Notes under the pieces: model-generated | The model's input: only the letters and a program-made list of their open reading frames with translations | The model's database searches: none | What the model was told of the DNA's origin: nothing | Position numbers and translations under genes: made by a program | Assembly (NCBI GenBank): GCA_002269645.1 | Contig: NIVC01004076.1 | Location: 1 to 61,706 of the forward strand | Length of the DNA stretch: 61,706 nucleotides | Reading direction: 5' to 3' | Origin: Macrostomum lignano | Taxonomy: Eukaryota | Shown: positions 1 through 61,706 of the stretch, in pieces | Layout of the letters: the number at the start of each line of letters is the position of its first letter | How positions within the stretch are numbered: position 1 is the stretch's first letter

Positions 1-44
1 GGTGGCGTTTCAGCAGCATCAATAGACGTGCTAGAAGTAATTAA

Positions 45-360
45 TATGATAATAATAATTGATTAGACCTATCTAATTGGGCAGATGTGCAACCGACAGC
101 TCAGCCGCAGCTACTGTGCGGCACATCTGAAGGCTGCGTACGGCTGTTCAGTCCAAGGACTGGGGGGTCGCCACACACAGCCTCAATTACCCCAGCTAGC
201 TAATGCTGGCGCCCATTTTACAGCTGGGTGAACTGAAGCAATGCGGAGTCAAGCGTCTTCCTGAAGGACACATATTGTTCCGAGTGGGTCGAGAATCGAA
301 CCCCCGATTCCAGTCCTACCAATCGTGAGTCCGACGCTCCAACCACTAGACTACAACCCC
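45..360 (-). mobile_element. tRNA-derived SINE with CORE-like central domain
   Basis: Minus strand starts GGGGTTGTAGTCTAGTGG (A box), then GGTTCGATTC (B box), then GTGTCCTTCAGGAAGACGCTTGACTCCGCATTGCTTCAGTTCACCCAGCTGTAAAATGGG, which resembles the MIR/CORE-SINE core (...CTGTAAAATGGG). It ends in a TTA-rich tail. The 3' boundary is approximate. Confidence 0.7.
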
Positions 361-1502
361 AAATTACAGGAAGCAATTAGAATACTCAATGAGTCGCTGA
401 AAGGCGAATGCGTACTAAAGGTGAGAGACTGCTAGGCCGTAACCCCAAACCCAACAGCCAGCCAAAAGATAGCGACCGGGGGTGGCCTAAGCCCTTACCG
501 GCCCAACGCTAGCAACCGAGAAGCTCCCCAGCTAAGAGCCCCGCTTGTAGAAACCAGAAGCCGAACCAAAGGTCCACCAGCGCGGTGCTACTCTGGGCCC
601 TCGAGGGAGACAAGAGGGCTGTCTCCGGAGACTGGGGACTGGTCGCATACCCTGTTAGGTCAGAGGGTGATAACTGTTTCTTAGAGCCGTAACCAGATGT
701 GCCTCATAGGCACAAATTCCCTTCCGGGCAAAGCCGGTACCCAAAACGGCCAAGCCAAGGCCACGGATGGGTTGCCGCCGTCAATCCAGCAGCCCTAGAG
801 CTGCCTTGAACACATGCTGTTCTGGAGTTCCATTTCTATATAATTTAGGGGTTTTTCTTGTTGTCTACTCGTAATTGTACATGCATTTTATCTCTTTAAT
901 GTACATGAGCCATCCGCTCTCTCTTCTGCTTAACCCACCCCACGTTAAATCTCGTAAAAAGGCACGATATTTTGATTAAGTGCATTTTAGGTGTTTTTTA
1001 TGCCTGCGCGAGATCGCAGGATTGGTGAAGGCAAAACCTTTTAAACATCCGATTTTTCTTTGTTTATTTTTTGTTCTGAAAATATTATTCGATTGAACAT
1101 GTGGGATGGGAACGCCTGGGTCAACTTGTGGGTCAGCTTAGAGAGAGTTCTCCCGCCATTCCTGCACGAATGGAGAGGAGTGGGAACGAGATAAAAGAGG
1201 AAAGTAGATTAAAAAGAAAAGAGCTGAGAAGAGGCACCAGCCTTGAGCAGACGGTATAGAGGATTCAAGCACCGGATACAGAGACTTTGCGGTCGGATGT
1301 TTGGCGACCCCTGATTAAAATAGACAAACGCTGCACACGCAATTCGCACAATTCGTTTTAAGCTTTCTCTGCTGCATTCGCGAGATATATGATATTCACA
1401 CGTTTTCTAGCTCCAAGCTTCCAAAATTTCCCCTCTGGACTTCCGAATTTCAAATTCAATTTAAATCAATTCAATTTTCTCCTTTGCGACATAAATTTTC
1501 AG

Positions 1503-2248
1503 TGCCAACCTCGGGTTCAAAACAACATGGAACGCCGGTGACCTACACGCCCCCTGTGGACAATGCCTGCTATCGGTTCGAAGCGCGTGGCGCCAAAGGA
1601 GGTTCCGGAAGCGCAGCTGGTGGAAATGGGGCTATAAAAATTGCCCACTTTATCCTGAACAGCTCTCAGACGTTGACTATTGTTGTCGGAAAACCCGGAA
1701 ACAATGGCGATGGCGGCGGCGGAGGCGGCACTTTCGTCTACACGAGTGGCGGCAGTCCCGTCCTGCTGCTGGCGGCTGGAGGAGGAGGCGGTGGAGGAGG
1801 CGTCAGTTCGGCTACAGGCAGCCCTGGAATCAGTTCGACCGGCGGCTGCTCCGGATTGGCCAATCAAAACGCGGGAAGCAACCCGTCCGAAATTAACTGT
1901 GGCGCCGGCGGTGCAGGATGGCAATCACCTGGGACTCCACCTGGGGGCAGCCATTGTGGCTCAGTTGGAAGTAACTTGGCAGGAGGTGATGGCGGATCAG
2001 GCGGCGGCTTTGGTGGCTACGGTGGTGGAGGCGGTGGAGGCCGATCAATGGGACCAAATAAGGCCGGAGGCGGCGGTGGCGGTGGCTACTGCGGCGGCTC
2101 CGGCGGGGCGCAAGACAATCCGGGTGGCGGCGGCTCAAGCTATGCAGCTGCTTCAGCCAAGCAAGTTTCAGGAACGGATGGAGACAACACCGAAGCTGAT
2201 GGCAAGGTAGAAATATCTATTGTGAATGGCTCCTTCTGCACACCGTGA
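1503..2248 (+). CDS. Terminal exon encoding an ALK/LTK-type glycine-rich domain (Gly_rich_2-like)
   Basis: Motifs YRFEARGAKGG, GGNGA...F.L....TLTIVVGKPG, GGGGGTFV, LLLAAGGGGG, GGGGGYCGG, GGGGSSY and DGKVEI match the ALK/LTK Gly-rich domain layout. There is no in-frame ATG near the start. A pyrimidine tract plus TTTTCAG acceptor ends at 1502 (phase 1), so the upstream exon is unidentified. Confidence 0.75.
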
Positions 2249-4490
2249 TCACCCGATAGAAACGCTACCGTGTCAAGGATCACAAAACACATAAAATTCT
2301 AGTAACTTTGTGGCGACTCTTGTAAACTTTAACGACTCAAATGACTGTAATTCGACGTAGAGGCGAATGTGAATTCAGAAACGTGTCAAGTGAGTTGTAG
2401 CTTCTTAAGAGTCGCAAAAGAGTCGTCCATGAGTCAATTTTAACAATAAACGCTGTTGGAATGATAAAGGCGCATATTTGAGGGAAAGAGTCAATTTTTG
2501 AAGGCAATGTTTCGTCGATAGACAGAGACGAGTTGGTTTTTACATTTGATTTTAATTGATACGTTCGTGCCAATCACGTGTATTGCAATCGTCGAGAATG
2601 CCATGTTTGCCAGAATGGGAGAAAGGCAGTTGAACTTCCTGGCAGTTTCCTGCCACATATTTGCTTGTAGTTTATTCGTTTTGCACACGGTTTCGCCTTA
2701 GAGTAAAAATACCGTATTGGTTGTAGACGCGGCTACATCTATCTGTGAACTTTTTTCTCGCTTTTATGGACAATGTTTGTGGACACGCATTTGATTCCAG
2801 CTAATCCACTCACACTTACAGGCAACTCTGTTGCTTTCAAAGCAAATTTACACACTGTAGGCAGTCAGTCAGTCTCGTGGCTCTTTCCCACTATGCTTTG
2901 CTAATGGAATGCAATTAAGAAAAAGCTGCATCGTAAAAGTCTTAGTGATAGTTTTTTCCCAGAGACAGACCTGATAGACAGAGGCTCTGCGTTTGATGGA
3001 CTCGCTCGCTCAACAAGTCAACATGCCACAGGGGTTATAAAGTTATCGATGAGGACAGCCTTTATTGACCGTTTGTCAAAGCTGAAAAGGCATCCTGGAC
3101 GAGTCGCTGTGCTCGCAACACGGTCTGAAGCTTCTGAAAATTTAAAATAAATTTAGATAATTCTCCGGTGTTATACATACGCAGGTTGAAGTTCATGTAA
3201 AATTGAGTGGCGCTACTGTCCACAGCTGACTCGTGCGATCATGACTTAATGCAAATTAAAATAACGAGTTGACTTTCTAATCTGTCGGCGCCTTTTGCTC
3301 TTCCTAACTCCTTTCCTGTCTTGCTAAATATAAAAGATGTGTCGCAAATCGGACATGGACTGACGTCACTAATACTTGCGGATTAAGAAGTGTAAACTAT
3401 ACCTTATGCTCGTGTACCAACCGGCCGAGTTCTACTTCGGCAGGGTGTTCCTCGTTCTGGCGCTGACGTCGGGCACGGTGGCCATCTGCGTGCTGCTGGC
3501 CTGGAACAACAGGACCGCTCGGCGAATGCACTCCGACACGGCCGGTGTTAGGGTTTCTGCTCTCCGGAGTTAAGGATCTCCGGCCCGGCGATCCAACCAA
3601 AAAAATTACGCGATTTTACAATCGCCCTCACGGATATCAGGAACCATGACATAAGATAAGGTTACAGATCGCCGCCATGCTAGACTCTCCGGAGTATTAT
3701 TATCTTAGAAAATTGGAAGATAAGAGATAAATTATTCATTTCTTTCTAGAATGTGATTCTAATTAGAAAGCCCAGCTCGTGAGCAGCCTATAGCTTGCGC
3801 AACTTTTTCGATGAGTTCATCCATCTAGTGCATCGTACATTTGCATGCCCTGTGAGGGCTAAATTTAGAGTTGGCCAGACTTGTGCATCATTTTTCGTCT
3901 CTGTGCATTTGTCGAGGGATTTGATTGTCATATATAAGCAGTGAAATAAAACATATTGTGAGTAATTGTCTGTTTGCGGTTATCTTTACTTTCTACTTGT
4001 CAAATGGCTACTTTGAATCAAATATTCTTTTATGTACTGAACAATGACTGCGCACAAATTCCTGTTGACTTGAACTCGAGAGAGAAAAGCAATTTGAAGA
4101 GGCGCATCAGGTAAAAGAGCAGAAATTTTAGCATTCACGATGGAGCATTGTTTTACATGGTGAAAAATAAAGATGGCAGTAAGCGCATGCGGCCCGAAGA
4201 CAGACGCAAGGTGCTGTTTACCGAGCAAGAAGTGCAAGTAAAGGTTTTGAGCCTTCATTCTCAAGGGAGCCATGTTGGCTTGAACAGCACCGTGAGTCTT
4301 TTCACGGCAAGGTACTATGCCGATATACCTGTAACACCGATTGCCAAAGCTGTGGTTCAGGCGTGTGCGAGGTGCGAAATGGTCAACAAGAAGTTTTCTT
4401 CAGCGCAGAAGGAGCTGCATCCCATTGAAGTTTCCAGGAATGCAGAGCGCCTCTTCGGCTTTTTGTGCATGGACTGCATCACAATGGAGG

Positions 4491-4616
4491 GCTCATCGGA
4501 AGTCAGAGTTTAAGGCAATGGCCTAATTGACACTCGCGGCTACCGCTAGTGTCGCTAGTGTAGCTACCGCCGCTCGTGTCAAAGGCCATTGCCTTAAACT
4601 CTGACTTCCGATGAGC
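4491..4616. repeat. Perfect 34-bp inverted repeat (fold-back hairpin) at the left Crypton end
   Basis: 4491-4524 GCTCATCGGAAGTCAGAGTTTAAGGCAATGGCCT is the exact reverse complement of 4583-4616. Inner pairing continues (TTGACAC/GTGTCAA, GCGGC/GCCGC). Confidence 0.95.
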
Positions 4617-4858
4617 ATCATTGCTTAAAATTTCAAAACTCTTACGTAATCTACGCACTTTATGTACACTATCGTGAATTCTTATCAGTCGATGCTGCTA
4701 AGGGGGTTTGAGATAAGGTTGCCTCCACCTCGCCTATGTCTCACCTTTAAGTCGCGCACCTGAAGTCAGCCACCCCTTACTCTGCACCCACCCCTAAATT
4801 AATTAAAAATATAAATATTTGCGTGTCTAGAGGTCAAATCTCAGATAGAGAAAAGCGG

Positions 4859-7056
4859 ATGGCTGCAGAGATGGAGGCACCGCTTATTAATTGGAAGTAT
4901 TTGCCCTGCAGTGAGCTGGGCAACGTGACCAAGGACGAATTAAATTTTGTTTCGGAGGCTTCTTACAATGACAGAAGGGACGACGAGTTCGCTAGATTCT
5001 CGAATTCATTCAAAAGGAGCCCGAGCCCGATGAGCATCTGCCGCTCCTGCAGGAAGGCGGCGTAGATATCAGCGCCATGGACATCGCCGAGATTGACAGC
5101 CTACCAGCAGACAGCAGGAAGCAGATGGACAGCGGTTCAAGACATTCCTCACAGAGGAAAATCTTCAGCGCAATTTACAAACCATTCCGAATTCGGTGCT
5201 CAACCAATACATTCGCTACTTCTACTTTAAACTGAAGAAGATTGACGGCGAACCCTACTCGCCCGCATCGCTGGTGTGCATCAGGGCTGGACTGCAGCGC
5301 TATTTGCGGATGATCGAGAAGCTAACCGTTGACATCATCAATGGAGAAGACTTTTCTTCTGCAAATAGCATGCTGCGTGTGAAGGTTCGAGACTTTCACC
5401 AGAGTGGTGGGAGGACGCAGCAGTTTGAGCCAATCGAGGAGGGGGACATGAGGAGCTGATGATCTACTTCCAAGGCAGCACAGCTGAAGTTGAGCAGGAC
5501 AAATTCTTATTCTACATCATATACAGCTTTGGCGAGCGAGGCCAGGAGCACCTCAAGTTCTTGAAGGATAGAAGCTCACTTCAATTGCACGTCGACTCTG
5601 ATGGAAAGCCGTACTACTGTCTGCCTCCGTTGCCCTCGAAAAATAAGTCAGCAGATCCAGAGAAGGCCAAGAAGCAGCCCGACAACAAGCAGGCCAGAAT
5701 TTACGACGTGGAAAAGGTGGAGAAATACCTCAAGCTGCTTCCAGTTACAACGAAGGACAACAATCTGTTTCCTCGTCCTTTGGCCAGCCGCAACGATGGA
5801 GGCCCTGTTTTCTCCTCGAAGCAGAACCGTGGAGAGAATTATCTGAGTGGCTTCATGAGAAACTTGAGTACGAAGGCGGGACTTGCGAAGACCTACCAAG
5901 GACGACTTAAGTAGAAGGACGGGAAACCTCGTTTCTTAGAAAATTTTTGAAGGCACTTTTTCCCGAAAAAATACACTGCGGAGATAGGAAATTTTCATTT
6001 TTTCAGCACAAAAATTGCTATAACTTTTGATAGGAGGCAGATCCAGTGTTGATCTTTTGATATGTTGTGCCTTTTTTATTGCTCTATCGATATTTATAAA
6101 GCTTTCCGTTCAGAAAATTAGGATTGTATGTTAATTTTTTATTCTACGTATATTTTCATGTGTCTTGTGCTTGAAATACATTAGAATGCCACGGCTCGGC
6201 TCTTTGGTTTTATGAGTCTATTTTATCCTTCTTACCTGACTGTATAGCAAATAGTCGTAACATAGATGATAAAATAGATTCATAAAACCAAATATTAGAG
6301 CTGTGTCATGCATTTTTGTGATTTTTAGATACAGGAAATATCCGTAGAATAAAAAATTAACATAGAATCCTAATTTTCTGAACGGAAAGCTTTATAAATA
6401 TCGATAGAGCAATAAAAAAGGCACAACATATCAAAAGATCAACACTGGATCTGCCTCCCATCAAAAGTTATAGCAATTTTTGTGCTGAAAAAATGAAAAT
6501 TTCCTATCTCCGCAGTGTATATTTTTTCGGGAAAAAGTGCCTTCAAAAATTTTCTAAGAAACGAGGTTTCCCGTCCTTCTACTTAAGTCGTCCTTGAGAC
6601 CTACACGAATCATTGCATTCGGTAAGACTGATAAATTAATAATAGTAACTTTAATTATGTTATGATACATGTTATGTTACCAATTACTCATGAATCCAAC
6701 TATATAAATTTGCACTCTAAAACAGGGTCACGCGAATATGCGATCTCGAGGCGGCAGGGCACAGAATGAGCGATATAATGAGCATTACTGGACAGCTGAG
6801 CGAGCGAGCGACTAGGAGGTACCTAGCCAAGCGTCGCGACCGGTCGCTTCAAAAGACGAGTGAGTCTGTTCAAGTGGCATTGAATCGTCATGATCTAGAG
6901 CAAGAAGCTGGGCCACCCGAACATGCTGATGCTGTTGAGATCGTCGGTGAGACTGTAGTATCGACGGAGGTTAGTGTTAGCACTGAAGCTGCCTATTCTG
7001 TTGATACGAAGTTTGCCTTCAACAATTGCACCTTTCACGGATGTTCCTTTAATTAG
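4859..7056 (+). pseudogene. Crypton tyrosine recombinase (DUF3504 / ZMYM-QRICH1-KCTD1-related), frameshifted and MITE-interrupted
   Basis: Contains LNQYIRYFY..KKIDGEPYSPASL...AGLQRYL, FGERGQE (catalytic R) and SKNK. After MITE removal the sequence reads KTY-TNHCIR. Intron 6622-6725 then gives RVTRICDLEAAG...IMSITGQ.S..ATRRY (Y present) and a C-terminal FNNCTFHGCSFN. Frameshifts occur near 5040-5100 and at 5455. Confidence 0.85.
5897..6596. mobile_element. 700-bp non-autonomous long-TIR element (MITE), possibly P-superfamily
   Basis: TIRs of about 250 bp start CAAGGACGACTTAAG and have few mismatches. The 8-bp TSD AGACCTAC lies at 5889-5896 and 6597-6604. CANRG termini with 8-bp TSD fit the P superfamily, but the family call is tentative. 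Confidence 0.9.
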
Positions 7057-8779
7057 GCATGCAATCTTTACTTCTACAGGAATCAGCAAATTGTACTCGT
7101 AGAATTACTGAAAGAATAAGAACGACAGTCTAGTATAATATTTTTTATTTAATGACTTTTAGTACTTTGCTCGACCAGTATGATGTTCATCACCGACAAA
7201 AATTTACATGATATACTGACACTGTGCTTTTTGTACTGTCGATTTTGCAATTCCTGTGCCAGTTTAATTATTTACATCTTAAAATAAACGTTTTGAATTG
7301 ACTGATGCAAGATACGCTTTGCAAGATGCTGGATAAAAACTGGCTTGAATTAATTGGTTGCATTGAAATTGGAATTCTAGGCAATGGCCTGCCATCGCCA
7401 TGGGTCATTGCCATGAGGAGAAATTTTGGGCAATGCCGACTACCACACCAAACGGTTCGAAATATATCCTGACTGTATGCTGCAAGTTTACAAAATTTTC
7501 CATTTTTCGGGCGTTGCCGAACATCAAAGCGCTGACTATCGCAGCCGAGTTAAAAAGCATCTTCGCGCTTTTTGGCTGGCCATTTGTCATTCTCAGCGAT
7601 CAAGTACGCGAGTTTTGCAACTCTGTCTTGGACGCCCTGCTGCAGTCCGGAGGAACGAAAAGAAGAGTGACCAGTGTTTACTACCCACAGGTAACCTTAA
7701 CAGTAATGTTTTATGCTTCTGATATTATGTAGCAGTGGTGCATCATTTTTAAGTACGAGTAAATAACTAATTTTCTCCAGACAAACGGTCAGACTGAGCG
7801 CCTCAACCAAACGTGCATTAATCTACTGAGAAAGCGGTGTGATTCTGAGGAACCAACTAACTGGGATTCCATGCTGAATGATGTTCAACTCGCATACAAC
7901 AGCCGCCGACATTTGGTGACAGGCTTCTCGCCGTGCAGGTAAAATATGAAAGTAATAAAGTTTATAGAGAATCAAGTATATTTTATAAAGCATATTTCTA
8001 TACTGTAGCAGACAATGTTAGTTCATATGCCTCCATTCATCTTTAGAGCCGCCTTTGGCTTTGAGCCATTGCTAGGCGATCATGCCGCAGCACTGGCTTC
8101 GGTTCCGGAGCCGATGGAAATCAACAGGCGATTGCTTGCCAACAAGGACAAGAAGCGAGCCGCAGCGCGAAAACTAATTGCGCGTAGAATCAAGATCGCT
8201 CAAGAAAAGATGCGACCAAGGACCTTGGATGCGACAGCGTCACTTGGTTTCGGCTGCTGGAGCTCAAGAGCTAAAGCGAGGAGACAGAGTTCGGCTTCGA
8301 AATCTGCGGAGGAATGATCGAAAGGGTGGCAAGATGCGATACACCTGGAGTCAGCAGGTCTACATCGCGACGAGGTGCCTCGGTCGCAACGTATATCGAT
8401 TAGGAGGTCTCACTAGACGTGTCAATGGCAGGCATCTCAAGAAGTGCTTTCTACAAGTACAATGGTTGAGCAAATCTCCAGTTTTTTATTAGAATCGCAT
8501 GCGGGATTCTGAACTGACAGCACTCGTACGAGTATTTATCAAAGGTTTCCAGCTCGTATTTTTGCCCTGGTATGGTGCATCACAGCTGCAAAATATACTG
8601 GCTACAGTGAAACGTTAAACTACGATCTTACGGAATGTAAAATGTCTTGAAATGGAAAAAATGACTGACATTGTTAGCGATTTTTACTACCTTTTATGCT
8701 TCGATGAAAATTGTTAAACGGTTAAGAGAAGGAAACTACAACAACACTCGTTGCACGATTACGATTTCGGACTTTATAA

Positions 8780-9081
8780 AAATGGGGAGATCGGTAACCG
8801 GAGATCCTAAACCAAACCTTAGTTTTTGCACTCGTGACGGAGATCGGCAAACGGTGTAGAATCTCCGAGGGGATAACAGAATCTGGTTTTGCATCTCCGG
8901 ATAGGGAGACCTGACCATGCCCCGGAGATCCCACAACGGTTACGGATCTCCGATTGTGGAGATCCCTAACCGTTTGTATTCTCCGAAGGAGATCCTAAAC
9001 CCTTTAAGATCTCCGGTCGGAGATCCCAGCCCGTTTGCAGTCCAAAACTGACCAGAGCCCCGGAGTTTCTAAACCGTAATA
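8780..9081. repeat. Subterminal array of GGAGATC(C)/GATCTCC motifs at the Ginger right end
   Basis: About ten copies in both orientations (e.g. 8800, 8840, 8924, 8945, 8958, 8988, 9009, 9019). One GGATCTCC copy is at the left end near 3573. Confidence 0.75.
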
Positions 9082-12000
9082 CCGGCTCTGAGCAGCAGCA
9101 GCGGAGCAACCGAGAGCGACAGAGGCCGCTTGTTCGGATCAGCCTCATGCTGGTCTTCATCAACGTCTTCTTTCTGATCACGTCTTTGCCGTGGAGCATC
9201 GGCGCTCTGCTCGAAGTCCAAATTCTAAATAAGCTCAAAGTGAACTTCTTCATATTGATGATGCGGCACTTCAACTCGCTGCTGTACGCGAACAACGCTC
9301 TGTCCTGGGTGTGACGTACTTGATGGGACGGAACTTTCGAGAGGCGTTTTGCCGAGTGTGGCTGTCCCTGTGCTGCTGCTGCTGCGCCTCCTGCCGTCGT
9401 CGCTCCAATTTTGCGTAGAGGGTAAAAATATAGCGCTGAACTAAAATTTCATGTTGCTGAATTAGTCACAATGAGCGTAGATGGCTTATAAATATCAAAG
9501 AAGACAACATTTTTAGTAAAAAAATAATATTTTACTGCATTGTCGATTCAGCTCTGTCCAAATATTGGTCATAGCGTTTCCAGCTGATATCGGCAAAAGA
9601 GTGTGTTTGAGCACGTCAGGAGTCGGGATACGACATCTTAGTGAGCTAGCTACTAGTGACCTAGCCTGAAGGTTAAGCTTCAGGCTTAGGTATAGAAATC
9701 AAGGTTTTGCATAGGGTTTAGGTTTTAGGGTCAAAGCAGTAAAATTGTCTCGGTAAGGTCAGACAGGTTCACAGATAATAAATTACTAGATATTTCACTC
9801 TGCATTGAGTTAAGCCATTTTTTGTGTTATAGTCTATGGCTCAAAAAGTGTCTACTCTTTGGATGAGCGTCAGTGTGCGCATAGCAAGAAAAATTGCTAG
9901 TTGCTCCAAAAAGAATTTTGACGCAAGGCACTGCGTGCCTACGGGTGCACGCATCCATGTTCGTTCACGCTACTAACCAAAGAGTAGTTGCAAAAATCTA
10001 AACAAGAGTGAACTATCTAGGGTTATTGTATCTGTGGACAGGTTTAGTTGTTTAGTTGCATTTAGAATATATGCACCTTTTTTCATTTAAATTACGTCCA
10101 ATCCTTTAGTACTGGTTTTAAGCTGTCATTATGGAATCTCTCAAGATTGGTTGCCTAGGTTTTACGAGTTTAGAGAGCCAGATAGCAAGAGATTTAAACT
10201 TGTAATACATAGCGTCTAATTGACACAATCTGAAGTTTGACAACCTCGTATAAGAGTCATCTAATCGAGCAAGTGCATTTTTGAACTGTTGACTGCCTTT
10301 ATGCTTATCTTTCATCGATACAAAGTGTTAAGGTCAGATTCTCCATAAGTGCACAGAAGCTACAGCAGCCAAGAAAGTTTGGCGCTGACAGCGAAGAAAA
10401 CCTGCAATAAATTCTTCATGACACGATTAGACCTTTTATTTGAGTAGGCCATCCTTGTGTCAAGGCCAAAGTATAGACCAATTTGAGTTCAGTTCCTCCA
10501 TGCCTTTAGCTCGGATATAGTATTAAGTCGGAAGAACGAAACCGCGGATAGCAAATATCGTCCATAAATGTGATTATCAGCTTATCAGCTGCCAAAATTG
10601 TCACCTTAACTCAGCTAACGTACATGTAGAACCAGAGGATTCCGCCAGCAAGACATTATTTGTAGCCGATCTGGAACTTAATTGGTCTAAAAGTATAGCT
10701 ATAACCACAATGGATCAAGAGGGCCAGAGAACTTTAATTGCAATAATAGCGAGGGTACCATAGATGGAAATTGCGGAGGTGACAGAGAAGAACAAAAGAG
10801 TCATTAAACACAGTAGATAGTACGTTTGGATGCCTTCGATACCGAGCTGATATGAGCGAGGACAAGAAAAATTTATGAAACAACTTTGCAAGCACCGTAT
10901 CGAAACAATTGTTGTGTGCTGCACTTCGGTATACTACAAGGGCACTCCGTCCTATGCGTGTACTCTTACTGGATTTTCTTTGTTTATTTACTCTAATTGT
11001 TTTGGCGTCTCGGCTCTGGCTGGTTGGCGGCGGGCCCCGGGCTGAGACTTTGTGACTTCCCCGTCAGGTGTCGCCAGCTGATTGGTTGAGCCAGGCGTTT
11101 TTGTCTCTCCCGCTGTTACTGTAACTTTTTTGCTGCTCTCTGATTGGCTAGGGGTGATGGGCGCTGGGTGTCCCTCCCCCCGGGCAGGGTGGTGGGCTGG
11201 AAGGTGTGAGCCGTTTTTAGATCCGTACATGCTGTTGAAACCCGCGGATTTTGAACCCGTGGAATTCTAATCCTCGGAACTATTTTTGCATGTATTCTAG
11301 AATCTGAAGTCATACTAAAAAAAACTTGTTAATAGTTAGGATAGAGGTACGTAAATATAAAATGGTGTAAATTCGTGCAAAATTAAAATTTTTGGCAAGC
11401 ATTGATCTCGTTGGCTAGGGTGCTGCGCAGAATGTCAGGCAATGTCTGTCTAAAACATGTACGAGCTATTGGCAAACTCTGGCCTCTGCCTCTGCCTGTA
11501 CGTCCCTCGGATCCTTGAAAACTTCTATCCTCTCTAGGGAATTCGTCCCTGGGGACACTCGCCGGGGACCCCGGGGAATTTTCACAAAAACCTACCCGGG
11601 GAATTCGTATCGGGGACCCCGCGGGCAAATAGGAAAGTGAAGTAGTCACGGAAATTGATGTAGCAACATTGTTAAAGCTGTGTGCAATTAATTTTAAATG
11701 ATAATGCATATACATAGTAGTGTGTACTCGTAGATTAAAAATTGCCTTAATATATAGCCGTGAGTTAACAACTTCGGGTTGGCAATCTGCAGTACATATA
11801 ACAGCATGACAGTCTATAAAGACAATAGCTATATTTTACTCAGACTACGCTCCATACTGTTTTTTACTCATCATTCAATATTCTTCTCATTGTATGACTT
11901 TTTGTAGTTTTTTTACTGCTTCTAGCAAATCTAATAAAATTCTAACAATGTATATGTTGTTTAACCTGTGTGAATAGTATTTTTTTCGTTTTTTGCTTGC

Positions 12001-12491
12001 AATCATTTAAGATGGAAATGTGACTGACTAACTGTCCAGTGTCCAGTCCCAGTGTCCACGCATGCAAATGCAAAAAAAATTATCTCATCTTTAGAAGAGA
12101 TAAAATTTCTACATCCGTACAGTACCTAGCCAGTACCTCCCCATACGCCGGCCTGTGCGTCTCGATGCTGCGCTGAGTGTGACCGTCATTATAGCGCCCC
12201 AACCACCGGGCATTGCGAGCACTCGCGTCCTGACGCAGGCGAGTAAGGACCCAGATACTAGCAGAGTACCCTGTTCGCCCTCAAGGACCACCGAGGTTAG
12301 GGGTCAGGAATACAACACAATGCATAGATACAACATTTCGGGTTCTTCTCTGTGAAAAAAAACAGAAAATCAGTAGCCAGTAAATCAGTAGCCAATGATA
12401 ACTGGCCAAGCATGTAACGCAAGGAATCGGCTTATTCAGCAGTCTGTCATTGGCTGGCAAGAGTCGGTGGAAATTTATTCATTCAGAGAAG

Positions 12492-12503
12492 TATATATAT
12501 AAG
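12492..12503 (+). promoter_or_regulatory. Candidate TATA box of GPCR paralogue 2
   Basis: TATATATATAAG about 60 nt upstream of ATG 12561. Confidence 0.4.
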
Positions 12504-12560
12504 TAGCCCCAAACTGAGCCCTCAAGACAAGTTAGCTAAGCCACAATTCAGATTTTCATC

Positions 12561-13613
12561 ATGAACAGCACCGACAATACTACTCATGTAGCAAATAAGC
12601 CATGGTTCCACGACCCCACCTGGAACTGGTTCATCTGGAACGTCTTCGTCTGGCTCTTTCCGCTGCTCTGTCTGGTCGGAGCGGTTGCGAACGCCGTCTC
12701 CTTCTACGTGATCGTGTCCAACAGGAAGTCGTTTCCCTACGTCACCAGGCAGTACCTCACCATCATCACTGCCAGTGACTTTCTCATTCTCACGTGCAAA
12801 GTGAGCACTCACTACTTTGGCTACATGGCATTCTACGTGAAGACGAACAAGTGGACCTGGTTCACTTTTCCAAGAGCCTGGGGACTCGCTTGGTGCATTG
12901 TGTACGACTTCTTTACATACTATGCAGTCATGGGTGTTCAGTTTTTTCAACTGGGCCTCATGGCGGATCGGCTGATTGCAGTAGCGGCTCCGATGAAGGC
13001 CAAGGTGATTCTGACTCACCGCAGAAGCTGGCTGATGCTGAGCCTCATCACTGCAATGTCACTGCTATTGCCGATCCTGTTCGTCGCGAATAGGAGGTGG
13101 AACGACGACACAAACTCGTGCGTTCTACGCAGTAAAGACTATTTAGTGAACGTGTACCAGCCGGCCGAGTTCTACTTCGGCAGGGTGTTCCTCGTTCTGG
13201 CGCTGACGTCGGGCACGGTGGCCATCTGCGTGCTGCTGGCCTGGAACAACAGGACCGCTCGGCGAATGCACTCCGACTCGGCCGGCTCTGAGCAGCAGCA
13301 GCGAAGCAACCGAGAGCGACAGAGGTCGCTTGTTCGGATCAGCCTCATGCTGGTCTTCATCAACGTCTTCTTTCTGATCACGTCTCTGCCGTGGAGTGTA
13401 AGCGCCCTGCTAGAGCGCGAGATCATCGAGCGCATGGGAGAGAAGTTCAACTCTATCATATTGTTTCACTTCAACTCGCTGCTGTACGCGAACAACGCTC
13501 TGTCCTGGGTGACGTACTTGATGGGACGGAACTTTCGAGAGGCGTTTCGCCGAGTGTGGCTGTCCCTGTGCTTCTGCTGCTGCGCTGCCTTCCGTCGTCG
13601 AGTGGACACTTAG
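12561..13613 (+). CDS. Class A (rhodopsin-like) 7TM GPCR, peptide-receptor-like, intronless (paralogue 2, 350 aa)
   Basis: Seven hydrophobic segments, N-terminal N-glycosylation sequons, TM1 GxxAN, TM2 ASDFL, DRL in place of DRY, Cys near TM3 and in ECL2, TM6 LPW, and a Cys-rich C-tail. Confidence 0.92.
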   Translation: MNSTDNTTHVANKPWFHDPTWNWFIWNVFVWLFPLLCLVGAVANAVSFYVIVSNRKSFPYVTRQYLTIITASDFLILTCKVSTHYFGYMAFYVKTNKWTWFTFPRAWGLAWCIVYDFFTYYAVMGVQFFQLGLMADRLIAVAAPMKAKVILTHRRSWLMLSLITAMSLLLPILFVANRRWNDDTNSCVLRSKDYLVNVYQPAEFYFGRVFLVLALTSGTVAICVLLAWNNRTARRMHSDSAGSEQQQRSNRERQRSLVRISLMLVFINVFFLITSLPWSVSALLEREIIERMGEKFNSIILFHFNSLLYANNALSWVTYLMGRNFREAFRRVWLSLCFCCCAAFRRRVDT

Positions 13614-14110
13614 GGCAGCAGCTCGACGGCCAGCACTCGGCAGGGCGCTCGTTGGAGCCCAAAACCTGACTTGGAGGCTGATACCTAACACCTATTTAGC
13701 TCGTTTGATGGACTAACTGGATCGCTTTAGAGCAGCTTGACTTGCACCGATTTTTCATCGCAATCAGTGCATGCGAACAAAAGTGGCTGCAGTCTGCGGT
13801 TGATGGCACTGGTATTGAGATAATTCAAAAGCAAACTGCAGCTAGGTGTATGCGTTGTAGTTTAATGAAAAATGATTGATTGAAGCCTCTTTTTTGTCGA
13901 GTGCAAATAAGTATAGCTAAGTATAGCTACGATAGGAATTCAAATTGCGAAGCCCAGAGACGAGAAAGAATGCTAGTACGGCATAAAAAAAAATGACGTC
14001 GAAGAAAGCGAAAAACGATTTTGCTCTGCGCGCATTGCAAATAACTATTGCTGTGTGCCCATGGCAACTATTACCAAGTTCCTTTCAGTCTCTGTCTGCA
14101 CTAGTAAATA

Positions 14111-14855
14111 TAGCTTTTTGCAGCCCATTTGAGCCTACGCGCACTAAATTTAATCTAAGATACGTTTGCCAATGTAACGGAGCTTTTGTCTATGGTAGCA
14201 AGGCTGCCACAGCGGCATTTGATTTGGTCCAACAAGCATCAATTTGGTCCAAACCTCGTGAGCCATTCGGGAAATTCTTGCCTTCTCGCAACCGTCTGCA
14301 GTTTGTTCCGTACCGCTGGAATGTCAGCGTCTCTACCAACAATTTTCAGTCGCTTTTTCATAGCCCTGCCAATAGTCGAAATCCGATAACCAACTGTAGC
14401 TGTTCCTTCAACTTCTGCTGCATTTTTGCTCCGTTAACAAAGGGTTCGTCTCAACTGCATCGAGTAGCAGTTGGACCTGAGGCTCTCGCAACTTGCCTTG
14501 GCGATTTCCACCCTTTCGCAGGCGACCTCTGCCGCCAGTGGTTTCAACGCGCTGATGGATGCTGTAAACCATCTTTTCTGCAGCCTCGCAATGTTTTTTT
14601 GGTGTTCACCTCTGTCGAGTGCTTCGATCACAAGCCAATGGTTCGACAGCCTAGCACATGGTCCACAATTCTGGGGCTGATCTTGCTCCTCCGCAGCAGT
14701 TGCAAATGAAGCTATGGACCGAATTGATGCTTGTTGGATCAAATGAAATGCTGCTGTGCCAGCCTTGCTACCATAGACAAAAGCTCCGTTACATTGGCAA
14801 ACGTATCTTGGATTAACTCCAATGCGCGTAAGCCCAAATGGGCTGCAAAAAGCTA
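14111..14855 (-). mobile_element. Deleted IS630-Tc1-mariner-like element with 141-bp TIRs
   Basis: Arms 14111-14251 and 14715-14855 are imperfect reverse complements, with TA at both outer ends. The minus-strand interior gives frameshifted pieces GGNRQGKLREPQVQLLLDAVETNPLLT and ISTIGRAMKKRLKI...RNKLQTVARRQEF, resembling ITm N-terminal HTH regions. Confidence 0.55.
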
Positions 14856-16172
14856 TTTTTGTGTGACTCGTAAACCTAAGCTGCAGCTTTTAGAGAAAAA
14901 CCAACACTAATTAGCACCTAATACACTTTTCCCTGTAAATTATTTGATGCTATATTCTAATGATATTCATCGACTCTATCAACTGATTTATGCAACATTT
15001 ATCCAGGACTTACAGCCATTACTATACAAAAAGTCAGTATCCATGCCCTTTTGCGAGCGCGTAAAAACCCTTTAACAATGAGAGTTTTATTCAGTCCAAA
15101 TGCATAAATTTTGCTCCAAGTGAGCCGGTTAAAAGAAAAATCTGCGATTACTTTTTTGGAAAAGACTTTCAGAAACTTTTCCTGATTAAGACAAAAATCT
15201 GGTTCCGTCAGAATTGAACGGCAAACAGTCCGCTTGTCAGCATTGTCCGCCCAACTCCGGATAAACCGGCTGAATCGTTCTTAGCAAAGAGTTTTTTCTC
15301 TCCGGCTTGTATCGATTTATACGTTTGTTTTACTAGGCCATGCTTCCTGTGGAGTTCAACTATTGAGCAACTCAAGTTTCTGTTGACGCACGATTAACTG
15401 ACTCTTGCTGACACGTCAATTAAAACTTATTTGCACCAATGAGGAAGTAATTTCTAAAGACAAAGAGTTACCTTTAAAAATGACGATTTGTCGAATGCTG
15501 AGATAATTTCCGTAGCATTGTCGCAGCCTGACTTACGACTGATTCCCGTCGCCAAGCTAAACAGCTTTTTGTGTGCCGCACTGCCACCTACCCAAGCTTG
15601 TCTTCCAAGCGACCCCTATCATCTTCGTCCATCTTGTTGATTGAAGTTCAAGACTTGCACAGCAGCCGTGGCGACTTGTAGCTACCTGTGAGATCAAGGT
15701 GGGTCGATGATTTTTGCAGCCATCTAAAGGCCATGCATAGTTTGGAACGCGTTTTTGCGCGAGGCTCTGTCTGCAGTTTATTTCGTTCTTTCTGATCGTT
15801 TCTGTCTGATTCCTGTTTAGTTCCTTCGTGGCCTTTGAGCCTCTTTTTGTTTGGTTGTGCGTTTGAAAGACTTAATGACGGGTATCTGGCCCCGCTGATC
15901 GAATTCTTGTGCTAGTTTGATGCATTTCGTTTTCTTATTGCGAAGTAGACGCAATTGCGAATGAAGTCTCATTGCTAAGGGACTTCCACATGGACATACT
16001 TGCTAGAGAATGAAGAGTTACACAACTAAAAAAACAATTAAAAACCGAAATTGCTACTTTAAGTAAAATATTAAAATATCTGAGCATTAATCTTTAGACA
16101 ATAAAAGTGGAATCAGTAAAGTCTCACCTTTTCCAACTTATCAAATGCGCTCATATTCAGCAAAGCAAGCGA

Positions 16173-16968
16173 TTCTCATTCTCACGTGCAAGGTGAGCAC
16201 TCACTACTTTGGCTACATGGCATTCTACGTGAAGACGAACAAGTGGACCTGGTTCACTAATTCGAGAGGTTGGGGACTCGCTTGGTGCCTTGTGTACGAC
16301 TTCTTCACCTACTATGGGCTGGTAGGATCCCAGTTCTTTCAACTGGGTCTCACGGTAGATCGGCTGATTGCGGTAGCGGCTCCGATGAAGGCCAAGGTGA
16401 TTCTGACACATCGGAGAAGCTGGGTAATGCTGAGCATGTTCATGTTCATGTTCGTCGCGAATCGGACGTGGAACGACGCCACTAACAACTGTGGATTACG
16501 AAGTGTCAACTATCTAGTGAACGTGTACCAGCCGGCCGAGTTCTACTTCGGCAGGGTGTTCCTCGTTCTGGCGCTGACGTCGGGCACGGTGGCCATCTGC
16601 GTGCTGCTGGCCTGGAACAACAGGACCGCTCGGCGAATGCACTCCGACTCGGCCGGCTCTGAGCAGCAGCAGCGAAGCAACCGAGAGCGACAGAGGTCGC
16701 TTGTTCGGATCAGCCTCATGCTGGTCTTCATCAACGTCTTCTTTCTGATCACGTCTCTGCCGTGGAGCATCGGCGCTCTACTAGAAGACCAGCTGGTTAC
16801 TGAACTTGGAGCAACCCTTTCATATTCAACTCGCTGCTGTACGCGAACAATGCTCTGTCCTGGGTGACCTACTTGATGGGACGGAACTTCCGAGAGGCTT
16901 TTCGCCGAGTTTGGCTGTCCCTGTGCTGCTGCTGCTGCGCCGCCTTCCGTCGTCGAGTGGACACTTAG
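16173..16968 (+). pseudogene. GPCR paralogue 3, 5'-truncated with TM4 and TM7 deletions
   Basis: Starts inside TM2. TM4 is collapsed into ATGTTC repeats near 16435. A deletion and frameshift occur near 16812-16825. Otherwise it is nearly identical to paralogues 2 and 4. Confidence 0.92.
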
Positions 16969-17408
16969 GGCAGCAGCTCGACGGCGAGCGTTCGTTAGGA
17001 CTCAGACCGAGCATGATTGCAGGGTCTTTAAGCTGCTTGACTTGTGGACTGACAGAATTTTTAATACGTTTTCGAGAATCAAAGCAATCTTTATTTCTTT
17101 TTTGACTTCAGCTTTAATGACAAATTTTCTGTAAATCACTATTTATTACTCTTTACTGGCTATTTTCTGTTCTTTTTTCTTCTGGCTGTGCTCAGTTCGT
17201 TAGCGCTTTTGCCGCCCGAAATGGAAAGTTAATCATGCTAATTGGCTGTCAGCTGCTGAGTTTGTCTGCTTGTGAAAGCCGCTTTGAGGAGCGACAAATC
17301 AAGCTGAGATGCAATTAACCTGGCTGTTATCTTTAACCTGGCTGGATGAAACTGTAAACTTCTTGCAGTGCAAAAGCAGCGCGATGTAAGAGTGTTGTGT
17401 CTGGTAAC

Positions 17409-17667
17409 TGATGTATTTGTCTTGTTGCAGATTATCTCTTATGGCTGATATTGCTTTTTATTTGTCATGCGATTACGAAAGCTTTGGGCCGAAGAAAAAC
17501 TTAGAGAGAAGACGCGCTCGGGGGGAGGCAATACGAGGGTTTTAAGGTCGTGGTCATAGACATAAGTGAATGGGGACTACTACAGTTAGCACGTAATAAA
17601 AAGGGGACGAAACTTGCAAAGTACGAGTATGGGCTACAATTATTAAGTGCATTTGCCATGCACTTCA
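17409..17667 (-). repeat. 3' LTR (~259 bp, TG...CA)
   Basis: Minus strand begins TGAAG right after the PPT, contains AATAAA, and ends ...TACATCA. Confidence 0.65.
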
Positions 17668-18460
17668 TGTCCCCCTCCAAATGGGAACATTGGACAAGCA
17701 TAACAAAACAGTTTAAATATGTCAGTAAACAGTAAACGCACGCCAACTAGTGTCAATCTTAGCTAGTTCATGCCATAGCGAGTTTATGGCGCAAATCTGT
17801 TAGGTTGCTGCCTAATGCGTGAGCTTCGTCTCAGCGTAGACGTTGGATGCTGTCCATCGTCATCCGGGGTCGTTGCCGGTGTAGCATCACCCTCTTCCTC
17901 CTCGCCATCGTCGATGTCAGCACCATGGTATGGAGCGATTTGGTTGGTGCTAGCAAACTGTAGGCGGCCATTCGCCAAAACCCAGGCTGTGTTGCGTCCC
18001 GCGGTCATCAGGAATTTCGCGGGCTGCCCAACTGCATCGGATGGTTTGTACAGCACAGACTCGCCTTGGTCAAACGCTGAAACCACGGGAACCCGCAGTT
18101 TTCGTCCAAAAGTTGCGGTGATGCATCAGTACCTTCTGCAGAAAAGGGATGAACGGCAGACGGGTGATGCGCTCAGTCCAGGAGCGCAGTGCAGCCTTCA
18201 CGGTTTGAACCGCTCGTTCCGCTGCTCCGTTCGCTTGAGGATAGTATGGAGGGGATTCTAGTTTTGTCACGCCATTAGCTTTCAGCCAGGTGCCAACAGG
18301 ATCGCCTGTGAATTCTGGAGCGTTGTCTGACACCACAGTTTCGGATACGCCAAACCGAGTGAACACAGTGCGCAAAGAAGCGATGACGTTTTCGCCCGAC
18401 CGACTGGGACAGGGGAATGCTTCAATCCACCCAGAGAAGGCGTCCACTATGCACTTCAAA
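17409..18460 (-). mobile_element. 5'-truncated Gypsy (Ty3) LTR retrotransposon: integrase, PPT and 3' LTR
   Basis: Integrase core VDAFSGWIEAF...VVSDNAPEF...YYPQANGAAERAVQT (D,D35E), with a frameshifted C-terminus at 17784-18086. The polypurine tract GGAGGGGGACA (17668-17678) directly abuts the LTR. Confidence 0.85.
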
Positions 18461-19331
18461 GAGTGAGAGCGCTATTTAATACAGGAAACAAAACTGTCGT
18501 ATACATGCAGAAACAATAACGATTCGTTTTCTATAAGAATGAGGGCAAAAGTCGGAAGTGAAAGGCTAACCAACCAAACAAAATTATTTACAACTGACAA
18601 AACTTTTAAAGGTAGCCAGGGTAAATCGATCGCTCTCATTTAAACAAAAGTTATGTTAAAGTACGAAAGCTGATTAAGCGATTGCTTCAACACCACAGCA
18701 ATACGAAGAAAGTTAATTAAAAAATAAATAAATAATTGAATACTTGCAGAGAAATCAGATTCCTGTAACGTGTAAATCAGATTTTACATGTGCGTACATA
18801 TTCCGAGAAACCATAAGTCATTGCAGCACAGTTTTATCGTGCGTCTGCATCAGCAATCAAGAATTCATCTAGATCCACAACAGAACTGAAACTCGTCAAG
18901 CCAGTGGGTGCAATCACAATTCGCAATCAATAAGACTGGCAATGTGTCACGGTTTGTAAAAGCGAACAATTTATGAAAAAGCGATACAATCCTACTAAAT
19001 TAGTCACTCGACTTTGTAAGCTTTTCTTAAAAGCACTTTAAAATTAAACTGCCTACAAAGAAAAGCGTATTGAGGTTGTTTAGCTACTGCAGTGGAGCTG
19101 GTGATACACAAATACCTCTCGATCAGGACTGCAAATTGGACAGAAAGACCGACATGAACGAAGCCAGTCAGCAAACGGCCGGGGCGCAACGCGATGAAAC
19201 AACCATGAGAGCATCATGATGCACCAAAAACTGACTTTCGAAGCACTTGAGCCTATGCTAAAGGATCTGCGCTGCAATAACCAGCTATATAATGGGTTGG
19301 TATCACCCAGCAACTCTCTAGAGACTTTAGA

Positions 19332-21897
19332 CATGGGATCGGCAAACCTTTTTACCTGGAGGGCAAGATAGAGAATCCAAGAGCATGACTGTTTGCCAGA
19401 TGAGAGAGGAAAGGAGAGGAAATAGAGGAGAGAGAAGAGGAAAGATAAGATGAAATATGAGATGGTAGAGAAGATAAGAAGAGAGAAAAGGGAAGAGAGA
19501 GTGGAGATTAGAAAAAAGAAAATAGAGGGAAGAGACGAGAGAGAAGTTTCGAAGGACCTAAGGAATGGAGAGAGAGGCCAGAGGCCAGAGTCCAGATCTT
19601 GTAACGCATTTTTAGACAGATGTTGCCTGTCATCGACATCATTCCGCGCGGCACCCCAGCCGAAGAGATCCAATGCTTGCCTCAAATTTTGCATCTGTGG
19701 CAATCAGTTAAAAAGCTGCAATTGGGAACCAGCATTAGGGCCGCAGTTTATGGGGATAAAACGGCTTATATCAATTTTGAGTCCCAAGAATGAAGCAAGC
19801 ATGACTTTACATTTGAGCGAATCTCTAGGAGATTATTCTAAGCCCGATCAGACAGGAATGTGTTTAAGAATGTATGCAAAAACAGTCCCTGGATTGGAAT
19901 TCAACGGGTTCAAAATCAAGCTTGTCTATATATATAGATATGAATACTCTGTCTGTCTGTGTGTCTGTGTACAAAGTTGATCACTATGGACTCCCAAACC
20001 GCAAATATTGTAGTGTAATAAAATTTTTGAATTCAGAAAATCACTGCCTAGTGCTGCCTGGAGGGCCATTAACCAGCTGACTGGCAGGAAGCCCAGGCTC
20101 AACATCATCTTCGGTGCTGATTCCACCGAGCACCGCAAGGCCCTGCTGGCCAACCACTACCGCGACGTGCTCAATGCGCGTCTTCTGCCAATCCCAAACT
20201 TCGCTCCAGCCCAGGCAGGTGCCTTCAACACCGGCCCCTTCACTGCAGGCGAGGTTGGCCGAGCGCTGACGACCATGCGAGCTGATGCCGCTTCTGGGGT
20301 TGACACCATCCGTCCCAGGGTCCTGAAGCTGCCTGAGCTCCACTCCAAGCATCACCAGCTTGCTGAACAAGCACTGCAGCCTTGGAGGCAACGAGGCTGC
20401 CCCAGCTCCTCAGCAATGGCGCACCTCCAAGATTGTCTCCACCAGCCTCCACCAGCCTGGACAACCAGCGGGGCATCGCTCTGGAATGCACAACGCCGAA
20501 GCTGCTGACCGCAATTCTGCACATCCGCCTCCTGCCCGGCCTCAACCCGCTGCTGCCGAGCCAACAAAGAGGCTTCCGTCCGGGCAGGTCCACCACCGAG
20601 CAGGTTGCCACCATCCGCTCTGTCATTGAGGCCTGCAATACTTGCCAGCGTTCCGTGTCAATCATCTTTGTCGACTTTTGCAAGGCATTTACACGATAGG
20701 TGTCCAGGCCTGCAATCGGGTGGCTTCTATCTCACTATGAAGAAACTGCTGCGCTGGTGAGCGCGGTGATGGACCTCTACCGCGACTCCAGGGCCTTTGT
20801 CGATCATTTCGAGCGATGGAATCACAGAAGAGTTCGGCACCAGCTCAGGCGTCCTTCAGGGCGACACGCTGGCTCCCCTGCTTTCCTTCGTGGTTGTGGA
20901 CTAAATTTACGTGCTTCGTCGGTCCCTTCGCGAGGATGACAGCTACTTGCTGGTCTCACGCCGAAGCTCCAGACGCCCTGCTGTTTTGCTTCCCGCTCTC
21001 CGTATGCTGCCCAGTGGGCTCTCACAAGGCTTTGCGACGTGGGTGCCCGTGTTGGGCTGCTGGTGAATTCTCGCAAGACAAAGGTGCTGCACGTGGGCAC
21101 GAATACAGCCCCAAATATCACGCTGCCCAATGGAGACCGCATCTCGGTGTGCGAGGACTTTCGGTACCTCGGCGTACTGGTGATGAACCCAGTTGCAATT
21201 GTCTGACAGAAGAAACCAGGGCCTAGCGCGCTGCGCACCTCCTTAGGAACGTCTTTAATTCAGCTGCCAGAGACAACCTGAAGGTGCGCCTGTTCTGCGC
21301 AGCCGCAGAGCCAATCCTCCTGCACGGCATGGAGGCGGTGCCGCTGACCGTCACGCGAAGGCGAGCCCTGGACGCGCTCTACCGATCGCTGCTGCGCTAC
21401 GCGCTGGGCGTGCACCACGCGAAGCGCCTGCCGACCCGCGCTTGAGCACCACCCTGAGCGCTACCCTGAGCAACCGCCGTCAGATGCTGCTGGGCCACTG
21501 CATGCCTACGGACCCTGGACCGCGGTGTGCAACAAACAACAGAAAACAGGAAACAGACAACAAAGGTAGCTCTTCACAGACCAGCAGATCGAGTGCAAGT
21601 GCGGCAGAAGGAGAGCAAACCCAGAATAGAAGCCCTCGACCACAGAAAAGATCAATCCCGTCGGCTCAAGGTTGGTGTTATTTTTCAGCTCTCTTTTTTA
21701 TATTCTCTTCTCTCTCCCCACTCTCCTCAATCCCCTCTTCTCTTATCTTATCTTCTATCTTTTCTGTCATCTCTCGCCTCTCTTCTCTTCTGTCATCTCT
21801 TATCTTCTATTCCCTACCCTATCCACTCTCATCAGATCTGCGGCCATGAGCTGGATTCTTTATCTGGCCCATGACGTAAAAAGCTTGCCTATCCTTG
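19332..21897. mobile_element. Pair of inverted hAT/Charlie-like termini, each followed inward by a GA-rich tract
   Basis: CATGGGATCGGCAAACCTTTTTACC..GGGCAAGATAGAGAATCCA at 19332 resembles the reverse complement of the 21897 end (CAAGGATAGGCAAGCTTTTTACG..GGGCCAGATAAAGAATCCA), a MER58-like terminus pattern. No matching TSD is visible, so these may be two separate copies. Confidence 0.45.
20050..21530 (+). mobile_element. Degenerate 5'-truncated non-LTR retrotransposon (RTE-like RT)
   Basis: Frameshifted RT motifs: AASGVDTI, NQRGIAL, QRGFRPGRSTTEQV, IFVDFCKAF, SGVLQGDTLAP, FA.DD region, GLLVNSRKTKVL, FRYLGV. Confidence 0.85.
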
Positions 21898-23132
21898 CTC
21901 CACTGGAGCTTGCGGGAACGCCATCGCCGCACAACCTCCAGTTAAAAGTGAGTGCACCAATTATACTACTTACTGCGCAATGTAAATGCCAAGCAACTCT
22001 TTTCGAATTGGATTGAGGCAAAAATCGTGACAGAATCTGGCAAAGGGAAATCTTTGTCTCTGACTTAGCTGAGCTGGTGGGTTGAAATGATCTGACGGAG
22101 TCGATGACTTGCAATAATTGCGCCTAATCTGACTAATGAAGCTTCTGTTGAATGTAACTATGCTGTTCCATCCTTGGAGTCACAAAGTAATCATTTTGGA
22201 TCTTTTCTATAACGCCATCGGTGCCACATTGAGAGTGTTTGAGTTGATAGAGCGGATCACAAATAGCAATCACAAATGTTTAAGAATCCTCTCGAATCCT
22301 TGATCAAGAGATGAAAAAGCTATTTTTTCTGGAAAGGTTTTAACGGGAAAATACATAATTGCTTAACAAATTGGGGCATTTAGTGAAGCCTGGTTCTTGC
22401 AAATAAAAAATCCAAGGCACGAAAAGTACCTCCAGTTTTCCCTAGTCTTTTGGCTTATCTAGCTATTTTTATTGAAAACGAAACGCAAGCAGGTGTTTTA
22501 CAAGCAAATCGACTGTTTGCTAAAGCTTATACAGTTACAGCACGCAGAAACATGAGCGCTAAATTTTTTTTTGGTGCGCAAACAAGAAGCTGTCACACCA
22601 GCCTTTATCATCGCTTTTATACTATGCATGAATGGCGTGAAGGTGTAAAAAAGCCGGATGGTAAGCTCACACGTGGCCTTGAATTTGTACAGGCAAAGCT
22701 TAAACTGTGTGATGCCGCGTGCGTGACTAAAACAGCTTAGTTGTTCAATCATTCTCTGGATTGCATAACACGTGTGTAGGGAGACACAGTTTGTCGAAAA
22801 GCGAAAACGCAACACCGGGCTTCCGGCAAACACACGCGCGACACGCAATATTGTAAGGCAGCTGATAAAATGGACACAACTGAGAATACAGAGACACGTG
22901 AATTGCATTAATAATTCAAGACCAGCCACTCGAAATTCTAAGCATCCAGCTGTGTCTTTCACAGGACAAGGACAAAACACCCGGTAAAATGAAGATGAGT
23001 TTGCAGCCCACTGATCTGCCTTAATATTGCTCTTGCCGGCAGAGGCGTTACATTGCATGGTTTCATGTCAGGCTCGTAGGTTTGTAAACAAAAAATGGTA
23101 AAACGATATCTACGTGTAAGGGGTCTCTCTAG

Positions 23133-23354
23133 TGGTTGCTTTCACAAAGGCGAAATTTCACAACCGCTAATCACCTTCTTTCATAAACGCGAAATTTCAT
23201 AACCGCGAAACTTCACAACCGCTAAATCACCTACTTTCATAAGCACTAAACTTCACAAACGCGAAATTTCACAACCGCTAAAAAGACTGCCGTATATGAA
23301 AGTAAGTGCAAAAATTTTAGCGGTTGTGAAATTTCACGCTTGTAAAACCCACCC
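23133..23354. mobile_element. 222-bp MITE with 38-bp imperfect TIR and internal motif array
   Basis: An 8-bp direct repeat CTCTCTAG lies at 23125-23132 and 23355-23362. The motif (A)AATTTCACAACCGCTAA is repeated internally and inverted at the right end. Confidence 0.7.
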
Positions 23355-23399
23355 CTCTCTAGGACTTGACTTGAGACGGTGCTGCTGGTACGTGCGAGC

Positions 23400-24310
23400 G
23401 TAATCATATTGGCTTCGAGTTTTTAAAGCAACCACGAGATTCGAATAATGAATAAAAAAACTGAAACCCTGGTTCTCTCCATGGATCGATCCGCCCTTAG
23501 TCTTGTTGGATTTTAAATTGACTTCTTCCCTTGTTGGATCCGGACTTCCACAAATAGGCGCTGAAGCGTGGCGACTGTCCATCATGAACTGCTGTGGGCT
23601 TCATATCGGAGTTGCCTGGATGCTTGGATCGTGCGACTAAATTATCTTAGGGAGCTCAGGGAGCGTAATCTGGGATCCAGGCTCACTCACCATGTCTCTG
23701 TCCTCAACGATATTGTATGTACCTTCACATCGCGCCATCTGATGACTTTTTTTCACCTCTGAAGTCAACCTCCGAGCGTAGATACGATTGGTGCACGGAA
23801 AAGACCTTAAGTATGATTTTGCTTTCCCTTCTGCTTTGGAAGTGTTGCTGACGATACAGAGACTACGTACTTCTCATGATTCCTTTCCAGTACCAAAAAG
23901 ACATAATGCTGACTCCAGACATCGTCGAGTCTTGGGTGTTGGAATATTCTCTAGGCAATATTTATTTCTCTGAAAGCGTTCTCCAACGATACGATCAAGG
24001 GTGTGGTCATGCTAGCTAGGCCCTCTCGGTGAGTAGCCTAGGTGATTCACTCCACTCATTCATGCAGCAGCGAAAGAATGTCAATAGCAGATCAAAAGCA
24101 ATATAGCAAAGAAGCAAGTGGGGTTTATTCGAGATGCCTGGATATTGATATGTGTAATATATTTCGGCTAAAGTAAAAGGAACTATTGACAGAAGCATCA
24201 TTGCTCCTCAGTTGCTTTACTGATTGATTAAGCATCTCATCGATCAATACTTTCCCAAAGTTTCATCCAACAAGCAAGGAAACTTTTCAAGGGGATTGAT
24301 TGATTTTCAA
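23400..24310 (-). pseudogene. Possible highly decayed piggyBac-like transposase relic
   Basis: Scattered fragments NPLEKFPCLLDETLGKVLIDEMLN and NKTKGG (compare YNxTKGGVD) occur in the expected order, but with many stops and frameshifts. Confidence 0.25.
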
Positions 24311-24640
24311 ATCTATGGAAATTTTTCCCAACGAAATGTCCTGTTGCTAAAACAATCCGATATTGGTGAACTGAAGCAAATCAATTGAAGGCTCAATTAG
24401 ACATAAAACTGTAACAATGGCGTGTGAAAGATCAAATGAATGGCACATATCAGTTCTATCATAAAATCTTTCGGTGAAAATACTCAAAAGATTAAACGGA
24501 TTCTAATCGGCCTTGCAAGCGTGAAGAGAGAACTGGATGCATCGTTAAAAAACCAAGAAAAAAGTTCGCGAAACCAATGGGAACACCTCACAGCTGCGGA
24601 ATAGGCTATTCAGCACACACCTAACCTTGAGATTTTTGGG

Positions 24641-24648
24641 TATAAATA
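24641..24648 (+). promoter_or_regulatory. Candidate TATA box of GPCR paralogue 4
   Basis: TATAAATA about 100 nt upstream of ATG 24746. Confidence 0.5.
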
Positions 24649-24745
24649 GAAGCTCAAACCAATCATGCACTCGACTGCTGTATATCGAATTCATGCTTCA
24701 TTCTTGCTGAAGCAACACTAAGATTGCTTTGTTCAAACCGAGCAG

Positions 24746-25822
24746 ATGAACGAAACAAACTCTAGCAATCCTCAGGAGCCCTGGTTCCACGACCCCAACT
24801 GGAACTGGTTCATCTGGAACGTCTTCGTCTGGCTTTTTCCGCTGCTCTGTCTGGTCGGAGCGGTCGCGAACGCCGTCTCCTTCTACGTGATCGTGTCCAA
24901 CAGGAAGTCGTTTCCCTACGTCACCAGGCAGTACCTCACCATCATCACTGCCAGTGACTTTCTCATTCTCACCTGCAAGGTGAGCACTCACTACTTTGGC
25001 TACATGGCATTCTACGTGAAGACGAACAAGTGGACCTGGTTCACTAATCCGAGAGGTTGGGGAATCGCTTGGTGCATTGTGTACGACTTCTTTACATACT
25101 ATGGGCTGGTAGGATCTCAGTTTTTTCAACTGGGTCTCACGGTAGATCGGCTGATTGCGGTAGCGGCTCCGATGAAGGCCAAGGTGATTCTGACACATCG
25201 GAGAAGCTGGGTAATGCTGAGCCTCATCACTGCAATGGCACTGCTACTGCCGATCATGTTCGTCGCGAATAGAACGTGGAACGACGCCACTAACAACTGT
25301 GGATTACGAAGTGTCAACTATCTAGTGAACGTGTACCAGCCGGCCGAGTTCTACTTTGGCAGGGTGTTCCTCGTTCTGGCGCTGACGTCGGGCACGGTGG
25401 TCATCTGCGTGCTGCTGGCCTGGAACAACAGGACCGCTCGGCGAATGCACTCCGACACGGCCGGCTCTGAGCAGCAGCAGCGGAGCAACCGAGAGCGACA
25501 GAGGTCGCTTGTTCGGATCAGCCTCATGCTGGTCTTCATCAACGTCTTCTTTCTGATCACGTCTCTGCCGTGGAGCATCGGCGCTCTACTAGAAGACCAG
25601 CTGGTTACTGAACTTGGAGTCAACCCTTTCATATTGATGATGCGGCACTTCAACTCGCTGCTGTACGCGAACAACGCTCTGTCCTGGGTGACGTACTTGA
25701 TGGGACGGAACTTCCGAGAGGCGTTTCGCCGAGTGTGGCTGTCCCTGTGCTGCTGCTGCTGCGCCTCCTGCCGTCGTCGAGTGGACGCTTCGGGCAGCAG
25801 CTCGACGGCGAGCACTCGATAG
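24746..25822 (+). CDS. Class A GPCR, intronless (paralogue 4, 358 aa)
   Basis: Intact ORF with the same 7TM motifs as paralogue 2 and a CCCCC tail. Confidence 0.92.
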   Translation: MNETNSSNPQEPWFHDPNWNWFIWNVFVWLFPLLCLVGAVANAVSFYVIVSNRKSFPYVTRQYLTIITASDFLILTCKVSTHYFGYMAFYVKTNKWTWFTNPRGWGIAWCIVYDFFTYYGLVGSQFFQLGLTVDRLIAVAAPMKAKVILTHRRSWVMLSLITAMALLLPIMFVANRTWNDATNNCGLRSVNYLVNVYQPAEFYFGRVFLVLALTSGTVVICVLLAWNNRTARRMHSDTAGSEQQQRSNRERQRSLVRISLMLVFINVFFLITSLPWSIGALLEDQLVTELGVNPFILMMRHFNSLLYANNALSWVTYLMGRNFREAFRRVWLSLCCCCCASCRRRVDASGSSSTASTR

Positions 25823-28779
25823 AGCGTGCTCTAGGACTGATCGACTGGGCTGAGCTGATGGATTGAAAGATCTTATAGACTCAATGATTTGCGATGCACA
25901 TCTATTTTATTCTGACTAATGTGACTGCAGTCATCTAGAGGAAAATTCGAACTTTAAAAAACTATAGAATAATTCGTTCAAATTCTTATTGAAATAAAGC
26001 AATGAGGCTGAAAGTTTTGATTATTGTGGCTTAGTTAATTAACTTAATATTTATCATAATGCAAAAAACTAAGTCTGGACAAATATGTCTTATATAGAAA
26101 TGTTGAGAATAAAAACATTCGAACGGGAAAAGTATAAAATGGAAATAGACTCGTTTGTTTCGATGCAAATGTTCTTTCTTTACAGTCATAAATTAGCTCC
26201 TATTGATCCGTTTTATTCAGACTATGAAGCTCCTATCTAGTTTGATTGAAATACGGGTACATGTAAGTAGCTACTAAGCTAGTCTTTTTTGCAAGCTAAC
26301 CTACATCAAGCTAACAACTTGTATTGATTTCTCAATACTGGGAATTAACGAGGATGCAATGCGAGCTCTACTTATCCTGCGGCTTCGTTTTATTTACACT
26401 TTCCTTTGCTGGGTTTCCACTGGGCTTACTCGACTCCAGGAGTGCATGCTTACAGTTTTACTTTCGGTCAAGCATATACCCGAACTGTTTTCCTATGAAA
26501 GCCAAAAGTCTGATTGATCAGGAACAATCAGATTACTGTCTTGTAGTCGTTGGAAGTAGAAAGCGACACAAAATCAAGACTGAACAAGCTTCAGGATCAC
26601 AAACACCTTCTATCAATAATCGAAGCGACATCTTCATTCATCTTACGCTCGTAAAACACGCAATATTACGATATTTTGTTTAAAATGTTTTACACGCTGT
26701 TATCTGACAAGGTATGGTATAACTATAGGTACATTCAGTCCTGCTGGTCGTTGCTTGAAAGCTTAAGCCGAAGACTAAAATAAACTGAACTGTAGCCCCC
26801 ATGCGACGTCAGCCGATCTTGCATTATTAAAAATTAATTTCTAACATCAGCAAGATTAATTTGCTGCTTCAAAATAAGCGATAGCCACTACGAGCTTAGG
26901 AAGAAAATTTGTTTGAGCCAATCTTGTTTACTCAGCCTGTATGCATAGCTTTCGCGGAAGCAATTTTTGGCAGAGAATAATCACCCGTCAGTCCTGTGCG
27001 GTGTTCGAAGTTATTTTTTACAAGCTGCAGCCCTATATTCAGATGTAGTCAATCCGAAGTCAGAGTCGGCCTTTTTATTTGTTATTGCAGAATACTCGCT
27101 GCAATTCTTGTTACTCGTATACTTTTAAGGAAATGAGAAGCAGATTTGAGTGTCATTCCACATTGCAGATACGATACTGATTACATTTCTCAGCAGAGCA
27201 AATGAAAGCAACAGATGAAGAAGAAAAGCAGCAGTGCTTAAGGAGTCTGCAAGTGTCCTCGACCGTTTTTTTATTATGCCAGCCTCCTTGCAGCTGTTGC
27301 AACTTTTAGCGCGAATGCATATTGCGTTATTGGTTGGCAGTCATGATTCTTCTTTGCCTTCTTCTAGGTTTTGAAGTGACGAAAAATTTGACGCACTCTT
27401 AGAGAACGGTGTGGCATACTATACTCTCGTATATTAGTTTTTGGGTCGTCGTCTGACATGGGCTGGAGGGTAGAGGACAAAATGGTGCACCTTTTGCATC
27501 AACGAAATATATGCAAAATTTACTTTAAAGCTTCTATCGTCCTACTGATAGTAGAGTAATTGGCGAGCTTACTGTTGGACTGGTCCTTATGCAACAACAA
27601 GTGCCATGGAAGTCCTCAACAAGTATTATCTGCGAAGTAGCATGCACAGGTCCGATTACATTTTAGCATAAAAAAAGATGCATGCTGAGCTGGCTCGGGG
27701 TTTATTTAAAGGCAAATAAAATGAAAATAGAAAAAATAATGATTTACTTATAAAAATCAACATCATCATCACTCTTTTTGTAAAGATTTTTGCATTCCAT
27801 CTGCAATCGCAGGAACTCCCTAATTACGGATATAATTACACGTTGCCTATAGTAGTATATAGTGTATAAGCTTGTCCAATTGATTTGCAATCTTATATTA
27901 ATAATTAATATTTGGCTAGTGCGCAAGAACCGGTAGACAACAAGGACTCCTTGGAAGGCGCGCGTGACTTCCTGTTGTCAGATGAGGCTCAAGACAATCC
28001 GGCACACGTTGGACTGAGGTTTTAGCTCAGCCTGCGAGGACACGTACACGCTGCACGCGGACAAGACAAAAAGTACAAAGAAAGCAGAGACCAAGCAGGA
28101 GGCGACACAGGCCGGTAGAATTCCGCGTTAGCGAATGAGAAGCGATCTTGCTGCTTTTTAAAGACTGCATGCTTGTAGCCTTGAAAAACGCTTCTGAACG
28201 TCATTAGACGTTGAGCCGCGCGTTCAGTACTCGTTGTCCATCCGTTCTGGTTGAATTCAGTTCCTTGTTGGCTTCTAATATCAGGTAAGTCCGCTATTCT
28301 ACGTATATTTCTTACATTGGAGTTGACTACTACACAAACTAGGGCAATTCTCTCTTTTAATGCCACAGCTCTAATTTAATTCACCAAAATATTTTTAGTT
28401 CTTTAGTACGAGGGTACCAATGAACTTCATAACCGTTATTGGTCGTTTTCTTTCTTATTTTCATGCACTTTCGACGTACAAGCACATCTTCCTGACAACT
28501 GGACTGTATTTTTGGCAGACCACATTTTTAGAAAACAAATACAATAATGGCAGTAATATAACCATAAAGTTTGTCTATTCATTATAGGATGGTACACGTA
28601 ATACTGCATTCGCGATTAATTATTCACATTTACTGCGTATATTGCCTTGCAGAAGAAACTTCAGTGGAAAGAGTCTCAAATAAATAAAATTTAGCTTGTA
28701 GCTACTTTACACGTGTGGCTGAAGGCTACCGAATCAGAAGCACAAGCACCTAGAGTTTTCAGCCGGAAGAATCGAAGCA

Positions 28780-29895
28780 ATGAATAACACAACAGCTGCT
28801 GGCCTAGAGAGCGAAAGAAATACAACCAGCGAGTTTGGCGATCCTATATGGAACCAGTTTGCCTGGGCCGTCTTCATATGGCTGTTTCCGCCGCTCTGTC
28901 TGGTTGGAACAATCGCCAACGCCGTCTCCTTCTACGTGATCGTGTCCAACAGGAAGTCGTTCCCCTATGTCACCCGGCAGTACCTCAGCATCATCACTGC
29001 CAGCGACTTTCTCATTCTCACGTGCAAAGCGAGTACACATTATCTGATCTATATCAAAAGCGTATCGGACTCAAACACTATCTTTCTGTCACCGAGAGCC
29101 TGGGGACTCACCTGGTGCATTGTGTACGACTTCTTTACCTACTATGCGCTGGTGGGATCCCAGTTCTTCCAGCTGGGCCTCACGGTGGATCGCCTGATAG
29201 CCGTAGCCGCTCCGATGAAGGCCAAGGTGATTCTGACGCATCGAAGAAGCTGGGTGCTGCTAGGCCTCATCACTACGATGTCGCTGCTACTGCCAGTCAT
29301 GTTCGTCGCGAACCGGACGTGGCATAACGGCAATTGTGTCTTCCGCAGCCAACAGTACTTCGAAATTGTGTACAAGTCGGTGGAGTTCTACTTTGGTAGG
29401 GTGTTCCTGGTCTCCGCTTTAACCTCTGGCACAGTGGCCATCTGCCTGCTGCTGGCCTGGAACAACAGGACCGCTAGGAGGTTGGACATCGAGGTGAATG
29501 CCACTGAATCGCAACAGCTGCGTCACAAATATCTGGTCCGCATCAGCCTGATGCTGGTCTTTATCAATTTAATCTTTCTGGCAACAGCCCTGCCATGGAC
29601 CATTTCAATTCTAACGGAGGACCAGTTGACCACAGTGATGGGCCAGGACTTTTACTATCGAATGCTCCGCCATTTCAACTCGATCCTGTACGTAAACAAC
29701 GCAGTAAGTTGGATTGCCTATTTCATGGGCCGCAATTTTCGCGAGGCCTTTTGCCGCTCATTGCGAACAGAGCAGCTGCGCCGCCGCTGGCAACAAAGGA
29801 GCGGTCAAAGGCCGTCCGGCCTGGCGCCGCAAGCAAGGGACGCCGAGATCGAGGACTTGCAGGTGGAGACGACGCGGTTTTTAGCGGAACCATAG
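28780..29895 (+). CDS. Class A GPCR, intronless (paralogue 5, 371 aa, most divergent)
   Basis: Intact ORF with TVDRLIAVAAPMKAK, a shorter ICL3, and a different C-tail without the poly-Cys. Confidence 0.92.
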   Translation: MNNTTAAGLESERNTTSEFGDPIWNQFAWAVFIWLFPPLCLVGTIANAVSFYVIVSNRKSFPYVTRQYLSIITASDFLILTCKASTHYLIYIKSVSDSNTIFLSPRAWGLTWCIVYDFFTYYALVGSQFFQLGLTVDRLIAVAAPMKAKVILTHRRSWVLLGLITTMSLLLPVMFVANRTWHNGNCVFRSQQYFEIVYKSVEFYFGRVFLVSALTSGTVAICLLLAWNNRTARRLDIEVNATESQQLRHKYLVRISLMLVFINLIFLATALPWTISILTEDQLTTVMGQDFYYRMLRHFNSILYVNNAVSWIAYFMGRNFREAFCRSLRTEQLRRRWQQRSGQRPSGLAPQARDAEIEDLQVETTRFLAEP

Positions 29896-31019
29896 ATCGC
29901 TGTTTTATCCAGCCTTCTGTGCTGTCAAGTGGACAGGACAATCCAGGCCTGGCAAGGTGGATACAAGGGAAAGGGAGTCCACAGGCAGAGGAGACTCGCT
30001 GATTCTACAAGTCAAAGGCAGGAGATACCTCCCGAAAGAAAGCGGAAATATAGCAAGAGCATAGCACGAGCCAGTTAGGGGTTCACTTAATCTTCACCGG
30101 CCCGATAAGTTGAGCTGAGAAAGCAACTCAAAATGACACATGTTTCATATATGGACCCAGTACATTATGACGACAGAATGTGACTTTAGTATCAGACTAT
30201 CACATTACCTCTCCTTCCTTAGGTTTTGCTCCAAGCCATTTCGTTACTGGTGGAAAGCAGACGATTATCATTTTCTTTTTACCGTTGAAACAACATAAAA
30301 TTCGTGAATATTTTTCGACCTTTATTTCATTGATTCGAGTGATTAATCGCTGTCGTGGCGCTGTTAAATATGAAGCAGATTTTTGCCACTATGCTAAAAT
30401 TTTGAGTTGTTGACCTACCTAGGCATCTAGGTAGACAGGAATTTGGTTTAATTTCCTAAAAACGGCTCAAACCATTTCATGAAATTAACTTGCACCGTAC
30501 GATCAAATTTTTTCTGGTGACGGTACACGTGTTGTGGCTAAAAAATTGTCAATACTAGTGACAAAATATAAAAAACATGTTTTTTGCAAAGGTCAAGCGA
30601 TGTCAAGACTCCTGAGGGGATCGCTGAAATGCTGTGATTGCCTAAATTTATTCGGGAAATTGCTGGGATTATCAAAGACTCACGAGGAGAGTTGCTGAGA
30701 TGTCAAGGCTTATGGGGGGATTTGCTGAAATGCGGTGGCTCATGGGGTTGTTAAGAAGCCAAGGGTTTACTGGGAGTTGTTGGTAGATCAAGCATCAAAG
30801 GGAGAGTTAGGGTTAGGCCATGGCTTAAAGGGAAGCTTTGATGCCAAAAGCTCACAGGGGATACTGGTATTGTATCTTAGGTATCTTATAGCTGGCTTTC
30901 AGGGCGTTGAGCATTAAACATCATTTTCCTTAAGAGACTAACAATAACAATATCGACTGCTGAAGGTCAAAAGCTACATGCATCTGATTTTTTTTTTAGA
31001 GGCAGGGGGTTGTGTGCAC

Positions 31020-31353
31020 CCTGGCGCAATTTAAGCGTCATAGGCACACAACCGGCGAGAGGCATTACTGCCCATTTTGCCGACTCCCCTGAGCAGGCAT
31101 ACAAGCGCGCGGATACGTTACGCAGGCACACACTCACACAGGAGTGTACAGCGGCCCTAACTTTTATCAATTGTTAGGCATGTACACTTCACTGCGCCTT
31201 GAGGGGGGGGGGTTGGCTCTCAAGGCCGTTAATTGCACAAGCGAGCCAAGCCGAGATTCCAATCCAGCCCCAAATTAATGTGGCTGCACTTGGAATCGAG
31301 CCTGGGTCGCGGCACACCAGAGCAGCTGCGCTACCGCTGGGCTACGGCCCCCC
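31020..31353 (-). mobile_element. tRNA-derived SINE, family 2 (copy A)
   Basis: Minus strand reads GGGGGGCCGTAGCCCAGCGG (A box) ... GGCTCGATTCC (B box). The body is shared with the copy at 55067. The 3' end is approximate. Confidence 0.7.
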
Positions 31354-32803
31354 ACATGCATCTGATAGTTAATTCTAAAATTTTTGTCTATTTCTTTGTT
31401 GCCCCAGCCCCAGACCGAAGACATTTCAATTATAATAAACGTGAGTCATCCTGTTTGCTTCAGTTTTTTCGTTTTCATTGCGTTTCAATTATTATTATTA
31501 TTAGTAGACTGCACAAGCCGATAGTTTGCCTATCGGTTATTTGAGCCGCATGCCGGAAGAAGAAAAAGATAAATTACGACGAGTAAGACTTGTAGGAGAG
31601 CATTGACTGTAAAAAAGAAAACATGGTTAGCTTAACTAGATAATTCTATTCAAAATAGAAGACCTACGAGTTATAAGCTACCTAAGGGCTATAAAGCATT
31701 CTTACCTCGGACATTTGGAGGAACAAAAAACCAACATCTTTTTCAAAAGTACAGACACACTCAATGACTTCAGATTGACAATCTATAAATACGAAGAATA
31801 TTGATCGACCATTATATAGGGCCCCGATACAAACACGAATAAACCTATTTTTCCACTTCAAATTTAAAATGCTTTACGAGAACGTGAGATTAGTGCATTG
31901 ACATTGAACCCCCTCCCCTCCCCCCCGAGTCCAACGAGTAGACTCTTGTGCGGCCTAAAAGCAAGGAATTTTTTGTTTTTTGTTGTAGAAAAAGAAATTT
32001 CAAAAGAAGCAAACAGGAGGGGAGAGGGGCGGCGGCGGCGTTTCAAAGCAGCCGGAAAGAAGGATTAGACGACATGGCCGCATTTACTACCAAGCCAGAA
32101 AAAGCAGCAAGCTATAATTCCGGCAATAACCCGTTTGCGAACAACCGGCTTTGAGAATGATACTCGTACTTCGTCGAAAGACCATTTCGGAAAAAAGCGC
32201 GACCCATTTAAAGTGACTTACGATGAGGCTTGAATTTCTGATTCTGGTTGAACAGTACAAAACTTGTATCATTTTATTAACGTTGTTCTGGAATACAAAA
32301 ACAAATCCGTGAGAAGTTTTACAGATCTGCCAACAGTACATACAAAGAGTCGCCGTGTTTATAAAAAAGCATTTGTGTACAAGCAGATATCCTTGTAGAA
32401 TCTAGATGCATGCATTTGCATAATATAAATGCCCCAGCTAGATACTTCCACAAGCGTATTATAAAGGCAAAACTATACGCGAACTGGTGCTCGGTTTGAC
32501 AGGTTGACAGAATTGTATCGGACGCTAAGCAATAACATGGGTTAACACCTTGTTGAGTTGGTAATGACCGCAGACATCTAGTTGGTTTTGATTAATGACC
32601 TGCTATTCTACCGTAGGAATTAATATCTCGATGTTAGTCAAAAGCTTGAAATTTCGAAGAATAGGAGTAGGAAAAACGAGAGACGGACAGACAGACGCTG
32701 CCACAGTTTCAACAATCGAACTTCTGCTAAAATAACACAACAAAGGTTGGCATTCATTCACGCCCTGCTGGCAAGTGACGCACAGTTGGCACAGAAGAGA
32801 TTA

Positions 32804-34875
32804 TCACAGATGCAAAACTTCGGAAGACCTGCGGGAAGTCTCGCCGGTGTTTGCTGCAGCAGCATGGCCTGGTAACAAAAAGTGCCTCGACTGCTGCTGC
32901 TGCCGCTGCGGCGGAGGCGGCGGCGGCATGTGGGCAAACGTAGGCGGAAAAGTCGGCAGCGGAACGCTGACGCTGGCTGAAGGAGCCGCCCGTGCCCCAA
33001 AGGAAGTGGAGGACGGTGGCAAATTGGCCACAGCAGCAGCGGAAGAGGCGGCGGCGGCGCAGTTGGACAGGAAGGCGGCTGGCGGCTGCGACTGCAGCAG
33101 CTGAACGGCCAGGGCGCAGTCGGCACGGCAGCGATCGGCCTCTTGGCGGGCAGCGGCTGCGGCAGCGTCGGCTTCGTCGAGGCGCTGCCGGCTGTCGGCC
33201 TGGCGACTCTCGGACTCGCTGAGCCGCTCGGCCATGCCAAGCAGGCGCTCCTCCAGGCTGCTGTTAAGTCGGCCGAGCTTCTTGTGCGACTCAAGCAAAC
33301 GGTCGTAGCGGTCCCGGAGCCGGCACAGCTCCTCCTGGCGGGTGCGGCGGGTGGCCAGGTTGAGAGACTGCTCAAAAGTGTGAAAAGTTCAAACCCAGTG
33401 ATTGACAGACAGTAAACCCGATGAAGACGGTACCCAGGCCAAGAAGCATCCCAGAGTCACTTGCGTCGACTCAGAGTCGATGCAGATGGCACAGGTAAAA
33501 TAGGAAAGAACTGACTCTAGACGACTCTCTAACGACGAGATGTCTTGTTACAAGTTGCCTAAGAGTCACTTTAAACCGTTTTATTGACTGCGACTTTGAA
33601 ACCACTCTGAAGTTGTAAAGCCGTATTCGAGGCGTACCGGTAACTGAGTTGCGTTTGAAGCGCAGCCACATCTATCTAAGTGCAAAAGTTAAGCGCCAAC
33701 ACAATGATTCTTTCGAGACGCTCTTACGATTCTACAGGTCACGTGACGCGCTTGGGACGCAACTGTCGCCTCTCCGTTGCATGATAATCACAAGAGTCGC
33801 TAGAGTAAGACACGGGTGAAACTGAAGTCAAGAATGACAGAATCAGGTAGGATACAGAGTGACACCTGCACCACTCACCTGCAGCCGATGCTGATCTTTT
33901 GAACGCGCCTCAGTCTCCGCCTGCAGCTGGGCCTCCAGCCGGGAGATGCTGGCCTGCTGGTTGCGCGCCAAGTTGCGCAGCTTCTTGATCTCCTCCTGCT
34001 GAAAGGCGAAGCTGCGGGGGAGGCGAAATTTCGATACAACAATGGTTGCTGGGGGCGAACAGGTGCTTAAAAACAAATACTTGCTTGATAAAATACATAA
34101 CAATAACTGTTGTTTGTGTTCACCGGGAAGATTGAGGCTGTCTGAAGTGTCAGACACCTGGAAGATTGGGGCTGTCTGAAGTGTCAGACACCTGGAAGAT
34201 TGAGGCTGTCTGAAGTGTCAGACACCTGGAAGATTGACGCTGTCTGAAGTGTCAGACACCTGGAAGATTGAGGCTGTCTGAAGTGTCAGACACCTGGAAG
34301 ATTGGGGCTGTCTGAAGTGTCAGACACCTGGAAGATTGGGGCTGTCTGAAGTGTCAGACACCTGGAAGATTGAGGCTGTCTGAAGTGTCAGACACCTGGA
34401 AGATTGACGCTGTCTGAAGTGTCAGACACCTGGAAGATTGACGCTGTCTGAAGTGTCAGACACCTGGAAGATTGACGCTGTCTGAAGTGTCAGACACCTG
34501 AAAGATTAACGCTGTCTGAAGTGTCAGGCACATGGAAGATTGACGCTGTCTGAAGTGTCAGACACCTGGAAGATTGGGGCTGTCTGAAGTGTCAGACACC
34601 TGGAAGATTGACGCTGTCTGAAGTGTCAGACACCTGGAAGATTGGGGCTGTCTGAAGTGTCAGACACCTGGAAGATTGACGCTGTCTGAAGTGTCAGACA
34701 CCTGGAAGATTGGGGCTGTCTGAAGTGTCAGACACCTGGAAGATTGGGGCTACCTAATTTATAACGCCTCACACATTAGAAGTGCTCGCACTTACCCGCC
34801 AGAACTGGAGCAGTTCTGACACGGGCAGCCGCACTCAGAGCAGTGAGTGACACCTTTTGAGTAGTTGCTGGTCAT
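32804..34875 (-). CDS. TJAP1/BEGAIN-like coiled-coil protein (~258 aa); exons 34875-34796, 34011-33879, 33367-32804
   Basis: GT-AG junctions with compatible phases give MTSNYSKGVTHCSECGCPCQNC...QEEIKKLR...RLLESHKKLGRLNSSLEERLL...RCRADCALAVQLLQ, similar to the TJAP1/BEGAIN motif YRxDCNLAVQLL. Confidence 0.7.
34121..34752. repeat. 34-bp minisatellite in TJAP1-like intron 1
   Basis: Unit GACACCTGGAAGATTGAGGCTGTCTGAAGTGTCA, about 18 copies. Confidence 0.95.
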
Positions 34876-35678
34876 TGAGAATGTCAGCAATTTTCTGATC
34901 CGTCTGTCTTCTGCTTGCTGGTTTGTTATCCTTCAAATAAGCAAACAGACAACGCTACAATAAGTTGTATTGAGGCATTTCTGAAAAGGGGGTTTAAGCG
35001 TTACAGATAAAGAAATAATCAATATGATATTAACATTAGTCTGAGATGGTGTACATGTACCCAAAACTAGATGACATCAAGGCTATGCAATTTGTTTCAT
35101 AGTTTACTCTCTCTACTCTATTCACTCCTCACTATTCACTCTATTCACTCATTACAGCTTACTAATTTCAGACGCCAAGGATCGCACATTTTGTTCATTA
35201 ATCATAGATCACTCTTGTCACTTTTTACGAACTTAAAAATCACATAGCCACACAATCACATACGATTAAGAACAAATAAATGCAAACAGAGTCCAAATCA
35301 AAAACAAACAAAGTGGACGCGCAATTGCTTTTGAAATTGCGCGCTATTTTATTGGTTTATTTGCTGTAACCATTACCAACCGGCTACAAAAATGCGACAC
35401 ACAACGCCGTTTTCTTTCCTAATAAAAAGATGTTTTCGCGTCAGCTGGCAAAATTTTGAACAACAAAACGGGCATATCAGCTGAACACCCACAGAAGGTG
35501 GAAACCGGTACAACAAGCTATTTTTATACTAACGGCGACTATTGACAGACAGTATAAGTGACAATGCAAAGAGATGACGAGAAGTTCGAAAAATATTAAT
35601 ATATAGCAAAACGGTCCTGGCATAAAAGTTTGATTGACGCCAGACGCCAGGGTAAACACTGAGATGGAGCCTACATAA

Positions 35679-36533
35679 TTAGGCGTCGCAGAATTTCTTC
35701 GCCTCGGCCAGGAAGCGCAGGTAGAGCCGGTGCTCCTCGGCGGTGCAGAACTGCACCAGGCTGTGCTCGAATTCCCGGGTGACGCCGCGGTGCACCAGCA
35801 TCTCGGCCAGCTGCTTGTACAGATCGTCGTTCAGCATGTCGGCCTCGAGCTCGTACTCGCCCAGGCTGTCGCCGCCGCTGACGCCTTCAACTGCCACGGT
35901 GTCGATGGACAGAGTGGGATAGTCGGGCTCCTCGGCCGCCATCTGCCTGCTGATGTTGATGGGCGGGAAGCTGCATCGGACAGTCAGGCAGGCTGGGGTG
36001 GCCGGCTTGCGGACACGGAAGGTCAAATCCGGCCGGGCCAAGATCTCTTCGCCATCCTCGGATGAGTTGCCGTCCTGGTTGGCGTCGGGTCCAGGGGCGT
36101 CTTCGTGGTCGTCAACGGAGGACTCGGCATCGGGGGAGGCGGTGGAGCCGTTAAGGTCGAAGCTGACCTCCAGCAGGGAGCCGTCCTCCGGGCACTGGCG
36201 GGTCAGGGTCATCTGGGTGCCGCTGCGAGCGGTCACGGTGAAGCCGGGGGGCGGCTGCGGGGCCCGCTGGCTTGGCTGCTGGCGGGGCTGCTGCTGCTGG
36301 TCGGAAGCGCGCTCGTACTGCAGCTCGCTGTCCAACAGAGAGCTCAGTTTGGCGTCGTGGCTGCTGCTGGTTGCTAGGCAACGACTAATCGGAGATGAAG
36401 CGATCGCGGAGACTGGCAACAGAGGAGGAGCCGCAGGCCGAGACAGCTGCTGTAGCGTTGGGCAGCGGCGGTGGGCGCCAATGGTTGAGAGGCGCGGCAG
36501 GAGGGCGCGCGAAATGCGAGTGAGATGCTGCAT
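35679..36533 (-). CDS. C1QBP: Mitochondrial acidic matrix protein p32/MAM33, intronless
   Basis: Basic Ser/Arg-rich presequence, LDSELQYE, acidic loop, PDLTFRVRK, and C-terminal LNDDLYKQLAEMLVHRGV..EF...L..F....EHRLYLRFL. The start at 36533 was chosen because an acceptor AG precedes it; 36575 is an alternative start. Confidence 0.88.
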   Translation of the reverse strand: MQHLTRISRALLPRLSTIGAHRRCPTLQQLSRPAAPPLLPVSAIASSPISRCLATSSSHDAKLSSLLDSELQYERASDQQQQPRQQPSQRAPQPPPGFTVTARSGTQMTLTRQCPEDGSLLEVSFDLNGSTASPDAESSVDDHEDAPGPDANQDGNSSEDGEEILARPDLTFRVRKPATPACLTVRCSFPPINISRQMAAEEPDYPTLSIDTVAVEGVSGGDSLGEYELEADMLNDDLYKQLAEMLVHRGVTREFEHSLVQFCTAEEHRLYLRFLAEAKKFCDA

Positions 36534-36665
36534 GACTGAGGTGATGAGGCTTCGCACATGCAAAAAGAGGGGCATAGCAGAGATGCTTGAGCATAGGTTA
36601 TTGATAGACTTGAAAATCAAGTCACCTACTGTACACTGCAGACTAATTTAAGGGCTCCATCAGTA

Positions 36666-37190
36666 GAGGAGAATTAGGGAAGATTCTGGAGGAGAATCAG
36701 GGAAGATTCTGGAGGAGAATAAGGGACGAATCTGGAGGAGAATCAGGGACGAATTTAGAGGAGAATTAGGGACGAATCTGGAGGAGAATTAGGGAAGATT
36801 CTGGAGGAGAATTAGGAACGAATCTGGAGGAGAATCGGGGAAGATTCTGGAGGAGAATTAGGGACAACTCAGAACGAGAATTCGGGATGATTATTCGGGA
36901 GAATCAGAGACGATTCTAGGGAGAATTAGGGACAACTCTGGGGGAGAATTCGGGGTGATTATTCGGGAGAATCAGGGACGATTCTAGGGAGAATTAGGGA
37001 CAACTCTGGGGGAGAATTCAAGATGATTATTCGGGAGAATCAGGGACGATTCTAGGGAGAATTTGGGACAACTCTGGGGGAGAATTCGGGGTGAATATTC
37101 GGGCGAATCAGAGACGATTCTAGGGAGAATTAGGGACAACTCTGGGGGAGAATTCGGGGTGATTATTCGGGAGAATCAGGGACGATTCTA
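36666..37190. repeat. Compound minisatellite: ~23-bp units changing to ~60-bp higher-order units
   Basis: GGAGAATTAGGGA(A/C)GA(TT/AT)CTGGA repeats, then a three-part unit (GGGACAACTCT / GTGATTATTC / GACGATTCTA). Confidence 0.9.
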
Positions 37191-38136
37191 AAGAAAAAAC
37201 AGGGGACTATGAATAATAGTTTATATAGAAATCTTAGCTATTGTACAAAACAGACTCTAAAAACTGTAAAAAAGTGATAATAAATCATTAATAAACGGTG
37301 AAAAATGAAACCGTCACAAAGACAGTAGATAAACAATATATTTCAAGACAACAGCAATATAGAGGTGCCTATTATAACTATGACAAGTTTTCCAGAATGA
37401 CAACACAAAGTTGGGATAATATAGTTAAACAACATTCATTTTAATTCAATGGCAATTGACATTAAATCAAGTTTTTTAGCAGCCAAAAATGAAGTTCTAA
37501 ACTAGCTGATAATAGTCTTAACTCTCCAGTCAACCATTTTCAACCCTAGCTTCGACGAATTTCTATGGCCAAAACTGACTTTGGTGGACTCTCCAGTTTC
37601 ATTTCCACAGCGGGCATGACTTGTCTGAATTTAACTGCCCTATCTGTGTCTGTACCATAGACCACAGAGTGTTTTGACCATAGACGAAAAAAGAAACATT
37701 AGTTGACTATGATTGGTAGTATCCCCCCTTTGGGCCATAGACAATTAAAAAGACAGTCCTTAATAGGTTAACTCTCCCACTGAGGAATAAACCTTCTGAT
37801 GCCGTTCACTTAGAGTGCAAAAATTAAACGCGTACTCATCTGACAAGGAGTTGACAGAAACTACAGTTTCTTTAATAGAGTTCATAGATAGAATTAAACA
37901 CAGATAGAAAACAACGTCACTTGATGGCGATAAAACTTCTTGACCAGTCCAGTCCTTGGACTGAACAACCATAGCTGCGGCTGAGCTGTCGGTTGCACAT
38001 CTGGCCCAATTAAGGCAGGTGCAATCAATCTTATCGCCATCAGATAATGTTATTCGCAGTGAGAATTAAATCGCGAGAGAGAAACACACAAGCAAATCTC
38101 AATCAATCAGCATCACCACCCCATCTCCTAGCCTCG

Positions 38137-41031
38137 CTATTTTCCGCGCTTCCGCCCGCTGCCAGGAGAGACAGCGGCGCCGCCCCTGGGGCCGCCGCGG
38201 CCGATTAGCGCGGCCGGAGCATCTTCGGCGGCCCCGGTGATCAGCAGGTCGTCGCTGAGACCGCCGCTGCCGCTACTGCCAATCAGCGACTCGACAACAT
38301 TCTCTAAGGCCCAATTGTGCTCCACAATCTCCAGGGTCTCCCATTCGGCTTTGAAAGCTTTGTTAGCGTCAAAGCCTTGGCCGCCGGCGGCCCCGCCCGG
38401 GTTCATCATCATGTTGTCCTGCATCAGACGGGCCTGCGGGCAGGGAATTCAATTAAATAACTTACCATATATATAAAACTACTGTACTGAATGAGGCTAC
38501 TGAAAGTAGGCTGGAAATATTAGCCAATACGCAAAACTTAAGGCACCCGTCTGTAAAGCTAAGCATTAGGTTGCTGTAAATCTAGGGCCCCTGTTGCTGT
38601 AAATCTAGGAACCTGTTGCTGTAAATCTAGGAACCTGTTGCTGTAAATCTAGGAACCTGTTGCTGTAAATCTAGGAACCTGTTGCTGTAAATCTAGGAAC
38701 CTGTTGCTGTAAATCTAGGGCCCCTGTTGCTGTAAATCTAGGGCCCCTGTTGCTGTAAATCTAGGAACCTGTTGCTGTAAATCTAGGGCCCCTGTTGCTG
38801 TAAATCTAGGGCCCCTGTTGCTGTAAATCTAGGAACCTGTTGCTGTAAATCTAGGAACCTGTTGCTGTAAATCTAGGGCCCCTGTTGCTGTAAATCTAGG
38901 GCCCCTGTTGCTGTAAATCTAGGAACCTGTTGCTGTAAATCTAGGGCCCCTGTTGCTGTAAATCTAGGGCCCCTGTTGCTGTAAATCTTCTAGGGTCCTA
39001 GTGATGCAAATATACGGAGATATGCTGTAAACCTACGGCGCCATGCTGTAAACCTACGACGCCATGCTGTAAACCTACGGCGCCATGCTGTAAATCTACG
39101 GCGTCATGCTGGAAATTTACGGCGCCATGCTGTAAATCTACGGAAATCTACGGCGCCATGCTGTAAATCTACGGCGTCATGCTGGAAATTTACGGCGCCA
39201 TGCTGTAAATCTACGGAAATCTACGGCGCCATGCTGTAAATCTACGGAAATCTTCGGCGCCATGCTGTAAATCTACGGAAATCTACGGCGCCATGCTGTA
39301 AATCTACGGAAATCTACGGCGTCATGCTGTAAATCTACGGAAATCTACGGCGCCATGCTGTAAATCTACGAAAATCTACGGCGCCATGCTGTAAATCTAC
39401 GGAAATCTACGGCGCCATGCTGTAAATCTACGAAAATCTACGGCGCCATGCTGTAAATCTACGGAAATCTACGGCGCCATGCTGTAAATCTACGGAAATC
39501 TACGGCGCCATGCTGTAAATCTACGGAAATCTACGGCGCCATGCTGTAAATCTACGGAAATCTACGGCGCCATGCTGTAAATCTACGGCGCCATGCTGTA
39601 AATCTACGGCGTCATGCTGTAAATCTACGGCGCCATGCTGTAAATCTACGGCGCCATGCTGTAAATCTACGGTGCCATGCTGTAAATCTACGGCGCCATG
39701 CTGTAAATCTACGGCGCCATGCTGTAAATCTACGGCGCCATGCTGCAAACCTACGGAGCCATGCTGTCGCCAAAGGTCTAAAGGCAAAGTCTCACCTGAT
39801 CGGCGCTATTATCGGCGCCCAGTACAAGCGTGTAGACGCTGCGCAGGCCGAAGATGTTGAGAAAATACCAGCTAGCAGAGCTGACCCAGCTGGCGTCCAG
39901 ACTGACCAGAGACTCACAGCCGCGCTGCAGCATGGGCTTGAAACGGTAGGTCAGCGGGAACGGCACCTTGGTGGTGAGGAAGCCGGAGAAGGCCCAGTTA
40001 ATCCAGCCGCCAATCACCAGCATGGGGATCATGTTCAATACGTTGCCTTTGACCATCTCCGTCATCATTGACGGGTCCGTCATTGGATTCTTCATCATGG
40101 CGTTTTCGCGTTTCACTGTCTTGAAGAAGCCGTGCTCGGGATCGTTGAAGTAGTACTTGCGGCTGGCGAATGCCTGCCTGGGGATGTAGTTGGCGTTCTC
40201 TCGGAGCAGCCGGCTGCGCATCAGCACCTGCGCAGCAAGGGATGGGCGGCTCCAGGTAAGGGATGCGATTCTCGCGGCTGGATGGGGCGGATCTCAGAGG
40301 CGATTGGGGGGGGGCGGTTAGGCGGTGGGGCGGATCTCAGGTGCGGTTAGGGGGGCGGATCTCAGGGCCGGTTGGGGGGGGGCGGATCTCAGGGCCGGTT
40401 GGGGGGGGGGGCGGATCTCAAGGCCGGTTGGGGGGGGCGGATCTCAAGGCCGGTTGGGGGGGGCGGATCTCAGGGCCGGTTGGGGGGCGGATCTCAGGGC
40501 CGGTTGGGGGGGCGGATCTCAGGGCCGGTTGGGGGGGGGGATCTCAAGGCCGGTTGGGGGGGGCGGATCTCAGGGCCGGTTGGGGGGCGGATCTCAGGGC
40601 CGGTTGGGAGGCGGATCTCAGGGCCGGTTGGGGGGGGGGGAGGCAGATCTCAGGTGCGGTTGGGGGGGGCGGATCTCAGGGCCGGTTGGGGGGGGGCGGA
40701 TCTCAGGGCCGGTTGGGGGGGGCGGATCTCAGGGCCGGTTGGGGCGGATTTTAGGGTGGTTAGAAGCGGATTTCAGGGACCGTTAAAGACGTTCTTGAGG
40801 CAATAAATTTGAGAAGCTGAACAAGTCTAGACTATGGAGCAGAGGCAGACAACTAAAAAAATCACAAGCGGAACCCACCTGCTGATCGGAGACCTGCTCG
40901 GGCTCCGCCTTTTTCTCTGCGCTAATCAAAATAGTGACGTAGTGGCGAATCACTCCGAATAGAAAGGTGATGATGACCAGGGGCAGGAACACCCACATGC
41001 GGATGGCCGAGTCCAGAAGCAGCTCAGCCAT
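38137..41031 (-). CDS. EMC3: ER membrane protein complex subunit 3; exons 41031-40879, 40227-39796, 38433-38137
   Basis: [76 protein letters not shown]. All junctions are phase 0 GT-AG. Confidence 0.96.
38562..39765. repeat. Two related minisatellites in EMC3 intron 2 (22/23-bp and 21/30-bp units)
   Basis: GTTGCTGTAAATCTAGG(AACCT/GCCCCT) to ~38990, then ATGCTGTAAATCTACGGCGCC. The shared core is GCTGTAAATCTA. Confidence 0.95.
40275..40770. repeat. G-rich minisatellite in EMC3 intron 1
   Basis: Unit G(5-9)CGGATCTCAGGGCCGGTT with variable G-run length. Confidence 0.95.
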
Positions 41032-41104
41032 GGTGCCAGCATGCATGTAAAAAAAATTTTTTTTAGATCTGACCCTAAGCTGATCATTTCGGGCTGCCAT
41101 CCGT

Positions 41105-42040
41105 AATTAGCGATTCTCAACTATCACCTGGGATTACCGATACTCGATTATCACCTGGGATTAACGATACTGAATTATCGCCTGGGATTAACGATACTCG
41201 ATTATCACCTGGGATTAACGATACTCGATTATCACCTGGGATTAACGATACTCAATTATCACCTGGGATTACCGATACTTGATTATCACCTGGGATTACC
41301 GATACTCGATTATCACCTGGGATTACCGATACTCAATTATCACCTGGGATTACCGATACTTGATTATCACCTGGGATTAACGATACTCGATTATCACCTG
41401 GGATTAACGATACTCAATTATCACCTGGGATTACCGATACTCGATTACCACCTGGGATTAACGATACTGAATTATCGCCTGGGATTAACGATACTCAATT
41501 ATCACCTGGGATTACCGATACTCGATTATCACCTGGGATTACCGATACTCAATTATCACCTGGGATTACCGATACTTGATTATCACCTGGGATTAACGAT
41601 ACTGAATTATCGCCTGGGATTAACGATACTCAATTATCACCTGGGATTACCGATACTTGATTATCACCTGGGATTACCGATACTCGATTATCACTTGGGA
41701 TTACCGATACACAATTATCACCTGGGATTACCGATACTCGATTACCACCTGGGATTAACGATCCTCGATTACCACCTGGGATTACCGATACTTGATTACC
41801 ACCTGGGATTAACGATCCTCGATTACCACCTGGGATTAACGATACTGAATTATCGCCTGGGATTAACGATACTCAATTATTCCCCAGGATTAACGATCCT
41901 TAAGTATCACCTGGTATTAAAGATCCTGAATTATCACCAGGGATTGACAATCCCTAATTGTCACCTGGAATTAACGATACTCGATAATTACATAGGACTA
42001 ACGATTCTCAATTATCAATCAGGATTATCATCGAGTCTCA
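41105..42040. repeat. 27-bp minisatellite between OTC and EMC3
   Basis: Unit GATTATCACCTGGGATTA(C/A)CGATACTC, decaying after ~41870. Confidence 0.95.
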
Positions 42041-42522
42041 CCCGAAATTACCAAATTCCAAACTATTTTTTGCATTAACTCCCTGATAGTCAAAAGCTTT
42101 AATTTTTAAGTAAACAATAAAAAACACAGAGTTATTATCATTCCATCCACCATGTACCTTAAAGAATCATTTTATTTTAAAAAATCTACTGTCAAGCTTA
42201 CCATAAAAAGCGAAGAAAGTAAATAGCACAGAACAAATATTTGGAAGACTATTGACTAGTAGTCACAGTGAAATGACTCACAATAAAAATAGTGATAAAA
42301 ATTCCGGTCACCAATTAATAAAAAGCTAACCAAAAAATTCTCGAAATCATTGACAACCAACCAACAAGACTTAATCAAGCACCTGAGAAAACCAGTTGAC
42401 TAGTTAAGGAAAAAGGTGGACTAATACAGGGCCTTGAGATTCAATATGTCACAATTAGTGTTAAAGCAATTCTGCCGAAGATAATGTCAATAAAAAGGCA
42501 AACTATAAAAATAACAGAGTGC

Positions 42523-45500
42523 TCAGAAGCTCGGCATGGGACAAGCCGGTCGGTACTGATCGTTGAGCACATTGAGCAGGACAGACATGACTGTCCACTT
42601 GCGATTGTGAGACTCCGGCCACACGAGGCTTCGCTTTGAGTCGTAGAAAATATCGTCGGTGACTTCCTCCTGCTTGCGGGGCAGGCAGTGCATAAACACC
42701 CAGCGCGGCTTGGCGTGCGCCACCAGGCTGGAGTTCACCTGAGCGGGGTTGGACAGGTGTTAATTGTTTATCTAGTTAGATGAGATCATAAAATAAGGTA
42801 GGCTTAATAATTACTGCACTCCAGACTGATCTGTGCCGCTAGATAAGGTGAGATAATTACTGCACTCCTGACTGATCTGTGTGCCGCTAGATAAGGTGAG
42901 ATAATTACTGCACTCCTGACTGATCTGAGTGCCGCTAGATAAGGTGAGATAATTACTGCAGTCCTGACTGATCTGAGTGCCGCTAGATAAGGTGAGATAA
43001 TTACTGCACTCCTGACTGATCTGTGTGCCGCTAGATAAGGTGAGATAATTACTGCACTCCTGACTGATCTGAGTGCCGCTAGATAAGGTGAGATAATTAC
43101 TGCAGTCCTGACTGATCTGAGTGCCGCTAGATAAGGTGAGATAATTACTGCACTCCTGACTGATCTGAGTGCCGCTAGATAAGGTGAGATAATTACTGCA
43201 CTCCTGACTGATCTGAGTGCCGCTAGATAAGGTGAGATAATTACTGCAGTCCTGACTGATCTGAGTGCCGCTAGATAAGGTGAGATAATTACTGCACTCC
43301 TGACTGATCTGTGTGCCGCTAGATAAGGTGAGATAATTACTGCACTCCTGACTGATCTGAGTGCCGCTAGATAAGGTGAGATAATTACTGCACTCCTGAC
43401 TGATCTGAGTGCCGCTAGATAAGGTGAGATAATTACTGCAGTCCTGACTGATCTGAGTGCCGCTAGATAAGGTGAGATAATTACTGCACTCCTGACTGAT
43501 CTGTGTGCCGCTAAATAAGGTGAGATAATTACTGTACATTTAATGATCCCTACCGATGGCTAGGTGAGCTAATTATCGCCAATGAGGCAAGATAATTAAA
43601 CATGATTAATTAGTGTTAACCTGTAATTCATAGTTAATAATATTTGTTAAGTTGAGCTGAGCCAGCACCTGAGATGCCTCACCTGGAACCCTTTGAAATC
43701 TTTCAGGCGGCGCTCCTTCTCCGCCTCGCGGCCCATACTGACGAATGTGTCCGTGACGATGACGTCAGCGCCGCGAACCGCCTCGGCGGGATCTCTGGTG
43801 AGCACCAGCTGGGTGCCGTACTGGCGGCTGAGCTCGCGGGCGTCCTGCACCACGGCCGGATTCGGGTCATAGCCCGCGGGCGAAGCGATGCGGATCTGCG
43901 GCGACGAAGAGGTTGTTTTGTGGGATACCGTTGAAGGACCAGCGGGACAGGTATTGAAGGCACAGGGAAACAGGTATTGAAGGCACAGGGAACAGGTATT
44001 GAAGGCACAGGGAACAGGTATTGAAGGCACAGAGGAACAGGTATTGAAGGCACAGGGGAACAGGTATTGAAAGCACAGGGGAACAGGTATTGAAGGCACA
44101 GGGAACAGGTATTGAAGGCACAGAGGAACAGGTATTGAAGGCACAGGGGAACAGGTATTGAAGGCACAGGGGAACAGGTATTGAAGGCACAGGGAACAGG
44201 TATTGAAGGCACAGGGGAACAGGTATTGAAGGCACAGGGGAACAGATATTGAAGGACCAGCGGGACGGACAGGTATTGAAGGCACAGGGAACAGGTATTG
44301 AAGGCACAGGGGGACAGGTATTGAAGGCACATGGAAACAGGTATTGAAGGCACAGGGGAACAGGTATTGTAGACACGGGGAAAAGGTACTCAAGGCACAG
44401 AGGAACAGGTATTGAAGTGACAGGGAAACAGTGGAACAGGTATTGAAGTACTAGGGTCCAGTGAACTGAAAAACCAGATAGATAGATAGATAGGTAGATA
44501 GATAGATAGTAAGGTACTGAAAAACCAGATAGACAACCAATTAAAGGACAAGAGACACAGCAATGAAAGAGCCAGGGGGAACAAGCATTGCCTGACAGGG
44601 GGCAATACTGATGAGGAATTACTGAAATAGGATTTCAGCCCAACCCAAACCCCGGTATGCTCACAGACATGCCCAGCTTGGGGCAGCCCATCATCAAGGA
44701 GTGCGTCATGTTGTTGTCTCCGTCGCCTACAAAAGCCCACACGAGGCCGTTGAGGTGGCCAAAGTTTTCGTACGCGGTGAGAAAATCGGCCAGCACCTGC
44801 AGCGGATGGTACTGGTCAGACAGGCCGTTCACTATGGGCACGCTGGAGTGCTCGGACAGGGTCATCTGGACGGGAATTGAGAGGTAGGGAGCATTAAATT
44901 CGTTATACTTAGTCACTAAACCCAACCTGAATCTCACTAAGCCCAAAATGAATCTCACTTATCCCAGCCTGAATCTCACTAAACAACAAAACCTGAATCT
45001 CACTTACACCCAACCTGAATCTCACTTACACCCAACCTGAATATCACTAAACCCAACCTGAACCTCACTAATCCCAAAATGAATCTTACCAAGCCCTACC
45101 TGAATCTCACTAAGCCCAACCTGAATCTCACTCAGTCCAACTATCATTTCATTTATCCCAACTTGAATCTCACTAAAACCAATCTGAATCTCACTGTCCA
45201 ACTGGAAGCTCACTCATCCTGACCTGAAGCTCACTCATCCAAACCTGAATCTCACTCATCTCAACCTGAATCTCACTAAGCCCAACCTGAATCTCACTTA
45301 TCCCAACCTGAATCTCACTCAGTCCAACTGGAATCTCACTCATCTCAATCTGAATCTCATAAAGCCCAACCTGAATCTCACTCATCTCAATCTGAATCTC
45401 ATAAAGCCCAACCTGAATCTCACTCATCTCAATCTGAATCTCATAAAGCCCAACCTGAATCTCACTAAGCCCAACCTGAATCTCACTCATCTCAACCTGA

Positions 45501-46077
45501 ATCTCACTCATCTCAACCTGAATCTCACTCATCTCAACCTGAATCTCACTCATCTCAACCCGAATCTCACTAACCCCACCCCGCCCAATAAATAAGCAAG
45601 CCAAAACGCAGCTGCCAATCTCACCAGCGAGTCGTGCGCATACACCCTGGCCAGCACGGCATCGCAGAAGCCGGACAGCACCTTAGCCGTGTCCGGCAGA
45701 GACTCATTCGTGCCCAGGTGTACATCCTGCGGACTGAGGAACACCGGCTGACCGCCGAGCAGGAAGAAGCCGGTCTCAGTGCTCACCCGAGTGCGGGTGC
45801 TGCGCTTCTCAAAGATCATGCCAAGAGAGTGGCCCTCTAGCGGTCGGTAGCTCAGAAGCCTGTCTTGTGCGTGTCGCGCCTTCAGATCCTTGGCCGTCCA
45901 CAGCAGCTGGGCGATTTCGGACTCTGAGTAGTCGCGCAGAGTGAGAAAATGCCGGCCTTTGAGATTGCTCCACTTGTCGGTTGAGGCGGCCGTTGATGAA
46001 GCGGCGCGGGATGCGATGCGAGGAGACTGGACAACGGCCAGGCGACCGACTTTGATGAGCAATTGCAGTGGCGACAT
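42523..46077 (-). CDS. OTC: Ornithine carbamoyltransferase, mitochondrial; exons 46077-45625, 44865-44665, 43895-43683, 42738-42523
   Basis: Motifs [45 protein letters not shown] and NRKW. All junctions are phase 0 GT-AG; about 360 aa. Confidence 0.96.
42808..43536. repeat. 48-bp minisatellite in OTC intron 3
   Basis: Unit GATAATTACTGCACTCCTGACTGATCTGAGTGCCGCTAGATAAGGTGA, about 15 copies. Confidence 0.95.
43942..44450. repeat. 22-23-bp minisatellite in OTC intron 2
   Basis: Unit GGAACAGGTATTGAAGGCACAG(G). Confidence 0.95.
44920..45572. repeat. 21-bp minisatellite in OTC intron 1
   Basis: Unit AACCTGAATCTCACTAAGCCC and variants. Confidence 0.95.
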
Positions 46078-46147
46078 CGCTGGTTTAAAGAGCAGCGGAA
46101 AGTAATTAAATATTGTTAGATATTTCGTGTGACATTTTTGATTTCTA

Positions 46148-47420
46148 AATCACCTGTTTAGCTTATGGGCGATTCTTAAATCACCTGTTTAGTCTATGGG
46201 CGATTCTTAAATCACCTGTTTAGTCTATGGGCGATTCTTAAATCACCTGTTTAGCTTATGGGCGATTCCTAAATCACCTGTTTAGTCTATGGGCGATTCT
46301 TAAAACACCTGTTTAGTCTATGGGCGATTCTTAAAACACCTGTTTAGCTTATGGGCGATTCTTAAATCACCTGTTTAGTCTATGGGCGACTCTTAAATCA
46401 CCTGTTTAGCCTATGGGCGATTCTTAAATCACCTGTTTAGCTTATGGGCGATTCCTAAATCACCTGTTTAGTCTATGGGCGATTCTTAAAACACCTGTTT
46501 AGTCTATGGGCGATTCTTAAAACACCTGTTTAGTCTATGGGCGATTCTTAAAACACCTGTTTAATCTATGGGCGATTCTTAAAACACCTGTTTAGTCTAT
46601 GGGCGATTCTTAAAACACCTGTTTAGTCTATGGGCGATTCTTAAAACACCTGTTTAGTCTATGGGCGATTCTTAAAACACCTGTTTAGTCTATGGGCGAT
46701 TCTTAAAACACCTGTTTAGTCTATGGGCGATTCTTAAAACACCTGTTTAATCTATGGGCGATTCTTAAAACACCTGTTTAGTCTATGGGCGATTCTTAAA
46801 ACACCTGTTTAGTCTATGGGCGATTCTTAAAACACCTGTTTAGTCTATGGGCGATTCTTAAAACACCTGTTTAGTCTATGGGCGATTCTTAAATCACATG
46901 TTTAGTCTGTGGGCGATTCTTAAATCACCTGTTTAGTCTATGGGCGATTCCTAAATCACATGCTTAGTTCAAGGGCGATTCTTAAATGACCGGTTTAGTC
47001 TATGGGCGATTCTTAAAACACCTGTTTAGTCTATGGGCGATTCTTAAAACACCTGTTTAGTCTATGGGCGATTCTTAAAACACCTGTTTAATCTATGGGC
47101 GATTCTTAAAACACCTGTTTAGTCTATGGGCGATTCTTAAAACACCTGTTTAGTCTATGGGCGATTCTTAAAACACCTGTTTAGTCTATGGGCGATTCTT
47201 AAAACACCTGTTTAGTCTATGGGCGATTCTTAAATCACATGTTTAGTCTGTGGGCGATTCTTAAATCACCTGTTTAGTCTATGGGCGATTCCTAAATCAC
47301 ATGCTTAGTTCAAGGGCGATTCTTAAATGACCGGTTTAGTCTATGGGCGATTCTTAAAACACCTGTTTAGTCCATGGGGGTTCTTAAACTACCTGTTTAG
47401 TCTATGGGGATTCTCAAAGC
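46148..47420. repeat. 31-bp minisatellite upstream of OTC
   Basis: Unit CACCTGTTTAGTCTATGGGCGATTCTTAAA(A/T), about 40 copies. A multi-unit variant block is duplicated (~46890-47000 and ~47230-47340). Confidence 0.95.
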
Positions 47421-48054
47421 AACTGATTAATCCATTACCAAAAGAATAGTTATTGCGCACCTGTGTATTCTAAATATAATAGGCATAAATAATGTTGTAT
47501 ATACTTAGCGAACAAAATGAATTTCAAACAGGTGAATCTCTGGATAGATAAAAAATCACATAACACATAGTCTAGAGTTTGTACACGGCGAAGCAGTGCT
47601 TGGAATTTCAAATTGCTTGAAGTACACGCAATCAAAATAATGAGAGTATTAATTAATACAATTTCTGGTAAAAATCATATATGAAGCTAGATCGATCGCG
47701 AAAATATGCTATTTAAATATGACTGCAAAAAACTACAACACACTACAGAACAGAACAAGTGTTGGAAGGCGTCTGCGGCTACCCATGGCTAAAAATTTTT
47801 GGCACTGTCAACATATTTGAATGTGCATTATAAATATTAAATAAGCGGGCTAAGCGCATCACAACAGGAATTATTTTTGCTAGAAGTACATTTATGCGGA
47901 ATTCACCCTTACAGTCTAGCCATAGTAAGCACAAAAGTAATTTGTGTTTTACTTGCGTGTCTATGTACTGGTATTTCCTTTTTAGACTGAAAAAATCATA
48001 AAATTTAACTGACTGAGTACACTATGGCTGATTATGATCTATTTCCGATATTCA

Positions 48055-48520
48055 CCCCTACTGTCCCCTGTGACCCCTACTGTCCTCTGTGACCCCTACT
48101 GTCCTCTGTGACCCCTACTGTCGTCTGTGACCCCTATTGTACTCTGTGTCCTTTACTGTCCCCTGCGACCCCTACTGTGACCCCTACTGTCGTCTGTGAC
48201 CCCTATTGTACCCTGTGACCACTACTGTCCCCTGTGACCCCTTACTGTCCTCTGTGACCCCTACTGTCCCCTGCGACCCCTACTGTCCCATGCGACCCCT
48301 ACTGTCCTCTGTGACCCGTACTGTCCTCTGTGACCACTACTGTCCCCTGTGACCCCTTACTGTCCTCTGTGACCCCTACTGTCCCCTGCGACCCCTACTG
48401 TCTCCTTGTGACCCCACTGTCCCTTGTGACCCCTACTGTCTCCTTGTGACCCCCACTGTCCCCTTGTGACCCTACTGTCTCCTTGTGACCCCTTGTGACC
48501 CCTACTGTCCCCTGTGACAC
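48055..48520. repeat. ~19-bp minisatellite
   Basis: Unit GTGACCCCTACTGTCCTCT and variants. Confidence 0.92.
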
Positions 48521-49067
48521 TACTGTTGCTTATGTAACCCTCTACTGTCCCTTCCCTGACCCTTACTGTCACTGCACCTTATTTACGACTTATAGTGCCA
48601 TTTCAGGAGCTCTGGGTCAAGTAACCATGGCTGCAAGTCCAATGCCCTCTACAGATGGAAGGTACTCTTTAAAAATGTAATCTAGGAATACATACACGCG
48701 TACTGTATGGAAAATTATTGGTTTAACAAAAAAATCAGGACACATTTGCTCATACGAGCTAGATTGAGGATAAAGGATACTGAACCAATTTAATTTGCGA
48801 AAGCTTTTGATAAACTACATCACAGCGCATGTTTCCGAGCAAGATTGTATATACAGCTAGCGATTCAGACCGGTACTGCAGTAAATACGGAGAGCACAAC
48901 ACAGAATTGAATAAATCGAATGGCACAGAGTCAGTTCAAATATCTGCTTCTGCGAACAGAAAAAGGCGGTGGCAGATTTGAAATTAAGACAATCATTTCG
49001 AAAGGCCAGTCATTAAATATCAATGCACTTACTATTTAGGGGTGGGGATTTCAATGAGGATTCTGAC

Positions 49068-49420
49068 ACTCTGGGGGCTGGCACAGCAACTGAAGATTTT
49101 GGAGGCTGGCCCAGCAACTGAGGATCTGGGAGGCTGGCCCAGTAACTGAGGATCTGGGAGGCTGGCCCAGCAACTGAGGATCTGGGAGGCTGGCCCAGCA
49201 ACTGAGGATCTGGGAGGCTGGCACAGCAACTGAGGATCTGGGAGGCTGGCCCAGTAACTGAGGATCTGGGAGGCTGGCCCAGCAACTGAGGATCTGGGAG
49301 GCTGGCCCAGCAACTGAGGATCTGGGAGGCTGGCACAGCAACTGAGGATCTGGGAGGCTGGCCCAGCAACTGACACTCTGGGAGGCTGGCTCAGCAACTG
49401 GGGATCTGGAAGGCTGGCAG
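49068..49420. repeat. 28-bp minisatellite just 3' of the VPS39 stop codon
   Basis: Unit GGCTGGCCCAGCAACTGAGGATCTGGGA. Confidence 0.95.
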
Positions 49421-49479
49421 GACAACCTCACAAGCCAGTATACTAGGCAACAGCAATAGCTATAAACACACACAGACAC

Positions 49480-52400
49480 TCACTCCGCCCCAGACTGTCC
49501 GCCACTCAGGCGAGCCCGCATCACCGCCATGCAGCCGTAGTGGGTGACCTGGCGCGACGGGAACCTGGCAAAGGCGCTGGCCCCGATCCGGTTCTGGCAG
49601 ACGCTGCACCGGGTGCCCTCCTCGATGGCCACCCGGCCGGAGCGGACCCGGGCGAAGGCGGCCGCAGTCTGCAGCCGCTCGGCGTGGTACAGACCGCGGC
49701 GGGACTGCAGCAGGCGCTTCTCGGCCTCGAGCCGTTGCAGCGATGTCAGCAGATAGTCGGACAGGTCGGCCAGCGGGGTGGCCGGCGGCAGCAGCGGCAG
49801 GACTCGGACAGGCGGTATCTGGCCCGGCCGGCGTTTCAATAATTGTAGCGCGCGCTGCGTCATTGGCGCCGGAGCGCGCGGCGCCTACAAAAGTAGTGCT
49901 TTATTTATAACAAACCAAGGCAGACTGTTTTAGGATTTCACTTTGAAAGATGAGCAATACGGGGGCCGATTTCATAAAAAAGCTACAAGTGACCAGTGAA
50001 AAGTCGACAAATGACAAGTGTCAAGCGTCAACGATTTTGGTTTCATAAACATGGGTCCTTAATCGTGTTAAAAATAACTCAATTTTATGTCAATGGTTGA
50101 GACACAATATGAATTTAAGGATCTGTGTTTTAGACAGACTTGCTTTAAAGACGGCCTCTGCGTTCTTCTTGGACTTCAATACACAGCTTTAAACCACTTT
50201 AAAGCTCACTTTCAGGGAGGTTATTGACATAGATTTTATTTTGCGGGATTTATTCGATCACTTTCCCGGACATATTGCAAGGATTATTGTATGTATCTAA
50301 ATAAGCGAGCTAGCTTCTCTCTTCTCTTTCCTTCCTGACTCGAGAAATTTCTTAATGAAATTTTGTCTATGGTAAGAATGTGGGGGCTTTGCCGCCACAC
50401 CCCTAGCAGGGGCTTCGCCCCCACACCCCCACCCCAACTTCAATCATAGACATACAAGTATGGCTCCGGGATTTATCTGAATACATGCCGCAAAATTAAA
50501 GTAGTTTAAATAAGATATTCTATGAGTTTTTCGGTCGGTATTTCACTTAAATCCCATACCGACCTCAAACCCATAGAAAATATTATACTTAATAAAGCTA
50601 AAATTGTCACAGCGACTTGTCAAAAACACAAGACAAGAGGAAGTATTTTCACACAGAAGCATCCAGCTTAGTGCATGTCTATGGACGAAAACCCCGAAGA
50701 AGCGATAGTAATTTGTCAAATTTCGCTTGTCACTTGTAATTTGTCCGACAAGTGCTTTATGAATAGCCCTACTCACATGCAATTTATAGGCCTCGGCAGG
50801 CAGGGGCGCCAGCAGCGCTTTGATCAGCTGACCGTAGACCTCGCCCTGAAGGCTGGCTAGCGAAGAATCGGCCGCATCGCCAGTTTCGGCAGTTGGCTGG
50901 CTGAGAATCTCTTCAGCCAGAGACTCAGCCTTCTCCGGCGACTCCAAATACTGAGCCAGAATAGTGAATGCCAGCTCGTACTGGCCCAGCCTGCTCAGCA
51001 GCAGGGCTCGCTCCTCCAGCATGTCGTTGTTAGGATAGCGGGCCAGCAGCTCCTGGGCGTTGTAGTGCCGGGAGCGGCGCAGGAAGGCCAGCAGTCGGGA
51101 CCGGGCGCCGGCCACGGCTAAAGGCTCGGTCTGCTGCTCAAGCCTGAGCCGGTACTGGTTAGCCAGTCGGGTGTGCAGCGATTCGCTGGTGTCAGGCGGC
51201 TTACAGTGCAGTACGCAGTGCTCAAGATAGTCTGTGAGCAGTTGGGGAGCGCTAGACTCCAGGAAATTGGCCACCTCTATGCGTGGCAGCGCATTGTCAC
51301 CGTCTGCTTGGCTCTCTGTGAAGATTCGCAAGCCCTCCTTGGGGTCGCGCTCGATTATCCACCGACTGTAGCGGAATATGAGATCCTGGTAGGGCACGCC
51401 CAGTTCCTGCACGATGCAACAGTTTTGTGGGATGCAGGGTTAGGGGATGCGGTGTCAGGATAGGGGGCTGCAGTGTCAGGATAGGGGGCTGCAGTGTCAG
51501 GATAGGGGGCTGCAGTGTCAGGATAGGGGGCTGCAGTGTCAGGATAGGGGGCTGCAGTGTCAGGATAGGGGCTGCAGTGTCAGGATAGGGGCTGCAGTGT
51601 CAGGATAGGGGCTGCAGTGTCAGGATAGGGGGCTGCAGTGTCAGGATAGGGGGCTGCAGTGTCAGGATAGGGGGCTGCAGTGTCAGGATAGGGGCTGCAG
51701 TGTCAGGATAGGGGGCTGCAGTGTCAGGGTAGGGGCTGCAGTGTCAGGGTAGGGGCTGCAGTGACAGGATAGGGGGCTGCAGTGTCAGGATAGGGGGCTG
51801 CAGTGTCAGGATAGGGGGCTGCAGTGTCAGGATAGGGGGCTGCAGTGTCAGGATAGGGGCTGCAGTGTCAGGATAGGGGGCTGCAGTGTCAGGATAGGGG
51901 GCTGCAGTGTCAGGATAGGGGCTGCAGTGTCAGGATAGGGGGCTGCAGTGTCAGGTAGGGGCTGCAGTGTCAGGGTAGGGGCTGCAGTGACAGGATAGGG
52001 GGCTGCAGTGTCAGGATAGGGGCTGCAGTGTCAGGATAGGGGGCTGCAGTGTCAGGATAGGGGGCTGCAGTGTCAGGATAGGGGCTGCAGTGTCAGGATA
52101 GGGGCTGCAGTGTCAGGATAGGGGGCTGCAGTGTCAGGATAGGGGGCTGCAGTGTCAGGATAGGGGCTGCAGTGTCAGGGTAGGGACTGCAGTGTCAGGG
52201 TAGGGGCTGCAGTGACAGGATAGGGGCTGCAGTGACAGGATAGGGGCTGCAGTGTCAGGATAGGGGCTGCAGTGTCAGGATAGGGGGCTGCAGTGTCAGG
52301 ATAGGGGGCTGCAGTGTCAGGATAGGGGGCTGCAGTGTCAGGGTAGGGACTGCAGTGTCAGGATAGGGGGCTGCAGTGTCAGGATAGGGGGCTGCAGTGT

Positions 52401-55400
52401 CAGGATAGGGGCTGCAGTGTCAGGATAGGGGCTGCAGTGTCAGGGTAGGGACTGCAGTGTCAGGGTAGGGGCTGCAGTGACAGGATAGGGGCTGCAGTGA
52501 CAGGATAGGGGCTGCAGTGTCAGGATAGGGGCTGCAGTGTCAGGATAGGGGCTGCAGTGTCAGGATAGGGGGCTGCAGTGTCAGGATAGGGGGCTGCAGT
52601 GTCAGGATAGGGGGCTGCAGTGTCAGGGTAGGGGCTGCAGTGTCAGGATAGGGGCTGCAGTGTCAGGATAGGGGGCTGCAGTGTCAGGATAGGGGCTGCA
52701 GTGTCAGGATAGGGGGCTGCAGTTTCAGGAAGTGGCTGCAGTGACAGGATAGGGAGCTGCAGTGACAGGATAGGGGGCTGCAGTGTCAGGATAGGGGGCT
52801 GCAGTGTCAGGATACGGGGCTGCAGTGACAGGAAAAGTTGCTGCAGTGACAGGATAGGGGGCTGCAGTGACAGGAAAAGTTGCTGCAGTGACAGGAAGTG
52901 GCTGCAGTGACAGGATAGGGGCTGCAGTGTCAGGATAGGGGGCTGCAGTGTCAGGGTAGGGGCTGCAGTGTCAGGATAGGGGCTGCAGTGTCAGGATAGG
53001 GGCTGCAGTGTCAGGATAGGGGGCTGCAGTGTCAGGATAGGGGGCTGCAGTGTCAGGATAGGGGCTGCAGTGTCAGGATAGGGGGCTGCAGTGTCAGGAT
53101 AGGGGCTGCAGTGTCAGGATAGGGGGCTGCAGTGACAGGAAAAGTTGCTGCAGTGACAGGATAGGGGGCTGCAGTGTCAGGATAGGGGCTGCAGTGACAG
53201 GAAAAGTTGCTGCAGTGACAGGAAGTGGCTGCAGTGACAGGATAGGGGCTGCAGTGTCAGGATAGGGGCTGCAGTGACAGGAAAAGTTGCTGCAGTGACA
53301 GGAAGTGGCTGCAGTGACAGGATAGGGGGCTGCAGTGACAGGATAGGGGGCTGCAGTGACAGGATAGGGGGCTGCAGTGACAGGATAGGGGGCTGCAGTG
53401 ACAGGATAGGTTAATGCGGTAATGTTAGACTAAGGTTTCAAGATAGAGTTCTACAACAGTCAAACAGAAAAGCTAAATCCGATTTACCTGCAGGTACTGC
53501 ACGCTGTCCTCAATATTGGAGATCTGAGAGCCGGGTTGCTGATAGTGCTCCATGAGCAGTTTCAAACTTGACTCGTGATCGTTATTGTTTTTATAGAGCA
53601 GCAGCAGGCTTGACCACATTCGCTTCTGTTTCAGACAGGCTTCCGCCTCGCGCAGGTGACAATAGTTGGTGGTGCGAAGCAGGGAAGGCACCAGAGCGGG
53701 ATTGCTCTCCAGGTAGCATTTCAGCAGTGAAGTGTCAACTAGCTGACGGAGCTTCTCTAAGTCAGCGGTGATTGGCTGTGGTGGAAGGCATCAGGTTGAA
53801 GCCGTTTGCACTTTCCAGTTCGCTTCGAAGCCAGACTCCAGATTGCCTACTCTCCTTTTAGCCACTGCTATCTACTCTCCCCCAGCCACTGCTATCTACT
53901 ATTGACCAGCCACTGCTATCTACTATTGACCAGCCACTGCTATCTACTATTGACCAGCCACTGCTATCTACTATTGACCAGCCACTGCTATCTACTATTG
54001 ACCAGCCACTGCTATCTAATCTCCCCCAGCCGCTGCTATCTACTCTTGACCAGCCGCTGCTATCTAATCTCCCCCCAGCCGCTGCTATCTACTATTGACC
54101 AGCCACTGCTATCTACTATTGACCAGCCACTGCTATCTACTATTGACCAGCCACTGCTATCTACTATTGACCAGCCACTGCTATCTACTATTGACCAGCC
54201 ACTGCTATCTACTATTGACCAGCCACTGCTATCTACTATTGACCAGCCACTGCTATCTACTATTGACCAGCCACTGCTATCTAATCTCCCCCAGCCGCTG
54301 CTATCTACTCTTGACCAGCCGCTGCTATCTAATCTCCCCCAGCCGCTGCTATCTACTCTTGACCAGCCGCTGCTATCTACTCTCCCCCCAGCCACTGCTA
54401 TCTACTCTCGACCAGCCACTGCTGTCTAATCTCCCCCAGCCGCTGCTATCTAATCTCCCCCCAGCCGCTGCTATCTACTCTCGACCAGCCACTGCTGTCT
54501 AATCTCCCCCAGCCGCTGCTATCTAATCTCCCCCAGCCGCTGCTATCTACTCTCCCCTTAGCCACTGCTATCTACTCCCCTTAGCCACTGCTATCTACTC
54601 CCCCTTAGCCACTGCTATCTACTCCCCTTAGCCACTGCTATCTACTCCCCTTAGCCACTGCTATCTACTCCCCCTTAGCCACTGCTATCTACTCCCCCTT
54701 AGCCACTGCTATCTACTCCCCCTTAGCCACTGCTATTTACTCCCCCTTAGCCACTGCTGTCTACTCTCCCCCTTAGCCACTGCTGTCTACCCTCCCCCTT
54801 AGCCACTGCTGTCTACTCTCCCCTTAGCCACTGCTATCTTCTCCCCTTAGCCACTGCTGTCTACTCTCCCCCTTAGCCACTGCTGTCTACCCTCCCCCTT
54901 AGCCACTGCTGTCTACTCTTCTCTCTTAGCCTTTGTAGCCCCTGAGAATCTCACACCTTAGAATCTTACTCATTAGAAAATCCGGCCCCTGAGAATCTCA
55001 CCCCTGATTATTTCACTCGTGAGAATCTCAGCCCTGAGACTCTCTTCTCCCTAAGAATCTCTCGAAGGGGGTAGCCTAGTGGTCTCTGATGTGCCAGCGG
55101 CCCAGGCTCGATTCCAAGTGCATTCACGTTAATTTGGGGCTAAATTGGAATCTCAGCTTGGCTCTGCTCGTGCAATTGCCGCCCTTCAGGGCCAACCCTT
55201 AAGGCACAGTAAAGTGTACATGCCTAATGATAAAGTCAGGGCCGCTGTGCACTCCTGTGTGAGAGTGTGCCTGTGAGAATGACTGCGTACGTATCCGTGC
55301 GCTTGTGTGCCTGCTCAGGGGAGTCGGCGGAACGGGCAGCAATGCCTCTCGCCGGTTGTGTGACAATGTCGCCGCCACGCCCCCGGGACCCTCCCCAGGC

Positions 55401-58400
55401 GACCAGCAGCTCACCTGGTATTTGTCAACAGTGTAGAACTGAATAGGAGGCGGCGGCGGCACCTTCTGAGCGATCTGAGCTAGCAGCTTCTTGCGCACCG
55501 AAGACAAATACTTGGCCAAAGCGAAGTAGCTCTCCAACAGGTCCTGGCCGCTGAACTCAGGCACCCGGCCGGAAAGCTGACCCGATCCCGGAACTCCCTC
55601 GGCGCGATAGGGTACATGGCAACCACATTGGCCGGATCAATGCTCAGCAGCTCTAACAGGTCCAGCGACTCAGCGAACTGGCGCTGGCAGAACAGGTTGA
55701 AGGCGTAGTGGCACTTCACCAGCGAGACGTCAATGTCCCGCAGCTCGTCCGCCCTGTCCGGATCCGACTGGCCGATCTCGTGCAGCCGTAGGGCCAGCTC
55801 AAAATCGCGACGCTGTATGAGAACTTTTATCTGGGCTGACAGCGGCCGCGGGTGCAGGCAGTAGACTGACTTGGCAGAGGCAGCGAACAACACGCCGCGG
55901 TGCTGGCTGACGCTGCGCAGGCTCTGCACGGGGGTGTGACTCATTAAGGCTAGGGATGTGACTCATTAAGGCTAGGGATGTGACTCATTAAGGCTAGGGA
56001 TGTGACTCATTAGAGCTGGGGATGTGACTCATTAGAGCTGGGGATGTGACTCATTAGAGCTAGAGGTGTGACTCATTAGAGCTAGGGTGTGACTTATTTG
56101 GGATTATTCATCAGGGATTAGAGCTAAGGGTGACTCATTGGAGCTAAGGGTGACTCATTGGAGCTAAGGGTGACTCATTGGAGCTAGAGGTGACTTATTG
56201 AAGCTAAGGGTGACTCATTGGAGCTAAGGGTGACTCATTGGAGCTAAGGGTGACTCATTGGAGCTAAGGGTGACTCATTGGAGCTAAGGGTGACTCATTG
56301 GAGCTAGAGGTGACTCATTGGAGCTAAGGGTGACCTGTTGAAGCTAAGGGTGACTCATTGGAGCTAAGGGTGACTCATTGGAGCTAAGGGTGACTCATTG
56401 GAGCTAGAGGTGACTTATTGGAGCTAAGAGTGACTTATTGAAGCTAAGGGTGACTCATTGGAGCTAAGGGTGACTCATTAGAGCTAAGGGTGACTCATTG
56501 GAGCTAGAGGTGACCTGTTGAAGCTAAGGGTGACTCATTGGAGCTAAGGGTGACTCATTGGAGCTAAGGGTGACTCATTGGAGCTAAGGGTGACTCATTG
56601 GAGCTAAGGGTGACTCATTGGAGCTAAGGGTGACTCATTGGAGCTAAGGGTGACTCATTAGAGCTAGAGGTGACTCATTGGAGCTAAGGGTGACCTGTTG
56701 AAGCTAAGGGTGACTCATTGGAGCTAAGGGTGACTCATTGGAGCTAAGGGTGACTCATTGGAGCTAAGGGTGACTCATTGGAGCTAGAGGTGACTCATTG
56801 GAGCTAAGGGTGACCTGTTGAAGCTAAGGGTGACTCATTGGAGCTAAGGGTGACTCATTGGAGCTAAGGGTGACTCATTGGAGCTAAGGGTGACTCATTG
56901 GAGCTAGAGGTGACTCATTGGAGCTAAGGGTGACCTGTTGAAGCTAAGGGTGACTCATTGGAGCTAAGGGTGACTCATTGGAGCTAAGGGTGACTTATTG
57001 AAGCTAAGGGTGACTCATTGGAGCTAAGGTTGACTCATTGGAGCTAAGGGTGACTCATTGGAGCTAAGGGTGACTCATTGGAGCTAGAGGTGACTCATTG
57101 GAGCTAAGGGTGACCTGTTGAAGCTAAGGGTGACTCATTGGAGCTAAGGGTGACTCATTGGAGCTAAGGGTGACTTATTGGAGCTATGGGTGACTCATTG
57201 GAGCTAAGGGTGACTCATTGGAGCTAGAGGTGAGTTATTGGATCTAGGCATGACTGGAACTCAAGGCGAGAGTGGTGGAAGAGGCGATTATCAAGGAGCT
57301 GACCTTGCAAGAAAGTGCCTGACGCGTACACAGGCACTTTCTCTGCGATGTCAGGCACGCACATACCGACTCTTTGGGGGCTAACTCATTAAGTAATCTC
57401 AAACTCACCGGAATGTCCAAATTCTGTATCAGCGAAGTCCGCTGATCAACAGTTCGAACTTCAACAAAATCGGCACAGATGCCAATCAGAAACGGGGCCA
57501 AATACTGCAGCAGCAGAGGCTCCTTGGACCACTTGACCATCAACGGCCCGTCGTTGCTTTTCTGACCGCGTCGCCAGCGGCCCTTCTCGTTGACAAACAT
57601 AGTCTTGGAGTCCTTGGAGCAGAGCGCCAGAGTGTTGCGCTCAACTGGCGCCATGACCGGGCCCGTGGCCGGTGAGAAAGGAAACAGCTCGAGGATTTCT
57701 CCGTCATCAACGCGAATTCGAAAGTAGTCGGTTTTTAATGCGACGCAAAGCGCTGTTGGGCCAATCCAGCTGACGGCTCTGGCCGCGGCGGGCAGGGCGA
57801 GTTCCTGGCGGAGCTCGGCGAACTGCGAGGCGCCAGGAGGCCAGTGGTAGAGCAGCAGCCGCTGCTTGACGTGAACGCACAGGCGCAAGTTGGATTGTCT
57901 GCCGCTTCCGCCTCCGGGATCTGCCGGGGTCTGGTGACAGCAGGCGAACAGGGAAGCGCCTCGGGTTCTGTCCAGCACGCTGAGAGCCTTCAACGTGTCC
58001 AGATTGTGCACCGAGACTGTGCCATCTGACAGGCTAATTAGCAAGCTGAGCGGTACCACAGCTTCCAGCTGCTGGATTGGCCGCTTGGAGAATGATTTGT
58101 GCGACTTCAGCAGCTGGATGGAGGGGCATTTGTCCAGGCCCGAGATGGAGTAGCTCAGCAGGTGGCCCTGTTCATGGCAGTGGGAGGAGCTGAATTATTA
58201 ATGAGTCTGAGGCTCATGGGGAATTTCTCAGACTGTGAAGACCATACTCATAGGGAATTTCTCAGATTGCAAAGACAGAAAGGCTCATAGGGAATTGCCC
58301 AGGTTGTAAAGACACAAAGGCTTATGGGGAATCGTTCTGATTGTAAAGACACAAAGGCTTATGGGGAATTGTCCAGGTTGTAAAGACACAAAGGCTCATG

Positions 58401-60088
58401 GGGAATTGCCCAGGTTGTAAAGACACAAAGGCTTATGGGGAATTGTCCAGGTTGCAAAGACACAAAGGCTCATGGGGAATTGCCCAGGTTGTAAAGACAC
58501 AAAGGCTTATGGGGAATTGTCCAGGTTGTAAAGACACAAAGGCTCATGGGGAATTGCCCAGGTTGTAAAGACACAAAGGCTCATGGGGAATTGCCCAGGT
58601 TGTAAAGACACAAAGGCTTATGGGGAATTGTTCTGATTGTAAAGACACAAAGGCTTATGGGGAATTGCCCAGGTTGTAAAGACACAAAGGCTCATGGGGA
58701 ATTGCCCAGGTTGTAAAGACACAAAGGCTTATGGGGAATTGTTCTGATTGTAAAGACACAAAGGCTTATGGGGAATTGCCCAGGTTGTAAAGACACAAAG
58801 GCTTATGGGGAATTGCCCAGGTTGTAAAGACACAAAGGCTCATGGGGAATTGCCCAGGTTGTAAAGACACAAAGGCTTATGGGGAATTGCCCAGGTTGTA
58901 AAGACACAAAGGCTCATGGGGAATTGCCCAGGTTGTAAAGACACAAAGGCTCATGGGGAATTGCCCAGGTTGTAAAGACACAAAGGCTCATGGGGAATTG
59001 CCCAGGTTGTAAAGACACAAAGGCTTATGGGGAATTGTCCAGGTTGTAAAGACACAAAGGCTCATGGGGAATTGTCCAGGTTGTAAAGACACAAAGGCTC
59101 ATGGGGAATTGCCCAGGTTGTAAAGACACAAAGGCTTATGGGGAATTGTTCTGATTGTAAAGACACAAAGGCTTATGGGGAATTGCCCAGGTTGTAAAGA
59201 CACAAAGGCTCATGGGGAATTGCCCAGGTTGTAAAGACACAAAGGCTCATGGGGAATTGCCCAGGTTGTAAAGACACAAAGGCTCATGGGGAATTGCCCA
59301 GGTTGTAAAGACACAAAGGCTTATGGGGAATTGTCCAGGTTGTAAAGACACAAAGGCTCATGGGGAATTGTCCAGGTTGTAAAGACACAAAGGCTCATGG
59401 GGAATTGCCCAGGTTGTAAAGACACAAAGGCTTATGGGGAATTGTTCTGATTGTAAAGACACAAAGGCTTATGGGGAATTGTCCAGGTTGTAAAGACACA
59501 AAGGCTCATGGGGAATTGCCCAGGTTGTAAAGACACAAAGGCTTATGGGGAATTGTTCTGATTGTAAAGACACAAAGGCTTATGGGGAATTGCCCAGGTT
59601 GTAAAGACACAAAGGCTCATGGGGAATTGCCCAGGTTGTAAAGACACAAAGGCTCATGGGGAATTGCCCAGGTTGTAAAGACACAAAGGCTTATGGGGAA
59701 TTGTTCTGATTGTAAAGACACAAAGGCTTATGGGGAATTGCCCAGGTTGTAAAGACACAAAGGCTCATGGGGAATTGCCCAGGTTGTAAAGACACAAAGG
59801 CTCATGGGGAATTGCCCAGGTTGTAAAGACACAAAGGCTCATGGGGAATTGCCCAGGTTGTAAAGACACAAAGGCTCATGGGGAATTGTCCAGGTTTTAA
59901 AAAAAGATACCGAGAACAGTGAGGATCAATCAATGTTATTACAACAATGATCTCCATGGTCTCCAAGCGGAACTAACCTGATTGGTGCCAACCAGCAGAG
60001 TGGGTCCACAGTAGGTCAGACATTCAATCTGCAGCGGCAGGTTATGCAAGATGGTGACCGCCTCGAATGGCTCGTAGTTTTCCAACAT
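49480..60088 (-). CDS. VPS39: HOPS subunit Vps39/Vam6; exons 60088-59978, 58167-57409, 55923-55415, 53775-53488, 51406-50777, 49884-49480 (one base apparently missing near 55565)
   Basis: N-terminus EPFEAVTILHNLPLQIECL...LLVGTNQGHLL, CNH domain, VDTSLLKCYL, YLQELG, and a C-terminal zinc finger CSVCQNRIGASAFARFP...HYGC. The exons total 2702 nt, one short of a full frame. Confidence 0.95.
51440..53410. repeat. 20/21-bp G-rich minisatellite in VPS39 intron 4
   Basis: Unit G(4-5)CTGCAGTGTCAGGATA, roughly 95 copies. Confidence 0.97.
53858..54915. repeat. ~24-bp minisatellite in VPS39 intron 3 with drifting variants
   Basis: GCCACTGCTATCTACTATTGACCA grades into GCCACTGCTATCTACTCCCCCTTA. Confidence 0.95.
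55067..55380 (+). mobile_element. tRNA-derived SINE, family 2 (copy B), in VPS39 intron 3
   Basis: GGGGGTAGCCTAGTGG ... GGCTCGATTCC, with a body homologous to 31020-31353 in the opposite orientation. Confidence 0.7.
55934..57245. repeat. 20-bp minisatellite with higher-order periodicity in VPS39 intron 2
   Basis: Unit GGGTGACTCATTGGAGCTAA. The variant block (GAGCTAGAGG ... GACCTGTTGAAG) recurs at multiples of 60 bp, several times every 120 bp. Confidence 0.97.
58255..59900. repeat. 37-bp minisatellite in VPS39 intron 1
   Basis: Unit GGGGAATTGCCCAGGTTGTAAAGACACAAAGGCT(C/T)AT, about 43 copies. Confidence 0.97.
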
Positions 60089-60839
60089 CACATGGCTCTC
60101 TGATGAGGCGAGCCGCCAGCAGGAACATTTGCGAACAAAATGAAATGTTTTCGTTTTTTTACAAATGTTAATTTGACGCGGAATTTTAATGATAGACGAC
60201 AAAGGAAGAATCAAAATAGTAATGTTCATGATAACTTTTCTGAATAAATTTATTAATATTAAAACATTTATGAAGCAAGTAAAACAAGATTTAAGCACTT
60301 TACGAGAATTTGGTATAGATTAACTATTAGCAATCACATTTATGCGTAAATTAAAGCAAAACAATACGCACGAAGTCTACGTACGGCATCAAGTGTGAAA
60401 GACCGCAATGCAATGCAAAAAAAAACAAAAATAGATAATGAATAACAATGTACGCTGCATTTAACAAGCAGATAAAGGAACAATCACCCATGTGCACTGA
60501 TTAAGCATTTGCAAACCAATTAACCGACAATGTATCTAGAAATATTGATACGAGTGTCGTATATTATGAATTATGGCTACTTGTGTTTACAATGACTGTT
60601 AAACTGTTGAAAAGATGAAATATTGCAATAATTAGACAGCTCATCATTAGTATTCTTCTGATGGATCATCTGCGCCTGTTAAAACACTAGTCACCGAAAT
60701 ACTTGTACGAGCTAAGGCTAATTTAAAGATTGAAAAACATTAACACACAGAACTTCTTAATCAACACACGTAACTCAAAGACACGAACTTTTAGCAACTA
60801 AAGTACACGGTTACAAATCACTTAACTAAAGATTTACAC

Positions 60840-61706
60840 TATAGAATCTCAACCCTAGTAGCTAAACTACACGGCTGGAAGCGAACCTTAGCAACAAAAG
60901 TGCACTATTGAAAAAATCCTAAAAGCATAAAAGTACACCATTGGAAGCCACACCCTAGCAACTAATAGTACACATTGGAAACCCACCTAGCAACTAAATT
61001 ACACCATTGGAAACACACCATTACGCAACTAAAGTACACTATTGGAAACCCACCCTAGCAACTAAAGTAACCATTAGAACACACCACTAGCAACTAAAGT
61101 ACACTATTGGAAACCCACCCTAGCAACTAAAGCACACTTATTGGAAACCCACCATAGCAACTAAAGTACACATTGGAACCCACCCTAGCAACTAAAGTAC
61201 ACCCTTGGAAACAACCCATAGCAACTAAAGTACACCATTGGAAACCACCATAGCAACTAAAGTACACTATTGGAAACCACCCTAGCAACTAAAGTACACC
61301 ATTGGAAAACCCACTAGCAAACTAAAGTACACCATTGGAAACCCACTCTAGCAACTAAAGCTACACCATTGGAAACACACCATAGAACTAAAGTACACCA
61401 TTGGAAACACTTAGCAACTAAAGTACACTATTGGAAACCCACCCTAGCAACTAAAGCACACTATTGGAAACCCACCATATCAACTAAAGCTACACTGTTG
61501 GAAACACACCCTTAGCAACTAAATTACACTATTGGAAACCCACCCTAGCAACTAAGTACAGCATTGGAAACCCACTCTACAACTAAAGTACACTATTGGA
61601 AACTCACTCTTGCAACTAAAGTACACCATTGGAAGCCCACTCTAGCACCTAAAGTACACTATAGGAAACTCACCCTTACAACTAAAGTACACCATTGAAA
61701 CACACC
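60840..61706. repeat. ~33-bp minisatellite upstream of VPS39, indel-rich, running off the window
   Basis: Unit AGCAACTAAAGTACACCATTGGAAACCCACCCT with frequent 1-bp indels. Confidence 0.9.

Follow-up and report, generated by a model that had tools for sequence, protein, structure and literature searches.

Gene conversion as the probable source of a mosaic tandem GPCR gene array in the flatworm Macrostomum lignano

A tandem array of GPCR genes in Macrostomum lignano is, with a probability that we put at about 0.78, old and subject to recurrent interlocus gene conversion in short tracts. The array lies in a window of 61,706 nucleotides, which is the whole stretch of DNA analyzed here, and the dataset consists of five sequences from one genome. 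Significant mosaic tracts, a non-uniform dS along the gene, an incongruent ancestry of one copy, flanks that cannot be aligned between copies and silent-site differences from the most divergent copy together give good support to the homogenizing gene conversion that a sequence-only reading of this DNA had proposed.

Results

The array comprises three intact genes and two pseudogenes

By tblastn and blastn, five intronless class A GPCR copies, all on the plus strand, were found within the window; copies 2, 4 and 5 (c2, c4 and c5) are intact, and copies 1 and 3 (c1 and c3) are pseudogenes. Their features are as follows.

3341..3545, plus strand: c1a, the 5' piece of pseudogene c1, covering ECL2, TM5 and the start of ICL3 (tblastn, blastn and projection on c4)
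3546..9081, no strand assigned: 5.5-kb mobile-element insertion splitting c1
9082..9402, plus strand: c1b, the 3' piece of pseudogene c1, from ICL3 to the tail, with ECL3 EVQILNKLKVNFF (tblastn and projection on c4)
12561..13613, plus strand: c2, an intact intronless class A GPCR of 350 aa, with ECL3 EREIIERMGEKFNS (ORF and Pfam)
16173..16989, plus strand: c3, a 5'-truncated, frameshifted GPCR pseudogene (tblastn, blastn and projection on c4)
24746..25822, plus strand: c4, an intact intronless class A GPCR of 358 aa, with ECL3 EDQLVTELGVNPF (ORF and Pfam)
28780..29895, plus strand: c5, an intact divergent paralogue of 371 aa, with ECL3 EDQLTTVMGQDFY (ORF and Pfam)

The ECL3 peptides of c1, c2, c4 and c5 read exactly as quoted in the sequence-only reading, which had missed that c1 and c3 are pseudogenes and had let c1 begin at 3411. 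Instead, c1 begins at 3341, and both copies are truncated, frameshifted pseudogenes, c1 being split by the insertion at 3546–9081. The 5' piece of c1 is missing the initial ∼516 nt of the gene and contains a 2-nt insertion; the 3' piece carries the frameshift that results from a 2-nt insertion. The element that separates the two pieces begins with TGTTA, is accompanied by a 4-bp target-site duplication (CCGG), has an internal inverted repeat at 5897–6596 and holds decayed remnants of Integrase_H2C2 (4148–4513) and rve (7400–7732) domains. Pseudogene c3 is missing ∼214 nt at its 5' end and carries deletions of 21, 1 and 15 nt. As for c5, its dS to c2 and c4 is ∼1, and its silent divergence is reduced in TM1-ICL1-TM2 only.

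Outside the coding sequences, 1 kb upstream and 1 kb downstream could not be aligned in any pair of copies: similarity ends at the CDS ends, and the sole shared feature of the flanks is one 18–19-nt motif upstream of c2 and c4. Because the flanks are unalignable even though coding blocks are 96–100% identical, the duplications are probably old.

The minisatellite-rich half of the window holds ordinary genes (MAM33, OTC and a Vps39-like gene). No telomere repeats were found within the window and, together with these genes, this leaves a subtelomeric location unsupported.

The copies form a divergent class A subfamily

Pfam PF00001 (7tm_1) scores of c2, c4 and c5 were 45.1, 53.2 and 39.9 bits, respectively, against a gathering cut-off of 30.5. 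The closest solved structures are those of NTSR1 and the mu-opioid receptor, with an alignment that runs from TM1 to helix 8 (E about 2e-9), and the topology used here follows the HMM alignment to NTSR1. In this alignment, GAVAN, ASD, WC, the NNC cysteine and DRL occupy the expected class A positions, and the array shares N1.50, D2.50, C3.25, the ECL2 cysteine, the D/ERY position, P6.50 and Y7.53 with both receptors. However, identity to them is low, and no ligand is inferable. In the array TM6 reads TSLP, with P6.50 kept and S in place of W6.48, so that CWxP is absent; TM7 reads SWVTY, with Y7.53 kept and SW in place of NP7.50, so that NPxxY, of which both N and P are lost, is absent too, and relatives have NWxxY at this position. 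The copies thus represent a divergent subfamily, and the loss of CWxP and NPxxY does not exclude it from the class A superfamily. An AlphaFold2 model built on a three-sequence alignment contained seven long helices, but with a pLDDT of 43 and a pTM of 0.33 it was given no weight.

Among named relatives, the best come from Macrostomum lignano and Protopolystoma xenopodis, and the c2, c4 and c5 ORFs are each single and uninterrupted. A word-indexed protein search with c4 gave no match at 1e-5, an exact look-up of the c2, c4 and c5 proteins in public assemblies returned no record, and a metagenome scan with the family alignment yielded 74 pattern matches, none of which was confirmed.

Like the PROF1/Srfb receptors (PMC3261222, PMC6114109), the array is rhodopsin-like, intronless and restricted to flatworms, and its motifs are degraded. 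At the PROF1 motif positions (Table 3 of PMC3261222), TM3 DRL fits as in PROF1-II and TM6 F...S.P as in PROF1-I, and TM2 I-T-x-x-D fits loosely. Where NPxxY has its proline, the array has an aromatic residue (SWVTY), as PROF1 can ([N/S][F/G]..[Y/F]), although this residue is W in the array and F or G in PROF1. Membership in PROF1 was nevertheless not supported: an HMM built from nine published PROF1 sequences of S. mansoni gave c2, c4 and c5 37–42 bits, which is the generic GPCR level and no better than the 40–53 bits of Pfam 7tm_1. Many unrelated GPCRs scored higher, and the array copies ranked 98–115 of 154, below a mollusc FMRFamide receptor.

Near-identical blocks alternate with diverged blocks along the gene

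Among c1–c4, the TM1-TM2, TM5-ICL3-TM6 and TM7-tail blocks are 96–100% identical at the DNA level, silent sites included, with exact runs of 103–253 nt, as the sequence-only reading had noticed. In c2, the blocks are placed as follows.

12687..12866, plus strand: TM1-ICL1-TM2 constant block, 2/180 mismatches to c4 24866–25045, with a 107-nt exact run
13144..13396, plus strand: TM5-ICL3-TM6 constant block, identical at 253/253 positions to c3 16515–16767
13397..13466, plus strand: TM6-top/ECL3/TM7-top variable block of 70 nt, 42.9% identical to c4 25576–25645 without indels
13467..13600, plus strand: TM7-helix 8-tail constant block, 5/134 mismatches to c4 25646–25779

The second of these blocks has 4/253 mismatches to c4 (25323–25575) and 9/253 to c1. 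Thus, between c2 and c4 identity is 98.9, 98.4 and 96.3% in the three constant blocks in order, compared with 71.7% in the N-terminus, 77.3% in ECL2 and 42.9% in ECL3. The longest exact run, 253 nt from the end of ECL2 to TM6, joins c2 and c3; others measure 117 nt (c1-c2 and c1-c3), 107 nt (c2-c4, in TM1-TM2) and 103 nt (c1-c4). The end points of the tracts vary from pair to pair, which is consistent with independent events. The two parts of c1 that flank the decayed transposon both remain near-identical to the other copies.

Two refinements of the map proposed earlier are necessary. Variation in TM3 is real, yet lies not at the top of the helix but in its middle (about 3.35–3.39) and at 3.47–3.48, and is specific to c2. 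Likewise, the description of the intracellular DNA as nearly frozen holds for the constant blocks and fails for ICL2, which encodes the same protein in c2, c4 and c5 at a pS of 0.27–0.37.

Silent sites and permutation tests support conversion

Silent divergence was strongly non-uniform along the gene, where a uniform dS would have spoken against conversion. Between c2 and c4, pS is 0–0.1 in the constant blocks, ∼0.22 in ECL1-TM4 and 0.43–0.72 in the N-terminus, ECL2 and ECL3. Four-fold differences followed the same order (5/96 in constant blocks, 6/34 in ECL1-TM4 and 6/12 in variable blocks; constant versus variable, p = 0.00017). Silent sites of the loop blocks are near saturation (pS 0.5–0.8), about as diverged as in the comparison with c5. 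The longest run of identical polymorphic sites was significant in a GENECONV-like permutation (p = 0.0005 for c2-c4 and c2-c3; p = 0.0025 for c1-c2), as it was when silent sites only were permuted (p = 0.003–0.03), and a runs test on c2-c4 silent sites gave p = 0.013. Silent differences also cluster beside amino acid differences (p = 1e-4).

For most of the gene, c3 groups as the sister of c4, with a pS of 0.07 across the shared length, loops included. However, it equals c2 at every discriminating site in codon columns 211–253 and 357–364. The similarity of c3 and c4 over their full shared length could be due to a recent partial duplication instead of conversion.

Of the four-fold sites in the constant blocks, 24/61 and 25/60 differ in the comparisons with c5. 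Because these same sites differ, they are not constrained as silent sites, and therefore, taken together with the silent divergence of ICL2, constraint on the protein or on silent sites fails to explain the frozen DNA.

GC content differs between constant and variable blocks

In c2 and c4, the constant blocks have a GC3 of 0.85 and the variable blocks one of 0.55–0.58 (p about 1e-6), which confirms a contrast that the sequence-only reading had noted by eye. Third-position differences between c4 and c5 were asymmetric, 24:9 in constant and 14:26 in variable blocks (Fisher p = 0.002), with the changes unpolarised. These results are only suggestive of GC-biased conversion: since the neighboring single-copy genes already have a GC3 of 0.64–0.89, the contrast may also reflect codon usage selection on constrained codons together with AT drift in the loops.

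Loop divergence is compatible with relaxed constraint

The sequence-only reading had further invoked diversifying selection on ligand-facing loops, as opposed to relaxed constraint. This was not borne out: loop pN/pS ranged from 0.14 to 0.78 and never exceeded 1, which, by the criterion named with that claim, fits relaxed constraint. For all variable blocks pooled, pN/pS was 0.44–0.54 with an upper bootstrap limit of at most 0.79. Values for ECL2 (0.14–0.36) indicate clear purifying selection; those for ECL3 (0.53–0.78) are the highest of the gene and have bootstrap intervals that span 1. Silent sites being saturated, the power of the pN/pS test is low.

We regard it as possible, if rather unlikely, that conversion homogenizes the signaling half of the receptor while positive selection for new ligand specificities both drives and protects changes to the N-terminus, ECL2 and ECL3. 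The alignment to NTSR1 and the mu-opioid receptor does place the variable segments on the extracellular side. The length of ECL3 and a scaffold of residues (E290, hydrophobic 293, L/M297, G298 and F/P301) are preserved, with the remaining positions and the net charge (+1 to −3) varying freely, and variable extracellular segments are reported in lophotrochozoan lineage-specific class A GPCR expansions (PMC11886862). Nevertheless, besides the pN/pS values, loop silent sites are as diverged as replacement sites, and the loops therefore look old and not fast-evolving. A sequence-divergence barrier to conversion accounts for the pattern equally well, yielding an identical mosaic without positive selection.

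An extension of this idea, which we consider quite improbable, holds that two modules are under opposing selected forces. Conversion would be favored for maintaining a single G-protein/arrestin coupling surface common to all the receptors, with the c1 and c3 fragments as extra donors or reservoirs, and extracellular cassettes, ECL3 foremost, would be protected and occasionally shuffled as units. If true, this would give a flatworm a combinatorial means, working in the germline, of generating new receptor specificities.

Explanations without gene conversion

A recent duplication of whole genes, followed by accelerated loop change through hypermutation or import from unseen paralogues, would make the constant blocks merely young. 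The low c3-c4 divergence over loops and constant blocks alike would suit such a history, as would loop cassettes possibly imported from family members outside the window. We nonetheless hold it to be highly unlikely: the flanks are unalignable up to the CDS ends in all pairs, the loop silent sites are near saturation, ECL1-TM4 forms a block of intermediate age, and c3 alternates between c4-like and c2-like ancestry. Moreover, if loops were imported from other paralogues, that process would be gene conversion in its own right.

Equally little credence goes to an assembly or polishing artefact, in which reads of one paralogue corrected another and gave false identical stretches of read length. 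Tracts of 50–250 nt do match the short-read range, and the c2, c4 and c5 proteins were matched in no other public assembly. Against this, the constant blocks carry copy- and pair-specific variants that nest consistently (columns 245 and 253, for example, unite c2 with c3 against c1 with c4, and columns 211 and 226 hold c4 singletons), each copy is set apart by its own flanks and loops, the lesions of the pseudogenes are retained, and the gradients of GC3 and dS are gradual, with three levels of divergence instead of two.

Finally, constraint on DNA or RNA (codon usage, mRNA structure or antisense ORFs) that freezes silent sites without exchange could draw on the high GC3 of the constant blocks, on the GC-ending codons also favored by single-copy neighbors and on long antisense or alternative-frame ORFs overlapping these blocks (e.g. 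12522–13019 and 24698–25198, both on the minus strand), but it is extremely improbable, and silent-site constraint and antisense ORFs as explanations were rejected on the comparison with c5, in which about 40% of the same four-fold sites differ; in addition, the frozen blocks are common to both pseudogenes, ICL2 is conserved as protein and diverged as DNA, the ancestry of c3 is incongruent along the gene, and coding sequence rich in GC3 is expected to give rise to antisense ORFs anyway.

Discussion

Interlocus conversion is known from tandem receptor clusters such as those of primate olfactory receptors, L/M cone opsins, bitter-taste receptors and vomeronasal receptors. The array resembles these clusters in its short tracts between nearby paralogues of the same orientation, in its mosaic identity and dS variation along the gene, in the participation of pseudogenes in the exchange, in the ligand-contact regions that stay divergent and in a possible GC bias. 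It differs from them in its host, a free-living flatworm, in belonging to an orphan family without close relatives in public protein sets and in an unusually sharp contrast, from 98% to 43% and back to 96% within 460 nt.

Under recurrent gene conversion, this lineage-restricted, intronless, rhodopsin-like (class A, peptide-receptor-like) orphan GPCR family would evolve as follows. Recombinational repair between direct-repeat paralogues 3–12 kb apart would copy tracts of ∼50–250 nt or more wherever similarity persists; general properties of interlocus gene conversion are described elsewhere (PMC3790853, PMC4467073). Such events would repeatedly reset TM1-ICL1-TM2, TM5-ICL3-TM6 and TM7-helix 8-tail in c1–c4, the pseudogenes too, and would act on c5 rarely, if ever, so that the N-terminus, ECL2 and, above all, ECL3 would retain old divergence. 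Tracts may stop at the loops either because heteroduplex is unable to form or extend through heterologous sequence or because selection removes converted loops.

Class A expansions in Lophotrochozoa, including free-living flatworms (PMC11886862), likewise form tandem clusters that mix full-length, truncated and pseudogene members, with variable extracellular TM ends and loops, no one-to-one orthologues and a presumed chemosensory role. That study never mentions gene conversion and infers positive selection from sequence entropy; in contrast, the present array has a documented mosaic at the DNA level and a pN/pS without a positive-selection signal.

In conclusion, the array is a clear yet ordinary case of a known mode of receptor-family evolution, and it provides clean, statistically supported concerted evolution within an invertebrate receptor array. 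The array also draws attention to a subfamily of orphan receptors with TM7 [S/N]WxxY, confined to flatworm-like lineages and without close public relatives. Trees and dN/dS of lineage-specific GPCR expansions mislead unless recombination is partitioned out; the whole-gene dS of 0.21 between c2 and c4, for example, masks blocks at about 0.05 and at least 0.7. Loop variability in such families, however high, is by itself no proof of positive selection, and pseudogene fragments are worth keeping in analyses because they participate in exchange.

The receptor array

One gene in five copies, c1 to c5, occupies 3.3-29.9 kb of the window, on the + strand throughout, together with decayed mobile elements.

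3341-3545 and 9082-9402, +, c1 in two pieces; first ~516 nt missing, two 2-nt insertions
3546-9081, 5.5-kb insertion splitting c1; 4-bp target duplication CCGG, starts TGTTA
12561-13613, +, c2, uninterrupted ORF, 350 aa
16173-16989, +, c3; first ~214 nt missing, deletions of 21, 1 and 15 nt
18070-18459, -, rve integrase remnant of a decayed mobile element between c3 and c4
20382-20699, +, RVT_1 reverse-transcriptase remnant of a decayed mobile element between c3 and c4
24746-25822, +, c4, uninterrupted ORF, 358 aa
28780-29895, +, c5, uninterrupted ORF, 371 aa

Copies 1-4 of the sequence-only reading are all present, but c1 and c3 are pseudogenes, as judged by truncation and indels. The insertion splitting c1 has weak terminal inverted repeats (16/24 nt), no LTRs, decayed Integrase_H2C2 and rve remnants and a large inverted repeat (5897-6596; 190-nt arms, 98% complementary), and presumably resembles Ginger1-type DNA transposons rather than an LTR element.

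All three intact proteins (c2, c4 and c5) pass Pfam 7tm_1, and a profile built from them could be aligned with neurotensin receptor 1 and the mu-opioid receptor over the stretch from TM1 to helix 8 (E ~2e-9). This alignment locates N1.50, D2.50, C3.25 and the ECL2 cysteine, as well as the motif variants DRL (for DRY), TSLP (for CWxP) and SWVTY (for NPxxY). The predicted structure model was of too poor quality for use. When 1.8 billion representative proteins were searched exhaustively with HMMER, the single match below 1e-30 was a metagenome orphan, and the best named matches after it came from Macrostomum lignano and the monogenean Protopolystoma xenopodis; the window's own proteins were absent from public collections by protein search and exact look-up. 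The flatworm orphan family PROF1 has some of the motif variants in common with the array receptors (PMC3261222). Nevertheless, a profile built from nine published PROF1 proteins gave the array receptors just 37-42 bits, a score that a generic GPCR model matches, and they were therefore not assigned to PROF1. The array receptors constitute a lineage-restricted class A orphan subfamily, for which a chemosensory role would be a guess by analogy.

Mosaic identity between the copies

The near-identity of blocks among copies 1-4, noticed from the sequence alone, was confirmed: blocks were 96-100% identical, with exact runs of 103 nt (c1-c4), 107 nt (c2-c4, TM1-TM2), 117 nt (c1-c2 and c1-c3 each) and 253 nt (c2-c3, from the end of ECL2 to TM6). 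The ECL3 peptides quoted with that observation were correct as read. Between c2 and c4, identity is 98.4% in the TM5-ICL3-TM6 block, drops to 42.9%, with zero indels, in the adjoining 70 nt (TM6 top, ECL3 and TM7 top) and returns to 96.3% in the TM7-tail block after the ECL3 segment. Tract end-points vary from pair to pair. Overall, c3 is sister to c4 (pS 0.07); within codon columns 211-253 and 357-364, every discriminating site of c3 instead agrees with c2. A GENECONV-like permutation of polymorphic sites gave p=0.0005 for both c2-c4 and c2-c3. The stop codon TAG is common to c2 and c3 (c2, 13608-13647; c3, 16950-16989), c4 (25814-25826) runs eleven codons beyond that position, and its C-terminal coding sequence is still homologous to the c2 3' UTR; thus, C-terminal length also passes between copies.

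Compared with TM1-ICL1-TM2 of c2 and c4, c5 (28915-29088) has a pS of ~0.2 in TM1-ICL1, against 0.6-0.9 elsewhere, and a 44-nt exact run in that region; the low silent divergence, of borderline significance (p ~0.05), may reflect an older or shorter conversion.

Silent sites and the age of the duplications

Uniform dS along the gene, which the sequence-only reading had named as evidence against its interpretation, was not found. Between c2 and c4, pS (Nei-Gojobori method) is 0-0.1 in the constant blocks (TM1-TM2, TM5-ICL3-TM6 and TM7-tail), ~0.22 over ECL1-TM3-ICL2-TM4 and 0.43-0.72 in the variable blocks (N-terminus, ECL2 and ECL3). At four-fold sites, counted only in codons with identical first two bases, 5/96 differ in constant blocks, 6/34 in ECL1-TM4 and 6/12 in variable blocks (constant vs variable, p=0.00017). 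Because 24/61 and 25/60 constant-block four-fold sites differ from c5, silent sites there are free to change. Similarly, the ICL2 protein is identical in c2, c4 and c5, yet its pS is 0.27-0.37, and so the DNA is not frozen by protein constraint. Silent differences in same-amino-acid codons are clustered between c2 and c4 (runs test, p=0.013), the longest identical silent runs are significant for c2-c3 and c1-c4 (p=0.0004), and silent differences adjoin amino-acid differences far beyond chance (p=1e-4).

For any two copies, blastn homology ends within ~35 nt of the CDS ends, and the 1 kb upstream and downstream has no similarity save one 18-19-nt motif. The duplications appear to be old, and old duplicates whose flanks cannot be aligned but whose coding blocks are 96-100% identical form the textbook picture of interlocus gene conversion. 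Both c1 halves, on either side of the decayed transposon, are still near-identical to the other copies, which suggests that exchange went on after the insertion. A polishing artefact behind the identical tracts is unlikely, because copy-specific variants are nested and three distinct divergence levels are present. Overall, for five copies compared within one assembly, the non-uniform dS, significant tracts, c3 ancestry switches and unalignable flanks lend good support to homogenising gene conversion.

The upstream motif, GGAAT[C/A]GGCT(T)ATTCAGCA, lies at 12423-12441 and 24598-24615, 138 nt (c2) and 148 nt (c4) 5' of the start codons, with TATA-like sequences downstream of it. The otherwise unalignable upstream regions of c2 and c4 have no other similarity; the motif is absent 5' of c5 and may be a shared promoter element, its pattern being derived from these same two sites.

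Other genes and repeats in the window

The window is eukaryotic and contains many mobile-element remnants; minisatellites abound in its second half.

34121-61706, ~twenty different minisatellite arrays in direct succession, each 0.3-2 kb long; periods 19-48 bp, 73-97% matches
35679-36620, -, MAM33/p32-like ORF
about 45550-46077, -, ornithine carbamoyltransferase (OTC) exon
50543-51412, -, clathrin/VPS-repeat exon
57244-58059, -, CNH-domain exon
12522-13019, 13172-13459, 24698-25198 and 25351-25815, -, antisense ORFs over GPCR coding sequences, 95-166 aa

The OTC exon is 77% identical to the Macrostomum lignano enzyme (second-ranked match, 63%), which marks the host as a Macrostomum-like flatworm, and the clathrin/VPS-repeat and CNH-domain exons look like one Vps39-like gene. 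No telomere-type TTAGGG repeats were detected, and the minisatellite arrays sit between and inside ordinary genes; they therefore resemble the usual filler of introns and intergenic DNA in this genome and not a subtelomere. That the antisense ORFs are conserved in both c2 and c4 is due solely to conservation of the underlying DNA; rather than genes, they are most likely a side effect of GC-rich third positions.

GC content and selection on the loops

The GC3 of c2 and c4 is 0.85 where their local divergence is <=3% and 0.55-0.58 where it is >=12% (p ~1e-6); the first and second codon positions show no such contrast in GC. For c5, GC3 in these columns is 0.74 vs 0.65 (not significant). Third-position differences between c4 and c5, scored as S in c4, number 24:9 in constant and 14:26 in variable blocks (Fisher p=0.002). 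The GC3 contrast and this asymmetry, both in unpolarised changes, fit GC-biased repair. Codon-usage selection on constrained codons with AT-ward decay in weakly constrained loops is an adequate alternative, because the single-copy neighbours (OTC, MAM33 and Vps39-like exons) already have a GC3 of 0.64-0.89, with intergenic GC at 0.38-0.47. Therefore, of the possibly GC-biased conversion proposed earlier, the higher GC3 of constant blocks stands, and biased repair as its cause is suggestive only.

Diversifying selection on the loops was not borne out. We found no pN/pS above 1 across the blocks: it is 0.54-0.59 in the N-terminus, 0.14-0.36 in ECL2, 0.34-0.78 in ECL3 and ~0.2-0.3 in constant blocks. 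The pooled variable blocks give 0.44-0.54 among intact copies, matching the relaxed constraint named beforehand as counting against such selection, and 0.22-0.49 in comparisons with c1 (bootstrap upper limits all <=0.79). In ECL3 as a whole, every codon position has diverged by roughly one substitution per site, close to the neutral level for the deepest split, yet the length and a few residues of a scaffold are retained; ECL3 thus looks like an old, unconverted segment under weak constraint. Positive selection at a few loop sites could still be at work, at the low resolution of five sequences with saturated silent sites. Gene conversion requires homology, and in models of duplicate divergence under conversion the first-diverging segments escape permanently as conserved ones keep being homogenised; a purely mechanistic explanation of the mosaic is thus also available.

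Comparison with known systems

Interlocus conversion in clustered receptor genes has long been established in the olfactory, opsin and taste receptors of vertebrates, and those clusters, like the array, have divergent binding regions and pseudogenes that take part. The general properties of the process have been described (PMC3790853, PMC4467073). Across Lophotrochozoa, free-living flatworms among them, class A GPCRs are reported to form lineage-specific tandem expansions in which extracellular segments vary and pseudogenes are numerous, in a study in which gene conversion is undiscussed (PMC11886862). Because both receptor-cluster conversion and lophotrochozoan GPCR expansions have already been described, the array is a new case, and an unusually sharp one, of a known process, in a receptor subfamily about which little is known.

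Follow-up and report, generated by a model that had tools for sequence, protein, structure and literature searches.

A dead copy of a Crypton-type tyrosine-recombinase DNA transposon occupies positions 4487–7435 of the 61,706-nt stretch of Macrostomum lignano DNA analysed here (the window), and a long hairpin stands at its left end as part of an end module that recurs in related elements. On balance, we favour the explanation that this defective element entered by site-specific recombination at the word CAATG, that the hairpin is part of its attachment module and that the folded strand is probably the active form. More tentatively, the copy may belong to a widespread animal Crypton lineage whose strand-polar GA-mismatch hairpin is recombined in folded form, a eukaryotic counterpart of the integron attC and CTX phage sites with cassette-like arrays.

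The 2,949-bp element splits an integrase (rve) reading frame precisely between two CAATG words. The following features define the insertion site.

4148–4486, + strand: N-terminal part of the host integrase gene (HHCC zinc finger and start of rve), resuming at 7436
4482–4486, + strand: left crossover word CAATG, common to host and element; after removal the frame reads ...ATC ACA ATG/CCG ACT... (slash, joint)
7436–7700, + strand: host rve integrase core, resumed past the insertion

Deletion of 4487–7435 in silico yields one unbroken host frame, ...LFGFLCMDCITM/PTTTPNGSKYILTV..., and the Pfam rve match crosses the restored joint (residues 104–197 against profile positions 6–102 of 102). This bears out the CAATG direct repeat that the first-pass annotation had claimed for the element ends (4482–4486 and 7431–7435). 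As in Cryptons, both boundaries carry the same short word (4–6 bp) rather than a variable duplication. A 5-bp target-site duplication (TSD) made by a DDE transposase was considered and rejected: the bases adjoining the duplication form no inverted repeat, and the word belongs to the terminal inverted repeat (TIR) and recurs in other families. Instead, site-specific recombination at the 5-bp CAATG would have brought the element into the integrase gene, with no target-duplicating cut-and-paste.

The termini of the window copy consist of the following parts.

4487–4490, + strand: 4-nt spacer, GAGG, separating hairpin from crossover word
4491–4616, + strand: left-end palindrome with perfect 34-nt arms (4491–4524 and 4583–4616)
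4514–4523, + strand: inner word GGCAATGGCC in the left arm, with its inverted partner GGCCATTGCC at 4584–4593
4619–4634, + strand: left TIR CATTGCTTAAAATTTC, beginning with the inverted crossover word CATTG (4619–4623)
7365–7412, + strand: right subterminal module, holding GGCAATGGCC (7380–7389) and an imperfect inverted copy, GGTCATTGCC (7403–7412)
7420–7435, + strand: right TIR GAAATTTTGGGCAATG, ending in the boundary word CAATG (7431–7435)

The arms of the left hairpin are complementary at 34/34 positions with 58 nt in between. Inner sub-arms (4527–4540 and 4569–4582) contain a tandem TC/TC mismatch (4534–4535 and 4574–4575) and enclose a degenerate centre of 28 nt, within which 9 nt are tandemly duplicated (4544–4561). 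The computed DNA fold is −58.9 kcal/mol, compared to −18.6 ± 3.0 for shuffled sequences (z = −13.4). The only comparably long hairpins in the window are this one, a nested MITE and one repeat cluster at 23.1–23.4 kb. Within the 61.7-kb window, GGCAATGGCC has three exact copies, at 4514 (+), 4584 (−) and 7380 (+), one copy with a single mismatch, at 7403 (−), and no others; the shorter GCAATG/CATTGC is found six times in the two termini (233 nt together), compared to 0.55 per kb across the window. The perfect 34-bp stem and the arm word shared by both ends, as claimed earlier, are thus upheld. The 26 nt at 7365–7390 match the left hairpin arm at 77% identity. A second hairpin had been proposed at the right end; its inverted words are present and form 9/10 pairs plus one G:T, but the fold is no better than that of shuffles (z = −1.0).

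The TIR, which is absent from the first-pass annotation, pairs at 14/16 positions (4619–4634 with 7420–7435). Its left copy sits immediately inward of the hairpin, whose inner side carries an inverted copy of CAATG behind a 2-nt spacer, AT (4617–4618), so that 4 nt on the outer side stand against 2 nt on the inner. The resulting layout, CAATG–4 nt–hairpin–2 nt–CATTG, is that of an attC-like palindrome with an inverted crossover core at its base, and L014 and L017 are arranged likewise. The 16-nt TIR and the terminal palindrome depart from the Crypton trait of lacking terminal inverted repeats. Through the pairing of this left TIR with the right tip, a circular form of the element would hold one palindrome of about 170 bp. 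No second copy of the element, the hairpin or the MITE was found in the window.

The interior of the element contains three further features.

4859–7056, + strand: tyrosine-recombinase pseudogene (ATG at 4859, stop at 7054–7056)
5897–6596, no strand assigned: nested fold-back MITE of 700 bp, with an 8-bp TSD, AGACCTAC, at 5889–5896 and 6597–6604
7283–7288, + strand: AATAAA, a likely polyadenylation signal, whose context TAAATAAACGTTTT is also present in the related locus L002

Apart from the recombinase, the element contains no coherent reading frame; a reverse transcriptase, a DDE transposase, any other mobility enzyme and a replication protein are all missing. The gene has an intron (6622–6725) and is disrupted by three frameshifts (near 5000, 5127 and 5450) and by the MITE, which is a later insertion outside the Crypton proper; with the MITE subtracted, the element measures about 2.2 kb. 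The motifs GERGQE, TNHCIR and ITGQ..RRY (ITGQLSERATRRY) are kept. The tyrosine-recombinase signature R...HxxR...[H/W]...Y is present in the element protein, with the second catalytic His replaced by Gln throughout the flatworm clade, and HxxR and the catalytic Tyr align to XerA in a profile alignment. The conceptual protein matches tyrosine-recombinase proteins of M. lignano (57% identity, E = 5e-104) and an uncharacterised relative (69%). Pfam Phage_integrase is matched by five of 11 relatives. The window protein itself scores 22.8 bits against QRICH1, below the 30.8 cut-off, and DUF3504 and QRICH1 matches are obtained with relatives P0012, P0014, P0017 and P0019. An AlphaFold model of relative P0004 is closest in fold to Cre (E = 3e-9, TM 0.68), then to IntI, and also matches Xer; telomere resolvases are absent from its top 50 structural matches. 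The one enzyme encoded is Cre-like and probably belongs to the CryptonA/DUF3504-QRICH1 lineage of animal tyrosine recombinases.

The end module is common to about fifty related elements from M. lignano, oyster and many metagenome contigs (loci designated L001 and so on). A metagenome scan led by the window alignment matched 600 stretches and gave no relatives; a second scan, led by P0004, gave 280. The recurring order is word, spacer, hairpin, spacer, inverted word with TIR, gene, and TIR ending in the word; in the oyster locus L012 the module appears in mirror image. Pairing of the TIR inward of the hairpin with the far tip, 14/16 in the window, is 16/16 in L001 (M. lignano) and L014, 15/16 in L016, 14/16 in L025 and 17/17 in L005, and a hairpin with an adjoining TIR that pairs in this way is also seen in L022, L024, L011, L013 and L006/L018. 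The spacers are likewise unequal (GGTA and GC, 4 versus 2 nt, in L001; 5 versus 3 in L014; 6 versus 3 in L017b). Overall, the hairpins fold far more stably than shuffles (z from −7.9 to −16.8). They lie 40–290 nt upstream of the gene in closer relatives and downstream in more distant clades.

Of 80 metagenome loci, 34 have a strong hairpin no farther than about 700 nt from the recombinase gene, and hairpin density is 0.43 per kb near the gene versus 0.09 per kb farther away. About half of the metagenome loci show no hairpin. Short contigs are common among these, and palindromes tend to interrupt assemblies. The 5′ region of L002 was rejected as a full hairpin (z = −1.4); this contig most likely begins inside or past the palindrome. 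A right-end hairpin is found in L002, L006, L010, L011 and L019 and is missing or not significant in the window, L001, L003 and L013, and was rejected as a general feature.

Several checks named in the first-pass annotation could be carried out on these relatives. Hairpin conservation with compensatory changes was one: within a locus, arm complementarity is 0.80–1.00 despite a between-locus arm identity of only 0.53, compared to 0.48 for shuffled arms. Judged by these comparisons, the arms evolve by compensatory change, the structure being kept and the sequence being near-random between families. The loss of hairpins from homologues, which would have spoken against the idea, is not what is seen, as relatives keep the hairpin by the gene and TIR. 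The expectation that the word is always CAATG holds for the window, L014 (likewise flanked CAATG...CAATG), L017 and L019 only; other families end in CAATA(T) (L016, L006 and L011) or GATAAT.

These data also bear on the idea that the 126-bp hairpin is an unrelated fold-back MITE, inserted by chance beside or along with an ordinary Crypton without terminal repeats. Fold-back MITEs do occur in this genome, one of them nested in the Crypton itself. The hairpin, however, has no TSD of its own around 4491–4616 and no other copy in the window, and the host frame is restored only when hairpin and Crypton are removed together as a single piece. Its position and spacing repeat in M. lignano and in more than 10 other families, where hairpins are linked to the gene, and its inner motif GACAC-GA-GCGGC is nearly identical to the L001 counterpart. 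We find such an independent mini-MITE, which the first-pass annotation had itself put forward as a possible refutation, scarcely credible; the hairpin is treated below as part of the element.

The hairpins of the relatives are strand-polar. Their C-GA-G tandem mismatches recur at regular intervals and, like the G(N)NA loops at the tips, are confined to one strand. GA/GA is the most frequent internal loop and falls on the sense strand in upstream hairpins (10 GA/GA versus 1 TC/TC) and on the antisense strand in downstream ones (28 versus 3); the GA strand is set by the element end that bears the hairpin, independently of gene orientation. In 62 of 70 contexts GA is flanked as pyrimidine-GA-purine, and up to three GA/GA loops are nested per hairpin at a spacing of about 20 nt. 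On the GA/GA strand, the tips read C-GTTA-G or C-GNA-G. The window copy is the sole exception to the polarity rule, with its single tandem mismatch being TC/TC on the sense strand and its tip degenerate. Folding energies of the two strands are 0–3 kcal/mol apart in either direction, a comparison that is uninformative because the energy model handles sheared GA pairs poorly. A reading of the hairpins as RNA genes was rejected, the known-RNA-family matches being far sub-threshold miRNA-like hairpins, with no tRNA.

In the TIR and right hairpin of the window, all three mismatches are G:T on the + strand, which prompted the idea of a wobble bias. Such a strand preference was rejected among 39 non-redundant hairpins (GT 6 versus AC 5, and 8 versus 12).

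Because GA mismatches and G(N)NA loops are confined to one strand, we propose the folded strand as the active form. The palindrome could instead work purely as duplex, as a cluster of inverted recombinase-binding words in which no strand folds, comparable to phage attP with its arm- and core-type sites or to the FRT-bearing inverted repeats of 2-micron; the GA/TC dinucleotides would then only make the half-sites unequal and hence give the site direction. Such a site would account for the recurrence of words at both ends and in both arms, and fits the near-equal computed stabilities of the two strands, the absence of wobble-pair bias and the closest predicted fold, Cre, being a duplex-site enzyme. 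It sits poorly with arms that are unconserved between families yet complementary over 20–87 nt, beyond what binding sites need, and with GA/GA loops that, at their spacing of about 20 nt, would be 40–120 bp apart in duplex. The tips, moreover, are G(N)NA loops closed by C:G, and such loops stabilise DNA mini-hairpins. We regard a purely duplex site as rather unlikely and the hairpin as the attachment site of the element, probably acting as a folded strand.

The position of the hairpin 40–290 nt upstream of the gene in closer relatives could also suggest a promoter or regulatory palindrome of the recombinase gene, or a replication or maintenance element of an extrachromosomal form: an origin, a priming hairpin or an asymmetrically resolved junction as in parvovirus terminal hairpins. 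Single-strand origins bear GNA-capped GC mini-hairpins, and parvoviral junctions owe their asymmetry to mismatch bubbles, in line with a replicative role. But the window hairpin lies 4 nt from the crossover, is bracketed by inverted copies of the crossover word and shares words with the far end; the element encodes no replication protein, and the hairpin of distant clades, downstream of the gene and in opposite polarity, makes a poor promoter or 5′-UTR. We therefore consider these roles improbable and retain the attachment site.

Related elements also occur in head-to-tail arrays. L017 contains two units, each bracketed ACAATG...CATTGT, and the end of a third; the genes of the two are about 64% identical at the DNA level and their hairpins 96% identical. 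The L019 element is joined at ...AACAATG to a hairpin of the L017 family, and L006 is a head-to-tail junction of a family whose other flanks are found in L007 and L018. Different families thus stand head-to-tail, joined at CAATG, an accumulation in arrays like that of attC cassettes; at the window locus there is no array. Together with the strand-specific tandem GA mismatches, these arrays support the att- or attC-like architecture suggested by the first-pass annotation.

From this anatomy we infer a circular form, binding of the words by the recombinase and strand folding. One end of the element would carry an attachment module made up of the crossover word, a short spacer, an imperfect palindrome of 60–190 nt, a shorter spacer and the inverted crossover word leading into the TIR, whose partner is the opposite tip. 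On excision as a circle, the tips would close round the hairpin and form the palindrome of about 170 bp with the crossover word at its 5′ base. Head-to-tail junctions in L006 and L017 speak indirectly for such a circle. Probable binding sites of the recombinase are the GG(G)C-N-AATG repeats in both arms and near the far end, and strand exchange would take place at the word adjoining the hairpin base. Any genomic CAATG could serve as partner, as in this insertion; recombination with the corresponding site of an element already in place would yield head-to-tail arrays. In the active form the GA strand would be folded as a hairpin or cruciform arm, as in integron attC and the CTX phage site.

A long palindrome at the circle junction, with a four-way junction at the base of the cruciform, would equally suit an enzyme that, like a telomere resolvase, cuts it into two closed hairpin ends and leaves a linear free form; four-way junctions are natural substrates of tyrosine recombinases. 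We consider this very improbable: the element boundary lies at the base of the palindrome and not at its centre, palindrome centres are imperfectly symmetric and end in 3–4-nt loops, and the top 50 structural matches include Cre, IntI and Xer but no resolvase.

To our knowledge, no class of eukaryotic DNA transposons is less well understood than Cryptons; their transposition mechanism has never been demonstrated, and their ends have been called featureless since 2003. We know of folded-strand recombination so far only from bacterial integrons and filamentous phages; if the proposed mechanism is true, this could be the first eukaryotic recombination on a folded DNA strand. The conserved module gives genome annotation a means of locating the true boundaries of Cryptons and of their non-autonomous derivatives, and is a concrete, testable candidate substrate for the recombinase. 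Domesticated vertebrate genes with DUF3504/QRICH1 domains arose from the same Crypton lineage, so the DNA structure once recognised by their ancestors may hold clues to the targets of their proteins. Tool builders, too, might take an interest in a compact, self-sufficient recombinase that comes with a short target word and a transferable hairpin site.

Animal Cryptons have been described without terminal repeats, direct or inverted, and the CryptonA and CryptonI termini are all listed as 'n.d.' (Kojima and Jurka 2011, PMC3212892), in agreement with the premise of the earlier annotation that Cryptons are described as lacking TIRs. In the literature searched, we could not find a description of hairpin or palindromic ends for Cryptons; the end module is apparently undescribed, and the Crypton class itself is known. 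Crypton DNA transposons are said to go back to Goodwin 2003. Like CryptonA, the element has one tyrosine-recombinase gene, probably related to DUF3504/QRICH1, and the same short word at both boundaries, and integration of Cryptons is, likewise, presumed to proceed via a circle. In contrast to CryptonA, it has a 16-nt TIR, a long strand-polar terminal palindrome and repeated subterminal words, and its relatives form head-to-tail arrays.

The eukaryotic DIRS elements also use a tyrosine recombinase, and their terminal repeats and an internal complementary region are thought to rebuild the site in the circle. DIRS, however, have a reverse transcriptase and long inverted terminal repeats, whereas the element described here has no reverse transcriptase and carries a compact hairpin outside one TIR. 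Cre/loxP, the best structural match, shares an inverted-repeat site with an asymmetric core, but loxP is a 34-bp duplex with an 8-bp spacer, while here a hairpin of 60–190 nt parts the inverted words. The recombination site of CTX phage attP(+) is a forked hairpin formed by two inverted sites with about 90 nt between them; the small unpaired region near its base compares with the 4-nt versus 2-nt spacers of the present element. CTX and other XerCD users rely on recombinases of the host and insert at a single chromosomal site, dif, whereas the present element brings its own enzyme and targets a 5-bp word. Integron attC resembles the module in its imperfect palindrome of about 60–140 nt with conserved structure and unconserved sequence, its inverted pair of short cores at the base with crossover in the outer core, its strand-specific imperfections, seen here in the relatives, its stacked arrays and its secondary targets that need the short core alone, and IntI is among the structural matches of the P0004 model. 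Unlike integron cassettes, the units here each encode a recombinase of their own, lack an attI platform and reside in an animal. In place of the extrahelical bases of attC they show tandem GA mismatches, and recombination on a single strand is what we infer for the Crypton module.

The window sequence is eukaryotic, and in it an integrase gene is split by a 2,949-bp insertion. CAATG, proposed in the first-pass annotation as the word at both boundaries of a Crypton-type element, was indeed found at 4482-4486 and 7431-7435. In-silico removal of 4487-7435 restored a continuous integrase frame, ...LFGFLCMDCITM|PTTTPNGSKYILTV..., and the Pfam rve match crosses the rejoined junction gap-free. The insertion was precise and occurred at a fixed word. 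Features of the interrupted gene and of the element are as follows:

4148 to ~7700, plus strand: host integrase gene with HHCC zinc finger and rve core, split by the insertion
4491-4524 and 4583-4616: perfect 34-nt arms of the left hairpin (fold z = -13.4)
4859, plus strand: start ATG of the recombinase gene
near 5000, 5127 and 5450, plus strand: three frameshifts in the recombinase gene
5897-6596: 700-bp fold-back MITE splitting the recombinase gene, 8-bp duplication AGACCTAC
6622-6725, plus strand: single GT-AG intron of the recombinase gene
7054-7056, plus strand: recombinase stop codon
7380: word GGCAATGGCC at the right end, repeated imperfectly and in inverted orientation at 7403
7420-7435: right tip, GAAATTTTGGGCAATG

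The interrupted integrase stretches over 4148-4486 and 7436 to ~8490, with an HHCC finger, rve core and a C-terminal GD.V...K-like tail. No reverse-transcriptase frame was seen in the 4 kb upstream of it, and it may be a solitary or Ginger/GIN-like integrase that does not belong to an LTR retroelement. Just upstream lies a receptor-like fragment (3376-3573). Tandem single-exon genes resembling seven-transmembrane receptors were found at 12561-13613, 16145-16867, 24746-25822 and 28780-29895; they share long identical stretches (e.g. ...NRKSFPYVTRQYLTIITASDFLILTCK...) and one copy is truncated. The window also contains a glycine-rich open frame (1484-2248) and a minus-strand frame (43647-44393) whose translation into repeated units suggests a tandem repeat.

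The insertion codes for one protein, on the plus strand, and this copy is dead. The intron is found at the same place in a relative that is 69% identical (L002). The MITE has ~270-nt arms that are 98-99% complementary and spans, with its duplication, 5889-6604; its CAAGG...CCTTG ends and 8-bp target-site duplication suggest a hAT-type origin. The stitched protein matches "Tyr recombinase domain-containing" proteins of the flatworm Macrostomum lignano at 57% identity (E 5e-104), while unnamed relatives reach 69%; it keeps the motifs GERGQE, TNHCIR and ITGQ..RRY. In the family profile, HxxR and the catalytic tyrosine align to XerA, and relatives match Pfam Phage_integrase, DUF3504 and QRICH1. 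The top structural match of an AlphaFold model of an intact relative (P0004, mean pLDDT 70) was Cre (E 3e-9, TM 0.68), followed by integron integrase, XerA, Tn1549 Int, XerH and QRICH1. The insertion is thus a Crypton, probably from the animal lineage related to DUF3504. In its flatworm clade (P0001-P0010; window 6766-7056) the second catalytic histidine is replaced by glutamine (TGQ). A C-terminal Cys-pair motif, F-x-[ND]-C-x-F-x-[GN]-C-x-F, is conserved in all full-length relatives, the window version being FNNCTFHGCSFN.

The left end consists of CAATG, GAGG, the hairpin, AT and CATTGCTTAAAATTTC, in that order. The perfect 34-nt stem noticed at first pass was confirmed, and comparable hairpins are rare within the window. 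At the right end, a 26-nt stretch (7365-7390) shares 77% identity with the left arm. A small hairpin had been proposed here as well; the word and its inverted copy are present, but the fold is not significant (z = -1.0). The first-pass annotation had missed a terminal inverted repeat (TIR): the 16 nt directly inside the left hairpin (4619-4634) match the right tip (7420-7435) in inverted orientation at 14 of 16 positions, for which we estimate a chance of ~1e-6, the two positions being fixed in advance. The element therefore consists of a TIR-bounded body with a hairpin outside the left TIR. The ends contain six GCAATG/CATTGC words in 233 nt, compared to 0.55 per kb in the window. No second copy of the element, its hairpin or the nested MITE was found within the window, where the only other long inverted-repeat structure is a cluster of direct and inverted ~32-nt units (TTCACAAACGCGAAATTTCACAACCGCTAAAA) at 23128-23439. 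That the hairpin is an unrelated MITE is the least probable of the alternatives considered.

Homologous copies keep the hairpin. In an M. lignano locus (L001) there is a hairpin (5617-5720, z = -10) and, 2 nt further on, a 23-nt TIR; the partner of this TIR is found 1.8 kb off, beyond the gene. The 4-nt and 2-nt spacers are as in the window element. Relative L014 has exactly the window design: CAATG, 5 nt, hairpin, 3 nt, CATTGTTATTAGTTTG ... CAAACTAATAACAATG, with a 16/16 TIR. The TIR immediately follows the hairpin in L016, L022, L024 and L025. In four short Logan, JGI and ENA contigs (L005, L010, L011, L013) a large hairpin, or what is left of one, lies upstream of the gene; a hairpin-arm word reappears near the far end, and a TIR follows the hairpin wherever the contig is long enough. 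The mirror arrangement is seen in oyster (L012, "KIAA1958-like" gene), where a 143-nt palindrome lies just outside the other TIR (14 nt) and shares AACTGTT words with the opposite subterminal region. The hexamer GTTTGT, present there at the outer edge of the left TIR (2816-2821) and again just past the palindrome (5317-5322), is a possible crossover word for the oyster family. A second metagenome scan gave 80 further loci, 34 of which show a strong hairpin no more than ~700 nt away from the recombinase gene; the density of such hairpins was 0.43 per kb near the gene and 0.09 per kb further off. Arm identity between loci is 0.53, no better than for shuffled arms (0.48), while the two arms within a locus are 0.80-1.00 complementary. 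Hairpin evolution maintains pairing, not sequence. The conserved module comprises the word, a spacer, a polar palindrome, a spacer, the inverted word and the TIR.

The commonest internal loop in 39 non-redundant hairpins is 2x2 GA/GA, often present two or three times per hairpin at 17-24-bp spacing. Its context is pyrimidine-GA-purine in 62 of 70 flanks, mainly C-GA-G, and the tip, C-GTTA-G or C-GNA-G, is on the same GA strand. DNA hairpins are classically stabilised by tandem sheared G.A pairs in this context and by C:G-closed G(N)NA loops; read on the opposite strand, the sheared pairs turn into destabilising T.C pairs. Upstream of the gene the sense strand reads GA/GA in 10 loops and TC/TC in one; downstream it reads TC/TC in 28 and GA/GA in three, GA thus being on the antisense strand, and two of these three belong to the upstream hairpin of the next array unit. 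Polarity therefore tracks the element end rather than gene direction, which speaks for a function at the DNA level and not in the recombinase mRNA. That the hairpin serves in replication or regulation is improbable. In the class with a known boundary, the GA strand has the crossover 5' of the hairpin, and in the mirror class it would lie likewise. Features of this kind, confined to one strand, are not known to matter in ordinary duplex DNA. Mainly for this reason a folded-strand substrate is favoured over a purely duplex arm-site architecture, which would accommodate the repeated words and which we consider unlikely, though the most serious rival.

The window hairpin is the exception to this polarity: its only tandem mismatch, CAC-TC-GCGGC ... 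GCCGC-TC-GTG, is GA/GA on the minus strand. The motif is nearly identical to M. lignano GTCAC-GA-GTGGC-GAA-GCCAC-GA-GTGAC but inverted, and in place of the tip stand 28 nt with a 9-nt tandem duplication. Loop inversion is easy to imagine given the 34-nt perfect arms; decay of a dead copy could also account for the exception. In the hairpin of the family represented by L006 (1744-1835) and L018 (111-222) the outermost internal loop is an unequal purine bubble, GA opposite GAA, the inner loops being GA/GA. A small mismatch bubble of this type makes the terminal hairpin of a rodent parvovirus asymmetric.

Elements also stack head to tail. Contig L017 contains two complete units, each hairpin bracketed by ACAATG ... 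CATTGT; sequence preceding the first hairpin resembles the unit right end, which makes this an array of three or more members. The recombinase genes are ~64% identical in DNA whereas the hairpins (67-164 and 2161-2254) are 96% identical, a contrast that points to strong constraint, to gene conversion or to hairpin modules being exchanged between families. In L019 the end of an element from another family, ...AACAATG, directly adjoins the start of an L017-type hairpin. Contigs L006 to L009 have a common right end, ...GCGAACAATAT, past which L006 enters its own-family hairpin and L007 unrelated sequence; L018 has an L006-family hairpin behind a different flank. These junctions are as would be expected from an element integrating at the attachment site of one already resident, or from a circle junction, and are similar to integron cassette arrays.

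If the tips were joined, as in a circle, the right TIR, hairpin and left TIR would form one ~170-bp palindrome with the crossover word at its left base and an inverted copy at its right base. We propose that the element leaves as a circle, in which the two tips would complete this palindrome; a Cre-like enzyme would bind the repeated words, which are shared with the far end, and exchange strands at the word at the hairpin 5' base, most likely with that strand folded. Telomere-resolvase-like processing is very improbable, if marginally less so than an unrelated MITE. The initial observation is real, and its att-like interpretation is supported.

By its enzyme type and boundary word, the window element belongs to the Cryptons (Goodwin 2003; Kojima & Jurka 2011, PMC3212892). 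In the papers searched, Cryptons are described as TIR-less elements with 4-6-bp direct repeats as their only boundary feature; CryptonA and CryptonI entries are all n.d. in the published listing, and a 2026 CryptonA paper repeats the no-TIR description. The window element differs in having a TIR. No relevant link of a Crypton with a hairpin, palindrome or circular intermediate was found in the literature searched, Repbase and Dfam being outside this comparison. The finding exceeds one element: an attachment hairpin is conserved and strand-polar across a broad animal Crypton lineage. By analogy, the integron attC and CTX phage sites appear closest in working to this hairpin, which belongs to neither system.

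What the first reader, a model, noticed from the sequence alone, without database searches (positions are those of the whole stretch)
3411..9403. Four-level Russian-doll insertion that reconstructs base by base
A GPCR pseudogene is split at a CCGG TSD by a Ginger element (3546-9081). Its integrase is split at CAATG by a Crypton (4487-7430), whose recombinase is split at an AGACCTAC TSD by a 700-bp MITE (5897-6596). Removing each layer restores the host reading frame (ITM|PTT, KTY|TNHCIR, DTAG|SEQ). The nest combines two rare transposon classes, a Gypsy-integrase DNA transposon and a tyrosine-recombinase transposon, with an unambiguous nesting order.
Basis: seen in the sequence. Interest (0 to 1): 0.8.

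Follow-up and report, generated by a model that had tools for sequence, protein, structure and literature searches.

The report
Three transposons nested in a pseudogene
A dead receptor-gene fragment in a flatworm-like genome holds a Ginger1 transposon, which holds a Crypton transposon, which holds a small hairpin transposon; every junction checks out to the base, but all three belong to known kinds, so this is a tidy textbook case rather than a discovery.

Summary
All three junction pairs sit at the stated coordinates, and removing each layer restores its host.

- **MITE, 5897-6596.** It has an 8-bp AGACCTAC target-site duplication (TSD). Excision restores the conserved recombinase motif KxYTNHCIR.
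- **Crypton, 4487-7430.** It is flanked by CAATG. Excision restores the integrase without a gap against relatives.
- **Ginger element, 3546-9081.** It has a CCGG TSD. Three uninterrupted GPCR paralogs in the same window carry a single CCGG at exactly that site.

The classifications hold. The outer element matches published Ginger1 transposases best and has the Ginger1 hallmark CCGG TSD and a TGTTA 5' end. The middle element encodes a Cre-like tyrosine recombinase closest to published animal CryptonA sequences. The inner element is a non-coding 700-bp foldback MITE, consistent with hAT but unproven.

Corrections:
- The host is only a 3' gene fragment. Homology starts at 3341, and the fragment carries its own frameshifts.
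- All three transposons are mutationally dead.
- Nesting gives topology, not necessarily the order of events at this locus.

Nested transposons of known superfamilies are routine. The one mildly new lead is that CAATG is the core of a 10-bp motif repeated only in the Crypton's ends. That hints at a defined crossover site, which the 2011 survey did not detect in animal Cryptons. It rests on a single copy.

The parts
3341..3545 (+). Host, left part: 3' fragment of a rhodopsin-type GPCR pseudogene (about paralog residues 173-240). Nothing upstream of 3341 is homologous to the paralogs.
   Evidence: blastn and tblastn against the paralogs at 25262-25464 and elsewhere, 87-91% nt identity. The paralogs hit Pfam 7tm_1 at 4e-14 to 4e-10, above the gathering threshold.
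3542..3545 (.). CCGG, left copy of the Ginger1 target-site duplication
   Evidence: The paralogs have a single CCGG here.
3546..4486 (+). Ginger1-type element, left part. 5' terminus TGTTAGGGTTT. Transposase ATG at 4004. In-frame TAA at 4112-4114, aligned to Glu in relatives. Contains the YPYY-like region, the H2C2 finger and the first catalytic Asp (MDCITM).
4482..4486 (.). CAATG, left copy of the 5-bp repeat flanking the Crypton (inferred crossover core)
   Evidence: The frame is restored only if one copy is removed.
4487..5896 (+). CryptonA-like element, left part. 5' palindrome at 4491-4524 / 4583-4616 carries GGCAATGGCC at 4514-4523 and 4584-4593. ORF ATG at 4859. Three frameshifts near 5000-5010, 5125-5130 and 5450-5460. 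The recombinase is read up to ...AGLAKTY.
5889..5896 (.). AGACCTAC, left copy of the MITE target-site duplication
5897..6596 (.). 700-bp foldback MITE. Arms are about 330 nt (98-99% complementary over the outer 270 nt) and the termini are CAAGG...CCTTG. No ORF of 40 aa or more lies within it.
6597..6604 (.). AGACCTAC, right copy of the MITE target-site duplication
6605..7430 (+). CryptonA-like element, right part. TNHCIR (His-x-x-Arg). Phase-2 GT-AG intron at 6622-6725. Tyr in ...ATRRYL. Stop at 7054-7056. 3' inverted motif pair GGCAATGGCC (7380-7389) / GGTCATTGCC (7403-7412).
7431..7435 (.). CAATG, right copy of the 5-bp repeat flanking the Crypton
7436..9081 (+). Ginger1-type element, right part. 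Second Asp (LSDQVREF) and Glu (TNGQTERLNQ). GT-AG introns at 7691-7780 and 7939-8046. Frameshift at about 8215-8235. GPY/F-like C-terminal module. Stop at 8490-8492. Subterminal GGAGATC repeats at 8786-9025. 3' terminus ...CGTAATA.
9082..9085 (.). CCGG, right copy of the Ginger1 target-site duplication
9086..9418 (+). Host, right part: TM6-TM7 and tail of the GPCR pseudogene. An extra GT within 9305-9316 shifts the frame relative to the paralogs.
25461..25464 (+). Paralogous empty site: single CCGG in the intact GPCR gene at 24746-25822. The same is seen at 16653-16656 and 13282-13285.

Best explanation
This is a fossil stack of three successive transposon insertions in a dead copy of a tandemly duplicated rhodopsin-type GPCR gene. 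The animal genome is most likely a flatworm related to Macrostomum.

1. **Ginger1 layer.** A Ginger1-type cut-and-paste DNA transposon, whose transposase is a Gypsy-integrase-like DDE enzyme, inserted at a CCGG. Staggered cleavage and gap repair duplicated the CCGG. The mechanism is inferred from the family. The duplication itself is shown.
2. **Crypton layer.** A 2.2-kb CryptonA-type element encoding only a Cre-like tyrosine recombinase integrated between the first and second catalytic Asp codons of the Ginger1 transposase. The likely route is conservative recombination between the joined ends of a circular copy (...TTTTGGG-CAATG-GAGGGC...) and a CAATG in the target, which leaves CAATG on both sides without true duplication. 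The flanking CAATG is shown. The circle and the crossover are inferred from the Goodwin / Kojima-Jurka model.
3. **MITE layer.** A 700-bp non-coding foldback MITE, mobilised in trans by an unidentified transposase, inserted into the His-x-x-Arg box of the recombinase gene and made an 8-bp duplication. The 8-bp TSD and CAAGG termini fit hAT.

Nothing here is functional any more:
- The host is 5'-truncated and frameshifted.
- The Ginger1 ORF has a nonsense codon and a frameshift in addition to the Crypton insertion.
- The Crypton ORF has three frameshifts in addition to the MITE insertion.
For: - **Junctions and excision:**
- **Empty-site paralogs:** a single CCGG in each.
- **Gap-free homologue alignments:** across the Crypton site and across the MITE site.
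- **Ginger1 criteria from the literature:** a 4-bp TSD that is CCGG in 75% of cases, and TGTNR ends (PMC2836005).
- **Ginger1 sequence matches:** the window integrase scores 134 bits (34-35% identity over about 280 aa) against published Ginger1-5_HM and Ginger1-6_HM. It scores 68-80 bits against mdg1-lineage Gypsy integrases. Pfam rve is at threshold.
- **Crypton recombinase:** the R, H-x-x-R and Y columns are conserved in the family. Pfam Phage_integrase hits 4 of 9 members and QRICH1 hits 8 of 9. Best matches are published CryptonA recombinases (CryA2_SP, E 5.5e-20), with none to CryptonS, DIRS1 or Cre.
- **Fold:** an AlphaFold model of the M. lignano relative P0010 matches Cre (E 1.5e-9, TM 0.60).
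- **Decay:** the frame path of the Crypton ORF is 1>3>2>1>intron>3, and the TAA at 4112-4114 aligns to Glu in relatives.
- **Organism:** best transposon-protein hits are Macrostomum lignano entries at 57-73% identity.
Against: - Only one copy of each element is available. No second copy of any layer exists in the window, and no same-family copy was found in the collections I could reach.
- The Ginger terminal inverted repeat is poor. Nine of the first 11 nt match, the 3' end reads TATTA rather than TGTNR, and a local alignment of the ends is no better than shuffles.
- The MITE superfamily rests on TSD length and five terminal bases only.
- The circular intermediate and the crossover at CAATG are inferred, not observed.
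- Read-level support for the assembly could not be checked.
Confidence: 0.9

Rival explanations
1. The chronology differs from the topology. The Crypton, with or without the MITE, entered a Ginger copy elsewhere, and the composite of about 5.5 kb was later mobilised in trans into the GPCR fragment. The inner layers would then be older at this locus than the outer insertion event.
For: Published Ginger1 elements reach 7 kb, so a 5.5-kb composite is within range. The CCGG TSD is still perfect and the 5' terminus is intact. Non-autonomous mobilisation is common for DNA transposons (established knowledge).
Against: There is no second copy of the composite in the window. The 3' terminus and the inverted repeat are degraded, which does not suggest a recently mobile unit. 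The simplest reading is sequential insertion in place.
Confidence: 0.12
2. Assembly artefact. One or more layers are chimeric joins or foldback artefacts of long-read assembly rather than real insertions.
For: The MITE is a near-perfect 700-bp palindrome and the Crypton has a 126-bp palindrome. Structures like these can arise from or provoke assembly errors. No reads were available to check.
Against: Each layer has exact flanking repeats of the length expected for its class, and its removal restores a conserved protein without a gap. Random mis-joins would not do this three times. The MITE arms carry mismatches and an asymmetric loop.
Confidence: 0.03
3. The outer and middle elements are fragments of retroelements rather than DNA transposons: a Gypsy-type LTR retrotransposon integrase region and a DIRS/Ngaro-type recombinase region.
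For: Ginger1 transposases are up to 40% identical to Gypsy integrases. DIRS elements also encode tyrosine recombinases.
Against: The boundaries are fixed by an empty site and by frame restoration. They enclose only 2,587 bp (Ginger) and 2,236 bp (Crypton), each with a single ORF and no RT, RNase H or LTR. The TSD is the Ginger1-specific CCGG. The integrase scores far higher against Ginger1 than against the Gypsy references. The recombinase matches CryptonA and not DIRS1. GingerRoot is excluded by its 6-bp TSD.
Confidence: 0.03
4. The 2.2-kb recombinase element was moved by a DDE transposase that makes 5-bp duplications, as in the Mariner-Crypton fusion MarCry, so CAATG would be a true TSD.
For: A 5-bp flanking direct repeat looks like a TSD. 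MarCry-1_FO shows that Cryptons can be mobilised by a DDE enzyme.
Against: The element's extreme ends are not inverted repeats: GAGGGCTCATCGG... versus the reverse complement CCCAAAATTTCTCC.... No DDE ORF is present. CAATG is the core of a motif repeated only in the element's own ends, which fits a recombinase site better than a random target.
Confidence: 0.05

Closest known systems
Ginger1 DNA transposons (Bao, Kapitonov & Jurka 2010, Mob DNA 1:3; e.g. Ginger1-5_HM and Ginger1-6_HM of Hydra, Ginger1-1_BF of amphioxus)
   Same: - A 4-bp CCGG target-site duplication.
- A TGTNR 5' end (TGTTA).
- A single intron-containing ORF for a Gypsy-integrase-like transposase with a YPYY-like region, H2C2, DDE and a GPY/F-like C-terminal module.
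- Size of 2.6 kb without the insert.
- No RT or LTR.
- Best sequence matches are to published Ginger1 transposases.
   Different: - The terminal inverted repeat is only about 11 nt and imperfect, against 40-270 bp in the published families.
- The 3' end reads TATTA.
- There is no C-terminal OTU or Ulp1 protease domain. Among the published transposases this is true only of Ginger1-1_BF.
- The host phylum (a flatworm-like genome) is not among the species of the 2010 survey.
- This copy is dead.
CryptonA elements of animals (Kojima & Jurka 2011, Mob DNA 2:12; e.g. CryptonA-2_SP, CryptonA-1_OL, CryptonA-1_SK)
   Same: - About 2.2 kb with a single tyrosine-recombinase ORF.
- No C-terminal DNA-binding domain and no RT.
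- Box II signature YTNHC(I/L)R...AG...IM..(S/T)G(H/Q).SE...Y.
- An N-terminal QRICH1-type domain shared with the Crypton-derived genes (KCTD1, ATF7IP, ZMYM, QRICH1).
   Different: - The published animal Cryptons have 'n.d.' terminal repeats. This copy is flanked by CAATG.
- It carries a 10-bp motif (GGCAATGGCC) in inverted pairs near both ends, including a 34-nt-arm palindrome at the 5' end.
- It has a conserved phase-2 intron after NHCIR.
- It has a short conserved C-terminal tail, F-x-N-C-x-F-x-G-C-x-F.
CryptonS elements of oomycetes and diatoms (same paper)
   Same: Five-base terminal direct repeats with a related sequence: TATGG in most families and TAATG in CryptonS-2_PU, against CAATG here. 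Relatives of the window element carry TCTATGG or TTAATG motifs in their ends.
   Different: The recombinase shows no significant similarity to CryptonS proteins. The resemblance concerns the short repeat only and could be coincidence.
hAT-type MITEs / foldback elements
   Same: An 8-bp target-site duplication, termini CAAGG...CCTTG that fit the hAT YARNG consensus (own knowledge), no coding capacity, and a length of 700 bp.
   Different: The arms are about 330 nt, so the whole element is one hairpin, whereas typical hAT inverted repeats are 10-25 nt. The TSD only half fits the hAT nTnnnnAn preference. No autonomous partner was identified, and 8-bp TSDs also occur in P, Novosib and some Mutator elements.

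Membership tests
Ginger1 | 4-bp target-site duplication, CCGG (75%) or CCGT/ACGG (24%) | tested here: met
   CCGG at 3542-3545 and 9082-9085. Three paralogs have a single CCGG at the homologous site. The criterion comes from PMC2836005.
Ginger1 | Termini 5'-TGTNR ... YNACA-3' | tested here: inconclusive
   The 5' end is TGTTA and fits. The 3' end reads ...TAATA, reverse complement TATTA, which is one transition away from the pattern. A single decayed copy cannot show whether this is a mutation.
Ginger1 | Terminal inverted repeats of about 40-270 bp | tested here: inconclusive
   Only 9 of the first 11 nt match. A local alignment of 350-nt ends scores 40 against a shuffle mean of 30.5 and a maximum of 47. 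Both ends carry inverted copies of a GGAGATC / CCGGAG motif: 7 of the 8 GGAGATC copies in the window lie in 8786-9025, and one GATCTCC lies at 3575. A family consensus is needed.
Ginger1 | Transposase homologous to Gypsy integrase, with YPYY, H2C2, DDE and GPY/F, and closer to Ginger1 than to other integrases | tested here: met
   - blastp scores 134 bits to Ginger1-5_HM and Ginger1-6_HM and 97-123 bits to six other Ginger1 transposases, against 68-80 bits to 412, Mdg1 and GYPSY17.
- The alignment shows the Y..P..F..Y, H/H/C/C and D/D/E columns.
- Pfam rve scores 32.6 bits, exactly at the threshold.
- Caveat: only three Gypsy references from one lineage were compared. The GPY/F module was judged by eye (GDRVRLRN...W....Y.).
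Ginger1 | No reverse transcriptase, no LTRs; cut-and-paste structure | tested here: met
   The 2,587 bp between empty-site-defined boundaries hold one ORF only. There are no long terminal direct repeats.
Crypton (CryptonA group) | Encodes a tyrosine recombinase with the R-H-R-Y tetrad | tested here: met
   - GERGQEH (Arg), TNHCIR (His-x-x-Arg) and RRYL (Tyr) are present, and the first two lie in invariant or near-invariant columns.
- Pfam Phage_integrase hits 4 of 9 family members, best E 7.4e-5.
- The model of relative P0010 matches Cre-loxP structures at E 1.5e-9.
- The window copy itself is frameshifted.
Crypton (CryptonA group) | Recombinase groups with published CryptonA sequences rather than CryptonS, CryptonF or DIRS | tested here: met
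   blastp gives CryA2_SP 74.7 bits (E 5.5e-20), CryA1_OL 60, CryA1_SP 53, CryA1_SK 48 and ATF7IP 67. CryptonS, DIRS1 and Cre are not significant. No tree was built, and CryptonI and CryptonF were not included.
Crypton (CryptonA group) | Small element (1.2-2.3 kb) with the recombinase as its only protein, and no RT | tested here: met
   The element is 2,236 bp after removing the MITE and has one ORF with one intron. The size range is from PMC3212892 Additional file 1.
Crypton (CryptonA group) | Moves through an excised circle and site-specific recombination at a short shared sequence | not testable with these tools
   Only the product is visible: CAATG on both sides, no inverted repeat at the extreme ends, and CAATG as the core of the element's own repeated motif. 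Circle junctions need wet-lab or read-level data.
hAT-derived MITE | 8-bp target-site duplication | tested here: met
   AGACCTAC on both sides. Its removal restores KTY|TNHCIR.
hAT-derived MITE | Termini related to those of an autonomous hAT element in the same genome | not testable with these tools
   There is no other copy in the window, and no eukaryotic repeat library or source genome was available. CAAGG fits YARNG only from memory of the consensus.
Rhodopsin-family GPCR (host) | 7tm_1 domain | tested here: met
   The intact paralogs score 53, 45 and 40 bits against a cut-off of 30.5. The host fragment is 87-94% identical to them at protein level but covers only about residues 173-334 and has frameshifts.

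The most novel reading that the evidence does not exclude
The nest captures one animal (CryptonA-type) Crypton insertion at single-base resolution. It suggests that these elements do have a defined recombination site, which the 2011 survey could not detect ('n.d.'; 'neither direct nor inverted' repeats).

- **The site.** The element is flanked by CAATG. CAATG is the core of a 10-bp motif (GGCAATGGCC) whose only four occurrences in 61.7 kb, allowing one mismatch, are inverted pairs in the element's two ends. Joining the ends would recreate 8 of the 10 motif bases (GGCAATGGAG).
- **Relatives.** Divergent relatives show the same layout with family-specific motifs. These are TTAATG(A/G)CC in L002, TCTATGG in the M. 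lignano locus L001 and in L004, and GGGCAG(C/T)AAT hairpins at both ends of L007.
- **Wider parallel.** The motifs recall the TATGG and TAATG terminal repeats of stramenopile CryptonS.

If real, a WATG-type crossover core with flanking recombinase-binding repeats would be a shared feature of distant Crypton groups.
Probability: 0.35. Interest if true: 0.45.

Novelty: new member of a known kind. Interest (0 to 1): 0.28.

Why it matters
As a structure it matters little. Nested transposon insertions are common in repeat-rich animal genomes, and all three layers belong to described superfamilies.

- **Annotation value.** It gives exact, independently validated boundaries for a Ginger1 and a CryptonA family in a flatworm-like genome. 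It also shows Ginger1's CCGG target preference against a natural empty-site control.
- **One useful by-product.** Animal Crypton boundaries are notoriously hard to define. A copy whose edges are fixed by the reading frame of the gene it interrupted gives a concrete hypothesis for the crossover sequence (CAATG) and the binding motif. That hypothesis can be tested on other copies or in vitro.

Tried and rejected
- **Other copies in the window.** I searched for each layer and found only self-hits. The search did reveal the GPCR paralogs.
- **Same-family Crypton copies.** Protein search gave best hits at 71-72% identity on short Logan and JGI contigs. The single metagenome scan returned only two relatives at 34% identity. 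DNA similarity between families stops inside the coding region, so boundaries could not be transferred.
- **Organism identification.** An exact look-up of an intact GPCR paralog found nothing on record. A homology search with the same paralog found no hit at E <= 1e-3. The best transposon-protein hits point to Macrostomum relatives.
- **Sequence search of the recombinase profile against PDB.** No hit at E <= 1. Fold comparison was needed instead.
- **Long Ginger terminal inverted repeat.** The alignment was not better than shuffles.
- **GingerRoot as an alternative class.** Rejected because of its 6-bp TSD and its lack of the YPYY, H2C2 and GPY motifs.
- **Ginger relative L008.** It shows a ...TAACA end followed by ACGG. 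Its 5' end is not clearly inside the contig, so it adds only anecdotal support.
- **Full integrase phylogeny.** The 71-kb published alignment was not used. Only a subset of references was compared.

Full report
**What is in the sequence**

The region was read directly and the six junctions were extracted.

- **Innermost unit, 5897-6596.** It is exactly 700 bp. Its first and last 40 nt are perfect reverse complements (CAAGGACGACTTAAGTAG...), and it is flanked by AGACCTAC on both sides. Repeat analysis shows it is essentially one hairpin. The arms at 5897-5976 / 6517-6596 are 99% complementary and those at 5966-6155 / 6336-6525 are 98% complementary, with a looser centre. No ORF of 40 aa or more lies within it.
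- **Middle unit, 4487-7430.** It is flanked by CAATG (4482-4486 and 7431-7435), and its extreme ends are not inverted repeats.
- **Outer unit, 3546-9081.** It begins TGTTAGGGTTT, ends ...CGTAATA, and is flanked by CCGG.

**Does excision restore the hosts?**

I looked for evidence independent of those frames.

1. **Outer layer.** The window contains a tandem family of single-exon GPCR genes. Intact ORFs lie at 12561-13613, 24746-25822 and 28780-29895, and a damaged copy lies near 16.1-17.0 kb. Sequence left of the outer unit (3341-3545) and right of it (9086-9402) matches these paralogs at 85-92% identity. In each paralog the two halves abut. The alignment reads ACTCCGAC(A/T)CGG-CCGG-CTCTGAGCAG with a single CCGG. 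This is as good as an empty-site allele. It fixes the insertion to 3546-9081 plus a 4-bp duplication.
2. **Middle layer.** The reconstructed integrase aligns without a gap across the Crypton site, both to its closest database relative P0001 and to published Ginger1 transposases. An example is MDCITM|PTTTPNGSKYILT against VDLIGPLPETVNGNKYVLT.
3. **Inner layer.** The reconstructed recombinase aligns without a gap across the MITE site to six homologues at the near-invariant motif LSKxYTNHCIR.

**Corrections to the description**

- The host is a fragment, not a whole pseudogene. Homology to the paralogs starts at 3341 (about residue 173 of 358), and nothing upstream matches.
- The host has a frame change near 3400 and an extra GT within 9305-9316. 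The paralogs pass Pfam 7tm_1.
- All three transposons are dead.
  - The Ginger ORF has TAA at 4112-4114 where relatives have Glu, and a frameshift at about 8215-8235.
  - The Crypton ORF runs through frames 1>3>2>1, then an intron, then frame 3, which means three frameshifts.

**What the outer element is**

Pfam finds an rve integrase core at threshold, with weak H2C2. Bao et al. define Ginger1 by a 4-bp TSD that is CCGG in 75% of cases, by TGTNR termini, and by a Gypsy-integrase-like transposase with YPYY, H2C2, DDE and GPY/F motifs and no RT (PMC2836005). I copied reference sequences from that paper's Additional file 3.

- The window protein scores 134 bits against Ginger1-5_HM and Ginger1-6_HM.
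- It scores 97-123 bits against six other Ginger1 transposases.
- It scores only 68-80 bits against three mdg1-lineage Gypsy integrases.
- The alignment shows the Y..P..F..Y, H-H-C-C and D-D-E columns.

GingerRoot is excluded by its 6-bp TSD. Without the Crypton, the element is 2,587 bp with one ORF and two GT-AG introns (7691-7780 and 7939-8046).

The weak points are the inverted repeat and the 3' end. Only 9 of the first 11 nt of the two ends match, and the 3' end reads TATTA. A longer inverted repeat is not distinguishable from shuffles. However, a GGAGATC motif is concentrated in the last 300 bp (7 of the 8 copies in the window), with one inverted copy at the 5' end. I file the element as a decayed Ginger1 member.

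**What the middle element is**

Homologues are mostly Macrostomum lignano proteins that UniProt labels 'Tyr recombinase domain-containing', at 45-58% identity. Two short environmental or Logan contigs reach 71-72% identity.

- The family conserves Arg (GERGQEH), His-x-x-Arg (NHCIR) and Tyr (RRYL).
- Pfam finds Phage_integrase in 4 of 9 members and the Crypton-derived QRICH1 domain in 8 of 9.
- An AlphaFold model of the M. lignano member P0010 (mean pLDDT 69.6) matches Cre-loxP structures over both domains, with E 1.5e-9 and TM 0.60.
- Against sequences from Kojima & Jurka's Additional file 4, the window recombinase matches CryptonA elements (CryA2_SP, E 5.5e-20) and the Crypton-derived ATF7IP and KCTD1 domains. 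It does not match CryptonS, DIRS1 or Cre.

The element is 2,236 bp without the MITE, inside the published CryptonA range, and has no RT. A phase-2 intron directly after NHCIR (6622-6725) is shared with the relative on L002. I file the element as a CryptonA-type member.

**The inner element**

An 8-bp TSD and CAAGG termini fit hAT. Eight-base duplications are not exclusive to hAT, and no autonomous partner or second copy could be found. The superfamily remains tentative.

**How the nest arose**

The shown facts are the three nested intervals and their flanking repeats.

The mechanisms are inferred from family knowledge. Ginger1 and the MITE insert by DDE-type staggered cuts. The Crypton integrates by conservative tyrosine-recombinase exchange between a circular form and a target that shares a short core (Goodwin's model as summarised in PMC3212892).

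The nesting proves that each inner sequence entered its outer sequence after that sequence existed. It does not prove that the events happened at this locus in that order. A Ginger already carrying its passengers could have been mobilised in trans. I rate that at about 0.12, and it is testable only with other copies.

**A lead on Crypton ends**

Kojima & Jurka report 5-6-bp terminal direct repeats for fungal and stramenopile Cryptons. These are TATGG in most CryptonS families and TAATG in one. For all animal families they report 'n.d.' and state that no direct or inverted terminal repeats were found.

- Here the boundaries are fixed by the interrupted gene, and the flanks are CAATG.
- The 10-mer GGCAATGGCC, allowing one mismatch, occurs four times in the 61.7-kb window. 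All four copies lie in the Crypton's ends, as inverted pairs at 4514-4523 / 4584-4593 and 7380-7389 / 7403-7412.
- The first pair sits inside a perfect 34-nt-arm palindrome. Joining the element's ends would give GGGCAATGGAGG, which matches 8 of the 10 motif bases.
- Divergent relatives show analogous subterminal hairpins or inverted pairs with their own motifs:
  - L002 has GGCCATTAAC / GTTAATGACC.
  - L001 and L004 have TCTATGG / CCATAGA.
  - L007 has GCGGGCAG(C/T)AAT hairpins at both ends.

This is suggestive of a recombinase-binding motif with a WATG-type crossover core. It rests on one bounded copy, and I could not obtain same-family copies to test it.

**Context and organism**

The rest of the window holds ordinary animal genes:
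- a MAM33/p32 gene at 35.7-36.6 kb;
- ornithine/aspartate carbamoyltransferase exons at 43.6-46.1 kb;
- a Vps39-like CNH / clathrin-repeat gene at 50.5-58 kb.

There is another integrase relic at 18175-18450, and many minisatellites lie beyond 38 kb. The GPCR family has no detectable relative in the large protein database. The species could not be named beyond 'related to Macrostomum'.

**Verdict**

It describes known kinds of elements doing a known thing. I rate novelty as 'new member of a known kind' and interest at about 0.28. Most of that interest comes from the precisely bounded CryptonA insertion.

Noticed in passing
window 12561-13613, 16118-16995, 24746-25822, 28780-29895 (plus the fragment 3341-3545 / 9086-9418): A tandem array of single-exon rhodopsin-type GPCR genes. 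Three are intact, one is frameshifted and 5'-truncated, and one is the 3' fragment that hosts the nest. The family passes Pfam 7tm_1 but has no detectable relative in the 5.8-billion-protein database, so it looks lineage-specific.
   Followed up: partly
window 4491-4616 and 7380-7412; L001 5617-5720; L002 8-123 and about 1912-1963; L007 18-127 and 1932-2037: CryptonA-like relatives share an architecture of subterminal hairpins or inverted pairs. Each carries a family-specific motif of about 10 nt with a (C/T)(A/T)ATG-like core. The window motif contains the flanking CAATG. The motifs resemble the published TATGG and TAATG terminal repeats of stramenopile CryptonS.
   Followed up: partly
window 6622-6725; L002 about 1312-1411: A phase-2 GT-AG intron directly after the NHCIR codons is shared by the window Crypton and a relative that is 67% identical at nucleotide level. 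It is absent from the M. lignano gene on L001 (6001-7350). Several database 'proteins' of the family (P0006, P0012, P0014) end at exactly this point.
   Followed up: partly
window 7015-7056; P0009, P0010, L002: The family has a conserved C-terminal tail, F-x-(N/D)-C-x-F-x-(G/S)-C-(T/S)-F, just before the stop. Published animal Cryptons are described as having no C-terminal domain.
   Followed up: no
window 18175-18450 (-): A second, unrelated integrase-core relic lies between GPCR paralogs (Pfam rve 6.5e-11; 29% identity to a Gypsy-integrase-like fish protein, P0005). Its boundaries were not examined.
   Followed up: no
window 8786-9042 and 3562-3583: The Ginger element has about seven direct subterminal copies of GGAGATC(C) spaced 14-85 bp apart at its 3' end but only one inverted copy at its 5' end. 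They may be transposase-binding repeats, and the asymmetry is unexplained.
   Followed up: partly
window 35679-36620 (-), 43647-46077 (-), 50543-58059 (-): Ordinary host genes: a MAM33/p32 gene, ornithine/aspartate carbamoyltransferase exons, and a Vps39-like gene with CNH and clathrin/VPS repeats. Their introns are packed with minisatellite arrays (for example 51.4-53.4 kb and 58.2-59.9 kb) that read through as long repetitive ORFs.
   Followed up: partly
window 1484-2248 (+): A glycine-rich 254-aa ORF with no Pfam match lies just upstream of the truncated GPCR fragment. Whether it relates to the 5' truncation at 3341 is unknown.
   Followed up: no
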